A stretch of DNA of 64,000 bases from contig JAHIPV010000013.1 of NCBI GenBank assembly GCA_018902845.1, positions 18,766 through 82,765 of the forward strand. Reading direction: 5' to 3'. The DNA is from Patescibacteria group bacterium (GTDB lineage: Bacteria; Patescibacteriota; Microgenomatia; UBA12405). Made by a program: the position numbers and the translations under genes. Under the pieces are notes generated by a model that worked only from the letters and a program-made list of their open reading frames with translations, made no database searches and had not been told where the DNA came from. Positions 1-64,000 of this stretch are shown piece after piece. How positions within the stretch are numbered: position 1 is the first letter of the stretch; every line of letters starts with the position of its first letter.

Positions 1-2
1 AA

Positions 3-281
3 TCTTTTGCCGTTAATGTTTCCCCAGAAAGCTTTGAAGCTGGTGCCATGTGTCTTCGTGCCACTCAGCCACCGCCAGCCACAGTTCAACCAACAGCCAC
101 AGTTCCGGCCCAAATGCCTGTTACCGCCCAACCGACGGCTACAATTCCGGCCCAAATGCCAGTTCAGACACCGGCACCTGTTGTTAACCAAACTCCAATT
201 AGCGCAGTTGAAAAAACCGGTAGTTTTGCCCCAGGCACCAAACCCGGCCAAAACAAACCCAATCCGGTAGGAATGAGTTAA
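3..281 (+). CDS. 3' end of a gene for a Pro/Thr/Ala/Gln-rich low-complexity protein (5' end outside window)
   Basis: Frame of ORF 48..281 stays open back to base 3. It encodes an imperfect tandem repeat (PTATVPAQMPV x2, mirrored by nucleotide direct repeats near 60-180). Stop at 279-281. Confidence 0.3.
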   Translation, partial: SFAVNVSPESFEAGAMCLRATQPPPATVQPTATVPAQMPVTAQPTATIPAQMPVQTPAPVVNQTPISAVEKTGSFAPGTKPGQNKPNPVGMS

Positions 282-385
282 TAAATTAATTTTTTTCTGT
301 GTTATACTACTCCCATACTATTAAGTCAGTTTTTGTGGGCGCCACCCCACAGCCTTATGTCATTCTGAACGAAGTGAAGAATCTA

Positions 386-407
386 GGCACGAAGTGCCGT
401 TTTTTTT
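386..407 (+). terminator. Candidate intrinsic terminator (hairpin ggcac-gaa-gtgcc followed by T8)
   Basis: 5-bp GC stem with a 3-nt loop at 386-398, directly followed by gtttttttt (400-408). A second hairpin tgtggg-cgccac-cccaca lies at 334-351. Confidence 0.4.
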
Positions 408-469
408 ACATTAAGTTCTAAATAACATATACATTTTATTATTTTTTAACTGATAAATAGTTGTAAACT

Positions 470-739
470 ATGGCACTAAGCACAGAAGAAAAACAAGAAA
501 TAATTGTAAAATTCGCCCAAGTTAAAGGTGATACCGGTTCTCCCGAAATCCAGATTGCGCTCTTATCTTTTGAGATTGAAAAACTACAAAAGCATTTGGG
601 AGAAAACAAACATGATTATCCCGGTAAAAGAGGGTTATTAACCAAAATTGCCAAAAGACGCAGACTACTCCGTTACTTAACCAAGCACGAAGTGGAAAGA
701 TACAAAAAACTAATCAAGAAATTAGGTTTAAAGAAATAA
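470..739 (+). CDS. rpsO: 30S ribosomal protein S15
   Basis: 89 aa with typical S15 sequence (GDTGSPEIQIALLSFEIEKLQKHL..RRRLLRYL). Confidence 0.95.
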   Translation: MALSTEEKQEIIVKFAQVKGDTGSPEIQIALLSFEIEKLQKHLGENKHDYPGKRGLLTKIAKRRRLLRYLTKHEVERYKKLIKKLGLKK

Positions 740-846
740 TTTCAGTACTAACTTGGTTCTGATTTACGCCAACACCAGATTCTTCGTTTACACTTAGGAT
801 GACGCTATAATCTAAACAGTCATTAAAAAATATAATTTAAAAAACA

Positions 847-3102
847 ATGAAAACACACAAGAAAGAAATAAAAATAGAAAACAAAACAATTACCATTGAA
901 AGCGGTAAACTAGCTCCTCAAGCCAACGCCTCTGTCACGGCCACTATGGGCAAAACAGTTGTTTTGGCCACGGTTGTTATGGGTTCGGTTGACGAGCACA
1001 AAGATTATTTTCCCCTTTCTGTTCAACTAGTAAACAGACTTTATGCCGGAGGCGTGGTAAAAGGCAGTCGTTGGATCAAAAGAGACATGTATGCTTCAGA
1101 TAATGACACTTTATCAGCCAGGATTATAGACAGAAGCATCAGACCTCTTTTTCCCCAAGGCTTCAAAAACGATATTCAAGTCGTTGTAACCGTTTTAAGC
1201 AATGACAAGGAAACTGATTTTGTTATTCCCGCTTTTATGGCAGTTTCTACTGCTCTTTTGATATCAGATATTCCATTCAACGGTCCGGTTTCAGCCATAA
1301 GAATTTTTAAAGACAAAGATAAGCTTCTCTCTTGTCCGTCTGTAATTCAACTAGACCAGTCGGATTTGGATCTAATAGTTTGTACTGGCCCCGCCGGTGT
1401 TAACATGATCGAGGCCGGTGCCAAAATTGTTGATAACAAAACCATGCTTGGCGCCATTAAACTTGCCAAAAATCTTGGTGAAAATATAAACAAGCAATTA
1501 GTAGAATTCGCCCAACCAATTGCCAAGAAAAAAGCCGAATTCATCCCAGTCTTACCTTCAGAAGACTTAATTAAGCAAATCACTCCTATTCTAAAAAAAG
1601 ATATAAATGATTTCTTTGACAATGGCGGAGATATCAATTCTTTTTCAGCTAAACAAAAAATTATTGACAAGGCCAAAGAAACTTATCTGGACAAAATCAA
1701 ATCAGGAGAAGTTAATGAAAATTTGCTTGTTCATGCAGTCGAGCATCTACTTGAAAAACAGCTTAGAGTAAATGTATTTAACGGTAAACGCTTCGATTCT
1801 CGTCAAGCAGATAAAATTAGGCCATTGGAGATTGACACCTCTATTTTGCCCTGTACTCACGGTTCCGCTATGTTTAAGCGTGGTTTGACCCAGGTTGTTA
1901 CCGTCAGTACCTTAAGTCCATTGTCGGAAAAACTCCACATGGAAGATTCCGGCGGTGAAGGTACAAAACGTTACATGCACTATTATTCAGCCATGCCCTT
2001 TTCAACCGGCCAAACCGGTAGAATTGGCCGTCCTGGTCGCAGAGAAGTTGGTCATGGAGCCTTGGCCGAAAAAGCTTTACTACCAGTCATACCCTCTGAG
2101 GAAGAATTTCCTTATACCATAATCTTAACCTCAGAAATAATGTCACAAAACGGATCTTCTTCTATGGCTTCCACCTGTGGCTCTACCATGTCATTGATGG
2201 ATGCTGGTGTTCCAATAAAAGATAAAGTTGCTGGAATTTCTATTGGAATGATTAGTAATGGAGATAAAAAATTCACTCTTTTAACAGACATTGCCGGAAT
2301 TGAAGACCATTTTGGTGATATGGATTTTAAGATTACCGGTACAAAAACAGGCATTACCGCTATTCAGCTTGATATCAAAAGACAAGGCTTAACAATGGAA
2401 ATGATCGAAAAAACCTTTGAAGCCAGTACAAAAGCCAGGCTTGAAATTCTAAAACAAATGGAAGCAGTTTTGTCAGAACCAAGAAAGGAGTTGTCTGTTT
2501 ATGCTCCCAAGGTTGCCATGCTCAAAATTCCAGAAGACAAAATTGGAGATGTTATTGGTTCAGCCGGTAAAACAATCAAAGGCTTAATGAAAAAATATGG
2601 CGTTCAAGTGGATATAGATGATGATGGTATTGCCTCTGTTTCTTCTGATTCTTTCGACAAAACCAACCAATGTATTAAGGAAATCGAGGCCATGATTAAA
2701 GAAGTTGAGATTGGCGAAGAATACGATGGCATAGTTACTCGAATAGAGGATTATGGTGCTTTTGTTGAATTTTTACCCGGAAGAGAAGCCTTATTGCATG
2801 TTTCTGAATTGAGCCAAGGTTTTGTTTCTGATCCAAACGCTTTAGTAAAAATTGGAGATAAAATTCATATTAAAATAAGCGGGTTTAATGATAATCATCA
2901 GATTAAACTATCAGCTCCCCAGTTTAAAGCAGCTCACCCAGGATCCAGCCAGGGATTAAGTCAGCCTCACGGCCGTTTTAGTGGAAGAACTATTCCTGAT
3001 CAACAATCAAAATTTTTTCCACCAACCAATAAATCCAATTTTAGGAAACCGCCCCTTCGGTCCAACACCAACCGCATTCAATACAAAAATAATAAGTATT
3101 AA
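847..3102 (+). CDS. pnp: Polynucleotide phosphorylase / polyribonucleotide nucleotidyltransferase
   Basis: 751 aa with two RNase PH-like domains, FGDMDFK-type motif, KH and S1 domains at the C-terminus. Conserved rpsO-pnp synteny. Confidence 0.95.
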   Translation: MKTHKKEIKIENKTITIESGKLAPQANASVTATMGKTVVLATVVMGSVDEHKDYFPLSVQLVNRLYAGGVVKGSRWIKRDMYASDNDTLSARIIDRSIRPLFPQGFKNDIQVVVTVLSNDKETDFVIPAFMAVSTALLISDIPFNGPVSAIRIFKDKDKLLSCPSVIQLDQSDLDLIVCTGPAGVNMIEAGAKIVDNKTMLGAIKLAKNLGENINKQLVEFAQPIAKKKAEFIPVLPSEDLIKQITPILKKDINDFFDNGGDINSFSAKQKIIDKAKETYLDKIKSGEVNENLLVHAVEHLLEKQLRVNVFNGKRFDSRQADKIRPLEIDTSILPCTHGSAMFKRGLTQVVTVSTLSPLSEKLHMEDSGGEGTKRYMHYYSAMPFSTGQTGRIGRPGRREVGHGALAEKALLPVIPSEEEFPYTIILTSEIMSQNGSSSMASTCGSTMSLMDAGVPIKDKVAGISIGMISNGDKKFTLLTDIAGIEDHFGDMDFKITGTKTGITAIQLDIKRQGLTMEMIEKTFEASTKARLEILKQMEAVLSEPRKELSVYAPKVAMLKIPEDKIGDVIGSAGKTIKGLMKKYGVQVDIDDDGIASVSSDSFDKTNQCIKEIEAMIKEVEIGEEYDGIVTRIEDYGAFVEFLPGREALLHVSELSQGFVSDPNALVKIGDKIHIKISGFNDNHQIKLSAPQFKAAHPGSSQGLSQPHGRFSGRTIPDQQSKFFPPTNKSNFRKPPLRSNTNRIQYKNNKY

Positions 3103-3103
3103 T

Positions 3104-3154
3104 GTCATCCCGAGCGTAGTCCTTTTGTCATCCCGAGCGTAGCCGAGGGATCTC
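3104..3154. repeat. Dispersed repeat family A, two tandem copies (gtcatcccgagcgtag.. x2) plus hairpin ctcgc-gaat-gcgag
   Basis: gtcatcccgagcgtagtccttttgtcatcccgagcgtagccgagggatctc; same core as copies at 359, 42227, 46392, 49318, 50457, 53293, 54450. Confidence 0.7.
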
Positions 3155-3182
3155 TCGCGAATGCGAGGTATCCGCCTCGTCT

Positions 3183-3210
3183 TTGACAAATCTATCCTGT
3201 AGTATATAAT
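3183..3210 (+). promoter_or_regulatory. Near-consensus sigma70 promoter TTGACA-N16-TATAAT, 6 nt upstream of ATG 3217 (leaderless arrangement)
   Basis: TTGACA 3183-3188, TATAAT 3205-3210, ATG at 3217. Confidence 0.5.
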
Positions 3211-3216
3211 ATTCCT

Positions 3217-3705
3217 ATGCCTACTGGAAAATTTAATGAAGGAAACTGTGTTTTTAGAGCCTTGGAAAATATTTATGAAAATGCGGGACACAACATGGAG
3301 CCAAGAAGTAGTATGCGAACTATCTTAATTCAGGTTTGTCAAAGAAATGTAGGCCCAAATGGCGGTGTCTCAGCGGGGAACGTTACAGTAGAACTTTCAG
3401 AACAAGGATTGACGGTTGGGCCGGTATATGTTCGAGAGTATAAACCCGAAAAACGAAAATGCAAAAAAACAATAGCCCTACAATTACGCCAAGATTTAGC
3501 CAAAGGAGCTCACTTGATGATTACACTAGTACACCCCAAAGGTCCAGTGGGACACGCAGAGCCATTATTTCCATCTGGTGGTCTACTGCCTAGAGATAAA
3601 AGAGAAACAATAAGAATGGCGGCCATGTCACTTAGAAAATATGGAGGTGAAGCACTTTCTTTTCGTCCAATCCAACCCGAAAAAGGAGAAAAGAAGAAAA
3701 GATAA
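3217..3705 (+). CDS. Hypothetical protein (162 aa, Gly/Pro/Arg/Lys-rich), slightly higher GC than surroundings
   Basis: Intact ORF preceded by a consensus promoter. No family recognised. Composition differs from flanking genes. Confidence 0.4.
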   Translation: MPTGKFNEGNCVFRALENIYENAGHNMEPRSSMRTILIQVCQRNVGPNGGVSAGNVTVELSEQGLTVGPVYVREYKPEKRKCKKTIALQLRQDLAKGAHLMITLVHPKGPVGHAEPLFPSGGLLPRDKRETIRMAAMSLRKYGGEALSFRPIQPEKGEKKKR

Positions 3706-3726
3706 AAATAAGCTATACTTTTCTTA

Positions 3727-4788
3727 ATGCCTACTACTAACTCCGAAATAACTCAAGCCATAGAAACACTAGTTGCCAAAACAAAAAGCATCAGGCTCCC
3801 CGACGAGTTACAGAACAAATTAAACGAAATTTTTTCTCACTTAAAAATTTCTTCCAAATCAGAAGACACTTTTTGGCAAAATTATCAAAAAACCTCCAAA
3901 TACATTGAGTGGATTATTGGCCTCCCTTGGTTTAAAGAATCTCAGGATATATTGGATCTTGATTATGCCAGAGAAAAACTTGATGAAAGCCATTACGGCC
4001 TTTCTGAAGTCAAAGAAAGAATACTGGAGCATATTTCTGTTTTGGCTTTGCAAAAAAACCGCCATCCCGATCAAAATCTTCGAGCCCCAATTTTACTTTT
4101 TGTCGGTTTGGTCGGTACAGGCAAAACCACCATGGCTAAGTCCATCGCCACTGTTTTTAACAGAAAATTAATCCGTATTCCCTTTGGAGGCCTTGGAGAT
4201 CCCCTTTACTTAAGGGGCCAATCGCGAGTTCATCCAGAAGCAGAACCAGGCCAAATCATAAAAGGATTAAGAAACGTTGGTGTCAAAAATCCGGTTATTC
4301 TTTTAGACGAAATCGACCGTGTTGCCGACGACGCCTTAAATACCATCATGGGGGTTTTGGTTGAGTTGTTGGATCCTGAACAAAATAGCCGTTTTTCAGA
4401 TCATTTTATTGAATATCCCTTTGATTTATCTCAGGTCTTTTTTGTTGCCACTTGCAATAACACAAAAAGAATTGCCACTGCCGTTTTGGACAGATTAGAA
4501 GTAATTCAAATGCCTTCTTACACTGATGAAGAAAAAATTGCCATTGGTCGCGATTATCTCTTCCCATCTGCCCTTAAAGAATCTGGTCTGAGTAATGATG
4601 AATTGCAAATAAAAGATGCTATCTGGCCTCAAGTGGTTCGCCCTCTTGGCTTTGATGCCGGAGTCAGAACCCTAAAAAGAAACATAGAACGCCTTTGCCA
4701 AAAAACCGCTCGTCTTATATTTGAAGGTAAAATTAAGTCGTTGGTAGTAGATGAATCTAATGTCAAGGAATTCCTACCCAAATGGTAA
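3727..4788 (+). CDS. Lon-family AAA+ ATPase module only (no N-terminal LAN domain, no C-terminal S16 peptidase domain)
   Basis: Matches Lon from the ILDEDHYGL(E/S)xVKERILE segment through Walker A (GLVGTGKTT), Walker B (ILLDEIDR), VLELLDPEQNSRFSDHF, sensor-1 (VATCNN), LDRLEVIQMPSYTDEEK and the GVR sensor-2. ORF ends at the Lon ATPase/protease boundary. Confidence 0.8.
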   Translation: MPTTNSEITQAIETLVAKTKSIRLPDELQNKLNEIFSHLKISSKSEDTFWQNYQKTSKYIEWIIGLPWFKESQDILDLDYAREKLDESHYGLSEVKERILEHISVLALQKNRHPDQNLRAPILLFVGLVGTGKTTMAKSIATVFNRKLIRIPFGGLGDPLYLRGQSRVHPEAEPGQIIKGLRNVGVKNPVILLDEIDRVADDALNTIMGVLVELLDPEQNSRFSDHFIEYPFDLSQVFFVATCNNTKRIATAVLDRLEVIQMPSYTDEEKIAIGRDYLFPSALKESGLSNDELQIKDAIWPQVVRPLGFDAGVRTLKRNIERLCQKTARLIFEGKIKSLVVDESNVKEFLPKW

Positions 4789-4795
4789 AAAATCT

Positions 4796-5368
4796 ATGTC
4801 CGCCAAAGCTCAAAAACTAAAATATATAGAAAAGCTGATTTCACAATGCCAAAAATGCCAGCTTTACAAAACTGCCACCAACCACGTTCCCGGGTTTGGC
4901 AATCCGGAAGCTGAAATAGTTTTTATTGGTGAAGCTCCTGGCTATCACGAGGATCAGCAGGGTTTGCCTTTTGTTGGCAATTCGGGAAAACTTCTAGATA
5001 AATTATTAGCCAAAATCGGTTTAGTCAGACAAGATGTTTTTGTTTGTAACATTTTAAAACATCGACCGCCCAACAATCGCGATCCGCAACCGCTGGAAAT
5101 TAAAACTTGCACTCCTTTTTTAAAAGCTCAACTGCAAATTATCCGGCCAAAGGTTATAATAACTCTAGGCAGATTTGCCATGAATTACTTTTTTCCGGGC
5201 GAATATATCAGTAAAATAAAAGGCCAGATTAAAAAAATTGATTGGAATAAACTCAAATTAACCATTATTCCTGTTTATCATCCATCAGCCGGTCTCAGAA
5301 ACGGTGCCATGCTCCAGGCCTTAGAGCAGGATTTTCAAACCATTGGCAAATTTTTAGGAAAAATATAA
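4796..5368 (+). CDS. Uracil-DNA glycosylase, family 4
   Basis: CQKCQLY.. N-terminal Cys cluster, GEAPGYHEDQQGLPFVGNSGKLLDKLL, HRPPNNRDP and VYHPSAGL motifs typical of family-4 UDG. Start taken at ATG 4796 to avoid overlap with the upstream gene. Confidence 0.85.
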   Translation: MSAKAQKLKYIEKLISQCQKCQLYKTATNHVPGFGNPEAEIVFIGEAPGYHEDQQGLPFVGNSGKLLDKLLAKIGLVRQDVFVCNILKHRPPNNRDPQPLEIKTCTPFLKAQLQIIRPKVIITLGRFAMNYFFPGEYISKIKGQIKKIDWNKLKLTIIPVYHPSAGLRNGAMLQALEQDFQTIGKFLGKI

Positions 5369-5381
5369 TATTATTAATCAT

Positions 5382-7160
5382 ATGCAAAATATAAAAAATA
5401 CAATAAACACAAATACACAGCCTAATCAAAGGCCACAAACCAAATTTACTCAAACTTTTAGACCAAAAACAGTTCAGAACTCTGATGCACTCAGAATTAC
5501 TTCTCTGGGTGGTTTTGGCGATGTCACTCAAAATATGTTTGTCTACGAATACGCCCCCAGGGGCGATTTTAAAAAAAGTCAAATAATTATCGTTGATTGT
5601 GGAGTTGGTTTCCCCGAAGAAGACGAGTTTGGTGTAGATCTCCAAATTCCTGATACCAAATATCTGGAAGATAAAAAAAACAGGATACTTGGTATTTTTA
5701 TTACTCACGGTCACGAAGATCATATTGGCGCTCTCCGTTTTATTCTTCCCGTCCTTGGAAAAAACATCCCTATTTACGCTCCAAGATTGGCAACCGCGTT
5801 TATACAGGCTAGATTACAAGAACATGAAATTAGGGCCAAAATACAAATCTATCAAGACAATATGCCCATGAAAGCTGGCCCCTTTTTAGTCGATCCGATT
5901 AGAGTTACTCACTCGATTCCCGATACTTTTCATTTTGCCATTAGTACTCCCATCGGTCTCATTTACCATGGATCCGATTTTAAATTCGACCTTTTTCCGC
6001 TAGATGGCAAGTATTCCGATCTTCGTCATATCGCCCGTGTTGGCAACAACAGCAACGTTCTGTGTCTTTTGTCGGATTGTCTTGGTGCTGATCACCCGGG
6101 TTATTCGCCATCCGAAAGAACCATAGCACAAAACTTTGAAAATGAGATCAAGACCGCCAAGGGTAGGGTATTTGTCACTGCTATCTCAAGCAACATTGTT
6201 CGTTGGGGTCAAGCTATAGAATATGGCAAAAGAGCCGGTCGTAAAATAGTTACCGTTGGTTTTTCTGTTGATAGGGCCATTAGTGTGGCACAAGAGCTTG
6301 GTTATATCAAACTTAACAAGTCAGATATTGTCCCCATAAACAGAATCAAAAATTTTCCCGAGAATCAACTAATCTTTTTGGCTGCTGGATTCGCTGGTCA
6401 ATCCAATTCTGCCTTAAGTAAGATGGTTATGGGAAAGCACAGAATAAAAATTAAATCCAGTGACAAAATTATTTTTTCTGCCCCTGATTATATCCCTGGC
6501 ACCTCCAGTGCTATTTTAAAGATAGTTGACCACCTTTCTAAAATGGGAGCAGAAGTAGTTTATGGGGAGGGAGAAAATATGCATGTTTCTGGTCACGGCT
6601 ATCAAAAAGAATATGCCCTGTTAGCAACCCTTCTCAACTCTAGATACTTGCTTCCAATTGGTGGAAATTACCGCCATGTCAGGGCCTATCAAGGCATGGC
6701 TCTAGATATCGGTTATTCCGCCGATCAATTTATTTCGCCAGATTCAGATGCATCGGTCACTTTTTACGCCAACGGAAAATACGATACCAACCATCACATT
6801 TCTTCAAGAAAAATACTCATCGACGGATTCGGCGTCGGCGATGTTGGAACTACAGTTCTTCGGGATAGACGGCTTTTGGCAGAAGACGGCATGCTTTCTG
6901 TGGTGCTTCTAGTTGATACAAAATCAGCCAGAATGATCAAAGAGCCTTTAGTTTTAAGCAAAGGCTTTGTCTTTATGAAAGAAAACACTCCTCTTATAAA
7001 TCAGCTTAAGCAGGAAGTAAAAAAGAAATTCTCGCAGGTAGCTGGCGATCCCATCAATCTGGATTATGTTCGCGAACAAATCCAAGGCCATTTGGAACAA
7101 ATTGTCTACAAAAAAACCGGCCGTCAGCCCATGATCCTGCCCTTGCTAGTTGAGGTATAA
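5382..7160 (+). CDS. rnj: Ribonuclease J (metallo-beta-lactamase / beta-CASP RNase)
   Basis: ITHGHEDHIGAL motif, beta-CASP region and C-terminal domain. 592 aa. Confidence 0.9.
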   Translation: MQNIKNTINTNTQPNQRPQTKFTQTFRPKTVQNSDALRITSLGGFGDVTQNMFVYEYAPRGDFKKSQIIIVDCGVGFPEEDEFGVDLQIPDTKYLEDKKNRILGIFITHGHEDHIGALRFILPVLGKNIPIYAPRLATAFIQARLQEHEIRAKIQIYQDNMPMKAGPFLVDPIRVTHSIPDTFHFAISTPIGLIYHGSDFKFDLFPLDGKYSDLRHIARVGNNSNVLCLLSDCLGADHPGYSPSERTIAQNFENEIKTAKGRVFVTAISSNIVRWGQAIEYGKRAGRKIVTVGFSVDRAISVAQELGYIKLNKSDIVPINRIKNFPENQLIFLAAGFAGQSNSALSKMVMGKHRIKIKSSDKIIFSAPDYIPGTSSAILKIVDHLSKMGAEVVYGEGENMHVSGHGYQKEYALLATLLNSRYLLPIGGNYRHVRAYQGMALDIGYSADQFISPDSDASVTFYANGKYDTNHHISSRKILIDGFGVGDVGTTVLRDRRLLAEDGMLSVVLLVDTKSARMIKEPLVLSKGFVFMKENTPLINQLKQEVKKKFSQVAGDPINLDYVREQIQGHLEQIVYKKTGRQPMILPLLVEV

Positions 7161-7175
7161 AATTCCCAAAAAGTA

Positions 7176-7204
7176 TTGACAATGTTATCTAAACACACTA
7201 CAAT
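7176..7204 (+). promoter_or_regulatory. Consensus sigma70 promoter TTGACA-N17-TACAAT, 6 nt upstream of the antitoxin ATG
   Basis: TTGACA 7176-7181, 17-nt spacer, TACAAT 7199-7204, ATG at 7211. Confidence 0.6.
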
Positions 7205-7210
7205 ATATAC

Positions 7211-7528
7211 ATGCTGTCAACACAAAGTACCAAAAAACAAACAGATTACCTGCAAGTTCGTCTTGATTCTAAGTTAAAACATGAAGTTACTGATATCCTT
7301 TACCAGCTCGGCATGACACCTTCTCAAGCGGTAAAAATTTTGTTTAGCCAAATTAGCATGCAAAAAGCCCTCCCTCTTGATATTTCAATCCCAACTGAAA
7401 GAATAGAAATACTTTCAGACAAAACAGTAAAAGAAGTGGGGCAAGCTTTAAAAGAAATAGGAGAAGGCGAATATACAGAGATTGACATGAGTGATAAGAA
7501 ACAAGTTAAGAAATTTTTTGGTCTTTAA
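7211..7528 (+). CDS. Type II antitoxin, RelB/DinJ family
   Basis: 105 aa. LQVRLDSKLKHEVTDILYQLGMTPSQAVKILFSQISMQKALPLDISIP matches the DinJ/RelB ribbon-helix-helix antitoxin pattern. 1-nt overlap with the downstream toxin. Confidence 0.7.
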   Translation: MLSTQSTKKQTDYLQVRLDSKLKHEVTDILYQLGMTPSQAVKILFSQISMQKALPLDISIPTERIEILSDKTVKEVGQALKEIGEGEYTEIDMSDKKQVKKFFGL

Positions 7529-7830
7529 TGTTGACATTAAAACATAATCTTCGATTTACAAAGACCTATATCAGGAAATACAAAAAACTAACTAAAAACA
7601 ATAAAAAACTCAAGAAACAAATTTCTAAAACCTTAGAATTACTGTCCTCTGATCCCCGAAATCCAAGCCTAAAATCACACAAAGTATATGCAAAAGAATT
7701 TGGTTTAAGATTGAGTTCTTCGGTCTCAGCAGATCTAAGAGTAATCTGGGATTATGATCAAAACAGTCAATTGATTATTTTGATACTAACCATCGGTACT
7801 CACTCAGGCAAAAATAGGGTCTACAATTAG
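7528..7830 (+). CDS. Type II toxin, RelE/YafQ family mRNA interferase
   Basis: 100 aa with a basic N-terminus. C-terminal ..LRVIWDYDQNSQLIILILTIGTHS resembles the RelE/YafQ ..wrliY..d....l.l.rtGtHs signature. Confidence 0.7.
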   Translation: MLTLKHNLRFTKTYIRKYKKLTKNNKKLKKQISKTLELLSSDPRNPSLKSHKVYAKEFGLRLSSSVSADLRVIWDYDQNSQLIILILTIGTHSGKNRVYN

Positions 7831-7851
7831 TAATTGAGGTATAATTACTCC

Positions 7852-9564
7852 ATGCGTTATTCCAACTTATTTGGCAAAACAAAAAAAGAAACTGCTAAAC
7901 AAGCCAAATTAAAAAGTCACCAGTTTTTACTTCGCGCTGGTTTTATAAATCAAACTGCCGCCGGATTATATAGTTTTTTGCCCCTAGGTTTCAAGGTACT
8001 CAGCAAAATAGATGCAATCGTAAAACAGGAATTAGCCAAAGAAAACGTTCAGCATCTGCTAATGCCCTATGTTTCACCAGCCAGCTTGTGGCAGGAAACA
8101 GGTCGTTACGACAAGATGGATTCAGTTTTGGCCAAATTTACTTCCAAAAGAGGTCAGGATCTTGTTTTGTCTCCTACTCATGAAGAAATTATCACTGATT
8201 TAGTCAGAAAATACGTTCAATCATACAAAGATTTACCTCTCATATTAAACCACAATCAACTGAAATTTAGAGACGAAATTAGAGCTTTTGGGGGACTGGT
8301 TCGCACCAGGGAGTTTCTTATGCAAGATGCTTATACTTTTGACACCAGCGCAAAGGGACTTTCAAAAAGCTTTGACGCCGTAGTCAGAGCCTACAAAAAC
8401 ATTTTCAAACAACTTGAAATTGAGGCCGTTGAAATAGAAGCAGATAGTGGAACAATGGGTGGGTCCGATTCACACGAGTTTGTGATCATTGCTAATGTTG
8501 GCGAAGATCTGGTTTTACAATGTTCCGATTGTAACTATAAGGCCAATGTTGAAAAAGCGGAGTTTGAAAGAGAAAAAATTAATTTAGATGAAAAAATAGA
8601 AGTTTTTAAAATAATTGATCAGCCGGAGTGGGTTTGTACTATGCAAGATAATGTTAAGCATTACAGGAAACCTTTATGGCGTTATCTAAAAAACGTAGTT
8701 TACAAAGACCAAGATGAAAATATTATTATAGCTTCTATTCGCGGCGACCAAGAAGTAAATGAAGCCAAGCTAATGCAAGCTACGGGCGTTCAAAGCATAG
8801 AACCTGCCACTGATAATGACCTAAAAAATATGGGAACTAGACCCGGTTGGGTTCATTCTTGGGGACACAAAAATGTAATTTATATTGGTGATTATGGCTT
8901 AAAAATGGTCCGTAATTTTATTGGCGGTCAAAAAGAAAAAGACACTGATTCTGTCAATGTTAATTATGGTCGGGATTTTGAGTACAAATTATTGGCAGAC
9001 ATTGTCAATGCCAAGGAAAACGATTTGTGTGCTAAGTGTAAAAAAGGCAAATTAAAAGAAAAAAGAGGAATAGAAATAGCTCACGCTTTTAAATTGGGAA
9101 CTTGTTATTCAAATTCAATGAACGCAAAGTATTTGGATAAAAACGGAAAACTCCAATTAATCCACATGGGGAGTTATGGCTTTGGTGTTTCAAGAGCGGT
9201 AGCAGTTGTGGCAGAGGTACACAACGATGATAATGGTATAGTCTGGCCCAAAACTGTTACTCCTTATCATGTTCACTTGATAGTCTTGGATACATCAGAC
9301 GGAAAAATCTTTAAACAGGCCCAAAAGCTTTATGAAGATCTAAAATCACAAAACATCGACGTCTTGTTTGACGAAAGAAAAGATGTCTCTGCTGGTTCAA
9401 AATTTGCCGATGCAGATTTAATTGGTATTCCAATCAGGTTAGTTGTCAGCAAAAAAAGCCTAAAAAACGGCGGAATTGAATTTAAATTGAGAAATTCAGG
9501 AAAAATTGAAATTATAAAAATTTCAGAATTAGAAAAAAGAATCAAAGATTTTTACAAAATCTAA
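7852..9564 (+). CDS. proS: Prolyl-tRNA synthetase (bacterial type with INS editing domain)
   Basis: Class II aaRS motifs and ProRS-specific segments (FLLRAGFINQ.., SPTHEEI, RTREFLMQDAYTF). ATG 7852 chosen, preceded by GAGG; a TTG at 7834 is possible. Confidence 0.9.
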   Translation: MRYSNLFGKTKKETAKQAKLKSHQFLLRAGFINQTAAGLYSFLPLGFKVLSKIDAIVKQELAKENVQHLLMPYVSPASLWQETGRYDKMDSVLAKFTSKRGQDLVLSPTHEEIITDLVRKYVQSYKDLPLILNHNQLKFRDEIRAFGGLVRTREFLMQDAYTFDTSAKGLSKSFDAVVRAYKNIFKQLEIEAVEIEADSGTMGGSDSHEFVIIANVGEDLVLQCSDCNYKANVEKAEFEREKINLDEKIEVFKIIDQPEWVCTMQDNVKHYRKPLWRYLKNVVYKDQDENIIIASIRGDQEVNEAKLMQATGVQSIEPATDNDLKNMGTRPGWVHSWGHKNVIYIGDYGLKMVRNFIGGQKEKDTDSVNVNYGRDFEYKLLADIVNAKENDLCAKCKKGKLKEKRGIEIAHAFKLGTCYSNSMNAKYLDKNGKLQLIHMGSYGFGVSRAVAVVAEVHNDDNGIVWPKTVTPYHVHLIVLDTSDGKIFKQAQKLYEDLKSQNIDVLFDERKDVSAGSKFADADLIGIPIRLVVSKKSLKNGGIEFKLRNSGKIEIIKISELEKRIKDFYKI

Positions 9565-9620
9565 ACAGAGATCATCAACCTCCATATTTCTTATGACCAC
9601 ATCTGTTATATACTCTTTAT

Positions 9621-11711
9621 ATGGCAAAGCGACGCCGTGGGCGAAAAAAAATCAAAAATACACTGGGAATTAGGTTAAAACCTAAAACCGTCAAGTCTGT
9701 TTTTTTTATTTTCTTTTTACTTTTAACCATCATATCAATCTTTTCCTTTCTTCAGTCAACCCCTTCTTTGATTATGATTAATAAGTCTCTTATTTCCTAT
9801 TTTGGTCTTGTCTCTCTCATGCTTCCTTTTCTTTTTTTACTTTTAGCCTTTTCTTTTATCAAGGTTAAAACTCCACTTAAAGAGCCAAGCGTTTTTTTTG
9901 GTTTCCTTATTGTTTTCATCTCAATTCTGGCACTTACAAAACAAGGACTTTTTGGTAAATTTTTGTGGGAACAAGTATCTTTTCTCTTCACTCAATTTCC
10001 CGCTTTTTTAATTTTTCTAGCCACCCTTGTTGTCGGTTTTGTCGTACTTTTTGATACTTCCATTGCTCAGATCATCAAAAATGTTGGTGAAATTTTATTT
10101 CTTATCAAAAAATATACCCTTGGCCAGACTAAAAAAACAAAAAGCAAAAAAAGCAAAACGGGAGAAACCGTATATATTCAAGAAGAACCAAAAGAAGAAA
10201 AGAAAACAACCGAAGAAAACGTTCCTGTTTCAACAAAACCCGTAGAACTGATTAATCCTGCTTCTAGCAAACCACTTAGTTCCTCTTCAAATCAAATTTG
10301 GGAATATCCATCAATAGATGTTTTTGATGATAATCCTGGCAAAAAAGCGGACAGGGGAGACGTTCGCAAAAATGCCGAGATTATAGAACAAACTCTTGAT
10401 TCTTTTGGAATTACAGCTAGGGTTGCAGAAGTAAACAACAGTCCTTCGGTTACTCAGTATGCGCTGCAAGTTGCGCTAGGAACAAAATTGGCCAAAATCG
10501 TTAACCTGGGCAACGATTTAGCCATGGCATTAGCAGCTCCGGGAGGTCAAATAAGAATAGAAGCGCCAATTCCGGGTCGTTCGCTTGTCGGTATTGAGGT
10601 GCCAAACAGATCTCTTCAAATCGTTCCTGTTAGAAAAATATTGGAAGATGATGAGATCAAAAATGCTAAATCAAAAATTATAGTACCACTTGGTCTTAGT
10701 GTTTCCGGTAAGGTCCAGTTTGCTGACATTGCTCAAATGCCACACGTTCTTATAGCAGGTCAAACAGGTTCAGGGAAATCTATTTGTATTAATTCTTGGA
10801 TCAGTACTCTTTTATTTAGGGCTTCCCCTGATGAACTCAGGCTTATAATGGTTGACCCCAAAAGAGTTGAGCTCACTCCATATAATGGAATACCACATTT
10901 ACTCACTCCGGTTATCGTCGATCCCGACAAGGTCGTCTCAGCATTAAAATGGGCTGTCACCGAGATGGAAAATCGCTACAAAGTATTTGCTGAAGTTGGA
11001 GCAAAAAATATTAGCTCTTACAACGATATGGCAGGCTTCCAAAGCCTCCCCTATGTTTTAATCATTATCGACGAATTGGCAGATATAATGCTTTTTTCTC
11101 CGGCCGAAGTAGAAGATTGTATTTGTCGTATCGCTCAAATGGCCCGAGCTGTCGGCATCCATTTGATTTTGGCTACTCAAAGACCGTCTGTCGACATTTT
11201 AACCGGTCTTATTAAGGCCAATATTCCAACCCGTGTTGCATTTGCCGTTTCCTCTATGACAGACTCCAGGGTCATCTTAGACACTCCTGGGGCAGAAAAA
11301 CTTCTTGGCAGAGGAGACATGCTCTATATTCCTCCCGAGTTAGCCAAGCCACTTCGTATTCAAGGGTGTTTTGTATCAGATAAAGAAATAAAAAAACTAA
11401 TAGACCATCTCCAATCTCAAAAAAATGTTGATTACGATGACCAAATTATAAACCAGCCAATTTCTGCTGGAAGCTCAAGCAAAAATTTAGTTTCCGTAAG
11501 CGGAGAAGAAAAAGACGTAAAATTTGACGATGCCATCGCTATAATCAAAAGTAGTGGCAAGGCCTCGGCCTCTTTACTCCAAAGGCAACTCAAACTTGGC
11601 TATGCCCGTGCTGCCAGAATACTTGATCAATTGGAAGTCGCCGGTATTGTTGGTCCTGTCAATGGTTCTAAACCTCGTGAAATATTTGCGAGTAAATTGT
11701 CGGATCAGTAA
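9621..11711 (+). CDS. ftsK: DNA translocase FtsK/SpoIIIE
   Basis: N-terminal TM segments, HVLIAGQTGSGKS Walker A, IIIDELAD Walker B and C-terminal gamma wHTH domain (LLQRQLKLGYARAARILDQLEVAGIVGP). Confidence 0.9.
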   Translation: MAKRRRGRKKIKNTLGIRLKPKTVKSVFFIFFLLLTIISIFSFLQSTPSLIMINKSLISYFGLVSLMLPFLFLLLAFSFIKVKTPLKEPSVFFGFLIVFISILALTKQGLFGKFLWEQVSFLFTQFPAFLIFLATLVVGFVVLFDTSIAQIIKNVGEILFLIKKYTLGQTKKTKSKKSKTGETVYIQEEPKEEKKTTEENVPVSTKPVELINPASSKPLSSSSNQIWEYPSIDVFDDNPGKKADRGDVRKNAEIIEQTLDSFGITARVAEVNNSPSVTQYALQVALGTKLAKIVNLGNDLAMALAAPGGQIRIEAPIPGRSLVGIEVPNRSLQIVPVRKILEDDEIKNAKSKIIVPLGLSVSGKVQFADIAQMPHVLIAGQTGSGKSICINSWISTLLFRASPDELRLIMVDPKRVELTPYNGIPHLLTPVIVDPDKVVSALKWAVTEMENRYKVFAEVGAKNISSYNDMAGFQSLPYVLIIIDELADIMLFSPAEVEDCICRIAQMARAVGIHLILATQRPSVDILTGLIKANIPTRVAFAVSSMTDSRVILDTPGAEKLLGRGDMLYIPPELAKPLRIQGCFVSDKEIKKLIDHLQSQKNVDYDDQIINQPISAGSSSKNLVSVSGEEKDVKFDDAIAIIKSSGKASASLLQRQLKLGYARAARILDQLEVAGIVGPVNGSKPREIFASKLSDQ

Positions 11712-11769
11712 GAGACTATAGGTACATTTGCTTGTTGTCCTAATTTGTTTAAAAATTTTTATAAATTTC

Positions 11770-12378
11770 ATGTTTCAAGCCTCATCAATTCTCAAAAACG
11801 CCAGGGAAGACAGAGAATTAAGTTTAAAAGAAGTTTCTGAGAAGCTAAAAATTCCGGAAAAATACCTAAAAGCAATAGAAGAAGCTGATTTCAAAAATTA
11901 TCCCAAACAACCATATTGCTCTCTTTTTGTTAAAGAATACGCCGATCTTTTTGGTTTAAACAGCAAAAATATATTGTCTTTTTTTAGAAGGGATTCTTAT
12001 CAACCACAAACCAAAACAAATGTTTCCAAAAATCAAAATCCAAAATTTTTTATTACTCCCCAAAAAGTATTTTCTTTCTCTGCTATTTTTGTTGTTATTT
12101 TTCTGTCTTTATACTTAGTTGTCCAGTATCTTAGTTTTAATCGCCCTCCTAAACTTTCAGTAAATTGGCCCGACAAAGAATCCATCCGGTCCAACCAAAC
12201 GATTATAACCGGCCAAACTGATCCGGAAGCAACAGTCCGTATCAACGATGACTTGATAATAACCGACGACATGGGAAACTTTTCAAAAAAAGTTGACTTA
12301 ACCGACAACCAGGACAAAATTACAATTACTTCCACCTCTCATTCGGGAAAGAGCAACACAAAAGAAATGATTTACTAA
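11770..12378 (+). CDS. HTH (XRE-type) membrane protein, RodZ-like
   Basis: N-terminal HTH (SILKNAREDRELSLKEVSEKLKIPEKYLKAIEE), one TM, then an extracellular C-terminal region. Start placed at the internal ATG. Confidence 0.55.
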   Translation: MFQASSILKNAREDRELSLKEVSEKLKIPEKYLKAIEEADFKNYPKQPYCSLFVKEYADLFGLNSKNILSFFRRDSYQPQTKTNVSKNQNPKFFITPQKVFSFSAIFVVIFLSLYLVVQYLSFNRPPKLSVNWPDKESIRSNQTIITGQTDPEATVRINDDLIITDDMGNFSKKVDLTDNQDKITITSTSHSGKSNTKEMIY

Positions 12379-12420
12379 ACTCACTTGCTTTTTTATTTTT
12401 TTTTACTTTATACTAATTTA

Positions 12421-12666
12421 ATGGATCCAACTCAACTTGTACTGACAATCAGTATTGCAATCATAACAATCATTCTTGCAACCATTGGCATCTATTTGAT
12501 AAAAATTCTTAAAGAAATCAAGATCACTATATCCAAAACAAATCTAATACTTGACGACACCCAAATTATAACTTCTTCTATAGCCCAGCCGGTTTCTACT
12601 TTTGCCGAATTTTTTTCTGGACTTCGTGACGGTGTCCAGGCTTTAAGTAATTTGTTCAATAAATAA
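12421..12666 (+). CDS. DUF948-family small membrane protein (YtxG-like)
   Basis: TM helix followed by a coiled-coil-like region, similar to DUF948. Adjacent to a YtxH-like gene as in the Bacillus ytxGH operon. Confidence 0.45.
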   Translation: MDPTQLVLTISIAIITIILATIGIYLIKILKEIKITISKTNLILDDTQIITSSIAQPVSTFAEFFSGLRDGVQALSNLFNK

Positions 12667-12956
12667 TGCATCGCGACAACAATCAACAGTCCCACTCTTC
12701 TGGTTTTCTTTTAGGGTTGGTTTTTGGCCTTATCATTGCCGCCATACTAGCCATAATTATTTACAAAAAAGACAAAGATAAAACTCTAAGGCAACTCAAA
12801 AAAGAATTAGAAAAATATTTCAAAAAATATATCAAATTGCCAAATTCTTTCAACAAGCCTAATTCTAAATCCAAACCCAAGAAATCAATTTCCGCCACCA
12901 CCACAACCCGCCGTTCTCGTTCTCGTCCCAAAAAATTCAAAGGCCTAAAAAAGTAA
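12666..12956 (+). CDS. YtxH-like small membrane protein
   Basis: SGFLLGLVFGLIIAAILAIIIY motif typical of the YtxH family, with a basic C-terminal tail. Confidence 0.5.
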   Translation: MHRDNNQQSHSSGFLLGLVFGLIIAAILAIIIYKKDKDKTLRQLKKELEKYFKKYIKLPNSFNKPNSKSKPKKSISATTTTRRSRSRPKKFKGLKK

Positions 12957-13002
12957 CCACTCAAAATCTAACCAATCTCGTCTTTTGTAATATAATACCT
13001 TC

Positions 13003-14790
13003 ATGACGCCACGAAAACTAAAAGACAAATTTATCGAGTTTTTTCTTTCAAAAAATCACCAAGAAATCCCATCAAGTAGCTTAGTTCCCGAAAACGACCC
13101 AACTACTCTTTTTGTTTCAGCCGGTATTCAGCCGTTAGCTCCATATTTTTTAGGCAAAAAACATCCGGTAGGCTCAAGGTTAGTTAATGTGCAGAAATGT
13201 GTTCGTACCTGTGATATTGACTTAGTAGGGGACGCTTTTCATCACACCTTTTTTGAAATGCTGGGTAACTGGTCTTTGGGAGATTATTTCAAAAAAGAGA
13301 TGATTCCCTGGAGTTTTGAATTTTTAACCAAAGAGTTAAACATCAACGCCGACCATTTATACGCTACCTGTTTTGCCGGCGACAAAGATGCGCCAAAAGA
13401 TAATGTCAGCGCAAATTTTTGGCAAAAACTTGGTATTCCCAAAAAAAGAATTCACTTTTTACCCAAAAAAGAAAACTGGTGGGGTCCTGCTGGTACTACT
13501 GGTCCTTGTGGTCCAGATAGCGAAATGTTTGTTGATATTAGTCCCAACTCTCCGCCAATAGATTTCAAAAAAGGTTGTGATTCCGGTCGTTTTAGAGAAA
13601 TTTGGAACGACGTATTTATCCAATATCTAAAAAACGAAAAAGGAAAATTTGAAAAACTTGTTCAAAACAACATTGATACGGGTATGGGAGTGGAAAGGAA
13701 CATTGCTATATTAAATAGTTTTACTGATCACTACTTAACCGTTATCTGGCAACCAATTATCAAAAAAATAGAAGAAATCTCTGGGGAAAAATATACAACT
13801 GACAATATCCGTCCAATGCGCATTATTGCCGATCATCTTCGTTCTGCCGTTTTTATTATTGCAGATGGTATGCAGCCATCGAACAAAGAAGCTGGTTATG
13901 TTTTACGACGCCTTATCAGAAGGGCAGTCAGACAAGCAAAACTAATTGGCATTGAAAATAATTTTACAGAAAAAATCGGACAAACTGTACTGAATAATCA
14001 GAACAATTATGCCGGCATTTATCCGGAATTAAATCAAAACGCAGATTTAATTTTAGCTACTTTAGAAAATGAAGAAAACAAATTTAGAAAAACACTAAAC
14101 AAAGGCTTGCGTCAAATTCAAAAAATGATATCTTCTGATAAAAAGATAACCGGAAAAGATGCTTTTGATTTATATCAAAACTATGGCTTCCCCTGTGAGA
14201 TGACCAAAGAAGAACTGGAAAAACATGGACTAAAATTTAGTTCAAAAGAATACAAAGAATTTTGTTCGTGTAATTCAGACCACCAAGCAAAGTCTCGCAC
14301 TTTATCAGTAGGAAAATTTAAAAGCGGCTTAGCAGATAATTCAGAAATTATCACTAAATATCACACAACTACTCATCTTCTTAATTCAGCCTTGCGCCAG
14401 GTATTGGGTGATCATGTTTGGCAAGCTGGGTCAAACATCACAAAAGAAAGACTACGTTTTGATTTCGTTCACCAAGACAAATTAACTGACAAAGAAAAAC
14501 AACAAACAGAAGATCTGGTTAATGAAAAAATAAAGAAAGCCCTTCCTGTTTCCTGTCAGACAATGAATATTACTGACGTCAAAAATAACAGTTCAATTGT
14601 TGCAATTTTTGGAGCTAAATATCCTGACAAAGTAACTGTTTATACAATCGGAAATCTCAAAAAATCTTTTTCTAAAGAAGTTTGTACCGGTCCTCATGTA
14701 AAAAATACTTCAGAATTGGGCAGTTTTTGTATTCTTAAAGAAGAATCATGCGGTTCCGGCCGTCGCCGCATCTACGCCAAGCTAATGTAA
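13003..14790 (+). CDS. alaS: Alanyl-tRNA synthetase, shortened form (595 aa; lacks C-Ala domain and beta-barrel linker)
   Basis: Catalytic motifs (FVSAGIQP.., HHTFFEMLGNWSLGDYFK, GPCGPDSEMF) and editing motifs (HTTTHLL at about 454-458, CTGPHV at about 567). About 280 aa shorter than canonical AlaRS. Confidence 0.9.
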   Translation: MTPRKLKDKFIEFFLSKNHQEIPSSSLVPENDPTTLFVSAGIQPLAPYFLGKKHPVGSRLVNVQKCVRTCDIDLVGDAFHHTFFEMLGNWSLGDYFKKEMIPWSFEFLTKELNINADHLYATCFAGDKDAPKDNVSANFWQKLGIPKKRIHFLPKKENWWGPAGTTGPCGPDSEMFVDISPNSPPIDFKKGCDSGRFREIWNDVFIQYLKNEKGKFEKLVQNNIDTGMGVERNIAILNSFTDHYLTVIWQPIIKKIEEISGEKYTTDNIRPMRIIADHLRSAVFIIADGMQPSNKEAGYVLRRLIRRAVRQAKLIGIENNFTEKIGQTVLNNQNNYAGIYPELNQNADLILATLENEENKFRKTLNKGLRQIQKMISSDKKITGKDAFDLYQNYGFPCEMTKEELEKHGLKFSSKEYKEFCSCNSDHQAKSRTLSVGKFKSGLADNSEIITKYHTTTHLLNSALRQVLGDHVWQAGSNITKERLRFDFVHQDKLTDKEKQQTEDLVNEKIKKALPVSCQTMNITDVKNNSSIVAIFGAKYPDKVTVYTIGNLKKSFSKEVCTGPHVKNTSELGSFCILKEESCGSGRRRIYAKLM

Positions 14791-14796
14791 CCAATC

Positions 14797-15033
14797 TTAA
14801 TCACTATCAGAAGCAACTTCATCCCGCACTATTTCCACTCGAACTCCAGTTCCTTGACCTATTGTAATCCCCCTGCCGGGAACATCGGTGACGATCTCAA
14901 GCGACAGAAGGTCCTCTCTCGCCTCTTTCGCTCTGTGGACCCTGATTGTTACAGTCTCTCCTCTGGTAATACCCTGAACACTCATATAAACATCTCTGGC
15001 AACCTCTTTAGCTGTTTGGTTATCTACTTTCAT
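14797..15033 (-). CDS. Small hypothetical protein (78 aa), GC-rich relative to surroundings, antisense to neighbours
   Basis: Start MKVDNQ.. lies 12 nt downstream of a TATAAT -10 (minus strand, + coords 15046-15051). Gene sequence about 50% GC. No family recognised. Confidence 0.4.
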   Translation of the reverse strand: MKVDNQTAKEVARDVYMSVQGITRGETVTIRVHRAKEAREDLLSLEIVTDVPGRGITIGQGTGVRVEIVRDEVASDSD

Positions 15034-15194
15034 ACCTATAACATCATTATAATACAAATCGAACAGCAGCTCAAGCACTGGCTAGATTTGTTTTGTTTTA
15101 GATACTTTTTTGTCTCTCGTAATAATATAGCAGGATTATTTGGAAGTTTAGATATTAGATTTCAAATCTACTTACAATGTTGTATTCTTAATTA

Positions 15195-17249
15195 ATGAAA
15201 CAAAAGAATACAAACAGGTTTTGGCTTCTTAATATCAAAGATACACATCTCTCGGTTTCTTTAGTTTTTGTTTCAGAAGTCATGTCCGATGGAATTCTCT
15301 CAAGCCATAAGCAGGAGTGGAAAGAAGAAGATTTCATAAATTCTGTCGATATTTGCGTTTCTGATTGTTTAAGGCAGGATTCTTCCCCAGAAATTGACCA
15401 AACAGACTCGATCGCCTTTATTCTTCCACCTGACTGGGTCGCCAGCGACGGAAAGATAATCGATGATAAACAAAAATTAATCAAATCTCTTTGTAAAAAG
15501 ATGGACCTTAAACCAATGGGTTTTCTGGCAAGCAACGAGGCTATAGTTGAAGAATTAAATCATAAAGAAGGATCTCCTGTTAGCCTAATTTTAATCAACA
15601 TAGAAAACAATATTGCTGACTTTTCTATAGTTTATTCGGGAAAAATAAAAAACAATTTTAAAAAAACAATTTTAGAAAAATCATCTTTGCCTGCTTTGAT
15701 TGAAAATAGCCTTAGAGAATTAAATTTTGATTTTGTTCTGCCACCACAAATTCTGCTTTGGGGAGATAAGGATTTTGATTTTAGCCAAGATCTCAAAAAT
15801 TATGCCTGGACAGATAAAGAAGGAAAAAATATCTTTACCCATTTTCCCAAAATTGATTTTTACGACACTGAACAAATAAATCAATTTTTTATAAAAATCA
15901 TTACAAAACAAATTGGGTTAGACCTAGAAACCGTCAAAACCCCAAAAAACGACACTTTAAGCCAGCCTCGTTTTTCCGATTTAAAAGAAGTTGATCCCCT
16001 AAGCCTAGGTTTTGACAAAGACCACCATTCTTTACCTCCAACAAAAGAATTTTCTGAAAAAATCAAAAAACCAAAGTTTAAGTTAAAACTTTGGTTTCCT
16101 ACTTTTCCAAAATTAAAATTTCCAAAAATTTTCTCACGTTTTTCCGTTTTATTATTATTTTTCTTTTTTACAACAATTTTTCTTTTTTGGCTTTTTTCTT
16201 ATAAAAGTGTCTTGACCGTTTTTGTTACACCATATAAGTTTGATCAAAAATTGCCGTCTACTCTTGACACCTCGGCAAAAGATTTTGATCCAAATGAAAA
16301 AATTATCCCTGCCCAAGAAATAGAGATAAAATTTTCCACTTCTGCCACCGTAAAAACCACTGGACAGAAATTAGTAGGGGAAAGGGCTAGGGGGGAATTG
16401 CTTGTTTTTAACAAAACCGATCAGGACAAAACTCTACCGGCAGGTTCTATTTTAGTGGACGCCAATCAGCTGGAATTTAAACTATTAGATGATGTCAAAG
16501 TATCGTCCAGCAGTCCGGACCTCGATCAGGGAATAATAACTCTTGGTCAGGGCAAAGTAATGGCCTCTGCCGTTGATATCGGTCCGGCTGGTAATTTAAA
16601 CAAAGATACTCTTTTAACATTCAAAGAATTTCCTTCAAGCGATTTAGTTGTCAAGACAAATCAAGTTTTTGCCGGAGGAAGTAGTCGGCAGGTTAGTAGT
16701 GTTGGCAGTGAAGATAGAAAAGAGGTAAAGCAAAAAATAGACGAAAAAGTTCAAGAAATTTTACAACAAAAGAAAGACGAAAGCATCGATAAGCTTAACA
16801 ATTTACTGCCCGGAACCACATTTATAGATCAAGAAAGGATAAGTTACGATCGTGAAATAGGCGAAGAGACCGACGAACTATCGGCCTCGGTTGATATCAC
16901 CATGCATATTTTTTCAATAAATGCAAAAGTAAAAAACGACATTATAAAATACATGCTTCAGTCAAATACCGATCCGTCTACCCTTGATCTGGAAAATAGC
17001 CAATTTCAATTTGATTACAAAGATAAAAATCTTTTATTGACTGGGACATCACTGCCTAAAATAAACACTACAAACTTAGCAAAAAAATTAGTTTTAAAAA
17101 ATCCAAATAAAATTACAGAAACACTTAAGTCAGAATCCACTCGTGTATATGATTTTAATCTGCAATCCAAGCCAGCCATTTTTAAAAATTTTCCTATATT
17201 ACCAGCAAGATCAGATATGATCTATTTAGAAATTAAAACCGAAGAATAA
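15195..17249 (+). CDS. Hypothetical bitopic membrane protein (684 aa: cytoplasmic N-domain, TM at about aa 320-345, large extracytoplasmic C-domain)
   Basis: One strongly hydrophobic segment (LLLFFFFTTIFLFWLF). N-domain is weakly reminiscent of the FtsA/PilM fold. Immediately followed by a sortase gene. Confidence 0.6.
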   Translation: MKQKNTNRFWLLNIKDTHLSVSLVFVSEVMSDGILSSHKQEWKEEDFINSVDICVSDCLRQDSSPEIDQTDSIAFILPPDWVASDGKIIDDKQKLIKSLCKKMDLKPMGFLASNEAIVEELNHKEGSPVSLILINIENNIADFSIVYSGKIKNNFKKTILEKSSLPALIENSLRELNFDFVLPPQILLWGDKDFDFSQDLKNYAWTDKEGKNIFTHFPKIDFYDTEQINQFFIKIITKQIGLDLETVKTPKNDTLSQPRFSDLKEVDPLSLGFDKDHHSLPPTKEFSEKIKKPKFKLKLWFPTFPKLKFPKIFSRFSVLLLFFFFTTIFLFWLFSYKSVLTVFVTPYKFDQKLPSTLDTSAKDFDPNEKIIPAQEIEIKFSTSATVKTTGQKLVGERARGELLVFNKTDQDKTLPAGSILVDANQLEFKLLDDVKVSSSSPDLDQGIITLGQGKVMASAVDIGPAGNLNKDTLLTFKEFPSSDLVVKTNQVFAGGSSRQVSSVGSEDRKEVKQKIDEKVQEILQQKKDESIDKLNNLLPGTTFIDQERISYDREIGEETDELSASVDITMHIFSINAKVKNDIIKYMLQSNTDPSTLDLENSQFQFDYKDKNLLLTGTSLPKINTTNLAKKLVLKNPNKITETLKSESTRVYDFNLQSKPAIFKNFPILPARSDMIYLEIKTEE

Positions 17250-17250
17250 C

Positions 17251-17994
17251 TTGTCATATCTATACGTTAAGAAAATTACTCCCAAGAGTCAAAAACGGAA
17301 AAAAAAACATCACCCCAAAATAACAAAAAAAATGTTATTAGCTATTTCTTTTTTTATTTTTGGTTCTTTATTGCTTTTTTCAGTTATATTTCCAATACTT
17401 AATTTTCAGTTAAAATACTCCTCTCGTTTTAACCCGATTAGTTCCCCTCTTTCGGCAAAATTTTATAACAAAAGTTCTAGCATTTTGGGAGAGGTAAACA
17501 CTGATTACACTCAACTTAATAATTGGTTCACAAAAAATTCCAACAGCAAAGATATTGATTCCGCACCTGAACATGGTAATCCTAGCTCTTATGAACTTTC
17601 TATACCAATCCTTAAAATTGAAAATGCTAATGTGGTTGTTGGTGGAACTGACTTGAAAAAAAGTCTAATACAGTATCCACAAACAGCCTTACCCGGTCAA
17701 ATCGGTAATGCCGTAATTTTTGGCCATTCGGTCTTACCTCAATTTTTTAATCCAAAATCATATGTAACCATTTTTTCAACTCTTTTTAAGCTAAAGCAGG
17801 GAGACGAAATTTATGCTACTTTTGATAACATAAAATACAAATATTTAGTTGAAGAAATGTTTGAAATTCTACCGACAGATCTTTCCATATTAGAACAAAG
17901 ATTTGACGGTCGTTATCTAACTATTGTGACTTGTAGTCCGCCAGGAACCTATATTCGTCGCTTAATAATCAAGGCCAAAATAGTAGATATTTAA
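17251..17994 (+). CDS. Sortase-family transpeptidase
   Basis: N-terminal TM anchor, catalytic His region (IGNAVIFGHS) and TLxTC motif (LTIVTCSPPG). Confidence 0.8.
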   Translation: MSYLYVKKITPKSQKRKKKHHPKITKKMLLAISFFIFGSLLLFSVIFPILNFQLKYSSRFNPISSPLSAKFYNKSSSILGEVNTDYTQLNNWFTKNSNSKDIDSAPEHGNPSSYELSIPILKIENANVVVGGTDLKKSLIQYPQTALPGQIGNAVIFGHSVLPQFFNPKSYVTIFSTLFKLKQGDEIYATFDNIKYKYLVEEMFEILPTDLSILEQRFDGRYLTIVTCSPPGTYIRRLIIKAKIVDI

Positions 17995-18001
17995 TTATCC
18001 A

Positions 18002-18373
18002 ATGAATTATCTAGCAATTGATTATGGAACAAAAAGAATTGGCACTGCCATTTCGATTATGGGAGTTATTAGTCCACTAAAAACTTTCCCTAACAATACT
18101 GTTTTTTTTAATTCTCTTGAAAAAATCACCAACCAGAATGAAATAAAAAAAATTTTTGTTGGTATTTGCCAGGGCTCCTTTGCCGTGCAAACCAAATCCT
18201 TTGTTGCCAAACTAAAACTTATGCTAAAATTACCAGTAGAGCTAGTGGAGGAATCAGTTTCAACTATCGAAGCAGATGAACTTTATAAACAGCTTAATAA
18301 AAAAAGGAAAAATTATAAAGAAAAAATAGATTCCATAAGCGCAGCAATAATATTAAGACGAGCAATTAATTAA
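18002..18373 (+). CDS. ruvX: Holliday-junction resolvase-like RuvX/YqgF
   Basis: MNYLAIDYGTKRIGTAIS.. RNase H-fold YqgF signature. Classic neighbour of alaS and mltG. Confidence 0.85.
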   Translation: MNYLAIDYGTKRIGTAISIMGVISPLKTFPNNTVFFNSLEKITNQNEIKKIFVGICQGSFAVQTKSFVAKLKLMLKLPVELVEESVSTIEADELYKQLNKKRKNYKEKIDSISAAIILRRAIN

Positions 18374-18407
18374 TAATTCGTTAGTCCCCCGAGGGGGAAA
18401 AATTCTT

Positions 18408-18605
18408 ATGTTTAAAAATCTAATCTCTCCAGTTCAAGCTTGGTTACTTTCACAGGGTCGTTGTGTTGGTTGTAGCATGCCACTTTCCAAGGGGAAAGAA
18501 AAAAAGGTTCGTGGCAAAATCACAACTACATGTAAGTGTGGGCGTATTTTTATTCACGATAAAAAGAACAACAAATACCGACGCGCTCTTTTCAGTGAAA
18601 TATAA
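18408..18605 (+). CDS. Small zinc-ribbon protein (65 aa)
   Basis: C-x2-C ... C-x-C arrangement (CVGC..TCKCG). Sits where the small yrzB-like gene occurs in the alaS-ruvX-mltG cluster of other bacteria. Confidence 0.45.
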   Translation: MFKNLISPVQAWLLSQGRCVGCSMPLSKGKEKKVRGKITTTCKCGRIFIHDKKNNKYRRALFSEI

Positions 18606-18614
18606 AAAGCTTTA

Positions 18615-19577
18615 ATGAAAAAAATTTTTCTTTTTCTACTGGTTTTTTTACTTGTATCATTTTTTTGTGTTTTACTGTATTTTTATGTCGCTTCTCAATC
18701 GCATTCTTCCGATGATTCAAAAATTCCTTTTGTTATCAACAGGGGAGACGGTTTGAAATCTATCAGCCAAAGGTTAAAAGATAACAACCTGATTAAAGAT
18801 CGGTTAGTGTTTATTGTCAGTGCTCATGTATTAGGATTAAATGACAAGCTTCAGGCTGGCAACTTTCAGCTTTCTTCCAATATGACTTCAAATCAAATAA
18901 TTTATCGCTTATCAAGTGGTGGTAATAACGATTATTGGGTTAAACTGGTAGAAGGTTGGAGAAATGAAGAAATAGCCACCTATTTTCAACAAAAAAATAT
19001 TTTTGATCCAAAATATTTTCTTATTCAGAACGATCTTCAGCAAGGATATATTTTTCCCGACAGTTATTTAGTCCCAATAGAGACAAATACGGATGATTTT
19101 TTACAAATAGTTTCAAAGAATTTTAATAAAAAATTGCAACAAGCCTCACAGGACCCAACCATCAGTCTTTCACCCCAAGAAAGTATAATTCTTGCCTCTA
19201 TTTTGGAACGTGAAGCTAGAACTTTAAAATCCAAACAGGAAATTGCCGGGATTTTATTAAATCGACTTAGTATTAACATGGCTCTTCAGGTTGACGCCAC
19301 CGTTCAGTATGCCAGAGATTCTGGCCTACCCAAACCAGAAGAATATTGGAAACCGATTAAAAAAACAGATTTACAGGTCAACTCCCCATACAACACTTAT
19401 ATATATACCAACCTACCACCCTCTCCCATTTGCAACCCAGGCTATGACTCTCTGTACGCCTCTTTTCATCCGATCGAATCGGATTATCTTTATTACATCA
19501 CAGGAAAAGACGGAAACATGTACTACGCCAAAACACTGGAAGAACATAACATCAACATCGCCAACTATCTCAGATAA
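18615..19577 (+). CDS. mltG: Endolytic murein transglycosylase MltG (YceG family)
   Basis: N-terminal TM, LysM-like region and YceG catalytic region (..LASILEREAR.., QVDATVQYA, NSPYNTYIYTNLPPSPICNPG). Confidence 0.85.
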   Translation: MKKIFLFLLVFLLVSFFCVLLYFYVASQSHSSDDSKIPFVINRGDGLKSISQRLKDNNLIKDRLVFIVSAHVLGLNDKLQAGNFQLSSNMTSNQIIYRLSSGGNNDYWVKLVEGWRNEEIATYFQQKNIFDPKYFLIQNDLQQGYIFPDSYLVPIETNTDDFLQIVSKNFNKKLQQASQDPTISLSPQESIILASILEREARTLKSKQEIAGILLNRLSINMALQVDATVQYARDSGLPKPEEYWKPIKKTDLQVNSPYNTYIYTNLPPSPICNPGYDSLYASFHPIESDYLYYITGKDGNMYYAKTLEEHNINIANYLR

Positions 19578-19578
19578 G

Positions 19579-20613
19579 TTAATTTTTTTTATTTATCAAC
19601 TTTTCCAATACCTTCCATCTTTTCTTTTTTATTTTCATCGGCACATTATCCTCATATAATTTTGCTGCCAAAGTTCCCCTTCTGGGCGAATATTTGTTCA
19701 AGTAAGCTATTTCAAAACCTACTTTTTTACAAAGTTCTACTGTATTTTTAAAAGCTTTCTTGGTTTCTCCCGGAAATCCGACGATAATATCAGTACTAAA
19801 TCTAACCCCTTTTATTCTTTTCCTAATTTTTCTAACTAAACTCAAATATTCTTTTGAGGTATAAGGTCTCTTCATTTTTTTTAAAATTTCATCATCTCCG
19901 GATTGCAAAGGCAAATGAATTAATCGGTCAATATTTTTATATTTTGATATCACTTCGATTAATTCATCGGAAAAATCCCACGGATTACTGCTGATAAAAG
20001 AAATATTTTTTAATTTTTTTTTGGCTATTTTTTCCAGTAATTTAAAAAAGGAACTTGTCTTATCAAAATCAGCTCCGTATGAGTTCACGTTTTGTCCCAC
20101 CAGCAAAATTTTTTCTACCCCTTCCTTGATATGTCTATCTACTTCTTTAATTATTTTTTTAAAATTTTTTGATTTTTCTCTACCTCGACAGAAAGGTACA
20201 ATGCAATAAGAACAAAAATTATTGCAACCATTACTAATTGATATCAAGGCCCTATCGTCTTCTTGGGCAGAAAAACCTTCAAAAACCTTAATTCTGCTAA
20301 TTTCTGGAAAATTATTTTTAATTTTTCCTAGTTTCTTTTTATTTTGCAAAAGCAGGCGGGCTAAACATCCGCTCAATAATACCTTAGGCCTATTTTTCCC
20401 TAATTTTCTTATATTATTAATCAATCCGTAAACTCTGTTTTCTGCAGTTTCACGAACGATACAACTGTTTATAATTACCAAATCCGATTTTCTATAATCA
20501 TAAACTTCTATAAACCCTTTTTTTAAAAAATCATTTCTAATTTTTTCCGAATCAATCACATTTTGGATACAACCAAAGGTTTTTATATAAAATTTTTTCT
20601 TTTTACCAAGCAT
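19579..20613 (-). CDS. Radical-SAM methylthiotransferase, MiaB/RimO family, apparently without the C-terminal TRAM domain
   Basis: MTTase N-domain (KFYIKTFGCIQN), CSYCIVP radical-SAM cluster motif, ..NKYSPRRGTLAAK. Start at the ATG corresponding to MLGKKKK (20613); the 74 upstream codons of the ORF track are read through the neighbouring promoter region. Confidence 0.8.
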   Translation of the reverse strand: MLGKKKKFYIKTFGCIQNVIDSEKIRNDFLKKGFIEVYDYRKSDLVIINSCIVRETAENRVYGLINNIRKLGKNRPKVLLSGCLARLLLQNKKKLGKIKNNFPEISRIKVFEGFSAQEDDRALISISNGCNNFCSYCIVPFCRGREKSKNFKKIIKEVDRHIKEGVEKILLVGQNVNSYGADFDKTSSFFKLLEKIAKKKLKNISFISSNPWDFSDELIEVISKYKNIDRLIHLPLQSGDDEILKKMKRPYTSKEYLSLVRKIRKRIKGVRFSTDIIVGFPGETKKAFKNTVELCKKVGFEIAYLNKYSPRRGTLAAKLYEDNVPMKIKKKRWKVLEKLINKKN

Positions 20614-20684
20614 ACAAGCCAATTCTATCAAAACAAAAACAATTCTCGATTGACACAGTTTCCAAAAAATGGCAATATTAAAAC

Positions 20685-21245
20685 ATGGCATCCATATCTG
20701 ATAGTGATAAAAAATACCAAGAAATTCTTGATAAATACGCAAGACAAATGAAACCTGAGAGTCAAGTTCTCGTAGAACCCCAAACGGAACCCGTATCGGA
20801 AGTTCCAACATCATCGCCGATTTTAAGCCAAACACACGAGCTCCCTAACCCTTCTTTGCCCCCAATTCCGCCCCAACCACCACCAATCTCAAGTAAAGCT
20901 CTAAACATCCCAATTGATCAAAATCAGCCGGGTATTAACGTACCACCAAAAGACAATCTATCCAATTTTTTTAAATTTCTTTTTTATATATCTGTTTTGA
21001 TCTTTCTTTTTATAGTTATTGTCATTGTTCGTGATTACTTCAAGCTCCAGGCTTTAAGTTCAGTCAAAATTACAGAACCGGTCCCAGAAACAAAAAATAT
21101 TGTTCCGGAAACAGAAAAGGAAGGCTGTGTGGTAAATGATAATTTATACAAAGTAGGGGAAACTTTTGATGCGGCAGATGGTTGCAATCAATGCGAGTGT
21201 GGACCCGAATTTACAATTCTTTGTTCAGAAAAAGAGTGTCCCTGA
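20685..21245 (+). CDS. Membrane-anchored protein with Pro-rich N-region and C-terminal 6-Cys module
   Basis: One TM (FFKFLFYISVLIFLFIVIVIV) and C-terminal CVVNDN..DGCNQCECGPEFTILCSEKEC (C-x17-C-x2-C-x-C-x8-C-x4-C). Confidence 0.55.
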   Translation: MASISDSDKKYQEILDKYARQMKPESQVLVEPQTEPVSEVPTSSPILSQTHELPNPSLPPIPPQPPPISSKALNIPIDQNQPGINVPPKDNLSNFFKFLFYISVLIFLFIVIVIVRDYFKLQALSSVKITEPVPETKNIVPETEKEGCVVNDNLYKVGETFDAADGCNQCECGPEFTILCSEKECP

Positions 21246-21255
21246 AACCAGCTTG

Positions 21256-21284
21256 TTGACCGCCTTTATTAAGGAGGCTATAAT
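21256..21284 (+). promoter_or_regulatory. Candidate rpoB promoter TTGACC-N17-TATAAT
   Basis: TTGACC 21256-21261, TATAAT 21279-21284, about 63 nt upstream of rpoB ATG. Confidence 0.5.
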
Positions 21285-21295
21285 ACCAAGATCTT

Positions 21296-21323
21296 TCAGC
21301 TAGCGTAAGCTCAGCTTTTTTTT
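21296..21323 (+). terminator. Weak hairpin plus T8 run in the rpoB leader (terminator or attenuator candidate)
   Basis: cagctagcgtaagctcagc followed by tttttttt (21316-21323). Stem is imperfect. Confidence 0.3.
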
Positions 21324-21347
21324 GTTATCAACCACATCCATAAAAAC

Positions 21348-24300
21348 TTGATGAGTCAAAAGAAACGAACCAATTGGGGAGTAAAATATCAAAATTTACC
21401 CAAATTGAATTTAATCCATGTACAAAAGAGTTCCTGGTTTGAGTTTTTGGAAAAAGGTTTAAAAAAAACGATTCAGTCCGTCTCTTCTATAACCGATTAC
21501 ACCGGAAACAACTGGATTCTTGAAATTAATGACGTATTTTTTGATCCAATTACGACGACTCCGGCGTTTGCCAAGGCAAAGGGATTGAATTTTTCCATTC
21601 CTGTCAAAATTAAAACAAAATTAACCAACAAAAGGACCAGCCAAACAAAAGAAGAAAATGTTTTTCTATTAAACCTTCCTACCATGACTCCAGAAGGTAC
21701 CTTTATTATAAATGGTATTGAGAGAGGGGTGATTAATCAGCTGGTCAGATCTCCGGGGGTTTACTTCACCAAAGAAACAGACAAGTCCACGGGTAAAACC
21801 TTATTTAACGCCGAAATTAGGCCGATTAGGGGTTCTTGGTTGGAATTTTTTGTTGGCAAAAAAAATGTTATCTTTGCCAGAATTGACCGTAAACGAAAAC
21901 TTCCTGCCACTACGCTTTTAAGGGCCGTTGGTGGATTCTCGGATAAAGAACTTATAAAAGAATTCTCTGATTTTATATCTACAACCATACAAGCTGATCC
22001 TTCTAAAACCAGAGAAGAAGGCCTTGTAGAGTTTTACAAGAAACTTAGACCAGGCGAACCAATTGTTTTAGAAAATGCGGAAAGGTTTTTTAAAGATAGA
22101 TTTTTTGATTTAAGGAGTTATGAGCTTGGTAGAGTTGGACGTTACAAGATCAATCAAAAATTCAATTTTAGCTTAAACGACAAAGACCAAGATAATTGGA
22201 TTATAAAAAAAGAAGATTTAATAGCAACAATCAAATATTTAATCCAACTTCAAAAAGGTGAAGTTGGGGAAGTTGACGACATTGACAGCCTTGCCAACCG
22301 AAGATTAAGAAGAGCGGGCGAAATTGTTTCTCAGATTGCCTTAAAACCAGCTCTTGCTAGATTCGAAAGAATGATAAAAGAAAGAATGAGTTTGATTAGT
22401 ACAAAGGAAATGCCTTCTCCTTCTCAGATGATTAATCCCCAGCCATTGGTTTCTTCTCTTAATACATTTTTCAGATCTAATCAACTTTCTTCAATTTTGG
22501 ATCAAACCAATCCGTTGGCGGAAATAGATCTTCTGAGAAGAGTTACCGTAATTGGTGTCGGAGGTCTGACCCGCGAAAGAGCTGCTTTTTCTATCAGAGA
22601 TGTTCACGCCACTCAATATGGTCGTATCTGTACCGTAAGAACACCGGAAGGCCCCAATATTGGTTTGGTAACTTATCTGGCTATCTATAGTCAAATTGAC
22701 GAATATGGTTTTATTCAAGCGCCATATAGAAAAGTAACCAAAGATAAAAAAGGTTATAAAATTTCCGACAAACACGTTTATCTTGATGCTGCACAGGAAT
22801 ATAATTTCCATATTTCCCATCTCAATATAGGCATTGATAAAAATAACTACATAACACAAAAATGGATCCCTTTAAGGTTTCGTGGAGAATTTGTAGAGGG
22901 GCCGATCGATCAGTTGGATTATATTGATTTGGTCCCTAATCAAATCGTTGGTACATCAGCTTCTCTAATACCTTTTATTTCCCACGACGATGCCACAAGA
23001 TCTTTGATGGGTTCCCACATGCAATGTCAAGCTGTACCCCTAGTCAAAACCGAAGCTCCTATTGTTGGCACCGGGATGGAAATAGCTATTGCAACCGCAC
23101 TTCACCGAAGTGTAAGAGCCAACAACGATGGTAAGGTCACAAAAGCAGATAGTGACAAAATCATTGTTAAACTGAAAAAGAAATTAAATGATGCCAAGGC
23201 AGCTAACTTTCCAAGCCAAATCAGTCAAGACGGTAAATATGAAACCTACACCCTTGATAAATTCAACAGAACCAGTCCTTATGGCACCTGTTACAATCAA
23301 AAAATTACCGTTAATGTCGGCGATTCTATTAAAAAAGGTGATCTATTGATCGACGGTCCATCTACTGATGATGGCTATTTGGCAATCGGGAAAAACCTTT
23401 TGGTGGCATACACGTCTATAGATGGACTTACCTTTGAAGATTCTTTTGTCATTTCTGATCGTCTCGTTAAGGGGGATGTTCTCACTTCTATTCAGATATA
23501 TCAGTATGTTGCTCAGGTGGTGGAGACAAAACTGGGTTCGGAAGAACTAACAAAGGATATTCCGAATGTTTCAGAAAATGAATTAGCCAAGTTAACCGAA
23601 GATGGCATAGTTATGACGGGAGCCACTGTTAGTTCCAACCACATCCTGGTTGGTAAGGTAGAACCTAGAGGAGAAAAAGAACTTACGGCAGAAGAAAGAC
23701 TTTTAAGGGCTATTTTTGGTGAAAAAGCAAAAGATGTTAAAGACACAAGTCTTAGAGTTCCTCACGGAGAGGGCGGTGTCGTAATAAAAGTAGACATTTT
23801 AGATAAAGAAAACGGTGATGAACTGGGGCCGGGTATTAACAAAATAGTCAAAATTTATGTAGCCCAGATGAGACGCATTGAAGAAGGCGATAAGATTTCT
23901 GGTAGACATGGAAACAAAGGGGTTATTTGCCGTATTATGCCGGAATCAGACATGCCCTATTTAGATGATGGCACTCCTGTTGATTTATTAATCTCCCCGC
24001 TATCCGTCATATCCAGAATGAATCTAGGTCAAATTCTTGAAACTAATCTTGGCTATGCCGGACATGAACTAGGTAAAAATTATTCTGTTCCGGTTTTTGA
24101 AAAATATTCAGAAGAAAAAATTGTTAACGAATTAAAAAAAGCTGGTCTTCCGGCAGATGGCAAAATCCAGCTTTTTGATGGAAGGACAGGCTTACCTTTT
24201 GATCAAAAAACAGTAACCGGTTTTGGTTATATTCTAAAACTCGTTCACATGGTCGATGACAAAGTCCATGCGCGATCTACAGGTCCATATTCCTTGGTCA

Positions 24301-24653
24301 CACAACAGCCTCTGGGTGGTAAGGCTAGAATGGGTGGACAGCGTCTTGGAGAAATGGAGGTTTGGGCCCTAGAAGCTCATCGCGCTGCTCATACCCTACA
24401 AGAGATGTTGACTATCAAGTCAGACGACATTGAAGGAAGATCGCAGGCGTTTCAGGCAATCATTAAGGGTCTTGCTATTCCGGAACCATCGGTCCCGGAA
24501 TCTTTTAAAGTTTTAACCAAAGAATTAGCCGGTTTGGGAATAAATATAACACCAGTAAACCCTATGGAAGAAGACGATTCAGATGATAAAGAAGAGATTA
24601 AAAACGATACAAAAAATAAACCCAAAAAAGTTAAAAAATCGGAGGCAACATAA
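21348..24653 (+). CDS. rpoB: DNA-directed RNA polymerase subunit beta
   Basis: 1101 aa with unmistakable RpoB blocks (..GPNIGL.., NMQRQAVPL-like region, C-terminal clamp). Confidence 0.97.
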   Translation: MMSQKKRTNWGVKYQNLPKLNLIHVQKSSWFEFLEKGLKKTIQSVSSITDYTGNNWILEINDVFFDPITTTPAFAKAKGLNFSIPVKIKTKLTNKRTSQTKEENVFLLNLPTMTPEGTFIINGIERGVINQLVRSPGVYFTKETDKSTGKTLFNAEIRPIRGSWLEFFVGKKNVIFARIDRKRKLPATTLLRAVGGFSDKELIKEFSDFISTTIQADPSKTREEGLVEFYKKLRPGEPIVLENAERFFKDRFFDLRSYELGRVGRYKINQKFNFSLNDKDQDNWIIKKEDLIATIKYLIQLQKGEVGEVDDIDSLANRRLRRAGEIVSQIALKPALARFERMIKERMSLISTKEMPSPSQMINPQPLVSSLNTFFRSNQLSSILDQTNPLAEIDLLRRVTVIGVGGLTRERAAFSIRDVHATQYGRICTVRTPEGPNIGLVTYLAIYSQIDEYGFIQAPYRKVTKDKKGYKISDKHVYLDAAQEYNFHISHLNIGIDKNNYITQKWIPLRFRGEFVEGPIDQLDYIDLVPNQIVGTSASLIPFISHDDATRSLMGSHMQCQAVPLVKTEAPIVGTGMEIAIATALHRSVRANNDGKVTKADSDKIIVKLKKKLNDAKAANFPSQISQDGKYETYTLDKFNRTSPYGTCYNQKITVNVGDSIKKGDLLIDGPSTDDGYLAIGKNLLVAYTSIDGLTFEDSFVISDRLVKGDVLTSIQIYQYVAQVVETKLGSEELTKDIPNVSENELAKLTEDGIVMTGATVSSNHILVGKVEPRGEKELTAEERLLRAIFGEKAKDVKDTSLRVPHGEGGVVIKVDILDKENGDELGPGINKIVKIYVAQMRRIEEGDKISGRHGNKGVICRIMPESDMPYLDDGTPVDLLISPLSVISRMNLGQILETNLGYAGHELGKNYSVPVFEKYSEEKIVNELKKAGLPADGKIQLFDGRTGLPFDQKTVTGFGYILKLVHMVDDKVHARSTGPYSLVTQQPLGGKARMGGQRLGEMEVWALEAHRAAHTLQEMLTIKSDDIEGRSQAFQAIIKGLAIPEPSVPESFKVLTKELAGLGINITPVNPMEEDDSDDKEEIKNDTKNKPKKVKKSEAT

Positions 24654-27600
24654 ATGAACAAATTTAAAAATATTAGTAATTTTTCTGGGCTAAAGATACA
24701 ACTGGCCTCCCCTAAGCAAATTCTTCAGTGGTCTAGCGGTGAAGTTACTAAACCGGAAACAATAAATTATCGTACATGGAAGCCAGAAAAAGATGGGCTA
24801 TTTTGTGAAAAAATTTTTGGTCCCAGCAAGGATTACGAATGTTACTGCGGAAAATACAAGAAAATCCGATTTAAAGGAGTTATTTGCGATAAATGTGGTG
24901 TTCAGGTGACAACATCTAAAGTCAGAAGGGAACGCATGGGTCATATTGATGTCGCCACCCCCGTTGCCCATCTTTGGTTTTTGAAGAACGCTCCGTCACC
25001 CCTTTCTCTTATACTGGATGTTCCGCAAAAAGATCTCGAAGCGGTCGTTTATTTTACCAAATATTTAGTTATTAGTATTGAATCCGGTAAAAGAAAAGAG
25101 GCCATCAACAATCTTAAGGATAATTCCAAAAAACGTTGTTTAGATATAGATAAACAAACAAAAGACACTATCGAAAAACAAAAAGATTTGTCAAAAAAAG
25201 AAAAAGAAAAACTCAGTAAAAAAATAAAAAATAAAGATCAACTGACAATTGCCATTGAAGAAATTGAAATAAAATTAAGCCAGGAAATTCAAAAAATAAA
25301 AAACAAAGCCAAAGCGGAAAAAGACAAAACTCAAAATCTAGTCGAATTTTTGGAGGATAAAATCAAATCCATATCCATTTTAAGCATTCTTACCGACGAT
25401 GAAGTTTTTTACCTATCTCAATTCAAGGCCGATATATTTTTCAAAATCGCCATGGGAGCTGGTGCTCTTTTGGATATTTTGAAAAACATTGATGTTAGTA
25501 AAACTGTCAAAAATCTTAAAAAAGAATTGTCCAAAACTAACAGTAAAATGAAAAAAAAGAAATTGATGCGCAAAATCAGAATCCTAAACGGAATGCTCAA
25601 AAGCCAAACGGATCCATCTTGGATGATTTTGACCAGGATTCCGATTATACCGCCAGATTTGAGACCAATGGTGCAACTGACAGGAGGTAGGTTTGCAACC
25701 TCAGATCTTAACGATTTATATAGAAGGCTTATTAACAGAAACAACCGTCTTAAGAAATTGCTTAGATTAGGTGCTCCGGAAATTATTTTAAGAAATGAGA
25801 AGAGAATGCTTCAAGAATCGGTTGATAGTTTGATCGATTCTCAAAAAACAGCTAAAAATAAAAGGAGAACCTACAAACGCATCCCCAGATCACTTTCAGA
25901 TTTACTGCGGGGCAAAAAGGGCCGTTTTAGAAGGAATCTACTAGGAAAGAGGGTTGATTATTCCGGTCGATCGGTTATCGTAGTAGGTCCAGAGTTAAAA
26001 CTAGACGAGGTTGGATTACCAAAAAAAATAGCATTGGAAATGTATCGCCCTTTTGTTATTAGGGAATTAATGGCCCTTGGTCTTGCACCTAATATAAAGA
26101 GTGCAAAAAATCTAATTGATCATGAAGTTAACGAAGTTTACGATATTCTTGAGCTCGTAACCAAAAAAAGCTATGTACTTTTGAATCGTGCTCCTACTCT
26201 TCACAAATTATCGATTCAATCTTTTAAACCAAAATTAATTGACGGATTAGCCATCCGATTGCATCCATGTGTCTGTGCTGGTTTTAATGCTGACTTTGAT
26301 GGAGACCAGATGGGTGTTCACTTGCCTTTATCCAAAAAAGCCATTAAAGAAGCCAAAAAACTAATGCTTCCCTCAAAAAATATACTTAAACCATCTGATG
26401 GTAATCCGGTCCTTGTTCCCACTCAAGAAATGGCTGTTGGCTGTTACTATATTACCTCCATAAGACAACAAGATATGGATAAGGTAGGGGGAGAAGGAAT
26501 AAAAGATATTCCGATTTTTTCTGATAAAAACGAAGCTGAACTAGCTTATCAAACCCAAAAAATAAACTTAAGACAACTAATTGCCGTCAGGATAAACAAC
26601 AAAATTATAAAAACTTCACTAGGAAGAATAAAATTTAATGATACTCTTCCCAAGGAATTTAATTTTATAAATACTCCGGTACCAGGCGGAAAATTCATAA
26701 AAGATGTTTTAATCAAATCATTAAAAATAGCCGGTAGAAAAAAAACAGTCAAGCTAATAGATGCTCTAAAAGATATTGGTTTCTTTGGTTTTGGACTATC
26801 AGGTATTTCTTTGTCTGTTAGGGATTGTGGATTTTTACCCAAAAAAGATAAACTTCTTTCTCAAGCCGAAGAAAAAATACACGAAATCGAGAATAATTTT
26901 AATCTCGGTTTAATTACCTCAGAAGAAAAAAAGAGATTAGCTCAATCGGTTTGGATGGATGTTACAGAGGATATAGCCCAAAAAACTTGGGCCACTCTGA
27001 GTCCCGACTCGCCGATAAAAATTGTTTCTGCCGCAGGAATTAAACGCGCTTCAAAGGATCAAATTAAACAGCTATCTGGTATTAGAGGTCTTATGGTTGA
27101 CCCAACCGGACGTATCGTTCCTTTGCCGACAAAATCAAATTTCAGAGAAGGCCTATCTCCTTTTGAGTACGTTACGGGAACCAGGGGGACAAGAAAAGGT
27201 TTGGCTGATACAGCCCTAAAAACTGCTGACGCTGGTTATCTTACCAGGCGTTTAGTTGATGCATCTCATGCTTGCTTGGTGAGAGAAGAAGACTGTAAAA
27301 CTAAAGATTTCCTTACTATCAGTAGTGATGATAAAAACAGAGAAAGATTCTTCTTGAAAAGAATTATTGGTCGTACTTTAGCTACGGATATTATCGATCC
27401 AAAAACTAAAAAAACTTTAATCAAGAAAGGGGTTTTAATCGACGATGAACTGCTAAGTCTGATCGAGGAAAAACAAATACGATCAGTTGATGTCCGATCT
27501 CCCATAAAATGTAAATCAATCAACAGTATTTGCCAGAAATGCTATGGTTGGGATTTGTCTACAAGAAAAATGGTTGATTTAGGTGTCCCGGTCGGAGTTA

Positions 27601-28379
27601 TCGCCGCTCAATCAATTGGCGAGCCGGGGACACAATTAACACTCAGAACCAAGCATACTGGCGGTGTTCTTGGTGTCGACGTTACCCAGGGTTTACCCCG
27701 TGTACAAGAGCTTTTTGAAATAAGAACACCCAAATTACCGTCTCCTTTGGCAGAAATATCTGGTAAGGTACACATTAAAGAGGGTACAGATGCCTACGAA
27801 ATTAGACTAGTTGGCAAAGACGATAAAAATGTTAAAAAAACTATAAATTATTTATTGCCATTAAATGTCAACCTTTCTGTTTCTGATGGTGATTTGGTTG
27901 CAAAAGGATTGCAATTTTGTTCTGGGAGTTTAGATGTTAGAGAAATTTTGGCAGTTAAGGGTATTGGAGCGGCTCAAAAATATTTGATTGATAACATACA
28001 GGGAGTATACGAATCACAGGGAATTTCGGTTCACGATAAACATTTTGAAATTTTGGTTAAAGAAATGAGTGATAAAGTTAAGGTAGAAAACCCAGGAGAT
28101 TCGATTTTTCTATATGGTCAATTTATCACCAGATCGGTCTATAATTCCACTAATGATGAGTTAAAGAAAACAAGAGGTAAACCAGTTCGTGGCAGAAAAG
28201 TCTTACTTGGGTTGATACAATCATCTTTGACTACCGATTCGTGGTTATCGGCTGCTTCTTTCCAGCAAACCACTAACATTCTTACCGAAGCATCTTTGTT
28301 AGGAGAAGTTGATAATTTGATAGGATTAAAAGAAAATGTTATCATCGGACGCTTAATACCAACAAAAGTTATACAATAA
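24654..28379 (+). CDS. rpoC: DNA-directed RNA polymerase subunit beta'
   Basis: 1241 aa with zinc-binding CxxC..CxxC, NADFDGD catalytic motif, and trigger-loop and bridge-helix regions. GGAGG RBS upstream. Confidence 0.97.
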
Positions 28380-28392
28380 AAAATTAATAAAT

Positions 28393-28872
28393 ATGCCAAC
28401 ATTTAACCAACTAACAAAAAAAGCTCGAAAAAAGCCGAAGAAAAAAATCAAAGCTAAGGCTCTAAGAAATAACTTTAATAGTATAAAAAACAAACTAGTC
28501 CAGACTTATAATCCCCAAAAAAAGGGAGTTGTAATTGTTGTCAAGACCATGACTCCAAAAAAGCCACACTCGGCTTTACGGAAAGTAGTCAAGGTGAGAC
28601 TTTCCAATCGAACAATAGTCACAGCTTATATACCAGGCGAAGGCCATAATTTGGCAGAACATGGAATAGTAGCTATTCGAGGAGGCAGAGTTAGAGATTT
28701 ACCGGGTGTCCGCTATCGTATTATCAGAGGTCGTCTTGATGCCGGATCAGTCGCTGATCGTAGACAATCCAGGAGTAAATATGGGACCAAGAAACCATCA
28801 ACTGGCCAAAATCAAACTACAGCCAAGCCAGTTAGTCAGCCAGTTGCAGATACCGCCACTGCCACAACTTAA
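28393..28872 (+). CDS. rpsL: 30S ribosomal protein S12 (with short internal insertion and a 24-aa Thr/Ala/Gln C-terminal tail)
   Basis: [18 protein letters not shown].., [17 protein letters not shown]. 159 aa versus about 124 canonical. Confidence 0.95.
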
Positions 28873-28891
28873 TTTTTTATATTTTAATATT

Positions 28892-29371
28892 ATGTCACGA
28901 AAAGGACCAACAAAACCAAGAAAAACAGAGCCAGACGCCATTTGCAATAGTGAGTTATTGGGTAAAATAATAAATTTTTCAATGAAAAATGGTAAAAAGC
29001 TTGCTACCCAAAAACAGGTTTATTCGGCTCTCGATCTGCTTTCAAAGAAAGGGAAAAAAGAAGCACTTGCTTTAGTTGAACAAGCCATAGAAAACATAAA
29101 ACCAAAGGTAGAAGTACGCCCCAGGCGGATAGGAGGCGCGGTTTATCAAGTTCCAAGGCCGGTTTCTAGCAGAAGACAGCTTTCATTAAGTATTCGCTGG
29201 TTAGTGAATTCAGCCAGGGCCAGGCCTAACAAACAATATCGCACCTTTGGAGAAAAATTAGCAGCCGAAATCACATCGGCTCTAGAAAATGAAGGCTCTG
29301 CCATAAACAAAAAACTAGAAGTCGAAAAAATGGCAGAAGCCAACAAGGCCTTCTCTCACTTGCGCTGGTAA
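28892..29371 (+). CDS. rpsG: 30S ribosomal protein S7
   Basis: MSRKGPTKPRK..LLGKIINFSMKNGKK... S7 pattern. Start at ATG 28892, not the upstream overlapping one. Confidence 0.93.
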   Translation: MSRKGPTKPRKTEPDAICNSELLGKIINFSMKNGKKLATQKQVYSALDLLSKKGKKEALALVEQAIENIKPKVEVRPRRIGGAVYQVPRPVSSRRQLSLSIRWLVNSARARPNKQYRTFGEKLAAEITSALENEGSAINKKLEVEKMAEANKAFSHLRW

Positions 29372-29395
29372 ACATTTTCCTACATACTAAGCTAA

Positions 29396-30838
29396 ATGTC
29401 CCTTTTTACAAAGCCCAAAACAGTTTTCTGGCCTAAAAAGAATTCTCTGGAAATTTATTTTGACAAAAAAGAACAAAATCATTTCACTTTTGATATTAAT
29501 CTTTGGGAAGAAATTTCAGAATCAAACTTAACTGTCCTTAAAAACTTTTTCAATCAAAACAAAATCAAACAAGTCGATTTGCTCGTACCAAACAGGGTCG
29601 CTGTCAACAAATCTTTTATTTATGATTCCAAAATAGACAGCATTGACAAAAATGAACTAGTTGCTTTAGCCAAAGATACGGTTGAATTCAAGATTTATCC
29701 TGATTTTTTAACATCAAAACTCTTTAATCGTGGTGAAAAAACCATTATACAAACAACAATTTATGACAAAAGCAAACTATTGGTATTGAGAAATAATTTA
29801 TCTAGACTTCAATTAAAACTAAAAAAGATTATTTCTATTTCTTCTGCTATCTCATCGTTAATTTCTTCATTTTATCAAAAGAAATATTTTTTAATTTACC
29901 AGACCGACATTTCAGAATTTCTTTGCTTATTGGCAAAAAATAAGTCAGTTTACCTTAGTGTTTCAATAAAAAATATTTCAGCTGAAATACAAAAAAACAT
30001 TAATTATTCCAAGCTTTATTTTTCCTCAACGGTCGATAAGCTGTTTTTACCAAAAAACCTAGACACCAAAGACACACCTCTGGATAATTTTGAAAAAACA
30101 ATCTTACAAGAATCAAAAATAAGTCAAGATTTCAAAAAAGCATCTAATTTTCCACTACCCATCGTCCCGTTCTTTGTAAAAAAATTTACTTTTGACAAAA
30201 CTGGTATAATAAAACATATGCTAGAAGACAACCCCACCATCCAAACAGTTAATGATAGTCCTAAAAAAAACACCACGTCGATCATTTTAGTTTTTATCGC
30301 CACCATTTCCATTGTATCTGCTATTTTGTGGATTCTTCTAAACAAAAATAGTGAGAAAAATTCCGAATCTCTATCTCCAAATCAAGAGGATGAAAATAGG
30401 CTTTCACCGTCTCCCACCTTACTTATCACTCCAACACCGGAAACCAAACAGGTCGAAGTAGACAAAGAAAGTAAAATACAGGTTCTGAATGCCACCGAAA
30501 TTAACGGTCAAGCTGCCACCCTCAAAAAAGACCTGGTCGAACTCGGTTTTGATAACATTGCGGTTGGAAATAGCAACGATGAATTAACTGTCAATACGGT
30601 AAACTACAAAAAATCCCTCGGAGAAATATCAAATTATTTCATTAGTAATTTGGTATCTTTTTCGACGGCGGATTTTAATGATAGCCTAGACGAAGACAGC
30701 ACCTACGATATGGTTTTTATAATTGCTACTGACTTATCAAAATCAAATCAAGACATTGATGAAGATATAACAGAGACAGAAACAGAAACGGAAACCCCAA
30801 TTTTAACTCCAACAGAATCGGCAGACTTGATTGAGTAA
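29396..30838 (+). CDS. Bitopic membrane protein: cytoplasmic N-domain (FtsA/PilM-like?), TM, extracytoplasmic LytR_C-type domain, acidic TETETE tail
   Basis: TM at about aa 295-318. C-terminal KIQVLNATEINGQAATLKKDLVELGFDNIAVGN..VNYKK..DMVFIIATD matches the LytR C-terminal (cell-envelope-related) domain. Inserted between rpsG and fusA. Confidence 0.6.
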   Translation: MSLFTKPKTVFWPKKNSLEIYFDKKEQNHFTFDINLWEEISESNLTVLKNFFNQNKIKQVDLLVPNRVAVNKSFIYDSKIDSIDKNELVALAKDTVEFKIYPDFLTSKLFNRGEKTIIQTTIYDKSKLLVLRNNLSRLQLKLKKIISISSAISSLISSFYQKKYFLIYQTDISEFLCLLAKNKSVYLSVSIKNISAEIQKNINYSKLYFSSTVDKLFLPKNLDTKDTPLDNFEKTILQESKISQDFKKASNFPLPIVPFFVKKFTFDKTGIIKHMLEDNPTIQTVNDSPKKNTTSIILVFIATISIVSAILWILLNKNSEKNSESLSPNQEDENRLSPSPTLLITPTPETKQVEVDKESKIQVLNATEINGQAATLKKDLVELGFDNIAVGNSNDELTVNTVNYKKSLGEISNYFISNLVSFSTADFNDSLDEDSTYDMVFIIATDLSKSNQDIDEDITETETETETPILTPTESADLIE

Positions 30839-30841
30839 TTT

Positions 30842-32131
30842 TTACTCCAATACTTCAATCGCCTTGTTTCCCTCTTTTACTGCATAATTTAATCCGCGGT
30901 CTTCCGGATAAATTTGAGAAAAATTAAACAAAAATACATTATCTAGTTGAGTTTTATAAGCAGGTATCTTTTTTTCATAATCACAATTGACCAAATGTTG
31001 CGCCTTTTCTAATCTAAATAAATATTTTTTCTCTATCTTTTTTGCTTCAAAAGCAGGAAATATCTTTTTTAAGTAAGCCAAAAACAAGCTATAAATCTTT
31101 TCATCTTCCATTTTCCACATATTATTATCTGCCGAAAGATATGTTCCCATATAGTAAACATGTCTGTTTCCATACATTTTTTTGTCAATCAAGTTAGTAT
31201 GTTGGATAAAAGCCAAAAAGGGAGATTCTGAGTCATTTATGTTGTGCCAATAATAATTGCTTAAGTTTTGCTTTGTCGTAAAAACCAGATTTAAGGCTCC
31301 AAGATACTCAATGCTTTTTAGTTTTTTCAAATATTTTTTATTTATTTTTTTATTATCTTCAATTAATTTAGCGAAATTATTCGAATCTATACAGCAAATT
31401 ATTTTTTCAAATTTTCTACTTTTTCCTTTAATCCAAATTTTATTATCAATAATTTTATCAACCTCACTTTTACAAAAAATTTTACCTCCATCATCATCAA
31501 TCCTCTTTATCAATTTGTTTGTAATTAGTTGAAAACCACCTTCCAAATACCCCAATTTTTCTTTTCCAAAAGCATTACTCGATTTTCCTCTAATGTGTAT
31601 TCTTGCCCATAGCCAAGCCATTGATACATCTTTATAAAAATGATGGAATTTACCAATAAGTAAGGGTTTCCAAACGGATTCATAGGCTTTTTTCCCACAC
31701 ATTTTTTTCATCCATTGATCAGCGGAAACCCCTTCAAACTTTTTCCAATTTGTTGTTTTTTGTAAATACAATCCAACCATTCCCATTCTTAACCGATCAA
31801 TCAAGGGAAGGGCCTCAAACTTTAAAAGATCAATAGCTGACACAAAAGCATAGGTTTTTTTATTAAGGTAAAGACCAATCGAACTGTCTTTCCAAACCAG
31901 CTTATTTTCTAATTCCAGTTCCTTAATTAAGTTAATAATTTCTTTATCAGTTTTAAAAATATGATGATATGTCTTTTCCAAATATGTTTTTTCAAGCTTA
32001 AAGCTACTCAGTAAACCACCTAGCTTGTCTGCTTTTTCAAACAAAGATACTCTATATCCCCTTTGTCCCAATCTATAAGCAATCACCAAGCCTGTCAATC
32101 CACCACCCACAACCGCTATTTTTTTCTTCAT
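30842..32131 (-). CDS. FAD/NAD(P)-binding oxidoreductase (amine-oxidase / PPOX / CrtI-like fold)
   Basis: N-terminal dinucleotide-binding motif IAVVGGGLTGLVIAYRL..G..V.LFEK...GG. 429 aa. Confidence 0.7.
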   Translation of the reverse strand: MKKKIAVVGGGLTGLVIAYRLGQRGYRVSLFEKADKLGGLLSSFKLEKTYLEKTYHHIFKTDKEIINLIKELELENKLVWKDSSIGLYLNKKTYAFVSAIDLLKFEALPLIDRLRMGMVGLYLQKTTNWKKFEGVSADQWMKKMCGKKAYESVWKPLLIGKFHHFYKDVSMAWLWARIHIRGKSSNAFGKEKLGYLEGGFQLITNKLIKRIDDDGGKIFCKSEVDKIIDNKIWIKGKSRKFEKIICCIDSNNFAKLIEDNKKINKKYLKKLKSIEYLGALNLVFTTKQNLSNYYWHNINDSESPFLAFIQHTNLIDKKMYGNRHVYYMGTYLSADNNMWKMEDEKIYSLFLAYLKKIFPAFEAKKIEKKYLFRLEKAQHLVNCDYEKKIPAYKTQLDNVFLFNFSQIYPEDRGLNYAVKEGNKAIEVLE

Positions 32132-32163
32132 ATATTTAAATTACTCAATTATTACATTAATTC

Positions 32164-32191
32164 TTGTAAATAAACTGCATCGTGTTAATAT
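32164..32191 (+). promoter_or_regulatory. Candidate fusA promoter TTGTAA-N16-TAATAT
   Basis: TTGTAA 32164-32169, TAATAT 32186-32191. Confidence 0.4.
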
Positions 32192-32199
32192 AGAAAATA

Positions 32200-32226
32200 C
32201 TGCTGTCGCTAACATAGCAACAGCAG
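32200..32226 (+). promoter_or_regulatory. Imperfect palindrome / 5'-UTR stem-loop ctgctgtcgct-aacat-agcaacagcag at the start of the fusA leader
   Basis: 11-bp arms with one mismatch and a 5-nt loop, about 8 nt after the predicted -10 and 10 nt before the fusA ORF. Confidence 0.4.
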
Positions 32227-32236
32227 ATTTTAATTC

Positions 32237-34354
32237 ATGACTGACACAAATAACAAAATTACTACCAAAGACGTAAATATGGCTAAAGTCCGAAATATCG
32301 GAATCATTGCTCATATTGATGCAGGCAAAACCACCAGTACAGAAAGAATACTCTTTTATACGGGGAAAATCCACAAAATGGGTGTTATTGATGAAGGAAC
32401 TACAACTACGGACACTATGATACAAGAAAGAGAAAGGGGAATAACAATTCAATCGGCCTGTATCACCACTTTTTGGAAAGATAATCGTTTTAATATTATC
32501 GATACCCCAGGACATGTAGATTTTACTGCAGAAGTCGAAAGATCTTTGCGTGTCCTTGATGGGGCCATTATGATTTTTGACGGTAATGCTGGAGTTCAGG
32601 CCCAGTCAGAAACGGTTTGGCGCCAAGCCGATAAATACGGCGTACCTAGAATTGTGTTTGTAAACAAAATGGATAAAGTTGGCTCCAGTTTTAATATGTG
32701 CTTGGAAAGCATAAGAACAAAACTAAGAGCCCCCGTTATTCCCATGGTTATTCCAATAGGTGAAGAACATGAGCATATGGGTGTGGTTGATCTGATGGAA
32801 ATGAAAATGATTATTTGGGACAAAGACGAAAAAGGGACAGAATACAGCGTCAAGAAGATTGACAACGAATATAAAGATAGAGCCCAAGAGGCTAGGGACA
32901 AAATGATAGAACAAATTGCCGCAGAAGACGAAAAACTTATGGGAAAATTTTTAAATGATCAAGAAATTTCAGTAGAAGAACTCAAAAAAGTTTTAAGAAA
33001 AGCCACCATAGAAAGAAAATTGTTTCCAATTTACTGTGGTTCTGCATGGAGAAATAAGGGTATACAGCCACTTCTTGATGCCATTGTTGACTATTTACCG
33101 TCTCCATTGGATCTTCCGCCAATAAAAGGCTTTGGTCCACAAACAGAAAAAGAAATTATTAGGAAACCATCAGACGATGAATTTTTATCAGCCCTCCTTT
33201 TTAAAGTTCAGACTGATCCTCATGTGGGTACGCTTTCTTATGTAAGAATTTATTCCGGAATTCTTAAAGCTGGATCAGAAGTCTATAATCCCAACAAACA
33301 AAGTAAAGAAAGAATAGGTCGGCTATTGCTTATGCACGCTGATAAACGGGAAAGTATTCAACTGGGTCATGCAGGAGAAATAGTCGCTTGTATAGGATTA
33401 AAAGAATCAACTACTGGAGACACCCTTTGTGATAAGGATATGCAGATTTCTCTGTCTCCGATTAATTTTACTGACCCGGTTATCTCACTAGCTATTGAAC
33501 CGGCTTCTGCCGATGACCAGGAAAAAATGGGCACAGCTCTCAACAAGCTAGCATCTGAAGACCCAACCTTTAGAGTAGGATTTGACCATGAAACCGGTCA
33601 AACTATTATATCCGGCATGGGAGAACTATATTTAGATATTATAATAGATCGTCTCAAAAGAGAATTTAAGGTAAATGTTAAAACAGGTCAACCTCAAGTT
33701 GCTTACAAAGAAACAATTACCTCCGTTACCAAAGCCGAGGGTAAATATATCCACCAAAGTGGCGGTCATGGGCAATACGGTCATTGTAATATTGAAGTTG
33801 AACCAAAAGACAGAGGCACGGGTTTTGAATTCGTCAATGCGGTAAAGGGCGGTGCTATTCCAAGCAATTTCATTCCATCTATAGAAAAAGGTGTAAAGGA
33901 AGCCTTGATAAATGGCATCATCGCTGGATATCCGGTGGTGGATTTAAAAGTAACGGTCTATGATGGTAGCTATCATGACGTTGACTCTTCTGACAATGCT
34001 TTCAAATTAGCAGGATCCTTTGCCATAAAAGAAGGCGTAAAAAACGCCAAACCCATAATCCTAGAACCAATAATGAAACTTGAAGTAAGTGTTCCTAGCG
34101 AATACTTAGGAACTGTTATTGGAGATCTTTCTTCCAGGCGTGGCCAAATAGAAAGCACGGAAGAATTATTGGGTTTTACCACTATTAATTCCAAAATTCC
34201 TCTAGAAGCTGTTCGTGGTTATGCTACCGTTATTCGAAGTCTAACCCAAGGTAGGGGAAGCTTTTACATGGAGTTTTCCTGTTACGAACCAGTACCAAAA
34301 AATATTCAAGAAGAATTGATTATAGCCAAAAATCCAACTCAAGACAAAAAATAA
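32237..34354 (+). CDS. fusA: Elongation factor G
   Basis: NIGIIAHIDAGKTT G1 motif, DTPGHVDF, and all five EF-G domains. Alternative start at ATG 32279 (MAKVRNIG). Confidence 0.95.
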   Translation: MTDTNNKITTKDVNMAKVRNIGIIAHIDAGKTTSTERILFYTGKIHKMGVIDEGTTTTDTMIQERERGITIQSACITTFWKDNRFNIIDTPGHVDFTAEVERSLRVLDGAIMIFDGNAGVQAQSETVWRQADKYGVPRIVFVNKMDKVGSSFNMCLESIRTKLRAPVIPMVIPIGEEHEHMGVVDLMEMKMIIWDKDEKGTEYSVKKIDNEYKDRAQEARDKMIEQIAAEDEKLMGKFLNDQEISVEELKKVLRKATIERKLFPIYCGSAWRNKGIQPLLDAIVDYLPSPLDLPPIKGFGPQTEKEIIRKPSDDEFLSALLFKVQTDPHVGTLSYVRIYSGILKAGSEVYNPNKQSKERIGRLLLMHADKRESIQLGHAGEIVACIGLKESTTGDTLCDKDMQISLSPINFTDPVISLAIEPASADDQEKMGTALNKLASEDPTFRVGFDHETGQTIISGMGELYLDIIIDRLKREFKVNVKTGQPQVAYKETITSVTKAEGKYIHQSGGHGQYGHCNIEVEPKDRGTGFEFVNAVKGGAIPSNFIPSIEKGVKEALINGIIAGYPVVDLKVTVYDGSYHDVDSSDNAFKLAGSFAIKEGVKNAKPIILEPIMKLEVSVPSEYLGTVIGDLSSRRGQIESTEELLGFTTINSKIPLEAVRGYATVIRSLTQGRGSFYMEFSCYEPVPKNIQEELIIAKNPTQDKK

Positions 34355-34364
34355 TTTGTTAGCC

Positions 34365-34393
34365 TTGCAAACAGTTGTTACAGTTGGTAAAAT
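34365..34393 (+). promoter_or_regulatory. Candidate tuf promoter TTGCAA-N17-TAAAAT
   Basis: TTGCAA 34365-34370, TAAAAT 34388-34393. AGGAG RBS at about 34457. Confidence 0.4.
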
Positions 34394-34466
34394 CATAAAG
34401 CTGTTTTTATGCCAAAATTAGTATAAAATCAATTATTATTAAGATTCTAAAAAAAAAGGAGAAAAA

Positions 34467-35645
34467 ATGTCAGATAGTAAAAAATTTATTCGAAACAAGC
34501 CTCATATTAATGTTGGTACCATTGGACACGTAGATCATGGGAAAACCACCTTAAGTGCCGCTATGGCAAAGGTAGCCGGTAACCCAAAAAGTTATGCTGA
34601 TATCGCCAAGGGTGGTACGGTTCGGGATGAAAACAAAATCGTTACTATTGCTATCGCTCATTTGGAATACGAAACAGAAAAAAGGCACTATGCTCACATC
34701 GATTGTCCCGGACACGCTGATTATGTCAAAAACATGATTACAGGTGCAGCCCAAATGGACGGCGCTATTCTTGTTGTTTCCGCGCCGGATGGTCCCATGC
34801 CTCAAACCAGGGAACATGTTCTTTTGGCCCAACAGGTAAACGTACCAGCCTTAGTAGTTTTCTTAAACAAAGTAGATTTAGTTGAAGACCCCGAATTCCT
34901 TGATCTTGTTGAGATGGAAATAAGAGAACTTCTTAATAAATACAAATTTGATGGCGATAAAGTACCAATTATTCGGGGTTCAGCATTAAAAGCGTTAGAG
35001 GGTGACGAGAAATCAATTGAATCAATCAAGGAATTGATGAACACTCTCGACACTTACATTCCAGAACCAAAAAGAGAACTGGATAAGCCATTTTTGATGC
35101 CGATAGAAGATGTCTTCTCTATAAAAGGCAGGGGAACGGTAGCTACGGGGAGGATCGAGAGAGGCCTTGTTAAGATCAACGACGAAGTTGAAATAGTTGG
35201 TCTAAAAGATACCAAGAAAGTAGTAGTTACGGGAGTAGAAATGTTTCACAAAATGCTCGACCAGGGCCAGGCTGGAGACAATGTTGGTATTTTGCTCCGT
35301 GGTATAGAGAAAAATGAAATTGAAAGAGGTCAAGTTCTTGCCAAGATAGGAACAATCTCTCCACACACCAAATTTAAGGCTGAAATATATCTTCTCAAAA
35401 AAGAAGAGGGCGGAAGACACACACCAATTTTTGCTGGATACAGGCCTCAAATTTTTATTAGAACTACCGATGTTACCGGAAATGTCCTTCTAGAAGAAGG
35501 CGTAGAAATGGTTATGCCGGGAGATAACGCCAACGTTATTATCGAGCTGATCAAACCAATTGCCATGGAAAAAGGTCAACGCTTTGCCATCAGGGAAGGT
35601 GGATTAACAGTAGGGGCGGGAGCCATTACCGAAATTATCCAATAA
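34467..35645 (+). CDS. tuf: Elongation factor Tu
   Basis: [22 protein letters not shown]. 392 aa. Confidence 0.97.
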
Positions 35646-35648
35646 AAG

Positions 35649-35960
35649 ATGACAAAAGGTAGCCGCATACGAGTCAGATTAAAATCTTTTGATCATCGGG
35701 TTATCGATGAAGCGGCTTTAAAGATAGTTGAAGCTGCGGTTACCGCTGGCGCTAAAATTATCGGCCCTGTCCCTTTGCCAACCCAAAAAAAACTATTTGT
35801 TGTTCTAACTAGTCCACATACAGACAAAGATGCCAGAGAACATTTTGAAGTTCTGATACATAAAAGGCTTATCGATATCGTTAGCACCAGCCTAAGAACA
35901 ATAGATCGTCTTCAGCATTTGGACTTGCCGTCTGGGGTTGAGGTAGAAATTAAAATGTAA
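35649..35960 (+). CDS. rpsJ: 30S ribosomal protein S10
   Basis: 103 aa, S10 pattern ([16 protein letters not shown].., [13 protein letters not shown]). Confidence 0.93.
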
Positions 35961-35964
35961 AACT

Positions 35965-36624
35965 ATGATTTCAGGTTTCATAATAAAAAAAGGGGACATG
36001 ACTCGGAATTTTCGAGAAGATGGTACCTGTATTCCTATCACCAAGTGTCAGGCACTACCTATTGTCGTTACTCAGGTTAAAACCAGTCATACTAAGCCAA
36101 ACTCAGTTCAATTTGGCTATGGACACAAAAAGAAATTAAGCAACGCGATTTTATCAAAACTTAAGAAGCTCAAAATCAAAAAGACCCCGTCAAGATTTAT
36201 CGAATTCAAGCTTATTTCTGACGATTTACCCCAAATCGGATCAGAAATTAATTTTGAATCTGTATTTTCCTTGGGAGAATTGGTAGACGTTACAGGAAAA
36301 TCAAAGGGAAGAGGTTTTTCCGGTGTTATAAAAAGACATGGTTTTCATCGCCAGCCTGTTACCAGGGGTCAATCGGATCGTACCAGGGCTCCAGGCTCTA
36401 TAGGCGCTCAAACTCCCGGAAAAGTTATTAAAGGTAAAAAAATGCCAGGCCATTTTGGTAATAAGCAAATTACAGTTCAAAATTTGGAAATTATTGCTTT
36501 TGACAAAGATAACAATCAAGTTAGTATCAAAGGTGACTTGCCGGGACACAAAAATTCATGGTTGATAGTTAAAAAGCAAGCGTCAGCTAAGTCTGCGCTA
36601 GAAGTAAAAGGAGTAACAAAGTGA
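35965..36624 (+). CDS. rplC: 50S ribosomal protein L3
   Basis: GKSKGRGFSGVIKRHGF.. L3 signature. Confidence 0.9.
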   Translation: MISGFIIKKGDMTRNFREDGTCIPITKCQALPIVVTQVKTSHTKPNSVQFGYGHKKKLSNAILSKLKKLKIKKTPSRFIEFKLISDDLPQIGSEINFESVFSLGELVDVTGKSKGRGFSGVIKRHGFHRQPVTRGQSDRTRAPGSIGAQTPGKVIKGKKMPGHFGNKQITVQNLEIIAFDKDNNQVSIKGDLPGHKNSWLIVKKQASAKSALEVKGVTK

Positions 36625-37295
36625 AAAAAGTAAAAAAAAGCCCAGACAAAATTTCTTTTAAAATTCCAGTTTACGATCTAGAAGCCAAAAAAACAGGTAG
36701 TTTAGACTTAAACCAGTCTATTTTTGGCCTTAAGCCTAATCCCCAATTATTGGCTCAATCAGCAAGGGTTTATTTATCCAACCAAAGAAAAGCTAGGGCC
36801 AAAACCAAAAATCGGTCCGAAGTCAGGGGTTCAACCAAAAAAATTTGGGCCCAAAAGGGAACTGGTCGTGCCAGACATGGAGATATGAGAGCCCCAATCT
36901 TTGTCGGTGGAGGTATAGCCCATGGTCCCCGAGGCGAACAGAATTATAAACTGAGATTAACTAAAAAAATGAGAAAACTGGCCACAAAAACTATTTTATC
37001 TCTCTTCTTAACTAATAAATCAATTTTAGCTGTCAAGGATTTTGACAAAATTATTCCAAAAACAAAGAAAGCCTTAGGTCTTATTACTGGACTAAAAGCC
37101 AAAGATAAAGTATTATCAAAAAGCAAAAAAATAGGGATTATAATATCTGACTCAAGTCAAAATATTAAACGCGCTTTCAAGAATTTACCCTTTATTTCCG
37201 TATTTTCGTCTAAATCTTTAAGTACTTATCAACTAAGTAGACAGGGCTTTTTGATTTTCAGCAAAAAATCCTTAGACGAATTAAACAAAACATAA
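36621..37295 (+). CDS. rplD: 50S ribosomal protein L4
   Basis: ..KKIWAQKGTGRARHGDMRAPIFVGGGIAHGP.. L4 signature. Confidence 0.9.
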   Translation: MKKVKKSPDKISFKIPVYDLEAKKTGSLDLNQSIFGLKPNPQLLAQSARVYLSNQRKARAKTKNRSEVRGSTKKIWAQKGTGRARHGDMRAPIFVGGGIAHGPRGEQNYKLRLTKKMRKLATKTILSLFLTNKSILAVKDFDKIIPKTKKALGLITGLKAKDKVLSKSKKIGIIISDSSQNIKRAFKNLPFISVFSSKSLSTYQLSRQGFLIFSKKSLDELNKT

Positions 37296-37296
37296 A

Positions 37297-37629
37297 ATGA
37301 TTGCACCAGATAAAATAATATTAAAACCAATAAATACCGAAAAATCACTTATTGATCGTTCCAAGGGTAAATATCATTTTTGGGTTGCGGCAAAATCTAC
37401 CAAAGGGCAAATCTTCCAAGCTTTTGTTTTACTTTTTTCCATTAAGCCTTTAAAAATCAACACTATCAAACTTAAGGGAAAAACAAAAACAAATTGGAAA
37501 AACAGAAAAACATATACCAAGATTAATAGAAAAAAAGCTATCATAACATTAAAAACGGGAACCGAGCTTGATCTTTTTTCTTCAAAAAAGAAAAAAACAA
37601 AGTCTGTCTCTGGCAGAAATAAAAAATAA
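37297..37629 (+). CDS. rplW: 50S ribosomal protein L23 (with Lys-rich C-terminal tail)
   Basis: Position between L4 and L2. KYHFWV.. L23 core. Confidence 0.8.
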   Translation: MIAPDKIILKPINTEKSLIDRSKGKYHFWVAAKSTKGQIFQAFVLLFSIKPLKINTIKLKGKTKTNWKNRKTYTKINRKKAIITLKTGTELDLFSSKKKKTKSVSGRNKK

Positions 37630-38384
37630 TGACAAAAAACAAAAGAATCAAATCACTATTAAAAATTAAAAAAAAGAAAAGCGGCCGGGATTCTTCCGGA
37701 CAAATTTCAGTACGGCACCAGGGCGGAGAACACAAAAGATTTTTAAGAAAAATTGATTGGAAAAGAAATAAGATAGGAATAAAAGCAAAGGTAGTTGCTA
37801 TTGAATATGACCCTAACAGAACCGCAAATATTGCCTTACTCAGTTATGCCGATGGCAGTAAAAGCTATATATTAGCATCTCAAAAACTAAAAATTAATGA
37901 TTATGTTGTTTCTTCACCAGACGCTGATATCAAAGAAGGAAACTGTTTACCGATAAGCAAAATCCCGGCCGGAGTTCCATTCCATTGTTTAGAAATTCAA
38001 CCAGGCAAGGGTGCTCAGTTTGTCAAAAGTGCAGGTTCTGCCGCTTATATCCAAAGCATCGACGGTCAAAAAGCCATTATTAAACTTCCCTCAGGGGAAC
38101 TAAGATTATTTAATATAGATTGCAAAGCCACCATTGGTCAATTAAGTCGTGCAGATTTGGCCAACATCAAACTTAAAAAAGCAGGGGACAAAAGAAACCG
38201 CGGTATTCGTCCTACGGTTAGGGGAGTAGTTCAACATCCCGATTCCCATCCACATGGCGGAGGCGAAGGTAAGAGCAGTATAGGTATGCATCCAAAAACT
38301 CCATGGGGGAAACCAGCTTTAGGTAAAAAAACCAGAAAAAAGAAAAAATATTCAAACAAGTTAATAATTAAGAGAATAAATTAA
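37629..38384 (+). CDS. rplB: 50S ribosomal protein L2
   Basis: ..[19 protein letters not shown].., [15 protein letters not shown] signature. Confidence 0.95.
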
Positions 38385-38389
38385 AAAAT

Positions 38390-38668
38390 ATGTCTAGAAG
38401 TTCAAAAAAGGGACCATACATAGACCAGAACTTAAGCAAAAAAGTTGCTAAGCAAAAAGCCGGCGACGGTGCTATTAAGACATGGGCCAGGTCTAGTCAG
38501 ATACCACCAGAATTTATTGCTTATACTTTTCTGGTTCACAATGGAAAAAAATTCATTGAAGTTTATATTACAGAAGATATGGTTGGTCACAGATTAGGTG
38601 AATTTGCCCCAACCAGAACCTTTAGAGGCCATGGACGTGTTGTAAAAAGAACTCTTGAAAAAACTTAA
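38390..38668 (+). CDS. rpsS: 30S ribosomal protein S19
   Basis: [11 protein letters not shown].., [34 protein letters not shown]. Confidence 0.95.
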
Positions 38669-38674
38669 ACCTAT

Positions 38675-39097
38675 ATGCCAAAACTTATCAAAAAACAACC
38701 AGTTAAATCTTCACCAATATCAAAGCCTGTTGATAAAGAAAAAAAGATATTTCAGGTTAGTCATACTAACAAAAATATCAAAGCCTCCCCTCGCAAGCTT
38801 AGAATTCTTGCCAACACAATCAAAAAACTCAAGCCGGAAGAAGCATTAATTAGACTAAAGTTAACCAATTCTAAATCAGCCAGACTTCTTTACAAGAATG
38901 TCAAAGCCGTCATAGCTAACGTAAAAAATAATCCAAACTTAGATTTAAATACAATGTCTTTTCATTCAGTCCAAGTGGACGACTCTATTAAATTCAAACG
39001 TATGGATAAATCACACAGTTCTCGTTTTGCTCGGGGACTGATTCAAAAAAGACATAGTCGTCTAAAAATTATTATTTCTGCTAAAATACGCAATTAG
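38675..39097 (+). CDS. rplV: 50S ribosomal protein L22
   Basis: Position and L22-like sequence (..ASPRKLRILANTIK.., KRMDKSHSSRFARG). Confidence 0.85.
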   Translation: MPKLIKKQPVKSSPISKPVDKEKKIFQVSHTNKNIKASPRKLRILANTIKKLKPEEALIRLKLTNSKSARLLYKNVKAVIANVKNNPNLDLNTMSFHSVQVDDSIKFKRMDKSHSSRFARGLIQKRHSRLKIIISAKIRN

Positions 39098-39117
39098 CAA
39101 TTATTTATAAATTATTT

Positions 39118-39149
39118 GGAAATTTAGATTTTAAATTTTAGATTTAATT
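39118..39149. repeat. Dispersed repeat family B copy 1 (ggaaatttagattttaaattttagatttaatt), ends 3 nt before rpsC ATG
   Basis: Near-identical copies at 41999, 49410, 59613. Confidence 0.7.
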
Positions 39150-39152
39150 AAT

Positions 39153-39791
39153 ATGGGACAAAAAGTTAATCCTATCGGTTTTAGAATGGGAAAAATCGAC
39201 AATGCACCGCCTTGTCAGTCTTCCTGGTTTGCTTCTCTAAAAAATTATGCATCCTTTCTTTTAGAAGACAAAAAAATCAGAGATTATGTTCAAAAAAAAT
39301 GCTACACCGCCGGTTTGGTTTCTACCAAAATACAAAGATTTAACAAACGCATAAAAATTACACTTGTTGTTAGTCGTCCCGGCATAGTCATTGGTCGCGG
39401 AGGTAGTGAACTGGAGCAAACCAAAAAAGAATTAATACAAATCACCAAGCTTCCGTCTGACAAGAATTTGGATATACAGGTAGAGGAATTTAAAATTCCA
39501 GAATTATCATCGAAGTTAGTAGCAGAAAAAATTGCTTATCAGTTAACAAAAAGAATGCCTTATCGACGCATAGTTTTATCTGCAATCGAAAGGGCCATGA
39601 GTTCAGGAGCACAGGGAGTTAAAATCGTTCTTTCGGGCAGAATAAACGGTGCCGAAATTAGCCGTCGGGAAAAGTTTTCTCAAGGTAAAGTTCCCTTAAG
39701 TACCCTAAGATCAAGAATTGATTATTATGAATGTCCCTCCCTTACTCGTTCCGGCTATATTGGAGTTAAGGTTTTTATTTGTCTGGGATAA
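39153..39791 (+). CDS. rpsC: 30S ribosomal protein S3
   Basis: MGQKVNPIGFR.., KH domain, ..GVKVFICLG C-terminus. Confidence 0.93.
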   Translation: MGQKVNPIGFRMGKIDNAPPCQSSWFASLKNYASFLLEDKKIRDYVQKKCYTAGLVSTKIQRFNKRIKITLVVSRPGIVIGRGGSELEQTKKELIQITKLPSDKNLDIQVEEFKIPELSSKLVAEKIAYQLTKRMPYRRIVLSAIERAMSSGAQGVKIVLSGRINGAEISRREKFSQGKVPLSTLRSRIDYYECPSLTRSGYIGVKVFICLG

Positions 39792-39801
39792 AAAATTTAA
39801 T

Positions 39802-40206
39802 ATGTTACAACCAAAAAAAAGTAAATTTAGGAAACAGTTTAGAGGTAAAATGCGTGGTAATTCCAAGGGTGCTATAATGAATTTCGGTGAATATGGGCTA
39901 AAAGCCATTGGTAGATCTTGGCTTACTCCAAACCAAATAGAAGCAGCCCGTAAAGCAATAACCAACTACACCAAAAGAAAAGCCAAAGTTTGGATAAGAA
40001 TTTTTCCAGACAAACCTATTACACAAAAAGGAGCAGGTGCTCCGCTTGGGGCAGGGAAAGGAGATGTTTGTGGTTACGTTTGTGTCGTCAAACCCGGCAG
40101 AATAATTTTTGAAATTTCCGGTGTGTCGGAAGAAATTTCCCTAGAAGCCTTAAAAAGAGCTTCTTCTAAGTTACCAGTAGTTACCAAAATTGTGAGAAAA
40201 AAATAA
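39802..40206 (+). CDS. rplP: 50S ribosomal protein L16
   Basis: MLQPKKSKFRKQFRGKMRG.. canonical L16 N-terminus; start at ATG 39802. Confidence 0.93.
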   Translation: MLQPKKSKFRKQFRGKMRGNSKGAIMNFGEYGLKAIGRSWLTPNQIEAARKAITNYTKRKAKVWIRIFPDKPITQKGAGAPLGAGKGDVCGYVCVVKPGRIIFEISGVSEEISLEALKRASSKLPVVTKIVRKK

Positions 40207-40208
40207 AA

Positions 40209-40460
40209 ATGATCAAAAAAACGGATAAAATCGCTTACCGACAAAAAAGCATCGAACAACTAAAAGCCGAATTGCTGTTAATTAGAAAAAAATTAGCCCA
40301 AGACTGTTTCAAACTTTCCATGGGGCAAATAAAAGACACTTCGGTCATAAAAAAATCAAAATATATGATATCTTTCATTTCAACATTAATTAATGAAAGC
40401 AAGCCAAAGCGCAGTCCGCCTCTGGAGGAGGAATCTACAAAAAACAATGACAACAAATAA
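40209..40460 (+). CDS. rpmC: 50S ribosomal protein L29
   Basis: Position and L29-like helical sequence (SIEQLKAELLLIRKKLAQDCFKLSMGQ). Confidence 0.8.
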   Translation: MIKKTDKIAYRQKSIEQLKAELLLIRKKLAQDCFKLSMGQIKDTSVIKKSKYMISFISTLINESKPKRSPPLEEESTKNNDNK

Positions 40461-40722
40461 TAAACAAAGCAACCAGTCTCAAAACGGTAAAATTTTTACT
40501 GGAACAGTTGTTTCTGACAAAATGCAGGGTACTCTTGTGGTCACTTTTGATTACAAACGTAAACACCCAATTTACAAAAAAATCATTAAGAAAAAACATA
40601 AAATATATGTTGACAACAATTTAAATGCCAAAAAAGGGGATATTGTTAGAGTCAGGGAATCTCGTCCTTTAAGTAAAACCAAAAAATTTACTACCTTAAA
40701 AATCATTAAATCAGTTAAATAA
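40447..40722 (+). CDS. rpsQ: 30S ribosomal protein S17
   Basis: ..FTGTVVSDKMQGTLVVTFDYKRKHPIYKK.. S17 core. Start at ATG 40447, overlapping the rpmC end by 14 nt. Confidence 0.88.
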   Translation: MTTNNKQSNQSQNGKIFTGTVVSDKMQGTLVVTFDYKRKHPIYKKIIKKKHKIYVDNNLNAKKGDIVRVRESRPLSKTKKFTTLKIIKSVK

Positions 40723-40735
40723 TTAGGATAAATTT

Positions 40736-41104
40736 ATGTTGCAACTAAGAAGTATTATTAAAGCGGCAGATAATTGTGGAGCCAAAAAACTTCAGGTTAT
40801 CCATATCTATACCGGTCATCATCACAAAAGCGGTACAATAGGAGATATTGTCTTGGCAGTAGTAAAAGAAGCCATTCCTTCTGGTATTGTTAAGAAAAAA
40901 GAAAAAGTAAAACTGGTCATTGTCAGGACAAAAAAAGAAATAGGCAGAAAAGACGGTTCGTTTATTCGTTTTAGTGATAATGCTGGTGTTATAATAGACA
41001 ACCAAAATAATCCCAGAGGAACAAGAATTTTTGGACCAATCGCTCGCGAGATCAAAGATTTAGGTTTTAGTAAAATTGCTTCCATGGCCAAAGAGGTTTA
41101 TTAA
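40736..41104 (+). CDS. rplN: 50S ribosomal protein L14
   Basis: MLQLRSIIKAADNCGAKK.., RFSDNAGVIIDNQNNPRGTRIFGPIAREI. Confidence 0.95.
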   Translation: MLQLRSIIKAADNCGAKKLQVIHIYTGHHHKSGTIGDIVLAVVKEAIPSGIVKKKEKVKLVIVRTKKEIGRKDGSFIRFSDNAGVIIDNQNNPRGTRIFGPIAREIKDLGFSKIASMAKEVY

Positions 41105-41105
41105 T

Positions 41106-41432
41106 ATGAAAATAAAAAAAGGAGACAAAATACAAGTTTTAAGCGGTAAGGATAAGGGGCGTAAAGGTGAGGTAATTCGTTGTCTACCTAAGAAACTAAA
41201 AGTTTTAATAAAGGGTTTAAACATTTACAAAAAACACGTCAAGGCTCAATCTAATCAGCCGGGGGGAATCATAGAGATAGAAAAACCTCTTTATGTTTCC
41301 AAGGTTCAATTAATATGTCCCAATTGTCAGAAAAAAACAAAGGTTGGCTATCAGCTGGATAAAACAAATAAAAAATTCAGAGTTTGTAAAAAATGCAAAA
41401 ATATTATTGATAAGGAAATAAGTAAAAAATAA
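41106..41432 (+). CDS. rplX: 50S ribosomal protein L24, with C-terminal C4 zinc-ribbon-like motif
   Basis: MKIKKGDKIQVLSGKDKGRKGEV KOW region, then CPNC ... CKKC near the C-terminus. Confidence 0.88.
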   Translation: MKIKKGDKIQVLSGKDKGRKGEVIRCLPKKLKVLIKGLNIYKKHVKAQSNQPGGIIEIEKPLYVSKVQLICPNCQKKTKVGYQLDKTNKKFRVCKKCKNIIDKEISKK

Positions 41433-41438
41433 AACAAT

Positions 41439-41990
41439 ATGCTAAAACAACAATTTAAACAAAAAATTCAAAAAGAACTTTGGCAAAAGTTAAACAAAGG
41501 CAATATTAATGCCGTACCCATGCTTCAAAAAGTAGTCATTAATTGTCGAGTACAGGGAGCCAAAGAAAATAAAGAAATTCTTGAGCTGGCGGGAGTCGAA
41601 TTAATGGCCCTAACAGGGCAAAAACCAAAACTTTGTTGTGCCAAAAAATCAGAGGCCAGTTTCAAATTAAGAGAGGGCGACCCCTTAGCACTCAAAATTA
41701 CATTGCGAAGTGGCAAAATGTATGATTTTGTCGAAAAATTATTCAACCTGGTTTTACCAAGATTAAGGGATTTTCGTGGCTTATCGGCCAATTCATTTGA
41801 CAATGGGGCCAATTACAATCTTGTTATAAAAGATCAAACATATTTTCCTGAAATTAACCTTGACAAAGTTAAGCAAATTAGATCGGTTCAGGTGACCCTC
41901 GTTACCAGCACCTCTTCAAAAGAGGAGGCAAAAATGTTATTATCCGCCCTAGGCTTACCATTTAAAAAAGAAGACAAAGAAAGTAATTAA
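41439..41990 (+). CDS. rplE: 50S ribosomal protein L5
   Basis: ..RLRDFRGLSANSFDNGANYNLVIKDQTYFPEI.. L5 signature. Confidence 0.93.
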   Translation: MLKQQFKQKIQKELWQKLNKGNINAVPMLQKVVINCRVQGAKENKEILELAGVELMALTGQKPKLCCAKKSEASFKLREGDPLALKITLRSGKMYDFVEKLFNLVLPRLRDFRGLSANSFDNGANYNLVIKDQTYFPEINLDKVKQIRSVQVTLVTSTSSKEEAKMLLSALGLPFKKEDKESN

Positions 41991-41998
41991 TTTTATTT

Positions 41999-42029
41999 GG
42001 AAATTTAGATTTTAAATTTGTGATTTATC
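41999..42029. repeat. Dispersed repeat family B copy 2, ends 3 nt before rpsN ATG
   Basis: ggaaatttagattttaaatttgtgatttatc. Confidence 0.7.
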
Positions 42030-42032
42030 AAT

Positions 42033-42218
42033 ATGGCCAATAAAGCAAAAATAGCAAGAGAAAATAAAAAACTAAGGTTTAAAACCCGTTACCATAACAG
42101 ATGTTCCTTGTGTGGCAGACCTCGTGGTTTTATCAGATTTTTTGGTCTTTGTAGACTATGTTTTCGTGAATTAGTTCACAAGAGCTTATTACCTGGAGTC
42201 AAAAAATCCAGCTGGTAA
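42033..42218 (+). CDS. rpsN: 30S ribosomal protein S14 type Z (zinc-binding)
   Basis: 61 aa, CSLCGR...CRLCFRE C4 motif. Confidence 0.93.
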
Positions 42219-42226
42219 CAAAATCC

Positions 42227-42262
42227 GTCATCCTGAGCTTGCCGAAGGATCCCGTCGGAATT
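42227..42262. repeat. Dispersed repeat family A copy (cgtcatcctgagcttgccgaaggatcccgtcggaatt), followed by an (AAAAATT)n tract at 42262-42300
   Basis: Nearly identical to the copy embedded in the 3' end of rplM (50457-50484). Confidence 0.7.
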
Positions 42263-42305
42263 ATAAAAAAATTAAAAAATTAAAAAATTAAAAATTAAAT
42301 AAAAT

Positions 42306-42695
42306 ATGCACAGTAGTCCAATATTAGATTTTTTGGTTAGAATAAAAAATGCCTATGCAGTAGGCAAAAAAACTATTAAATCTCCTTCGTCTAAAACCAG
42401 AGAATCGATTGCAAAGTTGATGGTCAAACACTCTTATCTGGATAATTTTAGTGTCGAAGGTAAAACCAAAAAAATCATTACTCTAAAACTTTCTTATAAC
42501 GACAAAGAACCAAGTTTTACTAATTTAAAAATTTTTTCTAAACCTGGTCGAAGAATTTATTCGCCGGTCAGTTCCCTGCCTTGGGGAAAAACTAAAAATT
42601 CATTAATTATAGTTTCTACTTCAACAGGGATTATCTCTCACAAGGAAGCAAAGAAACAAAACGTCGGTGGTGAAATTATCGCCGAAATCTGGTAA
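42306..42695 (+). CDS. rpsH: 30S ribosomal protein S8
   Basis: Position and S8-like sequence (..LDFLVRIKNAYAVGKK.., GGEIIAEIW end). Confidence 0.9.
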   Translation: MHSSPILDFLVRIKNAYAVGKKTIKSPSSKTRESIAKLMVKHSYLDNFSVEGKTKKIITLKLSYNDKEPSFTNLKIFSKPGRRIYSPVSSLPWGKTKNSLIIVSTSTGIISHKEAKKQNVGGEIIAEIW

Positions 42696-42700
42696 AAAAT

Positions 42701-43240
42701 ATGTCAAAAATTGGAAAACAGCCAATACTAATACCAAAAGAAGTCACCGTTTCTATTGGTAAAACTTCGGTTACAGTTAAAGGCCCCAAAGGGGAGCTTT
42801 TTTTGGATATTCCTCATAAAATAAAAATAAAATTAGTTGATGACCAAATAATTGTTGAACGTTTGTCCGAAGAGAAAAAAGTAAAATCGCTTCACGGCAC
42901 CATCCGCTCTTTGATAAAAAATATGGTCAAGGGAGTCACTGAACTTTGGAAAAAAGAATTAGAAATTCGTGGCACTGGTTACAGAGCTACGGTTTCCGGT
43001 TCGAAGCTTATCGTAAATGCCGGTTTCATCAATCCCGTAGAAGTTGATATACCCACAGGTATCAATATTGATGTCCAGAAAGAAACAGAAATCACAATTT
43101 CTGGTTATGATAAAATACTGGTCGGACAAATTGCCAGCAATATTAGAAAAATAAGAAAACCAGAACCATACAAAGGCAAAGGTATTCGATACAAGGATGA
43201 ATATATCAAACTTAAACCAGGCAAAACCGCCAAAGCATAA
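42701..43240 (+). CDS. rplF: 50S ribosomal protein L6
   Basis: MSKIGKQPI.IPK.V.V... two-domain L6 pattern. Confidence 0.92.
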   Translation: MSKIGKQPILIPKEVTVSIGKTSVTVKGPKGELFLDIPHKIKIKLVDDQIIVERLSEEKKVKSLHGTIRSLIKNMVKGVTELWKKELEIRGTGYRATVSGSKLIVNAGFINPVEVDIPTGINIDVQKETEITISGYDKILVGQIASNIRKIRKPEPYKGKGIRYKDEYIKLKPGKTAKA

Positions 43241-43243
43241 AAA

Positions 43244-43591
43244 ATGATTAAAAAAAACCCAAAATATCAAAGGCAAAAAAGAGTCAGAAATAAACTTCTC
43301 TCTGTTGGCAAGGGGCTATTCCGACTTTCTGTTTTTAGATCAAACAAACATATATTGGCCCAAATAATTGACGATAAACACGGTAAAACTCTTGTTTTTT
43401 TCAGTTCACAAAAACTTAAAAACAGCAAAATTAACAAAATTGAACAGGCTAAATTGGTTGGAGAAAAAATTGCTCTACTTGCACTCAAAAAAAATATCAA
43501 AAAAATCAAATTTGACCGTGGTTGTTACAAATATCACGGTCGTGTTAAAGCATTGGCAGATGCCACCAGGCAGGGTGGTTTAATTTTTTAA
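43244..43591 (+). CDS. rplR: 50S ribosomal protein L18
   Basis: ..[18 protein letters not shown].., C-terminal ..[15 protein letters not shown]. Confidence 0.9.
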
Positions 43592-43592
43592 T

Positions 43593-44048
43593 ATGAATAA
43601 TCGGTATCAAAACAAAAAAGACTCAGAATTTCAAGAAAAAGTAGTCCAAATTAAAAGAGTCTCAAAAAAAACCAAAGGGGGAAACCAAATTTCCTTTACG
43701 GCTCTGGTAGTTTCTGGCGATAAAAAATCCAGAGTAGGAGTTGCTCTTGGCAAAGCAAAAAATGTGGCCGACGCAATCAAAAAAGGAGTTCAAAAAGCCC
43801 AAAAAAACCTAATCAACGTAGAAATTGTCGATGGAACCATTCCTCATCAGATCAAATTTAAATTTAAATCCGCAGTGGTTTTGATCAAGCCGGGTAGAAA
43901 AGGAGGCGGTCTTATTGCTGGCGGTCCTGTCAGAGCCGTACTTGAATTAGCCGGCATCAAGGATGTTGCTTCAAAAATAATCCGTTCCAAAAACAAATCT
44001 GTTAACGTTTGGGCCGTTTTCAAAGCCTTATCCAAATTAAAATCATGA
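43593..44048 (+). CDS. rpsE: 30S ribosomal protein S5
   Basis: ..VVQIKRVSKKTKGGNQISFTALVVSGD.., ..GGGLIAGGPVRAVLELAGIKDV. Confidence 0.93.
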   Translation: MNNRYQNKKDSEFQEKVVQIKRVSKKTKGGNQISFTALVVSGDKKSRVGVALGKAKNVADAIKKGVQKAQKNLINVEIVDGTIPHQIKFKFKSAVVLIKPGRKGGGLIAGGPVRAVLELAGIKDVASKIIRSKNKSVNVWAVFKALSKLKS

Positions 44049-44506
44049 AAAGTATATTAAGCAAATTATCAAAAACCACTACCAAATCAAAAAAAAGAAT
44101 TGGCCGCGGTTATGGTTCAAAAAAAGGGGGCCACACTACTATCCGTGGTGCCAAAGGTCGCAAAGCCAGGGGAAAGGTCAAGTTAACTTTTGATGGTACC
44201 AAAATCAAAAAAGGCTGGATAAAAAGATTACCATTTTTAAGAGGCAAAGGTAGATTAAAGGGCTTACAGAAAAGGACAACCATTTTTAGTCTAGAGCAAT
44301 TACACAAATGGTTTAAAGACGGAGACTTAATTGATATCAAAGCCCTAAGTCAGGCTTCAAAAATCCCGGAATCAATATTAAGAAAAACCGGCGTTAAGAT
44401 TCTTTCTTCAAAAGAAAAAATCACCAAATCTTTTGTCTTTAAGGAGATTTCTTTTTCCAAAACAGCCAAAGATCAATTGGTAAAAACTGGTGCTAAGATA
44501 AATTAA
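44045..44506 (+). CDS. rplO: 50S ribosomal protein L15
   Basis: ..[23 protein letters not shown].. Start ATG 44045 overlaps the rpsE stop (ATGA). No rpmD (L30) gene between rpsE and rplO. Confidence 0.9.
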
Positions 44507-45786
44507 TGAAAAAAAAGAATAAACTTCTATCTCTTTATTTACAAAGTTTTCAGGTTCCTAACTTACGAAACAGGTTGCTAATTACCATCGTCCTCCTTAT
44601 ACTTTTCCGATTTATAGCCCACATTCCGGTTCCGGGTATAAATCTGGAACTTTTAAAAAGTTTTTTCTCATCTAACCAACTGCTTTCTCTGTTAGATATT
44701 TTTTCCGGCGGTACCCTGGCAAATTTTTCTATTGTTGCTCTTGGTTTAGGACCTTACATAAACGCTTCGGTCATGTTCCAGCTCTTTGCCCTAGTTATTC
44801 CAAAAATAGAAGAGTTAAGCAAAGAAGGGGAATATGGACGGGCCAAAATTAACCAATACACCCGCATTATCACTATTCCTTTGGCCATAGTTCAGGCTAT
44901 TGGTATGTATGGTATCTTGCGTTCGCAAAACATAATAGGCACCTTGTCCCCTCTCCTTTTAGTTGCTCTCATTGCCAGCATGCTTTGCGGTACCATGATT
45001 ATGATTTTTTTGGGTGAATTGATTGATACCTACGGTGTCGGCAATGGCACTTCTATGATTATTTTTGCCGGTATTATCGCTCGTTTGCCGATTAATTTCT
45101 TTCAAACGGCCAATATTACGGATTTTTCTAACCCCCAAAATATTTTAAATTTATCAATTTTTCTCTTATTGATCACGGTTTTAGTGGGAGGGGTGGTTTT
45201 TGTAGAGGAAGCTGTTTTACGCATTCCGGTTCATTATGCCAGAAGAGCCCAATCTACTTTTCTGCCCATAAAAATAAATAGTACCGGAGTCATGCCCATA
45301 ATTTTTGCCATGTCCCTAGCCTCAGCTCCTTCCTTAATCGGTCAATTTTTAAGCAAAGCTCCTCAGCCACAGCTTGCTTCTTTTGCCTCCAGTTTTTCCT
45401 CATTTTTTAATCCAAATAGCATTCCTTATTCTCTACTTTATTTTATATTTGTCATGTTTTTTACTTTTTTTTATTCATCAGTCGTTTTTAAGCCAAAAGA
45501 TATTGCCGAGGATCTCAGAAAATCTGGGGCTTTCATTCCGGGTATCCGTCCCGGTTCAGCCACTGAAAAAAGATTAACTTACCTTGTCAACCGCATAATG
45601 GTTGTAGGGGCTCTTTTTTTGGGATTGGTGGCTATTTTTCCGTCAATTCTCCAAAACATAACAAATATCAACACTCTAAATATAGGTGGAACCAGTATTT
45701 TAATTGTAGTTTCGGTTTTAATTGAGTTAACCAAAAAAATGGAAAACGCCGTCCAAACCTACAATTACGACAAATTTGTATTCTAA
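44506..45786 (+). CDS. secY: Preprotein translocase subunit SecY
   Basis: 426 aa, 10 TM segments, conserved SecY blocks. Confidence 0.93.
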
Positions 45787-45787
45787 T

Positions 45788-46384
45788 ATGCCACTAAATC
45801 TATTCATAATCGGTCCATCAGGCTGTGGAAAATCCACCCAGGCCCAAAAAATCGCCCAAAAATACAAACTAACCCATTTATCAATGGGTCAACTGTTGCG
45901 CGACGAAATAGCCAGCAACACAAAACTTGGTTTAGAAGCAAAAAAAACAGTTGATAATGGCGTTTGGACCCCGGCAGAAATTCTTTATCCAGTTTTAATT
46001 AATGCTTTAAACAAAATTAATAATCAAAACTTTATTTTAGACGGTTTTCCGCGAATAGTTGATCAAGCTGTTTTTGTCGATGCCCACCTAGACTCTCTTG
46101 GAAAATCATCGGATCTTTTGATCCATCTTAATGTTTCAATTGAAGAAATAATCAAAAGACGAAAATATTATGGTAAAAAATTCCAAAAGGCCGATAGAAA
46201 TGATAATACCGCAGAAGCTGTTATCCAAAGGCAAAAATCATATAACCAAACTATAAATCCAATACTTGAATATTTTCAACAGCAAAACAAGCTTTTTGAT
46301 ATCAACGGCAATCGCCCGGTAGATCCTATTTTTGCCGATATTTGCCAAAAAATCGATTTACTAATTAAAAAAAGTATTAAATAA
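45788..46384 (+). CDS. adk: Adenylate kinase (short LID, no zinc cysteines)
   Basis: IIGPSGCGKSTQAQKIA P-loop, ..GFPRIVDQA... ATG 45788 chosen; a TTG at 45776 is possible. Confidence 0.9.
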   Translation: MPLNLFIIGPSGCGKSTQAQKIAQKYKLTHLSMGQLLRDEIASNTKLGLEAKKTVDNGVWTPAEILYPVLINALNKINNQNFILDGFPRIVDQAVFVDAHLDSLGKSSDLLIHLNVSIEEIIKRRKYYGKKFQKADRNDNTAEAVIQRQKSYNQTINPILEYFQQQNKLFDINGNRPVDPIFADICQKIDLLIKKSIK

Positions 46385-46391
46385 CTATCTC

Positions 46392-46461
46392 GTCATTCTG
46401 AACAAAGTGAAGAATCCCAACGGGATCCTTCGTCCAATTGATCGGACTCAGGATGACGACA
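46392..46461. repeat. Dispersed repeat family A copy with inverted terminal half (gtcattctgaacaaagtgaagaatcccaacgggatccttcgtcc ... ggactcaggatgacgac)
   Basis: 5' half nearly identical to copy at 359-383. 3' end carries the reverse complement of the GTCATCCTGAG core. Confidence 0.7.
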
Positions 46462-46502
46462 TAAAAATAATCAAAAACAACTTATTAATAATTTATAAAA
46501 AT

Positions 46503-46715
46503 ATGACCAAAACAAAAGAACCACCTGTTACCGGAGTAGTTACAGAATGTTTACCCAGTACTCTTTTTAGGGTAAAATTAGAAGACGGCAAAGAGATTAT
46601 AGGTCATCTTGCCGGTAAATTACGAGTTCATCGTATTAGAATTATGGCCGGAGACAAGGTTTCTTTAATCATCAGTTCGGACGGTGATAAGGGTAGAATA
46701 GTCTACAGAAACTAG
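46503..46715 (+). CDS. infA: Translation initiation factor IF-1
   Basis: MTKTKEPPVTGVVTECLPSTLFRVKLEDGKEIIGHLAGKLR.. S1-like OB fold. Start at ATG 46503. Confidence 0.92.
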   Translation: MTKTKEPPVTGVVTECLPSTLFRVKLEDGKEIIGHLAGKLRVHRIRIMAGDKVSLIISSDGDKGRIVYRN

Positions 46716-46769
46716 TCCAAATTTTAATCTTTGATATTATCGCTTTTTTAGGGTACAATACTCAAGTCT

Positions 46770-46883
46770 ATGAAAGCTTCTTCAAGCGTTAAACGCAGAT
46801 GTCCTAAGTGTAAAATCGTAAAAAGGCGAGGGGTGGTGCATGTTATTTGTGAAACCAAAAGACATAAACAAAAACAAGGATAG
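46770..46883 (+). CDS. rpmJ: 50S ribosomal protein L36
   Basis: [37 protein letters not shown] (37 aa, C-x2-C...C..H zinc ribbon). Not in the ORF track because it is shorter than 60 aa. Confidence 0.85.
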
Positions 46884-46888
46884 GTAAA

Positions 46889-47293
46889 ATGAGAATTTCC
46901 GGAATAAACATACCAGATCACGAGAGAGTAGAAATAGCCTTCACCAGGTTTTTCGGCATTGGTAAAACATTGGTCAAGCAATTATTGCAAAAAAGCAAAA
47001 TTGACCCCGACAAAAGAACAAAAGATCTTTCCCGGGAAGAAGTTAGCAATCTAATCAAAGCTCTTGAATCCTTTAAAACAGAAGGGGATTTAAGAAGGGA
47101 GATAAGAGAAGATATCAAAAGATTAAAGGCTATTAAATCTTACAGAGGTATCAGGCATATTGTCGATCTTCCTGTCCGTGGACAGCGTACAAAAACTAAT
47201 GCCAGAACCAGAAAAGGCAAGAGAAAAACTGTCGGTTCACTTAGCAAGGAAGCCTGGGCAAAGCTTGATTCAACTCAATCAAGAAAACCTTAA
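46889..47293 (+). CDS. rpsM: 30S ribosomal protein S13
   Basis: MRISGINIPDHERVEIAFTRFFGIGK.., ..YRGIRHIVDLPVRGQRTKTNARTRKG. Confidence 0.95.
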   Translation: MRISGINIPDHERVEIAFTRFFGIGKTLVKQLLQKSKIDPDKRTKDLSREEVSNLIKALESFKTEGDLRREIREDIKRLKAIKSYRGIRHIVDLPVRGQRTKTNARTRKGKRKTVGSLSKEAWAKLDSTQSRKP

Positions 47294-47309
47294 ATAATTT
47301 TTCTAAAAA

Positions 47310-47705
47310 ATGATAACCAAAAAAACTAAAAATAAAAAAAGGAAGGAATATAAAAATATTGCTCATGCCAAGCTTTATATTAAATCTTCTTTTAACAACA
47401 CCATAGTAAACATTACGGATGAAAAGGGTAACACTATTTGTTGGGCTAGTTCTGGCAGTGTTGGTTTTAGCGGGGCCCGCAAATCAACTCCATACGCTGC
47501 CACCAGGGCAATTGAATCGGTATTGTCGGAAGGACAAAAATATGGAATAAAAAAATTATCGGTTTATATTAGGGGTCCAGGTGTTGGGCGAGATGCCGCC
47601 TTGCGTCTTCTTCGAGGCAAAAGGGATCTTGACATTGACAAAATCTCAGATCTTACACCAATCCCTCACAATGGCCCCAAACCTTCTAAAAGGAGAAGAA
47701 CCTAA
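47310..47705 (+). CDS. rpsK: 30S ribosomal protein S11
   Basis: ..IAHAKLYIKSSFNNTIVNITDEKGNTICWASSG.., ..IRGPGVGRDAALRLL. Confidence 0.95.
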   Translation: MITKKTKNKKRKEYKNIAHAKLYIKSSFNNTIVNITDEKGNTICWASSGSVGFSGARKSTPYAATRAIESVLSEGQKYGIKKLSVYIRGPGVGRDAALRLLRGKRDLDIDKISDLTPIPHNGPKPSKRRRT

Positions 47706-47711
47706 CAAAAA

Positions 47712-48344
47712 ATGGCAAGAGATACATTACATATAAAATGCAAGCTATGTCGCAGGGAAGGCACTAAATTGCACCTCAAGGGTACTCGCTGTTTGTCAGC
47801 CAAGTGCCCCATTGAAAAAAAAGGTGCCGTTCCTCCGGGCATGCATGGCCTAAAAAGATCTCGTCGCCCCAGCGCTTATGGTATTCAATTACGTGCCAAA
47901 CAAAAATTAAAAAGAATTTACGGGATTCTGGAAACCCAGCTAAAAAATTATTACAAAAAAGCCAAGCGTCTAAAAGGTATTTTAGGTGATAATCTGCTTG
48001 TTCTTCTGGAAACAAGATTGGACAATATCGTCTATGTTTCCGGTTTGGCACATTCCAGATCTCACTCAAGGCAAATTATTAGCCATCGGCATGTTTTAGT
48101 TAATGGTAAGATACTAAACATCTCTTCTTATTCGGTCAAAATTGGAGACAAAATTTCCATTGACAAAAAAACCGCCAAAAAGAAAGATATAAAACCAAGG
48201 GCTGTTGAGAAAGATTTTAAATGCCCCGACTGGCTTTCGCTTGATAAAACAAAACTTGAGGTTAAATTTATTTCTAAACCAACTAGAGATCAAATTTCCC
48301 AAGATATAGATGAAAATTTAATTATTGAATATTATTCAAGATAA
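47712..48344 (+). CDS. rpsD: 30S ribosomal protein S4 (zinc-finger type N-terminus)
   Basis: CKLCRREGTKLHLKGTRCLSAKC, S4 RNA-binding domain. Confidence 0.93.
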   Translation: MARDTLHIKCKLCRREGTKLHLKGTRCLSAKCPIEKKGAVPPGMHGLKRSRRPSAYGIQLRAKQKLKRIYGILETQLKNYYKKAKRLKGILGDNLLVLLETRLDNIVYVSGLAHSRSHSRQIISHRHVLVNGKILNISSYSVKIGDKISIDKKTAKKKDIKPRAVEKDFKCPDWLSLDKTKLEVKFISKPTRDQISQDIDENLIIEYYSR

Positions 48345-48355
48345 AGGAGAAACAA

Positions 48356-49276
48356 ATGATTGATACAAGCAAATTTAATATGAAAACGGTTAAACTGGAC
48401 GCAAAGTATGGGAAATTCCAACTAAGTCCTCTCTACAAGGGTTTTGGCCACACCATAGGCAATAGCATTAGGAGAATACTTCTAATCACCATTCCCGGCA
48501 GTGCTATTACCAAAATTAAAGTCGCGGGTGCCAATCATCTTTTTACTACTCTAGATGGAATAAAAGAAGATTTGGTTGACATTTCCCTTAACCTCAAAAA
48601 AATCAAGTTCATATATAACAAAAACGAACCAACGGTACTCAAATTATCAAAAAGCGGTAAGTCTATTGTCACCGCCGCAGATATAGCTGATACTGATACT
48701 TGTAAAGTTTCCAACCCAGAACAGCATATTGCCACTCTAACAAATTCAAAAGCCAGTTTAGACATTGAGCTGACTGTTGAAAGAGGCATTGGTTTTACTC
48801 TTGCCAAAGAGCAAGAAAGTGAAATCGTAGGAGAAATTATCCTGGATGCTACCTTTACTCCGGTTTTAAGGTCCAACTATTCGGTTGAGTCAATTCGCTT
48901 AGGCAAAAAAAATGATTTTGACAAACTGACCATGGAAATATGGACTGATGGTTCTATAGACCCAAAGGAAGCGCTTAAAAGAGCCACCAAGGACCTAATC
49001 GTTTCCCTGTCTCAAATCGTTGACCCAAAAGAGTTTGAGGAAGAAGAAATTGTTACCATCGGATCTAATTTAAACATCTTCAACACTGATGTGTCGGTAG
49101 AAGAAATAGAATTACCACTAAGAGTAACTAATGCCTTGAAAAAGGCTGGTTTCCAAACCGTAGAAAGCCTAATACAAAATGGCAGTTCTGAAGTTAAAAA
49201 AGCCAAAAATGTAGGAGAAAAATCAATCAAAACCATTAATGATTGGCTCAAAGAAAAAGGAGTCGATTGGAAGTAA
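48356..49276 (+). CDS. rpoA: DNA-directed RNA polymerase subunit alpha
   Basis: N-terminal dimerisation domain and alpha-CTD (IEELELPLRVTNALKKAGFQTVESL). Confidence 0.93.
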   Translation: MIDTSKFNMKTVKLDAKYGKFQLSPLYKGFGHTIGNSIRRILLITIPGSAITKIKVAGANHLFTTLDGIKEDLVDISLNLKKIKFIYNKNEPTVLKLSKSGKSIVTAADIADTDTCKVSNPEQHIATLTNSKASLDIELTVERGIGFTLAKEQESEIVGEIILDATFTPVLRSNYSVESIRLGKKNDFDKLTMEIWTDGSIDPKEALKRATKDLIVSLSQIVDPKEFEEEEIVTIGSNLNIFNTDVSVEEIELPLRVTNALKKAGFQTVESLIQNGSSEVKKAKNVGEKSIKTINDWLKEKGVDWK

Positions 49277-49317
49277 CTTCTATAACTCATCAAAGTGAGA
49301 TTCAGTTAGAAAACACC

Positions 49318-49356
49318 CGTCATCCCGAGCGCGGTCGAGGGATCCCGTGGGGAATT
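49318..49356. repeat. Dispersed repeat family A copy (cgtcatcccgagcgcggtcgagggatcccgtggggaatt), followed by AT-heptamer tract and a family-B copy
   Basis: Composite 167-bp rpoA-rplQ spacer. Confidence 0.7.
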
Positions 49357-49409
49357 GTAAAAATTTATTAAAAATTAAAAATTAGAGATTAAAAAAGTTT
49401 AAAAATTTT

Positions 49410-49441
49410 GGAAATTTAGATTTTAAATTTTGAATTTAATT
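49410..49441. repeat. Dispersed repeat family B copy 3, ends 2 nt before rplQ ATG
   Basis: ggaaatttagattttaaattttgaatttaatt. Confidence 0.7.
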
Positions 49442-49443
49442 AT

Positions 49444-50028
49444 ATGCGTCATCGAAAATTCGGCAAAAAACTAGGAAGAAATCATCATCAACGAAAAGCT
49501 TTACTCAAAAGTTTGGTTAGGGCTGTTTTTACTCATGGTAGTATTAATACCACCATGGCAAAGGCAGAGGCAGTCTCTCCCTTAATAGAAAAAATCTGCA
49601 CTAGAATAAAAAAAGCAGACTTAAGTAGCAAAAGATATCTATATAGATATCTTCAGGACAGAAAATGGGTAAAAATAGTTGAGGAAGCTTTTTTAAAAGT
49701 TTTTCCGGACAGAAATTCAAATTTCCTAAAAATTTCTAAAGTTAAAAAAAGACAAGGAGACGATGCCACAATAGTTAACTTAGCTTTTGTCAAAACTGTT
49801 TCTTTTAATGTAGGGGAGACCCTTGCGGTCGCCCGCAAAAAAACAAAAGAAAGCTTAAGTTCAAAAAATTTATTAGGGCTCAAAAACAAGCTAAAGCGCA
49901 GTTCGTTTCAGGCAAAACAAAAGCAACAATCGTCTGTAGGAACAACTTTTGCAGTCGCTCGCAAAAATATAAAAATGAAAAAGAAAACAAGTCAGAGCGA
50001 ACTTACTCGAAGGGGAAAATCTAAATGA
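49444..50028 (+). CDS. rplQ: 50S ribosomal protein L17 with 76-aa C-terminal extension built from two copies of repeat family C
   Basis: L17 core in aa 1-118 (MRHRKFGKKLGRNHHQRKALLKSLV..). Extension contains in-frame gtaggggagacccttgcggtcgcccgcaaaaaaac (49810-49844) and gtaggaacaacttttgcagtcgctcgcaaaaatataaaaatg (49936-49977). Confidence 0.88.
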   Translation: MRHRKFGKKLGRNHHQRKALLKSLVRAVFTHGSINTTMAKAEAVSPLIEKICTRIKKADLSSKRYLYRYLQDRKWVKIVEEAFLKVFPDRNSNFLKISKVKKRQGDDATIVNLAFVKTVSFNVGETLAVARKKTKESLSSKNLLGLKNKLKRSSFQAKQKQQSSVGTTFAVARKNIKMKKKTSQSELTRRGKSK

Positions 50029-50492
50029 AAAAGATAACAACCATAAAACCAATAAAAGACATCAAAAGATATTGGCATTTCATCGACCTAGAAGGCCAAA
50101 CTCTTGGTCGCATTAGCACAAAAATTGCCAAACTTTTAACCGGAAAGGATAAGGTCCAATTTTGTTATCATCACGATTGGGGAGATTATGTCATCGCTGT
50201 TAATTCTAATAAAATAAAAACTACAGGTAAAAAGCTAAAAGACAAAATTTATTATCGTCATTCTGGTTACGCTGGCAATTTAAAAGAAATTCAATTAAAA
50301 GACTTGATGAAAAAAGATTCCAGAAAAGTTATTTATGCATCGGTTTATGGAATGGTAGCCAAAAACAAATTACGAAAACCAAGAATGCGAAGATTAAAAA
50401 TCTTTAAAACCGCAGATCATCCTTATCAAGGCAAGCTTAAAGGTTTATCTCCCAAGCGTCATCCTGAGCTTGCCGAAGGATCACAAAAATAA
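50025..50492 (+). CDS. rplM: 50S ribosomal protein L13 with C-terminal tail encoded by a repeat-A copy
   Basis: L13 core (..YWHFIDLEGQTLGRISTKIAKLL.GK..). Last 12 codons (KRHPELAEGSQK) are the in-frame repeat cgtcatcctgagcttgccgaaggatcac at 50457-50484. Confidence 0.9.
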   Translation: MKKITTIKPIKDIKRYWHFIDLEGQTLGRISTKIAKLLTGKDKVQFCYHHDWGDYVIAVNSNKIKTTGKKLKDKIYYRHSGYAGNLKEIQLKDLMKKDSRKVIYASVYGMVAKNKLRKPRMRRLKIFKTADHPYQGKLKGLSPKRHPELAEGSQK

Positions 50493-50495
50493 TTT

Positions 50496-50888
50496 ATGAA
50501 AAAATACATATACGCAATCGGCAGACGTCGTAGTGCGATTGTAACTGTCAAGCTTTTTAAAGGAAAAGAAGAATCTCTAGTTAATAATATTTCTGTATCG
50601 AAATATTTTCCATCTCCACACCAAAAGATTAAGTATCAAAAACCTTTTGTTTTAACCAGCCTTTTGGGTAAGTATTTTTTTCAAGCTAAAGCTTCTGGAG
50701 GTGGCAAGGAAGGCCAATTAGACGCCCTAGCCCTAGCCATTTCAAGGGCTTTAGAACGACAGAACCCAGATCTTCGCGATCCTTTAAAAAAAGCCAAGCT
50801 GTTAAGAGTAGATTCTCGTATCCGTCAGCGTCGTCGGGTTGGTAAAGGTGGCAAAGCTCGTCGTGGCAAACAATCCCCAAGAAGATAA
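50496..50888 (+). CDS. rpsI: 30S ribosomal protein S9
   Basis: ..YIYAIGRRRSAIVTVKL.., C-terminal ..GKGGKARRGKQSPRR. Confidence 0.93.
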   Translation: MKKYIYAIGRRRSAIVTVKLFKGKEESLVNNISVSKYFPSPHQKIKYQKPFVLTSLLGKYFFQAKASGGGKEGQLDALALAISRALERQNPDLRDPLKKAKLLRVDSRIRQRRRVGKGGKARRGKQSPRR

Positions 50889-50906
50889 AAATGTTATCCT
50901 AAGCAA

Positions 50907-51653
50907 ATGTTGTGGTATCAATCTCTTATCCTTGCCCTTATCCAGGCCATCACTGAATTTCTTCCGGTCTCCTCTTCTGGTCATCTTGCTATAGCCCAAG
51001 AGCTTTTTGGTTCTACACCTTCGCTTTCTTTCGATATTTTTCTTAACACGGCCACTCTTTTTTCTGTTATATTTTTTTTCAAAAAACAATCCAAGGATTT
51101 TTTAAACAAATTAGTTTTTATTTTTTTAAGCTCTATTCCTGCTGTTCTGGTAACTCTTATTTTCAAAGATCAGATTAGCTCTCTCTTTTCTCAAACCACA
51201 TATCTCACCGCCTCTTTTCTCGTTACAAGTCTTTTGCTTTTTTCAGTCAAATTAATCAAAAAAAGGAAACAAACTTTTCTTACTCCCCAAAAAGCCATAA
51301 TAATTGGTCTTTTTCAATCGTTGGCTATTTTTCCTGGTATTTCCCGTTCTGCTTCTACAATTTTTGCCGGTCTTCTTTGTGGACTTGGCAGTCAAAAAGC
51401 CTTTGAATATTCTTTTTACTTATTCATTCCCGCTTCGCTGGGCGCTCTTGTGTTTGGAGTTACGCAAACAGATCTTGCATCGTTGTCTTTTTCCTCCTAC
51501 CTTCCTTACGCCATAATTTGCTTTCTGGTTGGTTTAATTTCCCTCAAACTCTTAAAAAAAACAATTCAATCCAAAAAACTTTGGTATTTTAGCTTTTATA
51601 CCTTAGCACTCTCCTGTCTTACCATCTATTTTTCCTACCACCAATCTTTTTAA
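50907..51653 (+). CDS. uppP: Undecaprenyl-diphosphate phosphatase (UppP/BacA)
   Basis: ..ALIQAITEFLPVSSSGHL.. N-terminal motif, 8 TM segments, ..PGISRSASTI.. second motif. Confidence 0.9.
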   Translation: MLWYQSLILALIQAITEFLPVSSSGHLAIAQELFGSTPSLSFDIFLNTATLFSVIFFFKKQSKDFLNKLVFIFLSSIPAVLVTLIFKDQISSLFSQTTYLTASFLVTSLLLFSVKLIKKRKQTFLTPQKAIIIGLFQSLAIFPGISRSASTIFAGLLCGLGSQKAFEYSFYLFIPASLGALVFGVTQTDLASLSFSSYLPYAIICFLVGLISLKLLKKTIQSKKLWYFSFYTLALSCLTIYFSYHQSF

Positions 51654-51820
51654 ATCTTCCATTGCCTCTGCAAGTATCATTCTTTCTTCAAGTTCTCTGT
51701 TTAGTTTATTCATAAAAACCACCTGCTCCACTCTCTTTATCTGCTTAATTCTGCCCAGTCCTGTATTTCTTATCATAGATAAATTATTCTACCACTTCCC
51801 ACACTAACCCTCAAATCTAT

Positions 51821-53263
51821 TTATAATGTGTTTACTGCCCTTTCCAGTCTTTTAATCGTTTTGTCTCTTCCTAAAATCGGTAAACATTCTACAATTGGCG
51901 GTGTAATTTTTTGTCCGCTCAAAGCCACTCTAAACACCATAAAATACTGTCCCGTATTCCAATTATTTTTTTTAATCAACTCCAGTAGTTTATTTTGAAT
52001 ATTGACAACATCATCCCAATTCTTAGTTTCTTTTAATAATTCTGTTGTCTTATCCATCATTTCTGTTACCAGCTCTTTTGTTGCCCCTCTTTGCAACAGC
52101 ATTTCCTTATCATATTTAATCTCTTCAAACAAAAACTTAGTTAATTCAACTGCGTCAGACAACCTAGTGATTCTTTCTTTTAGCAGGGGAGCCAGATATA
52201 ACAATATTTCATCATCAACTTTTGGTAAAAAAGTTTTCAACAATTTTGCTAATTCTTTATCGCTTTTTTTCTGAATGTAATGTTTATTAAAATAATCAAG
52301 TTTTTTTCTATCAAAAGCAGGCGCTTTTTTGTGTAATCTTTCCAAACTAAACTCTTCGATAAACTCATCCAGGCTAAAAAATTCTCTTTCGTCTCCGGGA
52401 TTCCATCCCAAAAGCATCAAAAAATTGAGCAAGGCTTCGGGTAAATATCCATCATTTAAAAAATTTCGGGCAGACCAAGATCCGTGTCTTTTAGATATTT
52501 TCCCTCTCCTTTCTGGGTCCATCAAATCAGTTAGATGCGCAAATACTGGTATATTCCAACCAAAACATTTATACAAAATTACCTGTTTCGGGGTTGAAGG
52601 TATCCAAGCCTGTCCTCTCATTATGTGGCTGATTTCCATTAAATGGTCATCAATTACCACGGCAAAATGGTAAGTGGGAATTCCATCAGATTTGATCAAC
52701 ACTTGATCATCTATATCTTTGCTTGGTACCGAAATTTTTCCTCTGATAAAATCCGTCCAAACAATTACCTCATTATCTGGAACTTTCATCCGGATTACAT
52801 ATTTTTCTCCTGCTTTTAATCTTTTTTCTACCTCACTTTTTGATAGTTGCAGGCACTTCCTGTCATATTTTGGTAATTTGCCATCGGCTTTCTGTGACTT
52901 TCTCATTTCATCCAATCTCTCTTCACTGCAAAAACAACAATAGGCAAAACCATTTTTTATCAATTGATCAGTATATTTTTTATAAATACCCAACCTCTCT
53001 GTTTGAATATAAGGACCATATTTGCCACCTTTCTTGGGTCCTTCGTCCCAGTCAAAGCCATAGTCTCTAATTACTTCAAACATTCTTTCTTGCGCTCCAG
53101 CAACAAGCCTTTTTCTGTCAGTATCCTCAATTCGAATAATAAACTGACCTTTGTTTTTTCTAGCAAAAGCATAGTTATAAAGAAGTGTTCTCATGTTCCC
53201 AATCTGATATTCTCCCGTTGGACTCGGCGCCATTCTGGTTCTGACTATTTTTTTACCACTCAT
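51821..53263 (-). CDS. gltX: Glutamyl-tRNA synthetase (class I), HIGH-box His replaced (PSPTGEYQIGN)
   Basis: RMAPSPTGEYQIGNMRTLLYNYAFARK.., KMSKS-like GKISKRHGS, C-terminal anticodon-binding helices. Confidence 0.9.
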   Translation of the reverse strand: MSGKKIVRTRMAPSPTGEYQIGNMRTLLYNYAFARKNKGQFIIRIEDTDRKRLVAGAQERMFEVIRDYGFDWDEGPKKGGKYGPYIQTERLGIYKKYTDQLIKNGFAYCCFCSEERLDEMRKSQKADGKLPKYDRKCLQLSKSEVEKRLKAGEKYVIRMKVPDNEVIVWTDFIRGKISVPSKDIDDQVLIKSDGIPTYHFAVVIDDHLMEISHIMRGQAWIPSTPKQVILYKCFGWNIPVFAHLTDLMDPERRGKISKRHGSWSARNFLNDGYLPEALLNFLMLLGWNPGDEREFFSLDEFIEEFSLERLHKKAPAFDRKKLDYFNKHYIQKKSDKELAKLLKTFLPKVDDEILLYLAPLLKERITRLSDAVELTKFLFEEIKYDKEMLLQRGATKELVTEMMDKTTELLKETKNWDDVVNIQNKLLELIKKNNWNTGQYFMVFRVALSGQKITPPIVECLPILGRDKTIKRLERAVNTL

Positions 53264-53292
53264 TTTACTATTTTATCATTATTTCTATCTAG

Positions 53293-53367
53293 CATCCTGA
53301 GTTTTCACCGTCATCCTGAGTGATCCGCCAACTGGCGGAGACCGAAGGATCCCGTCGGATTTTCCCC
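53293..53367. repeat. Repeat family A cluster (partial copy catcctgag + full copy with internal hairpin ccgcca-ac-tggcgg)
   Basis: agcatcctgagttttcaccgtcatcctgagtgatccgccaactggcggagaccgaaggatcccgtcgg. Confidence 0.7.
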
Positions 53368-53401
53368 CCAATAATCTTTTCTTTAGTTTATAATCAATTT
53401 A

Positions 53402-54442
53402 ATGTCCTTAACTCATACTGCCTACAGTACTAGAAAACTAATTAAATTTGGCGGACTAGGTATTATTCTTTTTTCTTTTGCCTGGTCTTTTCTTGTCACC
53501 GGAATCAAAGCTTATCGCAAGGCCCATCCGCCCAAGCTCCCTCCAACAGTTCGTTTTGGTAAACTGCCACCAATCACTTTTCCGTCAAAAAAAATAGAAA
53601 AGAAAGATTTTGTTTTAGAATTAGCTGATGATAAATTTTCAGAATTTCCCGATTCCGCTAAGGTTTATGTAGTCTATCGACCCACCAGTACTATCTTAGC
53701 TCTAGAAGAAGATACAAAAACAGCCAGAAGTCTTGGTTTTGTAACTCAGCCTATAAAAATTAACGACGGAGTTTACCAATTTCAAAACACTACTTTTAAA
53801 AAAACATTAACCATGAATATCTTAGATGGCAGTTTCAAGCTGGAATATCCATACAAAAAAGACCAAACCTTACAAGGTTCTGGAAAACTTCCCGACAAAA
53901 ACCAAGCCATTGATACGGCCAAAGCCTTTTTGAGAACAGCCGGAAAACTCGGTCCAGATCTTGAGACCGGAGAACAAACTATCACTTTTTGGAAAATAAG
54001 TTTTGATGGTCTTCATTCAGTTTTATCCCATTCAGAAGCCAATGCCATAAGAGTAGATTTTTTAAGAGAAAACCCAGAAAAAGATATGAAAATTTATTCC
54101 ACTAAGCCCGATAAGTCTTCAGTATCGGTCCTGGTCAGCAATTCAGCGGTTGAAAACAAAAGGATTATAGATGTTGATTACAAATATTCCCCGATTGATC
54201 GTGAATCTTTTTCTACTTACCCCATCAAATCGGCCATCCAGGCATGGGAAGAATTAAAAGCAGGTGATTATTGGCCGGCCATACAAGACTCTTCTGCCAC
54301 CGTCTCCATTCGCAATGTTAATTTGGCCTATTTTGAGCCCAGTAGTTTAACTAATTACATGCAACCAATCTTTGTATTTACTGGCGATAACGATTTTACC
54401 GCTTATGTTCCGGCTATATCTTCATCCTGGATTTCAGAATAA
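53402..54442 (+). CDS. Hypothetical membrane-anchored protein (346 aa, N-terminal TM, large extracytoplasmic region)
   Basis: Single N-terminal hydrophobic segment (LGIILFSFAWSFLV). No recognisable family. Confidence 0.55.
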   Translation: MSLTHTAYSTRKLIKFGGLGIILFSFAWSFLVTGIKAYRKAHPPKLPPTVRFGKLPPITFPSKKIEKKDFVLELADDKFSEFPDSAKVYVVYRPTSTILALEEDTKTARSLGFVTQPIKINDGVYQFQNTTFKKTLTMNILDGSFKLEYPYKKDQTLQGSGKLPDKNQAIDTAKAFLRTAGKLGPDLETGEQTITFWKISFDGLHSVLSHSEANAIRVDFLRENPEKDMKIYSTKPDKSSVSVLVSNSAVENKRIIDVDYKYSPIDRESFSTYPIKSAIQAWEELKAGDYWPAIQDSSATVSIRNVNLAYFEPSSLTNYMQPIFVFTGDNDFTAYVPAISSSWISE

Positions 54443-54449
54443 TCTATCT

Positions 54450-54588
54450 GTCATCCCGAGCGCAGTCGAGGGATCTCCCCGGAATTTAAACTTCCATTTG
54501 GGATTCTTCTCCGCCAACTGGCGGATCAGAATGACGCCTTTCTCCCACCCGTCATCCTGAGTGAGTTTTACGACCGAAGGATCCCATC
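54450..54588. repeat. Repeat family A cluster: forward copy, inverted half-copy (ggcggatcagaatgacgcc) and second forward copy, with ccgccaactggcgg hairpin
   Basis: gtcatcccgagcgcagtcgagggatctcc ... ccgccaactggcggatcagaatgacg ... cgtcatcctgagtgagttttacgaccgaaggatcccatc. Confidence 0.7.
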
Positions 54589-55501
54589 AATATTCTTCCC
54601 ACTCAATGTTCTTTTTCGCCCATTCAAGTAATTGCAAAGTATCCGCAAATCGATCCTCACTTTGCGCCACCACACTAATCAATCTGTGTCCTTCTATGTT
54701 TAACAATCCCGCAAAACATCCACCAGCCTCCGGTGTCCACCCGGTCTTCAGCCCTTCAACTTCTGGCACTGTTTCCAGTAATTCATTTGTATTAAGCAGT
54801 AAGTGTTCCGTGCCATTCCTGCTTGTTATTTTTAATTCTTTAATTTTTACTGTTTCTGTCACTGTTTTATTTTTAATTGCCAATCGTGCCACCTGAGCTA
54901 AATCATAAACAGTTGAATAGTGATTTTCGTCATGTATGCCGTCGTAATTAACAAAATTACTATCCTCTAATCCATTTTTTTTCAAAATTCCATTCATTTC
55001 TTTAACAAAACCATCCACTCCATTTTTGTGTTGTTTAGCCAAAACAAAAGCCGCATCATTGGCAGAATGAACCAACAAAGCCTTTACCAGATCTCTTATG
55101 CTTAATTTTTCTCCCACCTTAAGCTCCATTACCTTTCCATTTTCGTATTCTGTATCTATCTCTATAATTTCATCCAGGGGATAAATATTTAAAGCGGTTA
55201 GTGCTGTGATTAACTTTGTAGTGGAAGCCGGATAAATTCTTTCTTTTTCTTTTTTGCTTATCAAAATAGTATTTGTTTCTGTATCTAGGAGAATAAAAGC
55301 TTTAGCACTCAAAACAGGGGTAAAATTGGTTTTATTTTTTGTTACTGGTATTAATGGGTGTTGGTAATTGGCAAAGACGTTATTTTCTTTTCTTGTTTGT
55401 ATTGCCCTGCGGTCTAGATTAGAAACAATTAAATTAAACCACAAAAAAAATCCCAGTCCGCCTCCTAAAAAAATCAAAATCCTACTACGCTTTTTTCGCA
55501 T
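54587..55501 (-). CDS. D-alanyl-D-alanine carboxypeptidase (S11 family, PBP5/6-like)
   Basis: SxxK (ASTTK), SxN (HSANDAA), KTG (KTGWT) motifs, N-terminal TM. Confidence 0.85.
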   Translation of the reverse strand: MRKKRSRILIFLGGGLGFFLWFNLIVSNLDRRAIQTRKENNVFANYQHPLIPVTKNKTNFTPVLSAKAFILLDTETNTILISKKEKERIYPASTTKLITALTALNIYPLDEIIEIDTEYENGKVMELKVGEKLSIRDLVKALLVHSANDAAFVLAKQHKNGVDGFVKEMNGILKKNGLEDSNFVNYDGIHDENHYSTVYDLAQVARLAIKNKTVTETVKIKELKITSRNGTEHLLLNTNELLETVPEVEGLKTGWTPEAGGCFAGLLNIEGHRLISVVAQSEDRFADTLQLLEWAKKNIEWEEY

Positions 55502-57287
55502 AATTACCCTTTTTATGCTTAACCAATCTCACAAAGTCGATTAATTTCATCATTACTGATCTTGTTCGCAAACCGGCATTAAAGACAATTTTTTCGTTCT
55601 TCAAAAAGTTTTTATCCACATATACGGGCACATTAAACAAATTTCCAAACGGTGGTACAGCCCCAATTTTTACACCACTAATCTCTCCCACTTCATTTTC
55701 ACTCGCCATCCTTAAATTTTTGATCCCAAACAATTTTTTAAAAATAGTACTATCTAATTTTTCGGCTGCCGACAATACCACTAATATAGCTTTCTCGTCA
55801 GCAAACATCAGCAACGCTTTAGCACCCTGTTCTAGCTTTGTTCCTCTAGCATCCGCCGCCTCTTGTGATGTTCTTACTTCCTCATGTTTAATTTCTTCAA
55901 ACTCAACTTCTTCTTTTTTTAATAATTCAATCAAATTATCATACAAGTTTTTTTTCTTTTTTTTACGTAAATTTGATAATCTGATATCTATTCTTTCCAT
56001 GTCCCGTGGATAAAGAGTTGCTTGTCTGATATTGTCCAAGCCCAAAATATTTTGCGTAATTCTTTCTAGCCCTATACAAAATCCACCCTCTGGTGGCATA
56101 CCATATTTAAAAGCCTGTAAATAGGGGATTTCAAAATCCTTTGGATCAGCCCCCATCTTTTTAATATTCTTCACCAGTACGTCGTATTGGTGTATTCTCT
56201 GTCCTCCTGTGATCCATTCCACTCCACACCCAATCAAGTCAAAGCTTAAAGTTTCTTTGGGATTTTTAGGATTTTGATATGTATACCATGGTCTTTTTTT
56301 GGTGGGAAAATGGCTTATAAACACCATATCGCTTCCATGTTCTTCTTTAGACCATTTACAAATTCCCCTTTCTCCTTCAGGATCCATGTCCGGCTCACCT
56401 CTGATATCTCGCTTGGTTCTTTCAAAAATTATTTCTTGTGCTTCTGATAATTTTATAACCGGTGTTTTTTTGCAAGTTTCAGGAATTGTCATTCCATATT
56501 CTTCCAAAATATCGGCATGTTCTTGTTTTATTTTATTAAAAATCGCCTTAACCAGATTATCGGCCATTTCAACCACATCAAGCCAGCTGTCTATAAATCC
56601 AAACTCAACATCCAGGCCAACATATTCAGTCAAATGTCTGGTTGTTACACTTGGCTCAGCTCTGTAAGCGTGCGACAGAGTAAAAACCCTTTCAAAAATA
56701 GACACCATAATTTGTTTATAAAACTGCGGACTTTGAGCCATAAATGCTTTTTGGTCAAAATAATCAACAGCAAAAACCTGCGATCCGCCTTCTGTGGCGG
56801 TTGCTACAATAGTTGGCGCCTGAAATTCAACAAAATCATTTTTGTTCATGTATTCCCGAAAAGCCTTTACTATAGTTGCCTGTACTCTAAAAATATCAGC
56901 GGTTTTTTTATTTCTCAAAGACGCGTTTCTGTAATCAAGCATAACCGGTAGTGATACGTCCAGTTTGGGTTTATAAATGTCAAAAGGTAATTCGCCACTT
57001 TCAGACAAAACTTTAATTTTTTCCACTTCTATTTCTATTTTTCCGGTTGCTATTTTTTCATTAAAATTTTTCTCTTGTCTGTTTCTGACAGTTCCTGTGA
57101 TTTCCACTACATTTTCTCCATGCAATTTCCCCAGATCCTTACTACCAACCAATTGAATATAGCCCGACCTGTCTCTCAAATCGGCAAAAGATAATTTACC
57201 GTAACTTCTCACACTATTTATCCACCCACAAAGTCTCACTTTTTCCCCAACACACCCCAAAGTTTTAGATATAACCGTCCTCTTCAT
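55485..57287 (-). CDS. aspS: Aspartyl-tRNA synthetase (archaeal/AspRS2-like class IIb) fused to a C-terminal YbaK/ProX-type aminoacyl-tRNA deacylase domain
   Basis: N-terminal OB anticodon domain, class II motifs (FRAEPS.., GGQRIHQYDVL, YLQAFKYGMPPEGGFCIGLER, LYPRDMERI), then about 135 aa ..TSQEAADARGTKLEQGAKALLMFADEKAILVVLSAAEKLD..LRMASENEV.EISGVKIGAVPPFG matching the YbaK deacylase fold. Confidence 0.8.
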   Translation of the reverse strand: MKRTVISKTLGCVGEKVRLCGWINSVRSYGKLSFADLRDRSGYIQLVGSKDLGKLHGENVVEITGTVRNRQEKNFNEKIATGKIEIEVEKIKVLSESGELPFDIYKPKLDVSLPVMLDYRNASLRNKKTADIFRVQATIVKAFREYMNKNDFVEFQAPTIVATATEGGSQVFAVDYFDQKAFMAQSPQFYKQIMVSIFERVFTLSHAYRAEPSVTTRHLTEYVGLDVEFGFIDSWLDVVEMADNLVKAIFNKIKQEHADILEEYGMTIPETCKKTPVIKLSEAQEIIFERTKRDIRGEPDMDPEGERGICKWSKEEHGSDMVFISHFPTKKRPWYTYQNPKNPKETLSFDLIGCGVEWITGGQRIHQYDVLVKNIKKMGADPKDFEIPYLQAFKYGMPPEGGFCIGLERITQNILGLDNIRQATLYPRDMERIDIRLSNLRKKKKKNLYDNLIELLKKEEVEFEEIKHEEVRTSQEAADARGTKLEQGAKALLMFADEKAILVVLSAAEKLDSTIFKKLFGIKNLRMASENEVGEISGVKIGAVPPFGNLFNVPVYVDKNFLKNEKIVFNAGLRTRSVMMKLIDFVRLVKHKKGNYAKKA

Positions 57288-57447
57288 TTCTTCCTAGTCT
57301 ACCACAGCCACGCTCGATTTCAGACACCAACTTATTGCCCGACTCTCACCCTTGTATGTCCAGATCGTCTATCTATCAACAATGGCAAATGTCGTATTCT
57401 CTTATCCAAAACATTTTTAAAAAACATCAAAAAACCTCTCAAAATCA

Positions 57448-57810
57448 TTATCGTGCATACGGATTTTGCTTTCGTGCAGTACCTCTTTTCACTCTGACAC
57501 GCTCTCTTTTTCTAGTAAAGTATTCCACATTATCACCAACGCTACTTCTTTGGACTATTTTTTTATAGCTCTTAGCTAACAAGATGGCCCCTCTTCTTCC
57601 GGTAAACTCAGTTGGATTAGTTTCTATTGCAACCCTTGTCATTGTGGGAGATCCAAGTTCGGCATGATACTCTGTCTTCAATCTAACATCTGCTTCTGCC
57701 CAATCGTTCATTCCATGTCTTGCCATTAATTTATCGCGAACAGGAAATCCCGTCTCCGTTCTAACTCTCGATACTCTATCTCGTCCTAATTTGTAATCAT
57801 TTCTAAACAT
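57448..57810 (-). CDS. Small basic hypothetical protein (120 aa), GC-richer than surroundings, leaderless-type promoter
   Basis: Start MFRNDYKLGRD.. 8 nt downstream of an extended -10 TGcTATAAT (minus strand; + coords 57819-57827) with TTGACT -35 (57840-57845). No family recognised. Confidence 0.45.
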   Translation of the reverse strand: MFRNDYKLGRDRVSRVRTETGFPVRDKLMARHGMNDWAEADVRLKTEYHAELGSPTMTRVAIETNPTEFTGRRGAILLAKSYKKIVQRSSVGDNVEYFTRKRERVRVKRGTARKQNPYAR

Positions 57811-57818
57811 AACCCACA

Positions 57819-57845
57819 TTATAGCACACAAGTTGATAAAGTCAA
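57819..57845 (-). promoter_or_regulatory. Promoter TTGACT-N15-TGcTATAAT for the 57810 gene
   Basis: See previous feature. Confidence 0.5.
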
Positions 57846-57908
57846 TTCTTTACATAGGTCACAGACATTTTCAACATTCGGTCTTGTTCTGTTATTAATA
57901 ATTGACGT

Positions 57909-59537
57909 TTAGTGATTAGTATTTATCTCTCTTACCATCAACTGCGGTTTTTGTTTTCCTCCCCAACTATTTATTTCCATCCCAGCTACAATATCAACAC
58001 AGGCTCCGGTTTTTAATTGCTCAAACAAATATCCTTTTTTAAAAGCAATGGCATCAACAAAATTATCACCCAGCACCAATTTCAAATGACTTTTATCACC
58101 ACCCACCAGTCTTTTTTGAGCCACTTTTACATTTTTAAACCAAAACATAGGTTCTTGATTTTCCATTCCAAAAGGCAATAATTTTTCAATAGCTTTACAA
58201 TTAGAAAGCTTTACAGCCCCCATTTCCATTTCTGCTTCAACTTCAATAGCCTTTTCAATTTTCTTTTTTCCCAATTTTTTGTTAATAATTTTAATAATTT
58301 TTTTTCTAAATTCTTCAATATTTTTAGTCTCAATACTAAAACCAGCCGCGCCCTTGTGTCCCCCCACATCTATCAAAAGTTTGTCAGTTTCCCTCAAAGT
58401 CTTAATGATATCCAGCTCCTTTATCGATCTACATGATCCTTTGGAAATTTTTTTACTCTCACTTATAACAATTGCCGGCAAGCCATATTTTTCAGTCAAA
58501 TTACCGGCAATCAGTCCAATCACGCCTTCGTGATATTTCTTGTCAGAGATAAAAATAACTCGATCTTTATTCAATTCACACCCTTTCTTTGCCATTTCAA
58601 AAGATTTTTTTTGTAGTTTTTGCCGTTCTATGTTTAATTGATTTAATTTATCAGCGTATTTATCCAGCAAATTTCCATTCAGGCATAATAATCTCAAGGC
58701 ATCGGTTGCATCTCCCAGTCTGCCTACTGCATTAATTCTTGGTCCAATAACAAAACCAAGGTGATAACTGGACAAATCCTCAATTTTTACTCCTGCTGTT
58801 TTTATCAATTTTTTAATACCCAAATTAGGATTTTCTCGCAAATATTTGATTCCCCAATAAACTATATTTCTATTTATCCCCAAGAGTGGTACACAATCAG
58901 CCACCGCCCCCAAAGCCGCTAAACCCAAATCGGCTTTTTTACTGAATTCTTTTGCCAAAAGCCAAGATAAAACACTAGCCGAAGTTCCGGTCGAGTGAAT
59001 TATCCCACTTACTTTTAATTTATTTTCGTCTTTTTGGTGATGATCAATTATCACCACATCTACATCTCTTTTTTTGATTCTTTTAATTTCTTTATTGGCA
59101 ACTATTCCATTGTCCACCGTAACAAGCAAAGAAAATTTAATATTCTTTGCCTTTTCAAACTCTATAAAACTTTTATACTTGATTCCATACCCATCTTTTT
59201 CCCGATCGGGAATAAAAGGCAAAACCTTGCCCCCCTTTTCATTTAATGCCATCCACAAAATCGCCGTTGATGTAATTCCATCCACATCATAATCGCCATA
59301 AATCAAGATATTTTCTTTATTTTCAACTGCCTTTTTAATTCTTTTTACACTTTTTTCAAATCCATTTTTACCGACACCAAATTCTTTCAGATTTAATTTA
59401 TCGGGATTTTCAGGTTTCAAAAATCCCTCAACTTCCTCTTTTTTTACTCCTCTATTCTTCAACAAAATTCCCAGCAACTCTCCTGCACTAGTCTTATCCG
59501 TTACCAATAATTTACTTTTTCTTACTATACTTGCCAC
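57909..59537 (-). CDS. recJ: Single-stranded-DNA-specific exonuclease RecJ (DHH/DHHA1)
   Basis: YGDYDVDGITSTAIL (DHH motif I), VVIIDHH, GGHKGAAGF (DHHA1). Confidence 0.88.
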   Translation of the reverse strand: MASIVRKSKLLVTDKTSAGELLGILLKNRGVKKEEVEGFLKPENPDKLNLKEFGVGKNGFEKSVKRIKKAVENKENILIYGDYDVDGITSTAILWMALNEKGGKVLPFIPDREKDGYGIKYKSFIEFEKAKNIKFSLLVTVDNGIVANKEIKRIKKRDVDVVIIDHHQKDENKLKVSGIIHSTGTSASVLSWLLAKEFSKKADLGLAALGAVADCVPLLGINRNIVYWGIKYLRENPNLGIKKLIKTAGVKIEDLSSYHLGFVIGPRINAVGRLGDATDALRLLCLNGNLLDKYADKLNQLNIERQKLQKKSFEMAKKGCELNKDRVIFISDKKYHEGVIGLIAGNLTEKYGLPAIVISESKKISKGSCRSIKELDIIKTLRETDKLLIDVGGHKGAAGFSIETKNIEEFRKKIIKIINKKLGKKKIEKAIEVEAEMEMGAVKLSNCKAIEKLLPFGMENQEPMFWFKNVKVAQKRLVGGDKSHLKLVLGDNFVDAIAFKKGYLFEQLKTGACVDIVAGMEINSWGGKQKPQLMVREINTNH

Positions 59538-59612
59538 TTACTCATTCTATCAACTTATGATTTTAAAATGTTTGTCAGTAATGACAATATTAAATAATTT
59601 TGGGTTTAATTT

Positions 59613-59643
59613 GGAAATTTAGATTTTTGATTTCAGATTTATC
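59613..59643. repeat. Dispersed repeat family B copy 4 in the recJ / RRM-gene divergent spacer
   Basis: ggaaatttagatttttgatttcagatttatc. Confidence 0.6.
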
Positions 59644-59819
59644 TTCTCATTGCTTTTCCTTTTCGTTCTGTTATACTTAACCCCAGAACTCAGATACATA
59701 GTTATTTTAACTGGGTTCTGTTATAAGGATTCATTTTTAAACTGTAGTATCAAGAAATTTCCTTTTTTGTTTCTCTGTTATTTTGCGTCCTTAATTTATA
59801 AGTTCAAAAGTAAAAAAAA

Positions 59820-60287
59820 ATGGCAAAAAATCTTTTTGTAGGTAATATTTCTTACCAAAGCACAGACGACTCATTGGCTCAAGCCTTTAGTCAATACGGA
59901 ACAGTAGTTTCCGCAAAAATTATTAAAGACAAGTTCTCCGGCAGAAGCCGAGGTTTCGGTTTTATCGAAATGGGAACAGAAGAAGAGGCACAAGCCGCTA
60001 TTCAAGGTCTAAACGATCAACCACTAGATGGCCGAAATATCACAGTTCGGGAAGCTCATCCCAGATCTTCAGATTCAGGATCAGGACAATCTTATTCGCC
60101 TCCTCAGTCTTCTAGCTCCGATCCTTTTGGCGGATCATCGGCTCAAAGCGATGATTCATCTGATGATCAGCAACAGGCTGATGATGTAGTTTTCGAAGAA
60201 ACTCCTCCAGTTGAGGAACCAGAAGTAGAAGCTATTCCAGAAGTTGAAGAAACAGCAGAAGTTGAAAAACCGGCTAAAAAAGCTTAA
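59820..60287 (+). CDS. RNA-binding protein with one RRM domain and acidic/Ser-rich C-terminal tail
   Basis: RNP-2 LFVGNIS, RNP-1 RGFGFIEM. Confidence 0.85.
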   Translation: MAKNLFVGNISYQSTDDSLAQAFSQYGTVVSAKIIKDKFSGRSRGFGFIEMGTEEEAQAAIQGLNDQPLDGRNITVREAHPRSSDSGSGQSYSPPQSSSSDPFGGSSAQSDDSSDDQQQADDVVFEETPPVEEPEVEAIPEVEETAEVEKPAKKA

Positions 60288-60363
60288 AAATTCTTTTCTG
60301 TAAATTTAAACACCCCGATTCATCGGGGTGTTTTTGTTGGCCTAAATAAGCTAAAATCAAATC

Positions 60364-61725
60364 ATGTTTCCTATCAAAAAAATACCAGTCAAGGTAATCA
60401 ATCTTGTCAAAAAGTTTGTTGACAATAATGCCGAAATTTACATTGTCGGCGGTTCTGTTCGTGATCTTTTTTTAAAACGATCAGTCAAAGACTGGGATTT
60501 TACCACCAATCTTACACCCAATCAAATGAAAAAACTTTTTCCCAAAAACAGTTTTTACAATAACCAATTTGGCACTTTCAGCATTGTTGGCAAAAACAAA
60601 GAAGTTTTTGAAGTAACTACTTACAGAAGCGAACAGTCTTACTCAGACTCCCGCCACCCCGACAAAGTTAAATGGGGAAAATCAATAAAACAGGATCTAA
60701 AAAGACGCGATTTTACCATTAACGCTATTGCTTTAAATTTAAATTTTAATAAATTAGGCAAAGTTATCGATTTTGAAGTTATCGATCCCTACAACGGCCA
60801 AAAAGATTTAGGAGATAAGTTAATCAGAACTGTCGGCAATCCGGACAACAGATTTTCAGAAGATGCTCTAAGGCTCATGCGTGCTATCAGAATCTGTTGT
60901 CAAATAGGCTTTTTATTAGAAGAAAAAACCTTTTCCTCAATTCAAAAAAAATCAAAACTGTTAAAAAAAATCGCTGTCGAAAGAATCCGCGACGAATTTT
61001 TCAAAGTTCTTGTATCAGATCACCCCGCCGATGGTATCAGATTATTAAAAAACTCTAAATTATTAAATATTATTATTCCTGAATTACTGGAAGGAATTGA
61101 TTTTGAACAAAAGGGCCACCATATTTATAGCGTTTGGGAACATAATCTAAGGACCCTACAAAACTGCCAAAGCAAAGACCCGGTCACCAGGTTAGCCGCC
61201 CTCTTGCACGACGTAGCCAAGCCAAAAACAGCTCACGGGGTAGGGCAGGCTCGCACTTTTCACAATCACGAAGTAGTTGGCTCTCGTATGGCCGTCAAAA
61301 TCGGCCAAAGGCTTCGTTTGTCAAACAGTCAACTAGACCAGCTTTTTAGGCTGACTCGCTGGCACATGTTTACTTGCGAAACCAAACAAACAGACAAAGC
61401 AGTCAGAAGATTTATAAGGAATGTGACACCGCAATATTTAGACGAAATGATAGCTCTTCGTCGGGGTGATCGGATTGGTTCCGGTGCCAAAGAAAGCTCT
61501 TGGCGCTGGGAATTATTTAAAAAACGTTTAATCGAAGTTCAAAAACAGCCTTTCAGAGTCATCGATCTAAAAATTAACGGCAATGATGTTATGAAGATTC
61601 TAAATATCAAACCTGGTCCTCAAATCGGTAAAATCCTAAATGCTATATTTAAACAAGTCGACCAAGATCCAAAACTGAACCAAAGAAAAATTTTATTAAA
61701 AAAAATAGGGGAATACGCCACCTGA
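60364..61725 (+). CDS. cca: tRNA nucleotidyltransferase (CCA-adding enzyme) with HD domain
   Basis: IYIVGGSVRDLFL..DWDF head motif, RDFTINA, HD-domain His/Asp cluster (HDVAKP.., HNHE). Confidence 0.85.
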   Translation: MFPIKKIPVKVINLVKKFVDNNAEIYIVGGSVRDLFLKRSVKDWDFTTNLTPNQMKKLFPKNSFYNNQFGTFSIVGKNKEVFEVTTYRSEQSYSDSRHPDKVKWGKSIKQDLKRRDFTINAIALNLNFNKLGKVIDFEVIDPYNGQKDLGDKLIRTVGNPDNRFSEDALRLMRAIRICCQIGFLLEEKTFSSIQKKSKLLKKIAVERIRDEFFKVLVSDHPADGIRLLKNSKLLNIIIPELLEGIDFEQKGHHIYSVWEHNLRTLQNCQSKDPVTRLAALLHDVAKPKTAHGVGQARTFHNHEVVGSRMAVKIGQRLRLSNSQLDQLFRLTRWHMFTCETKQTDKAVRRFIRNVTPQYLDEMIALRRGDRIGSGAKESSWRWELFKKRLIEVQKQPFRVIDLKINGNDVMKILNIKPGPQIGKILNAIFKQVDQDPKLNQRKILLKKIGEYAT

Positions 61726-61739
61726 CTTGTAGGGGCGAC

Positions 61740-61780
61740 CCTTGCGATCGCCCGCAAAATATAAAAATGTCAAACAACAA
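61740..61780. repeat. Repeat family C copy 3, overlapping the ABC-transporter start codon
   Basis: tgtaggggcgacccttgcgatcgcccgcaaaatataaaaatg. Its 5' half matches 49810-49844 and its 3' half (caaaaatataaaaatg) matches 49962-49977, both inside rplQ. Confidence 0.7.
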
Positions 61781-63563
61781 CAACAATCAAAAAAACAAAG
61801 ATTTTTTAAAAGCTATTTTTTGGATCTCCAAACTTGTTTACGGTCTTATTCCATACCTGCTTTTGACTTTGTTTGTCATGGAAATATTAACATCCATTTT
61901 CCCTTTTATAAGACAAAGACTTTTTTCACAATTAATTGACGATGTTATTGCTTTAAGCCAAAATAAAAATAATTTTTTAATAAAAACATTTTTAGCATTA
62001 TTTGTTGTCAGGATTACAATTTCTATAGTCAGTCGTCTCCAAACAATGTTTTATCAAACATTGGGAACTAAGCTCAGACATGAATTAAACAAACTTTTTC
62101 TAAAAAGAGTTTCAAACCTTGATTATCAGCATTTCGAAAACAAAGACTCAGCCAATTTAATAGCCAAAGTAAGTGAAGAATACAAATGGCGTATGCAAGA
62201 AGTCATAATCAACATACTTCGTTTAACAAGCCAAACTATCAGCCTGATTGCTATTTTTATTATTTTAGTTCCTCACTATTGGTTTTTGGTTTTGGTTCTT
62301 TTTGTTACCGAAATACCGGCCTATTTTATTAATCAAAAATGGCAAAAAATAGATTGGAAATTTTTTAATGACAATATAGAAAAAACTAGAAGTGGTTGGG
62401 ATATAGCCTGGCAATTAACAGAAAAAAGGTTTATCTCAGAACTAAAAATATCAAATTCTGTTAATTTTCTTCTAAATAAATTTAATCAAATTTTTGACAA
62501 ATTTATCATTGGCAGAATAAAAATCAAACAAAACAAAAACACATCTCAAATCCCCCTCATTTTTATCTCAAACTTGTCTGTTGCCTTTTGTATTTGGGTT
62601 TTACTAAAAGATATTCGATCCGGAAGCATTACCATAGGGCTTTTAACTTTTTATTACAACGCCGTTGGCCAAGTTGGTCAGAATTTTTCTGGCTTACTAA
62701 GAAGTTTTATTGATATTTCAGAACAAATTCCCTATGTTTTGGATTTCAAAAAAATAATAGAACTGCCCCATATTGTCAAAAATGGACAAAAGAAAACTGG
62801 CTTAAAAAAAACTCCCTTAATAGAATTTAAAAATATATCTTTTAAATATCCAAATTCAGACGACTACATTTTCAAAAATTTAAATCTAACCATAAAAGCA
62901 AACGAGGAAATTGCCATAGTCGGTATCAATGGCGCCGGCAAAAGCACGCTAATAAAACTCTTGTGTCGTTTTTATGATCCTCAATCGGGGCAAATTTTAC
63001 TAAATGGTATTGACATAAAAAAATTCGACCTAAGTTATTGGTACAAACAACTTTCCGTCCTCTTTCAGGAATTTAATATCTATCAAAACCTGACCCTGAA
63101 AGACAATATAATAATAGGCAAACCAAATTCTATAATTACCAGGCAAAAAATCATTTCTTCACTCAAAAAATCAGAAGCCTATAATTTTATCAAGGAATAC
63201 AAAAATGGTTTAAATACCATGATGGGTCAGCGCTATGGAGGCAAAGAACCGAGTTGGGGTCAATGGCAAAAAATAGCTATTGCCAGGATTTTTTATTCTG
63301 ATACACCGGTTCTTGTTCTTGACGAACCAACCGCTTCTATAGATGCTACCTCGGAACACAAAATTTTTGATCGTCTTTACAAACAGACAAAAAACAAAAC
63401 TCTCATAATAGTTTCTCATCGCTTTTCCACTGTCAGAAACGCCCAAAGAATAATCGTTATAGACAAAGGTAAAATAATGGAGCAGGGGACTCACAAAGAA
63501 TTAATAAAACTAAAAGGACTCTACGCCAAATCTTTCAAACTCCAAGCCCAAGGCTACAATTAA
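61767..63563 (+). CDS. ABC transporter, fused permease/ATPase (exporter type) with degenerate signature motif
   Basis: 6 TM region, Walker A GINGAGKST, Walker B LVLDEPTASID, H-loop SHR. Signature LSGGQ replaced by PSWGQWQKIAIAR. Confidence 0.85.
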   Translation: MSNNNNNQKNKDFLKAIFWISKLVYGLIPYLLLTLFVMEILTSIFPFIRQRLFSQLIDDVIALSQNKNNFLIKTFLALFVVRITISIVSRLQTMFYQTLGTKLRHELNKLFLKRVSNLDYQHFENKDSANLIAKVSEEYKWRMQEVIINILRLTSQTISLIAIFIILVPHYWFLVLVLFVTEIPAYFINQKWQKIDWKFFNDNIEKTRSGWDIAWQLTEKRFISELKISNSVNFLLNKFNQIFDKFIIGRIKIKQNKNTSQIPLIFISNLSVAFCIWVLLKDIRSGSITIGLLTFYYNAVGQVGQNFSGLLRSFIDISEQIPYVLDFKKIIELPHIVKNGQKKTGLKKTPLIEFKNISFKYPNSDDYIFKNLNLTIKANEEIAIVGINGAGKSTLIKLLCRFYDPQSGQILLNGIDIKKFDLSYWYKQLSVLFQEFNIYQNLTLKDNIIIGKPNSIITRQKIISSLKKSEAYNFIKEYKNGLNTMMGQRYGGKEPSWGQWQKIAIARIFYSDTPVLVLDEPTASIDATSEHKIFDRLYKQTKNKTLIIVSHRFSTVRNAQRIIVIDKGKIMEQGTHKELIKLKGLYAKSFKLQAQGYN

Positions 63564-64000
63564 CTTTTCCTCTTAAACAACAACACCAACGGCACGGCTA
63601 CTCCCATAGACGAATAAGTTCCACTAACAGCTCCAATCAGCAACGCTACCGCAAACCATCGAGTGCTTTCCCCTCCCAGCAGAGCCAACGAAACCAGCAT
63701 TATTATTATAGTCACTGAATTATTTATCGATCTTACCAATGTTTCAGATACTGCTCTGTTGGCCAAATCTACCCAACTACTTTTATAATCACTCCTTCTA
63801 AGTTCTCTGACTCTGTCAAAAGTAACTACCGTATCATGAACCGAAGCCGACAAAGTCGTCAAAACCGCCGTTACAAACAAAGCATCCAATTCCGCTCCAA
63901 AAAAATGCCCCAAAACAGAAAATCCTCCCACCAGTATCACCGTATCATGTAACATGGCCAATATCGCCGCCATGCCAAACCCCCAATCACCAAATCTTTT
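63560..64000 (-). CDS. secF: Protein-export membrane protein SecF (or SecDF) C-terminal part, 5' end beyond window
   Basis: ..TTLSASVHDTVVTFDRVRE.., ..LIGAVSGTYSSMGVAVPLVL typical of the SecF C-terminus. Confidence 0.7.
   Translation of the reverse strand, partial: KRFGDWGFGMAAILAMLHDTVILVGGFSVLGHFFGAELDALFVTAVLTTLSASVHDTVVTFDRVRELRRSDYKSSWVDLANRAVSETLVRSINNSVTIIIMLVSLALLGGESTRWFAVALLIGAVSGTYSSMGVAVPLVLLFKRKS

Follow-up and report, generated by a model that had tools for sequence, protein, structure and literature searches.

In many bacteria alaS, ruvX and mltG are adjacent. At the locus considered here three further open reading frames (ORFs) lie between alaS and ruvX: a small one on the opposite strand, one for a large bitopic membrane protein, and one for a sortase. 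Are these a recent acquisition, or something that the lineage has kept; and what might they do together? The three ORFs and their flanking genes were located where the original prediction had placed them in the window (the whole stretch of DNA that was analysed, 64 kb):

13003-14790, plus strand: alaS, a short alanyl-tRNA synthetase of 595 aa, the upstream anchor (Pfam tRNA-synt_2c, E 1.8e-128, with tRNA_SAD)
14781-15175: strain-variable spacer of 395 bp, the sole lineage-specific part
14797-15033, minus strand: 78-aa orphan ORF (NCBI hypothetical protein MBU4210291.1); translation from a GTG at 15078 would lengthen it to 93 aa
15046-15074, minus strand: promoter-like site TTGAGC-17-TATAAT, matching the consensus at 10 of 12 positions, just upstream of the ATG at 15033
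15135-15180, plus strand: promoter-like motif of ~45 nt, TTGGAA-17-TAGATT type, upstream of the large gene
15195-17249, plus strand: bitopic membrane protein of 684 aa (NCBI MBU4210292.1, 'hypothetical protein'); its family, with members of ~660-760 aa, extends across the Microgenomates
17251-17994, plus strand: membrane-anchored sortase, 247 aa from a TTG start
18002-18373, plus strand: ruvX, a YqgF-family nuclease (Pfam RuvX, E 8.6e-24)
18408-18605, plus strand: 65-aa Cys-rich ORF (CxxC...CxC)
18615-19577, plus strand: mltG, a YceG-like endolytic transglycosylase, the downstream anchor (Pfam YceG, E 7.7e-71)

We lean towards the view that the region is an ancient, vertically inherited envelope module, consisting of a putative scaffold and a housekeeping sortase, together with a strain-variable spacer. 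The genes around it in the window form a housekeeping string (ftsK, rodZ, alaS, ruvX, mltG, rpoBC); the neighbourhood is therefore of little help on function.

The comparison covered 83 related Microgenomates loci: three long contigs reached through protein homologues, and 80 GTDB species loci sampled from Shapiro-, Gottesman-, Ames-, Davies- and Woesebacteria. Many of the records are titled 'uncultured Gammaproteobacteria'; as their gene order and short alaS match those of named Microgenomates, we take them to be mislabelled MAGs. The order is nearly universal: alaS, a protein of ~700 aa, sortase, (ruvX), (a 65-aa zinc-ribbon ORF), mltG; the three long contigs likewise run alaS, ~700 aa, sortase, ruvX, mltG. 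Same-strand alaS directly precedes the large gene in 70 of 74 evaluable loci, and sortase directly follows it in 75 of 78; mltG lies at most 5 kb downstream of the pair in 64 of 65. By homology, the large gene-sortase pair is found across the Microgenomates (GTDB class Microgenomatia, CPR/Patescibacteria), between alaS and (ruvX)-zn65-mltG. The partnership is not obligatory, as in three of the 78 loci (L037, L066 and L078) the large gene stands without a sortase beside it. Against the fixed large gene and sortase, ruvX is the less constant member of the string, detected downstream of the pair in 35 of 65 loci. In one locus that does without it (L020) a 419-aa ORF, nucleoside-phosphorylase-like when its sequence is read by eye, occupies the ruvX place while the large gene and the sortase stay; about two dozen similar loci, apparently of one clade, share this spacing of ~1.5 kb. 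The 65-aa ORF is detectable by tblastn at the same position in 45 of 65 loci and is called as a gene in L001 and L002; it matched no family in Pfam, NCBIfam and further family searches. Its NCBI label, 'integrator complex subunit 13', is spurious.

All three genes had been thought to form one insertion. Insertion-like behaviour holds for the segment with the small antisense gene (14781-15175), and fails for the large gene and the sortase. In a sister strain (L086) the flanks are 98% identical to the window (14660-14780 and 15176-16087), and between them stand 457 bp that are unrelated to the window and hold another orphan ORF, of 73 aa. In the closest species the gap from alaS to the large gene is only ~30-110 bp; in two other loci (L009 and L010) accessory genes take up 1.6-5 kb at this junction. 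The spacer falls on the operon boundary that separates alaS from the large gene-sortase module.

Whether the spacer encodes anything can be argued both ways. There is an appreciable, though lesser, chance that the antisense ORF is not a gene, and that the GC-rich 0.4-kb segment is a non-coding remnant or a regulatory spacer. A word-indexed search of 5.8 billion clusters returned only the ORF itself, and exhaustive phmmer against 1.84 billion representative proteins gave no homologue; Pfam, NCBIfam, PHROG, PADLOC, PDB and Rfam had no match, and the ORF is missing from all 83 related loci. The single-sequence AF2 model is uninformative (pLDDT 57), there is no clear Shine-Dalgarno sequence at either candidate start, and the sister strain has the whole segment replaced. 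Yet a 93-codon open frame at 45% GC would arise by chance in an estimated ~0.5% of cases per frame, and the codon-position gradient is that typical of coding sequence (GC1/2/3 = 0.61/0.41/0.38); the overall GC of the ORF, 46% against 31-36% in its neighbours, is high, as had been noted. The PGAP, JGI and Logan gene callers agree in calling it, the L086 allele likewise has one compact ORF of similar size, and, with neither an Rfam nor a tRNA match, an RNA gene is not suggested. The promoter-like site just before the ATG is no more than a match to the consensus; where it lies would fit the 78-aa start better, leaving a very short leader, and the ORF possibly has its own promoter. The sole other phmmer match (P0028) is a low-complexity Ig-repeat protein.

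The large ORF is one genuine gene: identical DNA (100%) is present in two independent Logan assemblies, and full-length homologues run from 663 to 763 aa. There are 26 full-length homologues at 19-36% identity and 126 relatives in GTDB species genomes; the family has 11 invariant and 20 near-invariant residues, which, with the class-wide position, argues for purifying selection. A literature search found no paper describing this partner protein. The promoter-like motif upstream recurs at 39111-39155 and 41993-42037, in both cases running up to the ATG of a ribosomal-protein-like ORF, and in L086 the equivalent place holds a TTGGAA/TTTAAATTT element that is partly similar. The AF2 model of the protein (mean pLDDT 82) divides it as follows, all on the plus strand:

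15210-15914: cytoplasmic minimal actin-like (ASKHA) domain, aa 6-240, by Foldseek against PDB; nucleotide-binding motifs degenerate
15921-16121: disordered linker of variable length, aa 243-309 (pLDDT <50)
16125-16199: single TM helix, aa 311-335, a helix in the model with the hydrophobic run SVLLLFFFFTTIFLFWLF
16203-17246: extracytoplasmic domain, aa 337-684, as large as an entire wedge protein of the phage baseplate-J/gp47 type
16368-16682: securely homologous beta-barrel within it, aa 392-496 (Pfam, PHROG_6, diffocin TRI-2, Foldseek)

The juxtamembrane stretch is basic and Pro-rich (9 K/R against 2 D/E in aa 285-312). This positive charge on the N-terminal side of the helix predicts an N-in/C-out topology; the structure model bears out the expected single helix, with the beta-rich C-terminal half predicted to lie outside. 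The guess of an actin-like fold of FtsA/PilM type for aa 1-320 is supported. The best match is EutJ (3h1q, TM by target 0.54, rmsd 4.7), with CoaX (2h3g/3bf3, 0.50-0.51), BT_3980 (3hrg, 0.49) and PilM (5eq6/5eou, 0.41-0.44) behind it; PPX/GppA and ParM were also matched, and fold matches ranged in E from 1e-7 to 1e-5. The canonical phosphate-1 Asp-x-Gly and phosphate-2 Asp-x-Gly-Gly fall outside the invariant columns, where members carry N/I/E or L/G; what is kept instead is a family-specific invariant motif, F-L/T-H-F-P-K-I-E/D (aa 214-221). The predicted actin-like domain has thus lost the canonical ATP-binding motifs. In the linker a short conserved L-G-F motif (nt 16005-16013) stands out: conservation reaches at least 90% at F273 across the members, and at G272 within the A2 subset.

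Outside the membrane, the ectodomain is built around a Baseplate_J-type barrel, on which four independent routes agree. Pfam Baseplate_J matches the window protein at E 5e-4, below the gathering score, and 19 of the 26 family members (best E 2.7e-6). PHROG_6, 'baseplate wedge subunit', matches aa 392-495 (E 4.2e-6), and the family profile matches diffocin TRI-2 (8v3w_E) at E 0.0017. Foldseek finds the baseplate chains of phi812, Mu, A-1(L), XM1 and diffocin, and BFVD 'Baseplate J like' proteins, at E 1e-8 to 1e-5; these alignments span 330-360 columns with poor global superposition (TM 0.2-0.24, rmsd 25-40 Å), the barrel alone superposing at rmsd 3.8 over 106-116 columns. NCBI names one family member 'baseplate J/gp47 family protein'.

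A different assignment would make the 684-aa protein a PilM-PilN/GspL-type part of the assembly platform of a type IV pilus (T4P)- or T2SS-like machine, the adjacent sortase being incidental. The topology is indeed GspL-like (an actin-like cytoplasmic domain, one TM helix, a domain outside), PilM is among the Foldseek matches, and one family member has a weak Pfam PAP_PilO match; T4P systems with GspL-like parts are, moreover, widespread in CPR (PMC6744442). We nevertheless think it unlikely. PilM scores lower (TM 0.41-0.44) than EutJ, CoaX and BT_3980 (0.49-0.54); Pfam PilM_2, GspL and PilN give no match; the ectodomain is Baseplate_J-like, not of the ferredoxin-like PilN/PilO/GspL fold; no pilB, pilC or pilin genes lie nearby in the window or in the 83 loci; and the tight coupling is with the sortase.

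The third gene is a sortase, as had been recognized (Pfam Sortase, E 9.5e-22); TIGR01076 clears its cutoff with 52 bits, and the class-specific NCBIfam sortase models (C, D, E, F, GN) all fall far below theirs. Its parts, on the plus strand, are:

17257-17271: N-terminal cytoplasmic motif Y-L-Y-V-K, aa 3-7
~aa 29-50: TM segment
17725-17727: catalytic H159
17932-17934: catalytic C228
17959-17961: catalytic R237

The three catalytic residues are each at least 99% conserved among 76 orthologues, and the enzyme appears catalytically intact. NCBI also lists a 220-aa version from an ATG at 17332; the upstream TTG is supported by the N-terminal YxY/F-V/I-K motif, present in 45 of the 76 orthologues (31 are without it). 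In the window the sortase starts 1 nt past the stop of the large gene; among relatives the start lies between -20 and +10 nt of the upstream stop in 53 of 75 cases, a 4-nt overlap being common, and such spacing suggests translational coupling. This CPR-enriched sortase family was already reported to be near-ubiquitous in Microgenomates (Meheust et al. 2019; PMC6744442).

This close pairing could also be read catalytically: the large protein would be the partner of the sortase in the reaction itself, as a non-canonical substrate or as the acceptor nucleophile for cargo, rather than a scaffold that positions it. The pairing is constant and tightly spaced, and no canonical substrate is visible nearby: no C-terminal sorting signal turned up in any ORF of the 64-kb window, and scanning the window together with ~1 Mb of related loci yielded no substrate ending in an LPxTG-like signal. 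In addition, a conserved L-P-x4-N-I lies 12-16 residues from the C-terminus of the large protein, with P670 and I676 kept in at least 90% of members. We still consider the proposal improbable. Nowhere does the protein show an LPxTG-like motif with a hydrophobic segment and a basic tail after it, and the C-terminal LP element adjoins the last predicted beta-strand (aa 676-681) of a folded domain. Given the N-in/C-out topology, the membrane-anchored part would stay attached after a cut in the ectodomain, which is the opposite of what happens in canonical sorting. The original prediction was right that a C-terminal LPxTG is missing and an internal LPAGS present (aa 414-418); as a sortase motif LPAGS fares badly, for the family keeps only Gly417-Thr/Ser418 and the stretch aligns with the phage and diffocin Baseplate_J barrel.

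Two readings fare worst. One is that a recent, horizontally acquired 3.2-kb insertion of three genes split a contiguous alaS-ruvX-mltG cluster in this genome; it would suit the adjacency of these genes in many bacteria and the deviant base composition of the small ORF, and is now very improbable. Relatives carry the large gene and the sortase as a widely conserved core block, in place in 70-75 of 74-78 evaluable loci, across at least five Microgenomates candidate phyla and at protein identities of just 20-36%. The GC of the two genes (34% and 32%) is similar to that of their neighbours (31-36%). Neither flanking repeats nor mobility genes were found at the locus, the sole repeat being a 12-nt direct repeat (estimated chance expectation ~0.1) that does not bracket the variable part. 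By the test that the original prediction set for itself, the insertion is refuted for the two large genes and survives only for 14781-15175; insertion of the pair, if it ever happened, would date to the ancestor of the class. The other, which sees in the large gene what is left of a prophage or tailocin baseplate gene, with no cellular role, draws on the Baseplate_J/PHROG_6 similarity, the phage baseplate fold matches and the NCBI name of one member, but can hardly be right given that tail, sheath, tube and spike genes are absent from every locus, that the baseplate-like part is joined in one protein to a TM helix and an actin-like domain, and that the class-wide position and the 11 invariant and 20 near-invariant residues are kept.

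We return to the envelope module. Actin-like domains self-assemble, and so do baseplate wedge proteins; the scaffold would accordingly be expected to oligomerise on both sides of the membrane. It would recruit or position the sortase, and surface proteins would then be attached to the wall at defined places. The sortase may be recruited through docking of its YxYVK peptide on the actin-like domain, in the way that PilN docks on PilM. The proposed scaffold-sortase link rests on adjacency and on spacing suggestive of translational coupling.

How does such a module compare with known systems? With GspL and PilM-PilN it shares the succession of a cytoplasmic ASKHA domain, a single TM helix and an extracytoplasmic domain. 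GspL, too, has degenerate nucleotide-binding motifs, and the short cytoplasmic YxYVK peptide of the neighbouring bitopic protein, the sortase, recalls PilN docking on PilM (5eou is among the fold matches). It differs in that no PilM_2, GspL or PilN family matches, the best folds being minimal ASKHA proteins (EutJ, CoaX, BT_3980), and in its Baseplate_J-like ectodomain, its lack of adjacent pilus or secretion genes and its sortase partner. The Baseplate J/gp47/T4 gp6 wedge proteins (PF04865; the set compared comprised Pfam PF04865, PHROG_6, diffocin TRI-2 CD1371, and Mu, phi812 and A-1(L) chains) resemble it in barrel sequence and fold, with the common signature G-x4-G-x-V-x-I-x-N ... P-A-G-T ... 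I-G-x3-N-L ... F-S-G-G, and the 348-aa ectodomain is as long as a whole J-like protein. Here, however, the gene belongs to a cellular core and not to a phage, the domain is carried outside the membrane by a TM anchor and shares its chain with an actin-like domain, further baseplate or tail genes are absent, and superposition beyond the barrel is poor. The sortase resembles the housekeeping sortases of monoderms (classes A and E) and the family of Meheust et al. 2019 (PMC6744442) in its N-terminal membrane anchor, sortase fold, His-Cys-Arg residues and TLxTC-like 'VTCxPPG' motif; unlike them, it fits no class-specific NCBIfam model, is preceded by a fixed partner gene and carries a conserved cytoplasmic peptide at its N-terminus. 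The gene neighbourhood itself resembles that of Bacillus subtilis, alaS-yrzL-yrrK-yrzB-yrrL, in its three backbone genes, their order and strand, and the small ORF between ruvX and mltG; the Microgenomates string differs in having two extra fixed genes.

The 684-aa gene between alaS and ruvX and the sortase gene that follows it form a pair that is class-wide and vertically inherited, and the large protein is bitopic, with modules of self-assembly type on both sides of the membrane; we hold these two statements, one evolutionary and one architectural, jointly and with high confidence. The original prediction recognized three ORFs here, and these are correct, as judged by ORF scan, by Pfam and by DNA that is 100% identical in two independent Logan assemblies. 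NCBI holds the same proteins in four MAGs named 'Patescibacteria group bacterium', where the large protein and the small ORF are alike labelled 'hypothetical protein'.

Features of the alaS-mltG region and copies of the promoter-like motif
13003-14790, plus strand: alaS, 595 aa (ORF scan and Pfam)
14797-15033, minus strand: small ORF, 78 aa from its ATG, 93 aa from a GTG at 15078
15195-17249, plus strand: large gene, 684 aa (ORF scan)
17251-17994, plus strand: sortase (ORF scan and Pfam)
18002-18373: ruvX (ORF scan and Pfam)
18408-18605: Cys-rich ORF, 65 aa (ORF scan)
18615-19577: mltG/YceG (ORF scan and Pfam)
15135-15180, 39111-39155 and 41993-42037: three copies of a ~45-nt motif, ATTATTTGGAA(A/G)TTTAGAT.TTA.ATTT..GAT.TA.

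One way to understand this arrangement, attractive at first sight, is as a 3.2-kb insertion of three genes, and a conserved core block in relatives was named as the outcome that would refute it. Synteny comparison shows just such a block, and the reading is wrong for the two larger genes: the large gene and sortase occupy this site in almost every relative, and their GC (34% and 32%; window mean 36%) is host-like, resembling that of neighbouring genes. The large protein has 25 full-length homologues (663-763 aa, 19-36% identity), and all three of those located on long contigs show the order alaS - ~700 aa - sortase - ruvX - mltG. Searching a single genome for each GTDB species with sub-alignment A2 of the family gave 126 relatives; 80 loci were retained, belonging to Shapiro-, Gottesman-, Ames-, Davies- and Woesebacteria and to unnamed Microgenomates. 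Neighbours were tallied by tblastn over 83 loci, with evaluable loci as denominators: alaS is upstream on the same strand in 70/74, the sortase immediately downstream of the large gene in 75/78, and mltG no more than 5 kb downstream in 64/65; ruvX is less constant (detected in 35/65), and the pair is retained in loci where it is undetected. The pair is embedded in a core alaS/ruvX/mltG/rpoBC string. Apparent fusions of the two genes in two loci (L035 and L047) are artefacts, of a 100-N masked gap in one and of HSP overlap in the other.

Several observations accompany this survey. The locus L020 has, in place of ruvX, a 419-aa ORF (8748-10007) between sortase and 65-aa ORF; by eye it looks nucleoside/AMP phosphorylase-like and contains KHSTGGVAG, and the same spacing of ~1.5 kb recurs in about two dozen other ruvX-negative loci. 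The 65-aa ORF (CxxC...CxC) sits at the same position in 45 of 65 related loci, being called between ruvX and mltG in L001 and L002, for example; it matches no family, and its NCBI name, 'integrator complex subunit 13', is evidently spurious. Dozens of records (L006, L010, L012, L014-L016 and many more) are TPA MAGs titled 'uncultured Gammaproteobacteria/Pseudomonadales bacterium'; these titles look like taxonomic mislabels, as gene order and the short alaS match named Microgenomates.

What survives of the insertion reading is the segment carrying the small ORF (14781-15175): the ORF occurs in 0/83 related loci, the segment is absent or replaced in relatives, and GC is atypical (46% in the ORF); no mobility gene and no bracketing repeat was found there. 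The clearest comparison is with L086, a JGI metagenome contig, which matches the window at 98% identity over 14660-14780 and 15176-16087. Between these flanks, 395 bp in the window correspond to 457 bp in L086 that detectably resemble them in neither orientation, local alignments scoring at best within the range of shuffled controls; the L086 segment encodes a different ORF (73 aa, plus strand) that has no family match and no similarity to the 78-aa ORF. In the closest species the gap between alaS and the large gene is only ~30-110 bp, and accessory ORFs occupy the junction over 1.6 kb in L009 and 5 kb in L010. The junction of alaS and the large gene is therefore an operon boundary at which variable DNA is tolerated and has arrived repeatedly; more speculatively, it may be a dedicated hotspot at which near-identical strains swap small orphan genes. 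A 12-nt exact direct repeat, TTGTATTCTTAA, lies at 14727-14738 (inside the alaS 3' end) and 15180-15191 (just before the 684-aa start codon), with a chance expectation of ~0.1 by our own estimate, and recurs in L086 at 68-79 and 583-594. It was rejected as a target duplication: it does not bracket the variable segment, because the left copy is 42 nt within the conserved end of alaS and each spacer allele has both copies. The same core string has another small accessory insertion, again in a spacer between operons: a RelB antitoxin/ParE-YafQ-like toxin pair (7211-7830) between RNase J (5382-7160) and proS (7834-9564), genes that are directly adjacent in L001 and separated by a Y1-transposase-like gene in L002.

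Apart from the 78-aa ORF itself, no homologue of it turned up among 5.8 billion clusters (word-indexed search) or 1.84 billion representatives (exhaustive phmmer), and Pfam, NCBIfam, PHROGs, PADLOC, PDB and Rfam gave no match. The sole non-self match, P0028, is a perfect-repeat, low-complexity Big_9/cadherin-like protein whose score is summed over five repeats; we treat the match as compositional and not as homology. The GC gradient over codon positions (0.61/0.41/0.38) and a promoter-like site (10/12) shortly before the ATG favour a real gene with a short leader; that it is not a gene at all is the less likely reading, though still to be taken seriously. An AF2 single-sequence model is uninformative (pLDDT 57, insufficient for a fold search). 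An RNA gene in the GC-rich segment was also considered and rejected, as nothing credible emerged (Rfam at gathering threshold over the whole window; a permissive E-value over 14650-15300 and L086; ARAGORN). A defence or phage function for the ORF was set aside, as neither PADLOC nor PHROGs match; PADLOC matches none of the three genes. The ~45-nt motif reads as -35 TTGGAA, 17 nt, -10 TAGATT. Because its copies at 39111-39155 and 41993-42037 are each followed ~8 nt later by the ATG of a ribosomal-protein ORF (starting MGQKVNPI and MANKAKIA), the motif may be a promoter from which leaderless mRNAs arise. At the copy ahead of the large gene, the ATG in the aligned position begins a mini-ORF of just 4 codons.

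The architecture of the large protein was modelled with AF2 from the 26-member family alignment (A1; mean pLDDT 82). The model has a compact two-lobed alpha/beta domain at aa 6-240, within the stretch (aa 1-320) for which the original prediction had guessed an actin-like fold of FtsA/PilM type. The actin-like part of that guess holds: Foldseek against the PDB returns ASKHA proteins, the minimal ones best (EutJ 3h1q, TM 0.54, rmsd 4.7 A; CoaX 0.50-0.51; BT_3980 0.49; PilM 0.41-0.44; PPX/GppA and ParM behind). The values of 0.49-0.54 are normalized to targets of 247-272 aa and become ~0.68 when rescaled to the 240-aa domain, and the order of secondary structure fits two RNase-H-like beta-beta-beta-alpha-beta-alpha-beta-alpha subdomains. 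Membership in PilM/FtsA specifically is not supported. A reading of the protein as a T4P/T2SS-like platform could appeal to the PilM match in this list, but the protein matches none of the PilM_2, GspL and PilN families, and no pilus or secretion genes adjoin the large gene in any locus examined; we regard it as unlikely. The phosphate-1 (DxG) and phosphate-2 (DxGGG) motifs of ASKHA proteins are not conserved in the family: at those strands, with correspondence judged by sequence pattern and not by residue-level superposition, the window protein has LLNIKDTH and ILINIENNIAD and the family consensus is EI..E.VK and ILLG.W, neither invariant. Since these motifs are not conserved, the domain is probably a pseudo-ATPase serving as a nucleotide-independent scaffold. 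The invariant signature of the family is instead F-L-H-F-P-K-I-E/D (aa 214-221).

A disordered linker of varying length follows (aa 243-309), with a conserved L-G-F peptide and a basic stretch rich in proline, and then a single TM helix (aa 311-335); the charge distribution around the helix predicts an N-in/C-out topology. A profile search with A1 added one protein, P0029 (a 473-aa fragment), and no distant relatives. The string of core translation genes includes one more bitopic envelope protein that has no annotation, between rpsL/rpsG-like genes and fusA (29396-30838): a 480-aa ORF with a hydrophobic segment at ~aa 295-314 and a LytR_C domain at its C-terminus (E 1e-6). It has no similarity to the large protein and was rejected as a paralogue.

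Within the ectodomain (aa 337-684), residues 392-496 form a beta-barrel with homology to phage Baseplate_J. The window protein scores just below the Pfam gathering score for PF04865 (19.9 bits versus 21.1), and 19 of the 26 family members match at E <=0.01 (best 2.7e-6); PHROG_6, 'baseplate wedge subunit', matches at E 4.2e-6, and the family profile finds diffocin TRI-2 in the PDB at E 0.0017. Foldseek returns baseplate chains of phi812, Mu, A-1(L), XM1 and diffocin with probability 1.00 and E 3.5e-8 to 1e-5 (9euf_I, 9ki1, 8kea, 8v3w, 7kh1), together with many BFVD 'Baseplate J like' models. These alignments span 330-360 columns of phage proteins of ~350 aa, with poor global superposition (global TM low, 0.2-0.24; rmsd 3.8 A for the barrel alone), and the Baseplate_J profile matches only the barrel, at positions 20-110 of 255; homology is secure for the barrel only. 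No other contractile-tail baseplate gene (gpI/gp7-like partner, spike, tube, sheath) occurs in the window region or the 83 loci; the ectodomain therefore carries a homologous domain and is not a baseplate component. That the large gene is a phage remnant, as the baseplate matches might suggest, is very unlikely given its conserved position in a core string.

The large protein might alternatively be the dedicated non-canonical substrate or acceptor of the sortase, a reading for which an internal LPAGS (aa 414-418) had been raised as a possible sortase site. LPAGS turns out to be a structural motif inside the barrel: only G417 and T/S418 are conserved, and it aligns with the equivalent strand of TRI-2. 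As originally noted, there is no C-terminal LPxTG sorting signal; the chain finishes in a folded beta-strand and has no hydrophobic tail. The adjacency of the two genes is compatible with such a role, which we nonetheless consider unlikely.

The sortase exceeds the cutoffs of PF04203 (77.5 bits; cutoff 26.6) and TIGR01076 (52.3; cutoff 39.35); no class (A-F, GN) can be assigned, the NCBIfam models for C, D, E, F and GN all falling far below cutoff (14-50 bits versus 140-166). It appears to be under selection as an active transpeptidase, since H159 (GHS), C228 (VTCSPPG) and R237 are each conserved in at least 99% of 76 orthologues. Its start lies within -20 to +10 nt of the large gene's stop in 53 of 75 loci, commonly with a 4-nt overlap, a spacing that suggests translational coupling. 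A cytoplasmic N-terminal peptide, M-x-x-Y-x-Y/F-V/I-K, is present in 45 of the 76 orthologues, the window's included; as it lies upstream of the ATG of the 220-aa NCBI annotation, translation more likely begins at the TTG at 17251. Many members of the 700-aa family (A1, P0008-P0022) begin with a peptide of their own, M-x-L-P-F-F/L-K-K ('LPFFKK'), which the window clade lacks; judging by a few examples, clades whose sortases carry YxYVK seem to differ from clades lacking it in whether they have this peptide. Among the window ORFs, none was found with a C-terminal sorting signal made up of an LPxTG-like motif, a hydrophobic segment and a basic tail, and ~1 Mb of related loci gave none with LPxTG. 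Minus-strand proteins of ~250-290 aa just upstream of alaS (L035:3025-3858, L053:3029-3913, L060:3070-3939, L076:2957-3829 and seven similar loci) have a C-terminal anchor that lacks LPxTG: a Pro/Thr-rich linker leads into a conserved element (W-W-S/T-x-E-K or close to it), followed by a hydrophobic stretch and a short basic end. These could be candidate carriers of a non-canonical sorting signal in these lineages.

The likeliest mechanism among those considered has the large protein as a transmembrane scaffold that organizes the sortase. That is, the actin-like domain may capture the N-terminal peptide of the sortase, as PilM binds the N-terminus of PilN, and the baseplate-type ectodomain would form an extracellular platform in or on the wall. 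We offer this mechanism tentatively, as possible rather than probable. Envelope and division genes (ftsK, rodZ, mltG) are among the neighbours; the neighbourhood adds little on function, because the string overall is general housekeeping. An extension of the scaffold idea, more doubtful still, is an unrecognized envelope-spanning machine of the Microgenomates: an extracellular ring or platform formed by a domesticated J-type baseplate-wedge module, joined through the membrane to a nucleotide-independent actin-like scaffold that captures the sortase by YxYVK, would direct where surface or host-attachment proteins are anchored to the wall. If true, this would be a new mode of sortase organization and a rare instance in which a baseplate protein from phage was exapted as a core part of the cell surface.

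The uncultured Microgenomates, whose genomes are tiny, make up a large branch of the CPR, and genes kept in such genomes are likely to matter; the cell surface is presumably where these bacteria contact their hosts. Earlier work found a sortase near-universal in the group and left its context and substrates open. The pair offers a testable handle on surface building: a sortase whose gene is fixed, usually a few nt from the upstream stop, beside that of one unannotated protein of ~700 aa that joins an actin-like cytoplasmic domain to a phage baseplate-type ectodomain, all within the core alaS/ruvX/mltG/rpoBC string. Correcting the insertion reading also brings to light a small cassette site that varies between strains and is bordered by two 98%-identical flanks.

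The sortase family is CPR-enriched and near-ubiquitous in Microgenomates, where many enriched membrane families have no annotation (Meheust et al. 2019, PMC6744442); a paper on a complete Microgenomates genome notes only the presence of sortase. Literature on baseplate J with Patescibacteria or sortase, and on Microgenomatia with sortase, yielded no description of the partner protein or of the pairing, nor was the domain combination found described. The Pam pilus system of the CPR (bioRxiv 10.64898/2026.03.03.709456) was considered and rejected as a counterpart, having a different locus and gene context and no sortase involvement. The two parts of the module, a putative bitopic actin-like scaffold and a housekeeping sortase, are each of known kinds.

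Follow-up and report, generated by a model that had tools for sequence, protein, structure and literature searches.

The window analysed here, a stretch of 64,000 nucleotides from an uncultured groundwater member of the Patescibacteria, carries an AT-rich repeat of 31–40 bases (family B). Three ribosomal-protein genes and several unrelated ones have this repeat just 5' of their start codons. The three ribosomal genes were identified through Pfam as rpsC (S3), rpsN (S14) and rplQ (L17). Junctions between genes of the ribosomal-protein cluster measured −14 to +18 nt with six exceptions, three of which hold family B and one a canonical promoter; in this cluster the canonical sequence TTGATA-17-TACAAT was found 5' of rpmJ. 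The window gave no match in searches for Rfam families or tRNAs, and a viral scan gave a single isolated match, which was taken as chance.

Composition and position of the family B copies

Four near-identical copies of family B and one diverged copy were found on the + strand of the window, where none would be expected by chance. The exact 18-mer TTTGGAAATTTAGATTTT occurs at 39115, 41996, 49407 and 59610, always in + orientation, and with two mismatches at 15139. When up to three mismatches were allowed it had seven matches in the window, compared to a mean of 1.46 in shuffled sequences, none of which reached seven. A degenerate 32-nt pattern matched the copies at 39115, 41996, 49407 and 59610 alone (0.00 expected in the window), and repeat finding clustered the five copies as a single family of 43 nt. 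All five are oriented toward the downstream gene. The junction sequences are identical in independent NCBI, ENA, JGI and Logan assemblies, which indicates that the copies are not an assembly artefact.

All 11 copies that were studied closely begin with an invariant TTGGAA, which also heads two further copies elsewhere on the window's contig. This hexamer matches TTGACA at four of six positions, the TTG included, as a −35 element should. In every copy 17 bp separate it from a second hexamer of the form nnRATT, which is TAGATT in the best copies. TAGATT or TAGACT is present in copy c1 and in the copies L137, L136a, L135a, L135b and L149 from outside the window, and the hexamers of c2–c5 are GTGATT, TGAATT, CAGATT and CAAATC, respectively. 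The body of the repeat consists of four RATTT units with a 7-nt period, which TRF detected at 39123–39145 and 49403–49437, and the best-conserved block, TTTGGAAATTTAGATTTT, spans the −35 and half of the spacer.

Copy c1 (39115..39152, +) lies at the junction of rplV (stop 39097) and rpsC (ATG 39153). Its TTGGAA (39116–39121), 17-nt spacer and TAGATT (39139–39144) are followed by 8 nt to the ATG, and transcription is predicted to start near A39151, giving a leader of 2 nt. Copy c2 (41996..42032, +) lies between rplE (stop 41990) and rpsN (ATG 42033), with TTGGAA at 41997–42002, GTGATT at 42020–42025 and 7 nt to the ATG; it has the poorest −10 of the family, with no A at hexamer position 2. Directly 3' of rpsN is a hairpin repeat (42223..42262, +) of the family GTCATCCCGAGCG...CGAGGGATC, and it is possible that c2 and this hairpin bracket rpsN as a separate unit. 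Copy c3 (49407..49443, +) precedes rplQ (ATG 49444), with TTGGAA at 49408–49413, TGAATT at 49431–49436 and 7 nt to the ATG; an alternative hexamer, GAATTT, would have a spacer of 18 nt and a gap of 6 nt. Upstream of c3 are rpoA and, in the interval between them, a GC-rich hairpin repeat of the same family (49309..49354, +), which has no T-run and may be a transcript end or a processing site that divides units.

The remaining two copies are outside the ribosomal genes. Copy c4 (59610..59645, +) occupies the intergenic region from which recJ (− strand, start 59537) and a gene for an RRM protein (ATG 59820) diverge, with TTGGAA at 59611–59616 and CAGATT at 59634–59639. It has no start codon close by and lies 175 nt from the start of the RRM-protein gene. 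Just 3' of c4 is the canonical-looking TTGCTT-16-TATACT (59650..59677, +), a second candidate promoter for this gene, so that c4 may instead occupy roughly −75 to −45 relative to that promoter. The diverged copy, c5 (15139..15176, +; 6 mismatches in 31 nt), is upstream of a 684-aa ORF and has TTGGAA at 15140–15145, CAAATC at 15163–15168 and 8 nt to an ATG at 15177. That ATG opens only a four-codon ORF (ATG TTG TAT TCT TAA), and the real ATG of the 684-aa ORF is at 15195, with TATTCT 6 nt before it.

These data bear out most of what a preliminary description of this DNA had reported of the repeat itself, namely its presence at three ATGs (with coordinates shifted inward by 3 nt, a difference of no consequence), the TTGGAA-17-hexamer layout, which holds in c1–c4, the AGATTT iterons, which are the RATTT units, and a fourth copy. 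The fifth copy, at 15139, had been missed.

Leaderless signature and comparison with related genomes

SD-like motifs were identified for only 12 of the 67 genes in the window. The motif TAnnnT stood exactly 6 nt 5' of the start codon in 14 of the 67, at 7 nt in four, at 8 nt in five and at other offsets in approximately two each. The same signature was present on other contigs of the organism in 4 + 3 + 1 of 32 genes (the contigs being L147 and L149 of the same MAG, and L150, an ENA contig that overlaps the 5' end of the window), and textbook TTGACA-17-TATAAT-6-ATG arrangements were found at 3217 and 7211. The 14 genes with TAnnnT at 6 nt indicate that leaderless expression is apparently common here. 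On the window's contig, the sequence matching RNase P RNA begins 8 nt past a TATAAT, a position that fits the −10-to-start distance assumed for this organism.

Family B fits this leaderless geometry. Its hexamer is 8, 7 and 7 nt from the start codon at rpsC, rpsN and rplQ, all three of which start with ATG, and no GGAG, GAGG or AGGA was found upstream of these genes. An ATG follows the hexamer by 7–8 nt in five of nine sense copies, whereas the modal gap in the genome is 6 nt.

In relatives, the rplV–rpsC, rplE–rpsN and rpoA–rplQ junctions are 0–10 nt, which identifies the three ribosomal copies as lineage-specific insertions. As these broke the tight translational coupling of essential genes, some initiation signal must compensate. 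The earlier view that cassettes within the S10, spc and alpha operons are unusual stands for the insertions and not for internal promoters as such, given the one before rpmJ.

The non-ribosomal copies precede the RRM-protein gene, a zinc-ribbon DUF5679 gene, a glycosidase GH39 gene and, in a sister species, dnaE. The sister species has the cassette at a different locus (rpsN here, dnaE there); the contig found there through the RRM protein (L160) ends short of the element. The copy 5' of dnaE (L137/L143) and c1 both read TTGGAA-17-TAGATT-8-ATG, and at the orthologous dnaE site the window organism carries another array, TTGTAAATTGTGAATTGAAAATTGAGAATTGAACA-ATG, readable as TTGTAA-17-GAGAAT-6-ATG; the promoter-like geometry has been kept between the two species while the sequence differs. 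A perfect copy is present at L149:16946–16976 on the same contig, 4.7 kb past the end of the window, and is followed by ACTTAAAAGGAGGTGGTAATTA-ATG. The gene downstream of it encodes DUF5679 and has its own terminator and a strong GGAGG SD, and a start 7 nt past the TAGATT would yield an 18-nt leader containing the SD.

In approximately 99 kb sampled from the organism, all six intergenic copies face the downstream gene, and a seventh, B-like copy is antisense and in frame within the ychF coding sequence, where it has replaced a loop of equal length. Orientation outside the window is mixed, as three metagenome copies (two in L135, and L136b) are antisense to both flanking genes. The metagenome scan found at least six loci, a minimum given that JGI contigs L122 and L123 carry copies which it missed. 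A strain with 98.5% identity (L128) differs by a single substitution in c2 and is unchanged in c3, a comparison with no power to detect purifying selection.

Putative promoter activity and competing explanations

We give an even chance to family B being a dispersed sigma-70-type promoter cassette that produces leaderless or near-leaderless mRNAs at the three ribosomal-protein genes. An internal promoter with a leaderless or short-leader transcript had been one of the original suggestions, and from sequence context and comparison it is the best-supported reading, based on the leaderless signature, the −35/17/−10 geometry, the presence of copies at unrelated genes including one led by an SD, and the geometry of the dnaE arrays. 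The cassette would comprise 31–40 bp with TTGGAA as −35, a 17-bp spacer and, in consensus copies, TAGATT as −10. At rpsC, rpsN and rplQ it would have been inserted, or have overwritten an older AT-rich array, with transcription predicted to start 1–2 nt 5' of the ATG. The supercluster would then be divided into additional transcription units, the first gene of each being translated leaderless or nearly so, apparently the mode of many first genes in this genome; elsewhere the same cassette would precede leadered genes. It probably spread as similar AT-rich heptamer arrays recombined or underwent gene conversion, and not by transposition. Possible, albeit more doubtful, is that the cassette is portable as a leaderless unit, carrying the −35, the −10 and the start site, with the AUG included in several copies, and that its spread by gene conversion among AT-rich heptamer arrays re-wired the universally conserved S10-spc-alpha supercluster of this lineage into separate leaderless units.

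Several observations run counter to promoter activity. The hexamers of c2, c3, c4 and c5 do not have T-12/A-11, the main need of sigma-70 promoters, and the weakest point is that the rpsN and rplQ hexamers do not have the key A at position 2. A conservation peak at the −35 and half of the spacer is not usual for promoters. The best copy matches eight of 12 sigma-70 consensus positions, a simple sigma-70 consensus scan called no family B copy, and that scan was not enriched in the AT-rich window (59 promoter-like sites, 50 expected from shuffles). Better canonical −10 hexamers occur within 10–35 nt 3' of c4 (TATACT), c5 (TATTCT) and L136a (TATACT-6-ATG), and at these three sites family B could be mere upstream DNA of the better −10. 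The antisense copies, including that in ychF, show that presence of the element does not imply promoter use.

A second explanation is that family B is a neutral or selfish low-complexity repeat, in which AT-rich heptamer arrays arose by slippage, one variant was homogenised or spread by gene conversion, and the resemblance to a promoter is a by-product of TAG/TAA heptamers. Relatives do have other heptamer arrays at these junctions or adjacent ones, including TAATTAG x4 before rpsN (L129) and a TTTAGAA-type array before rpsC (L131), and array copy number varies among strains, the AAAAAATT array 5' of rpsH being longer in L128. The loop replacement in ychF, the arrays and hairpin repeats in frame within miaA, and the mixed orientation beyond the window are also consistent with a neutral repeat. 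Among the matches listed in a contig scan with TTGGAANTTTAGATNTTNNATTT, most were unrelated (A/G)GATTTT heptamer runs, and these were spread over many phyla: the cyanobacteria, with numerous runs in Nostoc and Calothrix, and also Acidobacteriota, Bacteroidota and Bdellovibrionales. However, a neutral repeat would not account for the six of six intergenic copies facing the downstream gene, the ATG at a fixed 7–8 nt in five copies, or the 42–167 nt SD-less spacers that separate essential, normally coupled genes solely at these sites. In addition, at dnaE the −35/−10 geometry has outlasted sequence turnover. We consider this explanation rather unlikely.

A role at the RNA level is, in our view, unlikely. 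The element would then be an unstructured AU-rich region for SD-independent initiation or standby in a polycistronic mRNA for S3, S14 and L17, or the target of an RNA-binding protein that recognises RATTT/UAG units repeated every 7 nt. Most genes have no SD, so SD-independent internal initiation must be common, and no terminator was found in the rplV–c1 or rplE–c2 interval. The element and start region fold worse than shuffles (z +1.2 to +1.4), and four RATTT units with a 7-nt period would suit a single-strand binder better than a −10 box. Against an RNA role, a perfect copy precedes a gene with its own strong SD, c4 lies 175 nt from the RRM-protein start, L136a has its own leaderless promoter downstream, and the same genes are translated in relatives with no spacer. 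For the antisense and in-CDS copies such a role is impossible.

The preliminary description had also raised autogenous regulation. Known operators of this type, L4 on the S10 leader, S8 on spc and S4 on alpha, mimic rRNA sites and occur once per operon, and family B resembles them in lying beside start codons in the S10-spc-alpha cluster. An operator bound by a ribosomal protein such as S4, S8 or L4 is nevertheless highly improbable despite the three copies directly 5' of ribosomal start codons: these operators are structured, whereas family B is unstructured, has no rRNA-mimicking fold, is repeated, and lies at the RRM, DUF5679, dnaE and GH39 genes and the 684-aa ORF and inside ychF, which contradicts the idea; no Rfam ribosomal-protein leader was matched in the window, and related species have the same operons without the element.

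Relation to known elements and implications

Other classes of element were considered and rejected. Family B has no terminal inverted repeats of the MITE or Correia type, only imperfect AT palindromes that are not common to the copies, and its flanks differ with no target-site duplication. By eye, there is no GG-N10-GC of a sigma-54 promoter; ECF-type −35/−10 elements and DnaA boxes or trios were rejected; a Bacteroidetes −33/−7 promoter was set aside as the genome clearly uses TTGACA/TATAAT; a dif/Xer site was discounted as family B is not palindromic; and the middle unit of a HutP-like (UAG-N4)3 site would usually be UAA, with the third GUG or UGA in c2 and c3.

Mazel et al. reportedly described heptanucleotide STRR repeats in heterocystous cyanobacteria in 1990. 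Like family B these are tandem 7-nt units scattered in intergenic DNA, but STRR arrays are longer and do not keep a set position relative to start codons, whereas family B is a defined four-unit cassette with a unique TTGGAA head. Leaderless gene architecture in Actinobacteria and Deinococcus-Thermus is said to have been described by Zheng et al. in 2011. Those genes share with the family B sites a fixed spacing from −10 to ATG, of 6–8 nt, and the absence of an SD; the differences are that the genome here is Microgenomates/Shapirobacteria-like, the sites are in the middle of a ribosomal-protein supercluster and the −10 is degenerate in two of three copies. A further example of such architecture is Cortes et al. 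2013, cited in PMC12641261.

Putative mobile promoters (PMPs) are defined by a shared stretch of 50 nt or more, with an identity of 80% or higher, within the −150 to −50 region (Matus-Garcia, Nijveen and van Passel 2012, as summarised in PMC3575422). Like family B, they are near-identical sequences upstream of non-homologous genes in one genome, with no known mobile element (PMC3575422). The genes downstream of family B are likewise non-paralogous, but its shared block of 31–43 nt is below the PMP length, and the 31–40 nt element abuts the start codon, includes the presumed −10 and has some antisense or intragenic copies. The Correia elements of Neisseria, ERIC and REPIN are also short dispersed repeats and, according to that source, can provide neighbouring genes with promoters and in some cases overlap ORFs (PMC3575422). 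Family B is much shorter than these, has tandem heptamers, and has no terminal inverted repeats, hairpin or target-site duplication.

We know of no experimental work on promoters, or on how translation is initiated, in Microgenomates-type Patescibacteria. With an inactive cassette, family B is an ordinary dispersed AT-rich heptamer repeat. If it is active, it shows how the most conserved operon of a reduced genome can be rapidly divided anew, with essential ribosomal genes freed from translational coupling, and genetic tools yet to be built would gain a compact promoter native to these bacteria together with a leaderless start. Family B would also be a clean case of short-promoter propagation without a transposase. 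Should the leaderless reading of the cassette be true, then together with the TAnnnT-6-ATG signature it would provide direct genomic evidence for leaderless initiation as a main mode in Microgenomates.

Repeat family B in the window

The 18-mer TTTGGAAATTTAGATTTT was found as exact matches at 39115, 41996, 49407 and 59610 of the window, all on the plus strand, and in a version with two mismatches at 15139. The count observed was never attained in shuffled sequence, the chance expectation for a 32-nt degenerate pattern of the repeat was zero, and a repeat search placed the five copies in one family, B. The conserved positions are a TTGGAA head and four RATTT units with a 7-nt period (also the period reported by TRF). 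The family noted in the preliminary description is thus real, with the exact 18-mer at four sites where none is expected by chance, and its placement just 5' of three ribosomal protein starts was borne out: TTGGAA, 17 nt and an nnRATT hexamer are followed after 8, 7 and 7 nt by the plus-strand ATGs of rpsC (39153), rpsN (42033) and rplQ (49444). Pfam identified the products as S3, S14 and L17, and those of the genes upstream of the three copies as L22, L5 and RpoA.

recJ and a gene for an RRM protein diverge from an intergenic region that contains the copy at 59610, 175 nt upstream of the RRM ATG. At the diverged copy (15139), the ATG at the usual 8 nt starts merely a four-codon ORF, and 3 nt past its stop comes the ATG that opens a 684-aa ORF. 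The long 5' region of the RRM gene (59675-59822) contains a 10-bp stem (CCAGAACUCAG...CUGGGUUCUG), folds better than shuffled sequences (z -1.9) and is nearly identical in a second assembly variant; by analogy with cold-shock or Rbp genes it may be a regulatory leader.

The window was 99.99% identical to contig JAHIJS010000018.1 of GCA_018898085.1, and the same B junctions were present in independent NCBI, ENA, JGI and Logan assemblies of Aspo groundwater samples. Some Logan contigs end inside B, as expected of a multi-copy repeat. Homologues of L5 and DnaE placed the organism among Shapirobacteria-like Patescibacteria.

Junctions of the ribosomal protein cluster

Junctions in the cluster range from -14 to +18 nt, with six exceptions: L22-S3 (55 nt) and L5-S14 (42 nt), which carry B; RpoA-L17 (167 nt), with a hairpin and B; S14-S8 (87 nt), with a hairpin and a AAAAAATT array; Adk-IF1 (118 nt); and IF1-L36 (54 nt), with a canonical TTGATA-17-TACAAT. 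As the rplV-rpsC, rplE-rpsN and rpoA-rplQ junctions are 0-10 nt in species whose L5 is 80%, 67% and 66% identical, the three B copies are lineage-specific additions, interrupting otherwise tightly coupled genes. Two relatives have heptamer arrays of other kinds at such junctions: one with 83% identical L5 has four TAATTAG units upstream of the rpsN GTG, and one with 68% identity has a TTTAGAA-type array within a 60-nt rplV-rpsC gap.

Other repeats occur in and around the cluster. The AAAAAATT array (4.4 copies, 42266-42299), immediately 5' of rpsH, has more units in a 98.5%-identical strain and is hence length polymorphic between strains. A GC-rich hairpin family (GTCATCCYGAGC...GAAGGATC / CGAGGGATC) occupies the long cluster junctions and gene ends (3117-3162, 42223-42262, 46388-46427, 49309-49354, 50454-50493, 53323-53362 and 54440-54485), one copy overlapping the rplM 3' end; the window copies have no T-run, and the family may lie where transcripts end or are processed. 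Copies of a second hairpin repeat, TGTAGGGGCGACCCTTGCG.TCGCCCGC, lie at 9618-9657, 49809-49848, 49935-49974 and 61728-61767, the middle two within rplQ and translated in frame as a C-terminal extension of L17, which has 194 aa here versus 142-162 aa in relatives and whose Pfam domain stops at residue 116. On another contig of the same genome, rplS is preceded by a hairpin repeat and a TTAAAAA/TTAGAAA array; the sister species has merely a 12-nt gap there.

Copies beyond the window and spread of the repeat

The metagenome scan for B was incomplete, and the copies listed are a lower bound. In a sister species (GCA_018818375.1), B lies directly 5' of dnaE as TTGGAA-17-TAGATT-8-ATG. The orthologous site in the window's own genome is TTGTAAATTGTGAATTGAAAATTGAGAATTGAACA-ATG, read as TTGTAA-17-GAGAAT-6-ATG, which is about equal in length to B and 73% identical to it position by position; the -35/-10 geometry is thus kept while the array type differs. 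The 209-nt region upstream of dnaE in this genome (L147:4780-4985) is occupied by CATAAAT/CATGAAT heptamer runs and a TTGnnAA x5 array.

Past the end of the window, on the contig extension (L149), a perfect B precedes ACTTAAAAGGAGGTGGTAATTA and the ATG of a DUF5679 zinc-ribbon gene, which has its own terminator. About 7.9 kb past the end of the window, ychF carries an antisense B-like copy, with three mismatches, in its coding sequence (L149:20163-20193); the segment encodes SKSKISNLNFQN, a 12-aa variable loop of equal length in all homologues, which suggests that the repeat was written into the gene by conversion. Nearby, miaA (minus strand) contains a TTGGAAA + TTGTGAT x3 array (as read on the plus strand) and a 57-nt hairpin-type repeat duplicated in tandem, both translated in frame (L149:19440-19640). 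MiaA as called has 384 aa; about 310 aa is typical. In the metagenome scan, B also preceded a GH39 gene, with TATACT-6-ATG 8 nt later, and at least three copies were antisense to neighbouring genes.

The antisense and intragenic copies show that B spreads irrespective of function. Conversion of pre-existing AT-rich heptamer arrays is the likeliest route, given the equal-length replacements at ychF and dnaE and the absence of terminal inverted repeats and target duplications at the B copies examined. Among the matches listed from a genome-contig scan (L001-L117), (A/G)GATTTT runs headed by TTGGAAT were widespread (Nostoc, Calothrix, Pyrinomonadaceae, Flavobacterium, Bdellovibrionales and some Patescibacteria), often with an inverted partner run forming hairpins, or directly after a conserved ...PEGLLEF* gene end.

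Of described systems, B comes closest to putative mobile promoters (PMC3575422) and to Correia elements and other miniature repeats that bear promoters. B is shorter than 50 nt and without terminal inverted repeats, outside the formal definitions of both. It is set apart by being fused with leaderless geometry, by being built as a heptamer array and by lying inside a Patescibacteria ribosomal supercluster.

Probable leaderless expression and proposed functions of B

A leaderless-gene signature is strongly evident in the sequence of this organism. Of 67 window genes, 14 have a TAnnnT exactly 6 nt upstream of the start codon, four at 7 nt and five at 8 nt, against about two genes at each other offset, and the pattern recurred on other contigs of the organism. 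For many genes in the window the upstream region carries a canonical promoter that stops 6-7 nt short of the ATG, such as TTGACA-17-TATAAT-6-ATG at 3217 and TTGACA-17-TACAAT-6-ATG at 7211; examples of the signature span 3180-3219, 7175-7213, 12975-13005, 53375-53404 and 60335-60366, and 51821-51860 and 57909-57945 on the minus strand. SD-like motifs precede just 12 of the 67 genes (background 7%). The RNase P RNA match on the window's contig (L149:17225-17432) is very small, at 208 nt, and gives its highest score, 90.7 bits, with the archaeal Rfam model RF00373. It begins 8 nt past a TATAAT, which agrees with the spacing usual between a -10 and the transcription start. We found no publication on promoters or leaderless expression in Microgenomates-type Patescibacteria.

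The preliminary interpretation is partly supported. Of the two functions it proposed for B, that of a promoter yielding leaderless transcripts is plausible. Against it, the conserved form of the -10 is nnRATT, not TAnnnT, A-11 is missing from the hexamers at rpsN and rplQ, conservation is strongest in the -35 and half of the spacer, the best copy agrees at only 8 of 12 consensus positions, and three copies have a better canonical -10 shortly downstream, for instance that of TTGCTT-16-TATACT (59650-59677) just 3' of the copy at 59610. Two further readings are less probable: that B is an unstructured, SD-less translation-initiation region acting at the RNA level, and that it is a neutral repeat. 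The other proposed function, an operator for autogenous ribosomal protein regulation, is rejected, being contradicted by the genes at which B occurs, among them the RRM, DUF5679, dnaE, GH39 and ychF genes.

As a promoter, B would give nearly leaderless mRNAs for rpsC, rpsN, rplQ and dnaE, an 18-nt leader containing an SD at the DUF5679 gene, and a long leader or a tandem promoter at the RRM and GH39 genes. The promoter reading thereby covers every sense-oriented copy and matches the evident leaderless habit of the organism, and it accounts for essential genes tolerating the loss of translational coupling.

Follow-up and report, generated by a model that had tools for sequence, protein, structure and literature searches.

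GTAG-headed palindromic repeats within and beside genes of a Patescibacteria genome, including the C-terminal tail of ribosomal protein L17

A GTAG-headed repetitive extragenic palindrome (REP), here called family C, occurs three times in a 64,000-nt stretch of Patescibacteria DNA (the window, about 36% GC), twice in frame within rplQ, the gene for ribosomal protein L17, and once between cca and an ABC exporter gene. The best protein matches of the window L17 and ABC transporter were to 'Patescibacteria group bacterium' and Candidatus Shapirobacteria records. The account that we regard as probable is that GTAG REPs, mobilised in trans by an enzyme of the REP-associated tyrosine transposase (RAYT) type, were inserted into an L17 tail that was already present and unstructured, and that the ATG of the ABC exporter existed before the repeat beside it.

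Results

Anatomy of the repeat

The family C core is 25 nt long, or 31 nt with GCAAAA, and its 31-nt consensus, GTAG-GGGCGACC-CTTGC-GGTCGCCC-GCAAAA, consists of an unpaired GTAG head, an 8-bp GC stem (GGGCGACC/GGTCGCCC) and a 5-nt CTTGC loop. All copies start with GTAG, which is left unpaired in the consensus fold, and GCAAA follows the core in the low-GC and Patescibacteria copies examined. Copy A (49810..49840, + strand; GTAGGGGAGACCCTTGCGGTCGCCCGCAAAA), read as VGETLAVARK, and copy C (61729..61759, + strand; GTAGGGGCGACCCTTGCGATCGCCCGCAAAA), which is intergenic and lies 3 nt past the cca stop, each carry one mismatch to the consensus (C8A and G19A, respectively) and are identical to each other at 29 of 31 positions. 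A 31-nt pattern built from these two had exactly two matches in the window and none in shuffled sequence. Copy B (49936..49974, + strand; GTAGGAACAACTTTTGCAGTCGCTCGCAAAA, with the A/T tail ATATAAAA) is decayed. A scan of the window with the 25-nt consensus GTAGGGGCGACCCTTGCGGTCGCCC, in which as many as 8 mismatches were tolerated, matched only A (1 mismatch), C (1) and B (7, at 49936-49960), apart from palindromic self-hits on the reverse strand. The three copies that an earlier, sequence-only reading of this DNA had described are real. That reading had placed the third copy at 61740-61780; the copy is real and intergenic, but its coordinates are 61729-61769, about 11 nt lower.

All seven differences between copy B and the consensus are GC to AT transitions (G to A or C to T), and a 97%-identical relative (locus L004) retains the consensus C at position 24 of its copy B. 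Because of these two observations, copy B appears to be decaying away from the consensus. Copy C is a perfect consensus in the two closest relatives, L140 and L141, and its G19A change is private to the window. The GC palindrome attributed to the element does exist, in the form GGGCGACC/GGTCGCCC; the gcgatcgc version of it is created by the private change, and L140 and L141 have GCGGTCGC in its place.

GTAG REPs have an unpaired GTAG head, a 6-13-bp stem and a short loop, lie just downstream of ORFs and frequently form dimers (PMC3733652). Family C is likewise a short palindromic stem-loop unit in the 20-40 bp range with unpaired GTAG at one end, and it is mostly extragenic and near the 3' ends of ORFs, three low-GC copies being intragenic. 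It is a GTAG-headed REP. The 64-kb window has three copies, a related 3.4-kb contig (L136) has two, and L130 and L132, which overlap, have one apiece. The inverted REP doublet with a short spacer that defines a REPIN was absent from the window, where the copies are singletons. No paper turned up in a literature search for the exact family C sequence, and the supplements of PMC3733652 do not contain the core.

The element can be read through in two frames, which lack a stop codon and give VGATLAVARK or CRGDPCGRPQ; the third frame terminates translation. Intragenic REPs encoding 10-30 residues are on record (PMC3733652).

Distribution of the core and its link to a RAYT

A scan of one genome per species with the query GTAGGGGNGACCCTTGNGNTCGCCC matched the core at no fewer than 118 genome loci in at least 10 phyla, with no Patescibacteria record among the matches listed. 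The hosts among the matches listed included Chloroflexota, Clostridia and other Bacillota, Gamma- and Alphaproteobacteria (Pseudomonadota), Acidobacteriota, Bacteroidota, Planctomycetota, Zixibacteria, Latescibacterota, Deinococcales, Armatimonadetes and Actinomycetes. The core, GTAGGGGCGACCCTTG-C/T-GGTCGCCC, was essentially invariant in 139 copies among the matches listed, and the flanks, including those on the 3' side, were unrelated. This invariance of a 25-nt core across phyla is the most striking side observation of the analysis. The core was also present on 27 IMG/VR viral contigs.

Several core copies were found per 8-kb locus in other phyla, and inverted pairs a few tens of bases apart were frequent (for example at L009, L029, L030, L084, L095 and L110). 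Near the cross-phylum copies there are also related hairpins, which share the GTAGGGG head and have a CTTGY loop. The stop-free run upstream of these copies had a median of about 20-25 codons in all three frames, and since these runs are short in every frame the cross-phylum element is mostly extragenic. The TAG contained in GTAG showed no frame preference across the cross-phylum copies.

One locus, in a Sphingobacteriales MAG (L106), contains a 187-aa ORF that matched both Pfam Y1_Tnp and NCBIfam NF047646, 'REP-associated tyrosine transposase' (97.8 bits; cutoff 80). The ORF was first picked up with probe sequences and then confirmed by these two models. The exact core lies on one side of this RAYT gene and a variant GTAG REP on the other, inverted and with inverted 25-nt flanks, an arrangement that is a REPtron. 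No RAYT was found in the window or in the Patescibacteria contigs examined by tblastn with an approximate probe. Nor did any other recurrent neighbour gene emerge at the cross-phylum loci, where all-against-all clustering of 1658 ORFs gave generic paralogue clusters only.

Searching metagenomes for the core with GCAAAA directly after it gave 15 loci, and the GC content of five of these was 34-42%. Three low-GC contigs (L130, L132 and L136) belong to the same project series as L002 and L141, two loci related to the window, and L136 comes from the same metagenome as these two. L136 encodes a GT4 glycosyltransferase in which Glyco_transf_4 spans aa 15-179 and Glycos_transf_1 spans aa 205-368. A perfect family C copy lies in frame in its interdomain linker, encoding CRGDPCGRPQ, and a CGTC-type repeat lies within the Glycos_transf_1 domain, encoding CHPERSRGI. 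The GTAG head of a second family C copy in L136 provides the TAG stop of the glycosyltransferase, and the head serves as a stop codon in L123 and L131 as well. From these sequences, the family C element appears to land at or within gene ends.

The L17 tail is a mosaic

The rplQ frame (49444..50028, + strand), identified from the ORF list, its translation and Pfam, encodes an L17 of 194 aa. Pfam Ribosomal_L17 covers aa 20-116 (E = 7.8e-18), and the domain end defines a Lys/Ser-rich C-terminal extension of 78 aa (aa 117-194; 49792..50025, + strand). The rplQ stop overlaps the start of rplM, the gene for L13 (50025..50492, + strand; Pfam Ribosomal_L13, E = 1.1e-40), in the sequence ATGA. AlphaFold2 gave pLDDT values above 90 for aa 11-120 and of 41-56 for aa 121-194; as modelled, the extension is without a confident predicted structure.

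Within the extension, an ancestral linker (aa 117-122) is followed by copy A (aa 123-133), a Lys/Ser-rich spacer that is also present in the relative L001 (aa 134-164), copy B with its tail (aa 165-177) and a fossil rplM start (aa 178-194). Copies A and B are in direct orientation, 126 nt apart, and, as the sequence-only reading had said, they are translated in the same frame, as VGETLAVARKK and VGTTFAVARKN. The same reading put the extension at 76 aa and described it as assembled from the two copies. The extension is real and both copies lie inside it, but it is two residues longer and only about 24 of its 78 residues are derived from the repeat.

L17 lengths were compared across relatives, as had been suggested, in a protein alignment of 22 homologues. 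Four homologues of 118-120 aa have no tail and 14 have Lys-rich tails of about 25-45 aa. Long tails were found only in P0001 (97% identical, locus L004) and P0002 (64% identical, loci L001-L003). The L17 of L001 has 197 aa although copy A is absent from it. Because L001 keeps this long L17 and distant relatives have Lys-rich tails of 25-45 aa, the tail appears to be older than the repeats and larger than they are. We also considered that the tail is an intergenic spacer absorbed when rplQ lost its stop. The overlap of rplQ and rplM is present in every relative examined, at any tail length including none, and the tail is therefore unlikely to be such a spacer; this origin was rejected.

The two repeat sites were compared with L001 at the DNA level. 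Copy A is present in L004 and absent from L001, where an 86-nt Lys-rich segment occupies the site of 44 nt in the window. The difference of 42 nt keeps the frame, and the change is a replacement of one segment by another with no clean insertion. The copy B site shows a clean 33-nt in-frame indel (49942-49974) that comprises the rest of copy B and its A/T tail; in L001, GTAGGA is followed directly by ATGAAAAAG. Since L001 retains GTAGGA, including the decayed A at position 6, a deletion in L001 is favoured as the more economical polarity of this indel, though the sequences do not prove it.

The last 17 codons of L17 (MKKKTSQSELTRRGKSK, followed by the stop; 49975..50027, + strand) have a different source. 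They align with the 5' end of L001 rplM and appear to be a tandem duplicate of an rplM 5' end that runs, within rplQ, from the ATG at 49975 through the TAA at 50026. The L13 of L001 starts MKTKTSKNEVTRRG-TTIKPIK, and its DNA aligns to the end of the rplQ tail. The proposal that the extension arose by repeated insertion therefore holds in part: relative to L001, copy A is absent and copy B falls in the 33-nt in-frame indel, but L001 has a tail that lacks copy A, and the last 17 codons are an rplM duplicate.

L004 matches the window at every nucleotide of the rplQ core and of rpoA, and its rplQ tail differs by seven substitutions, five nonsynonymous and two synonymous. Relaxed constraint would be one reason for this faster change in the tail. 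A recombination boundary could be another, because rplM also diverges by 2.8% while rpoA is identical.

Insertion in L13 and the translation of the tails

A second type of repeat, with a CGTC head, occurs in the neighbouring genes. In rplM, a CGTC-headed REP (AAGCGTCATCCTGAGCTTGCCGAAGGATCA; 50454..50483, + strand) that is absent from L001 and L138 adds KRHPELAEGS to the C-terminus of L13, which ends ...SPKRHPELAEGSQK in the window and in L004. Relative to L001 and L138 it is a clean 30-nt in-frame insertion, two codons ahead of the stop. Another CGTC-headed REP lies in the rpoA-rplQ spacer (49309..49354, + strand). Two GC-rich repeat families of the window, D3 and D5, have a CGTC or TGTC head and an ATCC...GGAT stem as in the rplM repeat, and their copies lie in spacers or at stops (for example 49309-49354 and 54440-54485). 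Short Rickettsia palindromic elements are related to this second, CGTC-tagged REP superfamily (PMC3733652).

Might the L17 extension not be translated at all, because of an assembly or frameshift artefact, an earlier stop or recoding, with the repeats then simply intergenic? The frame is known from sequence alone, the changes between the window and L004 include five that are nonsynonymous against two that are synonymous, and the extension has no predicted structure, all of which would fit such a view. It is nevertheless highly improbable. Independent assemblies keep the extended frame open in two lineages (the window and L004; L001-L003), the indels in rplQ and rplM are all multiples of three (33, 42 and 30 nt), and 78 stop-free codons would arise by chance with a probability of 0.004 at the base composition of the window. 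Furthermore, rplQ and rplM overlap with no spacer in any relative, and tails of 25-45 aa are common in the clade. Translation of the L17 tail is predicted from conservation of the open reading frame only.

Copy C and the start of the ABC exporter

Copy C lies between cca, the gene for the CCA-adding enzyme (60364..61725, + strand; Pfam PolyA_pol and related domains), and the ABC exporter gene (61767..63563, + strand; 598 aa; Pfam ABC_membrane and ABC_tran). It is followed by the A/T tail TATAAAA and the exporter ATG (61760..61769, + strand). A Shapirobacteria relative, L145, has the same gene order, cca-ABC-secF-secD, with no element at the junction, and its cca stop and ABC ATG are 1 nt apart (within ...ATATAAAATG... 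/ ...GAAGAAATATAAAATG...). The window has about 46 extra bases before ATATAAAAATG, consisting of TACGCCACCTGACTT, the REP and GCAAA. Since the repeat-free L145 already has the ATG 1 nt from the cca stop, the ABC ATG is best read as ancestral and not supplied by the repeat. By the same comparison, copy C appears to have been inserted just upstream of a pre-existing ATG, with the last cca codons replaced as well. ABC exporter homologues are 590-600 aa long with N-termini equal in length, and no start codon follows any of six other independent low-GC copies (A, L130, L131, both copies in L136, and L123). Given these three observations, the earlier suggestion that the element carries its own translation-start context and supplies the ABC start is not supported.

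What survives of that suggestion is a tail, ATATAAAAATG, that is common to copies B and C, and the fact that the ATG after copy B is the fossil rplM start. Both tailed copies lie 8-9 nt before a present or former start codon. Neither strand of the 64 kb has this 11-mer at any other place, and 0.15 occurrences would be expected on the + strand from base composition; the sharing of this tail is not due to chance. One way to explain it is a portable gene-junction cassette, in which the REP with AAAATATAAAAATG (a tail also given as TATAAAAATG) brings a stop, a spacer and a start, and inserts at tight junctions or creates them, the tailed copies being a subfamily. The restriction of ATATAAAAATG in the window to the positions after B and C agrees with this, as do the 33-nt indel relative to L001, which takes in the tail, and the fossil start after copy B. 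The consensus unit, in the GTA frame, reads VGATLAVARKI, TAA and then AA-ATG; with one extra A, as in copy B, the TAA falls out of frame and the ATG into it. The extra A in the A-run of copy B would then have abolished the stop, so that L17 ran on into the old rplM start, after which a duplication of about 50 nt would have restored a separate rplM, a course of slip, fusion and duplication that we infer only. Both the cassette and this history are, in our judgement, rather unlikely. The repeat-free L145 junction already contains ATATAAAATG, so that at site C the tail looks ancestral, and the ABC homologues start at the same position. Copy A and the copies in L130, L131 and L136 (both) have neither the tail nor a nearby start. 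The L123 copy does share GCAAAATAT, which fits the cassette, but it shares no more than this and opens no ORF. Finally, the 3' flanks are unrelated at 118 or more loci in other phyla.

The hairpin itself might instead be what is selected, as a regulatory or stabilising RNA structure (such as an attenuator, a terminator, a 3'-end protector or, upstream of rplM, an operator for r-protein autoregulation). The consensus forms a stable hairpin (-17.3 kcal/mol as RNA, -10.4 as DNA), copy C lies 3 nt past the cca stop, which is the typical place of REPs thought to act in RNA (PMC3733652), and copy C is pristine in its two relatives. The predicted RNA energies of the individual copies are -12.7 kcal/mol for A, -10.6 for C and -3.8 for B. 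Folding z-scores, however, were just -1.4 to -2.9. The hairpin of copy B has been lost through non-compensated changes, A and C each have an unpaired change in the stem, and L001 lacks both rplQ copies with the operon layout unchanged. Scans of 49200-50200 and 61400-62000 found neither a hairpin followed by a T-run nor a promoter-like site at the copies, and a promoter or terminator role was rejected. A known RNA family, such as an r-protein leader, was likewise rejected: no Rfam model matched the window at its gathering threshold, and none matched the copies at E ≤ 1. The sole match below threshold was to Yfr13 (E = 0.58), which is at chance level and lies elsewhere in rplQ. Selection for RNA structure is accordingly very unlikely to explain the copies.

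Discussion

The probable history of these repeats is one of REP insertion into tolerant sites. Copies would have spread as single-stranded hairpins, moved in trans by a RAYT or IS200-IS605-type HUH enzyme. Insertions may survive in the tails of L17 and L13 because these would be surface-exposed and unstructured, and also because two of the three frames of the element are free of stops. Only in-frame lengths (33 and 30 nt) would preserve the translationally coupled rplQ-rplM-rpsI junctions. Inside an ORF the hairpin would not be maintained, and may erode through GC to AT mutation as in copy B; the cca message may still have a functional RNA hairpin at its 3' end in the intergenic copy C. Several findings count against this reading. 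No RAYT was found in the window or in the Patescibacteria contigs examined, copy A is not a clean insertion relative to L001, the rplQ copies are direct singletons, whereas inverted dimers are typical of REPINs, and the identical 11-nt tail of B and C is left unexplained by a bare mobile unit of 25-31 nt.

A bolder proposal, which we consider unlikely, is that REPs are actively remodelling the ends of essential genes in Patescibacteria, perhaps without a cognate RAYT, and that the tailed REP with AAAATATAAAAATG is a portable stop-spacer-start junction. If it were true, a slip of one base in an A-run could join a gene to its neighbour (L17 to the old L13 start) and make compensating duplications necessary, and a 'selfish' hairpin would give rise to new protein tails and new gene boundaries in minimal genomes. 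The cross-phylum identity of the core would then point to a shared vector, for example a phage, or to recognition of the hairpin by a universal host factor.

On the probable reading, small Patescibacteria genomes also harbour REPs of the GTAG and CGTC types, which have been described mainly in Proteobacteria, Cyanobacteria, Chloroflexi and the PVC group. In these small genomes the repeats enter coding sequence, adding peptide segments to L17, L13 and a glycosyltransferase and sometimes providing stop codons. For annotation, this explains the odd GC-rich 'motifs' VGATLAVARK, CRGDPCGRPQ and RHPELAEGS/CHPERSRGI in proteins of these bacteria. For evolution, it offers a dated series of young, intact and eroded copies, in which insertions are tolerated in disordered tails and then decay.

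Among known systems, the closest are the GTAG REPs and REPINs (PMC3733652, PMC2817692, PMC3116915, PMC8266576). Family C resembles them in its unpaired GTAG, in a GC-rich stem within the 6-13-bp range and a unit of 20-40 nt, in its dispersed copies, mostly just downstream of ORFs and occasionally intragenic where they encode 10-30 aa, and in that the exact core flanks the RAYT gene of L106. It differs in that the host here has a small Patescibacteria genome of 36% GC, in that no RAYT was present in the sequence examined (the 64-kb window and the Patescibacteria contigs), and, from REPINs, in that the window copies are singletons and not inverted dimers. REP-RAYT pairs are usually lineage-specific and mostly vertically inherited (10.1101/2022.05.22.493013), whereas the 25-nt core of family C is identical across at least 10 phyla. 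Patescibacteria are absent from the lists in two REP surveys (PMC3733652 and PMC12306157), an absence that is no proof that REPs have never been described in them.

Like an intrinsic terminator, copy C has its GC-rich hairpin right behind a stop codon. It differs from such terminators in having no U-run, its hairpin being followed by GCAAAAUAUAAAA. HIP1, the GCGATCGC palindrome of cyanobacteria, is contained in copy C; a HIP1-type palindrome was rejected, since GCGATCGC occurs once in the 64-kb window, results from the private G to A change and is absent from L140 and L141.

Rickettsia palindromic elements (RPEs) were reportedly described by Ogata et al. in 2000 as in-frame insertions in the protein genes of a reduced genome. 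Translation of an RPE gives the protein an additional peptide segment at a surface position that tolerates it; RPE-1 is 100-150 bp long, and the short RPE-4 and RPE-6 are CGTC-tagged. The likeness of family C to RPEs is confined to its in-frame insertion behaviour. With a GTAG-tagged unit of 25-31 nt that occurs in many phyla, it has no sequence relationship to them, and the CGTC-type copies of the window, such as that in rplM, are closer to the short RPE class than family C is. The repeats in L17 and L13 represent neither a new kind of element nor a new mechanism of translation start, intragenic REPs and Rickettsia RPEs being established precedents for what, on these sequences, is found here.

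Repeats and duplication in ribosomal protein genes

The 5' end of rplM was found to be duplicated in tandem over about 50 nt when window positions 49975-50027 were compared with positions 3241-3300 of L001, the relative whose L17 is 64% identical. One copy forms the present end of the L17 tail, while the other, which provides a 10-aa N-terminal extension of L13 in L001, has been lost from the window. The residues KRHPELAEGS at the C-terminus of L13 were added when a CGTC-headed REP of 30 nt (50454-50483) was inserted cleanly and in frame; L001 and L138, a further relative compared for L13, both lack it.

Comparison of window positions 48356-50492 with L004, the 97%-identical relative, showed a sharp shift in divergence between the strains. 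Identity is 100% for rpoA and for rplQ up to its nucleotide 348, and about 97% over the rplQ tail and rplM. This step may mark the edge of a recombined segment near 49880.

A 17-mer, AGTCCGCCTCTGGAGGA, is common to the C-terminal tail of the window L29 (rpmC, 83 aa; 40413-40429) and the L17 tail of L001 (3075-3091). In L141, a close relative at the cca-ABC junction, a CGTC-type REP (4335-4375) has the 15-nt core of this 17-mer, TCCGCCTCTGGAGGA, in its loop as well. The 17-mer may be another small repeat module entering ribosomal protein tails.

Other repeats in the window

GC-rich hairpin repeats headed by CGTC or TGTC lie at 3117-3162, 42223-42262, 46388-46427, 49309-49354, 53323-53362 and 54440-54485. 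They follow the pattern (C/T)GTCATCC[CT]GAGC...GA[AG]GGATC, fit the CGTC REP superfamily (PMC3733652) and, in the copies whose context was inspected, occupy spacers or begin at a stop codon.

An A/T-rich motif, TTTGGAAATTTAGATTTTAAATTT..., is a candidate promoter or leader element with five copies (15132-15174, 39108-39150, 41989-42031, 49400-49442 and 59603-59645). The copy at 49400-49442 lies directly upstream of rplQ, its end adjoining the start codon; similar strings come after REPs in the related low-GC contigs L130 and L136. The window begins, at 74-157, with two CCA/ACA-rich 42-nt units in tandem, 76% identical to each other.

REPs beyond the window

In L136, the interdomain linker of a GT4 glycosyltransferase (2035-3240) includes an in-frame GTAG-REP. 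The gene also has a CGTC-type REP within the Glycos_transf_1 domain, likewise in frame, and a second GTAG-REP supplies its TAG stop. A REPtron is present in L106 (2330-4020), a Sphingobacteriales MAG contig, where a minus-strand RAYT gene (3240-3752; NF047646, 97.8 bits) lies between inverted GTAG REPs, one having the exact core and the other being a variant; their 25-nt flanks are likewise inverted.

The 25-nt core, GTAGGGGCGACCCTTG[C/T]GGTCGCCC, is base-for-base invariant at more than 118 genome loci, which represent at least ten bacterial phyla, and in 27 IMG/VR contigs. The flanks around it are unrelated between loci. REP-RAYT systems are usually lineage-specific (10.1101/2022.05.22.493013), whereas the family C core spans those phyla and viral contigs.

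Follow-up and report, generated by a model that had tools for sequence, protein, structure and literature searches.

How does a short repeat that normally lies between genes come to sit inside the reading frame of an essential ribosomal protein gene, and does it serve any purpose there? The question is raised by rplM, the gene for ribosomal protein L13 (uL13), in a stretch of DNA of 64,000 nt, here called the window. The host, an uncultivated member of the Patescibacteria (CPR), was placed near Candidatus Shapirobacteria by an L13 database search. An initial annotation of the window had noticed that the 3' end of rplM matches an intergenic repeat, and had proposed that a mobile element was built into the gene in frame. 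The repeat family is here called Repeat-A.

The repeat at the 3' end of rplM

The rplM coding sequence (50025-50492, plus strand) encodes 155 amino acids, including the repeat-derived segment, and its product ends …ADHPYQGKLKGLSPKRHPELAEGSQK at the stop codon. It was identified as uL13 by a full-length match of its open reading frame to the L13 domain (Pfam PF00572, residues 16-133) and by its place in the conserved rplM-rpsI pair; NCBI lists the identical protein, P0001, under the name L13. The rpsI gene (uS9; 50496-50888, plus strand) was recognised by its open reading frame, by the Pfam S9 domain recorded for orthologous genes and by alignment with a sister species.

The 26-nt sequence CGTCATCCTGAGCTTGCCGAAGGATC has exactly two matches in the window, one at the 3' end of rplM (50457-50482, plus strand) and one in the spacer between rpsN and rpsH (42226-42251). 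None would be expected by chance: 100 dinucleotide-preserving shuffles gave no match, with three mismatches tolerated. The copies part at the 27th base, which is A in rplM and C in the spacer. The repeat copy described by the initial annotation is real, but its 28-bp identity to 42227-42253 has to be reduced to an exact match of 26 nt (27 of 28 positions for the 28-mer), and the spacer copy begins at 42226.

In rplM, the core forms a hairpin (50461-50481, plus strand), in which ATCCT (50461-50465) pairs with AGGAT (50477-50481) around the cap GAGCTTGCCGA; the stem is assigned from covariation across the family. The full copy in the spacer (42224-42262, plus strand) follows the stop codon of rpsN (S14; 42216-42218), from which its core is 8 nt away, with rpsH downstream, and has an outer helix of TCCG (42224-42227) with CGGA (42256-42259). 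An outer helix of the form YCCG…CGGR is found on the full intergenic copies of the window genome, which run on into CCCGTCGGAAT, and this part pairs with the 5' flank. The CCCGTCGGAAT part is absent from the rplM copy, which is made up of the 26-nt hairpin core and four flanking bases. Since the outer helix is missing, the rplM copy is an incomplete unit. The repeat unit is open in two of its three sense frames (RHPELAEGS and VILSLPKD), and the third runs into TGA.

Comparison with related rplM genes

The closest other L13 is P0002, which is 87% identical over the aligned part and ends …KGLSPQK. When the DNA of two contigs of the sister species (L001 and L003) was aligned with the window, exactly 30 nt fewer were found in the sister. 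Its DNA reads …GGTTTATCTCCT followed directly by CAAAAATAATTTATG, while the window reads …GGTTTATCTCCC, then the additional AAGCGTCATCCTGAGCTTGCCGAAGGATCA, then the identical CAAAAATAATTTATG. The additional segment (50454-50483, plus strand, with a boundary placement that is ambiguous by 1-2 nt) encodes KRHPELAEGS; it follows codon 143 (Pro) and precedes the native Gln-Lys-stop (CAA AAA TAA, 50484-50492, plus strand), which is the same in the sister species. The flanks, the last two codons, the TAA stop, the TTT spacer and the rpsI ATG are all colinear, and the distance of 3 nt between the rplM stop and the rpsI start is unaltered by the insertion. Because of this colinearity, the segment has to be regarded as an internal insertion of ten codons and not as a read-through. 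A normally intergenic repeat has thus indeed been built into rplM in frame. Of the 12 residues that had been attributed to the element, however, only the ten of KRHPELAEGS are inserted, and the gene was not extended to the next stop codon as had been supposed, since rplM keeps its ancestral stop, its last two codons and its 3-nt distance from rpsI. Neither a target-site duplication nor clear microhomology was found at the junction in the alignment with the sister DNA.

The next relatives, P0003 and P0004 (75% and 74% identity), have no insert and end …KGLSASDDKELK (…GLSASDDKELK) and …KGLFPKQD. In the 120 listed L13 homologues, the conserved H-x-[HY] motif is usually followed by 8-15 residues; in the window L13 it is followed by 24, or by 14 if the insert is subtracted. 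As the next relatives lack the segment and the usual tails are shorter, the event can be polarised as a gain in the window lineage. In the same set of 120, a repeat-derived tail is found elsewhere in only one distant clade, which is described below and is separate in origin. The ending …SEGSQK of P0101 was also considered; it is encoded by unrelated DNA, and we rejected it as a coincidence. Judged from the aligned DNA, the 30-nt insertion is a real and recent event that postdates the split from the closest sequenced relative.

Short repeats can mislead assemblers, and a chimeric join at the repeat had to be considered. The identical 155-aa L13 is encoded on 19 contigs. Seven loci were fetched, one per sample, out of three collections (Logan, JGI and ENA), and all of them have the repeat core at the same distance from the end of the gene; two of these loci were aligned and are base-identical to the window. 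All contigs of the species that were examined contain the insert. Because 19 contigs share the protein and the core is in place in all seven loci from independent samples, we conclude that the insertion is not a misassembly, which settles a concern raised by the initial annotation. With both flanks colinear with the sister species, and with no match in the shuffles, an assembly artefact or a chance resemblance is extremely improbable.

The L13 fold and its tail

The match to PF00572 (E=1e-40) covers profile positions 2-119 of 119. Solved bacterial uL13 chains (142 aa) align to residues 5-136 of the window protein and extend about eight residues further, so the canonical end would fall at about residue 144-145, which is where the protein would end without the insert. 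In an AlphaFold2 model built from a 26-sequence alignment, the mean pLDDT is 85.6, and residues 145-155 score below 50. These data support the view, already expressed in the initial annotation, that the L13 fold is complete upstream of the insert. The tail would be exposed on the ribosome. Most likely, KRHPELAEGS is a translated and disordered passenger, which we infer to be functionally neutral.

Structure of the Repeat-A family

The family consensus is about 25 nt long and consists of GTCAT, three variable bases, the cap GAG-loop-CGA, three bases complementary to the variable ones, and ATC(C), with a stem of 5 bp. The variable bases covary as CCT/AGG, CCC/GGG, TCT/AGA, TCC/GGA, TGC/GCA and CGC/GCG, and all three pairs are of the Watson-Crick type in 207 of 228 units collected from many genomes. 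A set of 38 distinct 25-mers shows pairing in 94.7% of the cells; its covariation score of 0.274 compares with 0.133±0.016 after shuffling, and none of 500 shuffles reached the observed value. The head GTCAT is invariant in these 38 units, which were chosen by a pattern beginning with GTCAT; GTCAC is found in the second L13 clade (see below). In the most frequent cap, GAG-CGNAG-CGA, two tandem G·A pairs can be recognised, along with two Watson-Crick pairs and a triloop, and the loop may expand to house a nested hairpin, as in the copy at 53310. By nearest-neighbour folding energy, the copies are indistinguishable from shuffled sequences (z between -1.7 and +1.1). Since these z-scores are not significant, the stem rests on the covariation.

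The units were also compared with known RNA structures. No unit had a match in Rfam 15, whether the whole window was searched at the gathering threshold, positions 41500-55000 at E<=10, or 15 loci from other phyla. An intrinsic terminator was rejected, as the hairpins are followed by A-rich sequence instead of a U-run and a terminator scan called no plus-strand copy. The motif CUGAG…CGAAG was tried as a hammerhead, whose topology and core do not fit, and as a K-turn, whose 3-nt bulge is absent. T·G and C·A mismatches, which could reveal the strand that acts as RNA, number 8 and 11, with no excess of the former. There was also no orientation bias relative to neighbouring ORFs across phyla, with 12 singlets in sense and 11 in antisense orientation by a crude ORF proxy. 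In view of this lack of a strand-specific signal, an element acting at the DNA level is favoured, weakly, over a dedicated cis-acting RNA.

Copies in the window and in the sister species

About 11 copies of the family are found in the 64 kb, at 359, 3104/3127, 42227, 46392 (plus)/46457 (minus), 49319, 50458, 53293/53310, 54450 and 54551. All are on the plus strand except one unit, and only one lies in a confirmed coding sequence. Most of the copies that could be placed against genes start 2-45 nt past a stop codon (pnp, rpsN, adk, rpoA and an ORF ending at 54442). The copy at 359-383 (plus strand) has a TCT/AGA stem. Directly past the pnp stop (3102), a partial copy is followed by a full one (3104-3152, plus strand). 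The spacer between adk and infA, genes identified by Pfam, contains an inverted doublet (46392-46457) with a plus unit at 46392-46416 and a minus unit ending at 46457. A copy with a CCC/GGG stem lies between rpoA and rplQ (49319-49344, plus strand). Between gltX, which is on the minus strand, and an ORF at 53402, there is a partial copy together with a full copy whose expanded loop contains the nested hairpin (53293-53351, plus strand). Past the stop at 54442, finally, copies at 54450-54475 and 54551-54583 form a cluster with a reverse half-arm between them (54450-54583, plus strand).

In the sister species, family members occupy the orthologous spacers between rpoA and rplQ, upstream of gltX and between rpsN and rpsH, in variants other than those of the window. 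The rpoA-rplQ spacer contains an inverted TGC/GCA + CGC doublet in the sister and the CCC/GGG singlet in the window. The rpsN-rpsH copy of the sister reads GTCA-CCCCGCCAGGGCGGGG-TCCCGCCGGAATT, as opposed to GTCA-TCCTGAGCTTGCCGAAGGA-TCCCGTCGGAATT in the window; it has the common frame of head and tail, GTCA…TCCCGYCGGAATT, around a different hairpin core. Among the sites compared, rplM is the only one that is filled in one species and empty in the other. As the sister spacers hold different variants, both exact copies with the CTTGC loop in the window are younger than the species split. The variant of the window had been expected in the rpsN-rpsH spacer of the sister as well. With the different core found there, the copy at 42226 cannot be shown to be older than the one in rplM and is a candidate donor.

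Distribution beyond this genome

A degenerate pattern search of species-representative genomes returned at least 120 stretches, from Acidobacteriota, Chloroflexota, Verrucomicrobiota, Patescibacteria, Bacteroidota, Bacillota, Proteobacteria, Nitrospirota, Gemmatimonadota, Melainabacteria and others. Repeat-A is thus not lineage-specific and spans more than ten phyla. In metagenomes, the exact 26-mer was located in 55 stretches, whose GC content is 0.39-0.64 and none of which is homologous to the window; none comes from the window species, so that they provide no genome-wide copy count. Because the exact 26-mer occurs in unrelated organisms, the identity of the two copies in the window is a weaker proof of recent intragenomic copying than it would otherwise be. 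Inverted doublets, with units often 30-60 nt apart and without target-site duplication, were found in other phyla (L033, L045, L091, L068 and L085), and they also occur in spacers of the sister species and at 46392-46457 of the window. The rplM copy is a singlet.

Genes that might mobilise the repeat were searched for in two ways. No Pfam match to the Y1/RAYT domain (Y1_Tnp) was obtained among the 17 window ORFs scanned (64 kb of the genome), and no gene family was enriched among the 1302 ORFs located within 400 nt of a unit, which were clustered from 175 loci. The term “mobile” used in the initial annotation thus has the presence/absence difference between the species behind it, from which mobility may be deduced, but transposition machinery was not found in the window ORFs or at the 175 loci. 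In annotated plasmid and phage collections, there were ten weak plasmid matches, none of them labelled as a repeat, and no phage matches. Literature searches with the exact sequence, the encoded peptides and keywords returned no paper describing the family and only unrelated primer coincidences, and searches on palindromic intergenic repeats of CPR bacteria returned nothing relevant.

Further captures in coding sequences

The distant clade with a repeat-derived tail comprises P0086, P0089, P0096, P0108, P0111, P0112 and P0118, which are about 45% identical to the window L13. Their tails (…FRHPERSEG…) end …AQISFRHPERSEGLGMTENEESKILPKGR or a variant of it. At the DNA level, the tail corresponds to an inverted doublet of Repeat-A, either complete or collapsed; the doublet of P0096, GTCATTCTGAGCGAAGTGAAAGGCTCAGAATGAC, has perfect 12-bp arms. 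Translation runs through the doublet and on across what used to be the spacer, which contains a purine-rich, Shine-Dalgarno-like stretch immediately in front of rpsI, and it stops at a TGA located 6 nt ahead of the rpsI ATG. An extension of the gene to the next stop codon is thus a fitting description of this second clade. Here the tail is in frame and gives a constant protein length of 162 aa in at least six protein clusters; its retention in frame across the clusters could reflect selection.

The initial annotation had held that the same tail in L13 proteins of distant bacteria would speak against an origin from a repeat. A similar tail does exist in this clade, but its DNA points to an independent read-through of a doublet. 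Being an independent capture of the same family, the distant tail makes sharing an unsound argument against a repeat origin. As read from the DNA, the tail of the second clade arose independently of that of the window and is not an ancestral feature of L13.

Beside rplM, a second ribosomal protein gene of the window has been extended by a different repeat. In rplQ (bL17), the Pfam domain covers residues 20-116 of 194, and a second repeat, which has a GTAG head, is found twice in the tail (at 49809-49848 and at 49935-49974). The downstream copy corresponds to a clean in-frame insertion of 33 nt (49941-49973, encoding TTFAVARKNIK), which is absent in the sister species. This second repeat of the window, D2, begins GTAGGGGCGACC… and has the GTAG head. 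Outside the ribosomal proteins, a cluster of Repeat-A family units was seen on a Planktothrix plasmid within a PglX coding sequence annotated by RefSeq, where the overlap refers to the annotation and not to the reading frame.

Relation to known elements

In-frame insertion of a palindromic repeat is of a kind already known from other bacteria. The Rickettsia palindromic elements (RPEs) insert while keeping the reading frame and add a peptide where the protein tolerates it, and close relatives lack the RPE (PMC10969869). The rplM insert likewise is a palindromic repeat in a coding sequence, in frame and absent in close relatives. However, RPEs are about 100-150 bp long, encode a conserved peptide and are specific to Rickettsia, whereas the element described here contributes 30 nt, occurs in many phyla, has a CPR host and an unrelated consensus, and in rplM has landed at the very 3' end of a gene for a ribosomal protein. 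Intragenic repeats of the MITE type (ERIC, BOX and others) can also yield translational fusions (PMC10969869), and the rplM copy resembles them as a small repeat in a gene that gives an in-frame fusion. Unlike MITEs, which have terminal inverted repeats and target-site duplications, it is a single 26-nt hairpin without duplication, and no target-site duplication was found at doublets of other genomes either.

REP/REPIN elements are defined as short imperfect palindromes that occur as singlets and inverted doublets (PMC3116915). Repeat-A fits this description: it is short and imperfectly palindromic, has numerous copies that are mostly extragenic and close to the ends of genes, and its singlets and short-spaced inverted doublets, the latter an arrangement able to form a long hairpin, show no target-site duplication. 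In Nostoc punctiforme, the RAYT-linked REP gttgggttgaggaacgaaacccaac, listed in the supplement of PMC3116915, has a GAG..CGA cap between its stem arms, as does Repeat-A. On the other hand, REPs are usually species- or genus-specific and vertically inherited, whereas Repeat-A, even as the exact 26-mer, recurs across phyla. REPs are mobilised by RAYT (Y1) transposases, whose gene they flank in the same genome; no RAYT was found among the 17 window ORFs scanned or beside units at the 175 loci elsewhere. The heads differ as well: Nunvar is said to have given GT[AG]G as the REP head in 2010, as compared to GTCA[T/C] in Repeat-A. The closest known phenomenon is thus the in-frame insertion of RPEs and the closest element type is REP/REPIN, and Repeat-A is a member of neither. 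At the protein level, uL13 and bL17 gain a C-terminal segment outside the conserved domain, as in other lineage-specific extensions of ribosomal proteins, with the difference that the added segment is directly traceable to a copy of a repeat and is younger than the species split.

Origin and possible role of the insertion

We propose that the hairpin core and four flanking bases were copied into the last codons of rplM after the split from the closest sequenced relative. The source would be another genomic copy of the same variant; within the window, the one past rpsN is the only further copy that is exact. In its behaviour, Repeat-A resembles a non-autonomous element of the REP/REPIN type, with many copies shortly past stop codons, singlets and inverted doublets, no target-site duplication and a covarying stem. 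Several features may have allowed the insertion to survive, namely the position of the uL13 C-terminus outside the fold, an insert length that is a multiple of three, and the two sense frames of the element, out of three, that are free of stops. Landing in the tail, and not in the 3-nt gap between rplM and rpsI, would also have kept the termination-reinitiation coupling of the two genes (TAA-TTT-ATG), a junction that an insertion into the gap would destroy.

A comparison of two species cannot by itself polarise an indel, and the tail might thus be ancestral to the group, the sister having lost precisely these 30 nt by deletion. We regard this as very unlikely. P0003, P0004 and the other listed L13 proteins lack the segment, save for the one distant clade whose tail is separately derived; the family is otherwise intergenic; and the 26-nt core is completely identical to the other genomic copy, while the flanking rplM DNA differs between the species. 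A loss in the sister is less probable than a function of the insert, which we still consider unlikely. Such a function could lie in the ten residues on the ribosome surface or in an RNA hairpin 8 nt before the rplM stop and 14 nt before the rpsI start, which would tune mRNA stability, processing or the translational coupling of rplM and rpsI, as the intergenic copies might do as well. The placed intergenic copies are compatible with a role at the RNA level, most of them being sense-oriented and located 2-45 nt past a stop inside operons. The insert is fixed in all contigs of the species examined, and the second L13 clade has kept its repeat-derived tail at a constant length of 162 aa in six clusters. 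A precedent may exist in E. coli, where Liang, Rudd and Deutscher reportedly observed in 2015 that a REP hairpin close to the stop codon of a gene can alter how that gene is translated. Against a function, the folding energies are those of shuffled sequences and no U-tract follows the hairpins; neither the orientation of units across phyla (12 versus 11) nor the G·U to C·A ratio (8 versus 11) is biased; the sister species manages without the insert; and the tail is predicted to be disordered. Overall, a recent in-frame copy of a hairpin repeat, tolerated as a neutral and translated passenger of selfish DNA, is in our judgement quite probably the correct account of the rplM tail.

Implications

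The rplM insertion is a dated case, resolved to the base, of a selfish hairpin that supplied new coding sequence to an essential and highly conserved ribosomal protein in a reduced CPR genome. Taken with the insertion in bL17 and the tails of the second uL13 clade, the case offers a concrete and testable route by which lineage-specific tails of ribosomal proteins may originate. RHPE..EGS or VILS..AKD at the end of proteins from metagenome-assembled genomes can be repeat-derived, and should therefore not be taken as conserved motifs.

The main addition to what is known from other bacteria is that such captures recur in the tails of ribosomal proteins, and that the repeat family involved is unexpectedly broad and, as far as our searches tell, undescribed. 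The finding thus draws attention to a very widespread hairpin family of about 25 nt that has no Rfam model. A wider reading is possible, though we hold it only tentatively: Repeat-A may be an undescribed pan-bacterial family of hairpins of this size, spreading or persisting in more than ten phyla without a recognisable transposase and recurrently feeding the C-termini of ribosomal proteins. If this were true, part of the lineage-specific tails of CPR ribosomal proteins would have been born from selfish hairpin DNA, twice in uL13 and, by way of the GTAG-type repeat, in bL17.

Repeats inside or overlapping coding sequences

The rplQ gene (49444..50028) encodes L17 with a 78-aa C-terminal extension, and inside this extension there are two copies (49809-49848 and 49935-49974) of a second repeat, which is distinct from Repeat-A and has a GTAG head: TGTAGGGG(A/C)GACCCTTGCG(G/A)TCGCCCGC. 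An intergenic copy is located at 61728-61767. Copy 2 in rplQ corresponds to a clean 33-nt in-frame insertion (49941-49973, TTFAVARKNIK) that is not present in the sister species, the closest sequenced relative. At the site of copy 1, the sister species has a different segment, which is 42 nt longer.

Repeat-A family units were also found associated with coding sequences. On the Planktothrix agardhii plasmid NZ_LR882951.1 (locus L195, 240-420), family units and half-units (GTCATCCTGAGTGAAACGAAGGATC … GATTCTTCGCAAGCTCAGAATGAC …) are clustered within the RefSeq-annotated CDS of PglX, a 4.6-kb BREX methyltransferase gene, and this is likely a further in-frame capture. In the window, the longest infA ORF (46407-46715, GTG start, 102 aa) overlaps a doublet of two inverted units at 46392-46457. 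Because the IF-1 domain is confined to residues 41-101 of this ORF, translation of infA probably initiates within it, at a codon that lies downstream of the doublet.

Arrangement of family units and possible exchange of hairpin cores

Head-to-tail arrays of Repeat-A family units with a period of 24 nt (…CGTCATCCTGAGCTTGCCGAAGGATCTCATCCTGAGCCTGCCGAAGGC…) were detected on two metagenome contigs with a GC content of 0.64 (L147, 4790-4950; L158, 6320-6480), and translation in one frame would yield an 8-residue repeat, roughly VILSLPKD. The Dehalococcoidia chromosome OZ244885.1 carries seven units of alternating orientation within 900 nt (L014, 6247-7141), repeating about every 330 nt, and the group represents doublets clustered at a higher order. 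The window itself opens, upstream of the pnp gene, with two 42-nt tandem units of repeat family D17 (GCCAGCCACAGTTCAACCAACAGCCACAGTTCCGGCCCAAAT and its neighbour; 74-157), which are 76% identical to each other.

The orthologous rpsN-rpsH spacers of the sister species (L194, 830-880) and the window (42219-42265) have the frame GTCA…TCCCG(C/T)CGGAATTATAAAAAA in common, whereas the hairpin inside it is wholly different (CCCCGCCAGGGCGGGG in the sister species, TCCTGAGCTTGCCGAAGGA in the window). From this comparison, it looks as if hairpin cores had been exchanged inside a conserved frame. Downstream of rpsH, the sister species has a bare palindrome, AATTCCGTCGGAATT.

A 43-nt repeat ahead of start codons

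Another repeat of 43 nt (TTTGGAAATTTAGATTTTAAATTT..) is found at 39108-39150, 41989-42031 and 49400-49442, where the ATG of a gene (39153, about 42033 and 49444, respectively) follows 1-3 nt past its end, and further copies are present at 15132-15174 and 59603-59645. With its layout of TTGGAA, 17 nt, TAGATT/GTGATT/TGAATT, about 9 nt and ATG, it could be a promoter of leaderless mRNAs within the ribosomal protein cluster. A simple sigma-70 scan did not call this repeat as a promoter.

A possible mobilising enzyme

In Nostoc punctiforme, the REP gttgggttgaggaacgaaacccaac flanks npun_F5543, a REP-associated Y1 transposase (RAYT; supplement of PMC3116915). The stem arms of this REP enclose a GAG-loop-CGA cap identical to that of Repeat-A, a likeness that may provide a lead to the enzyme mobilising the Repeat-A family.
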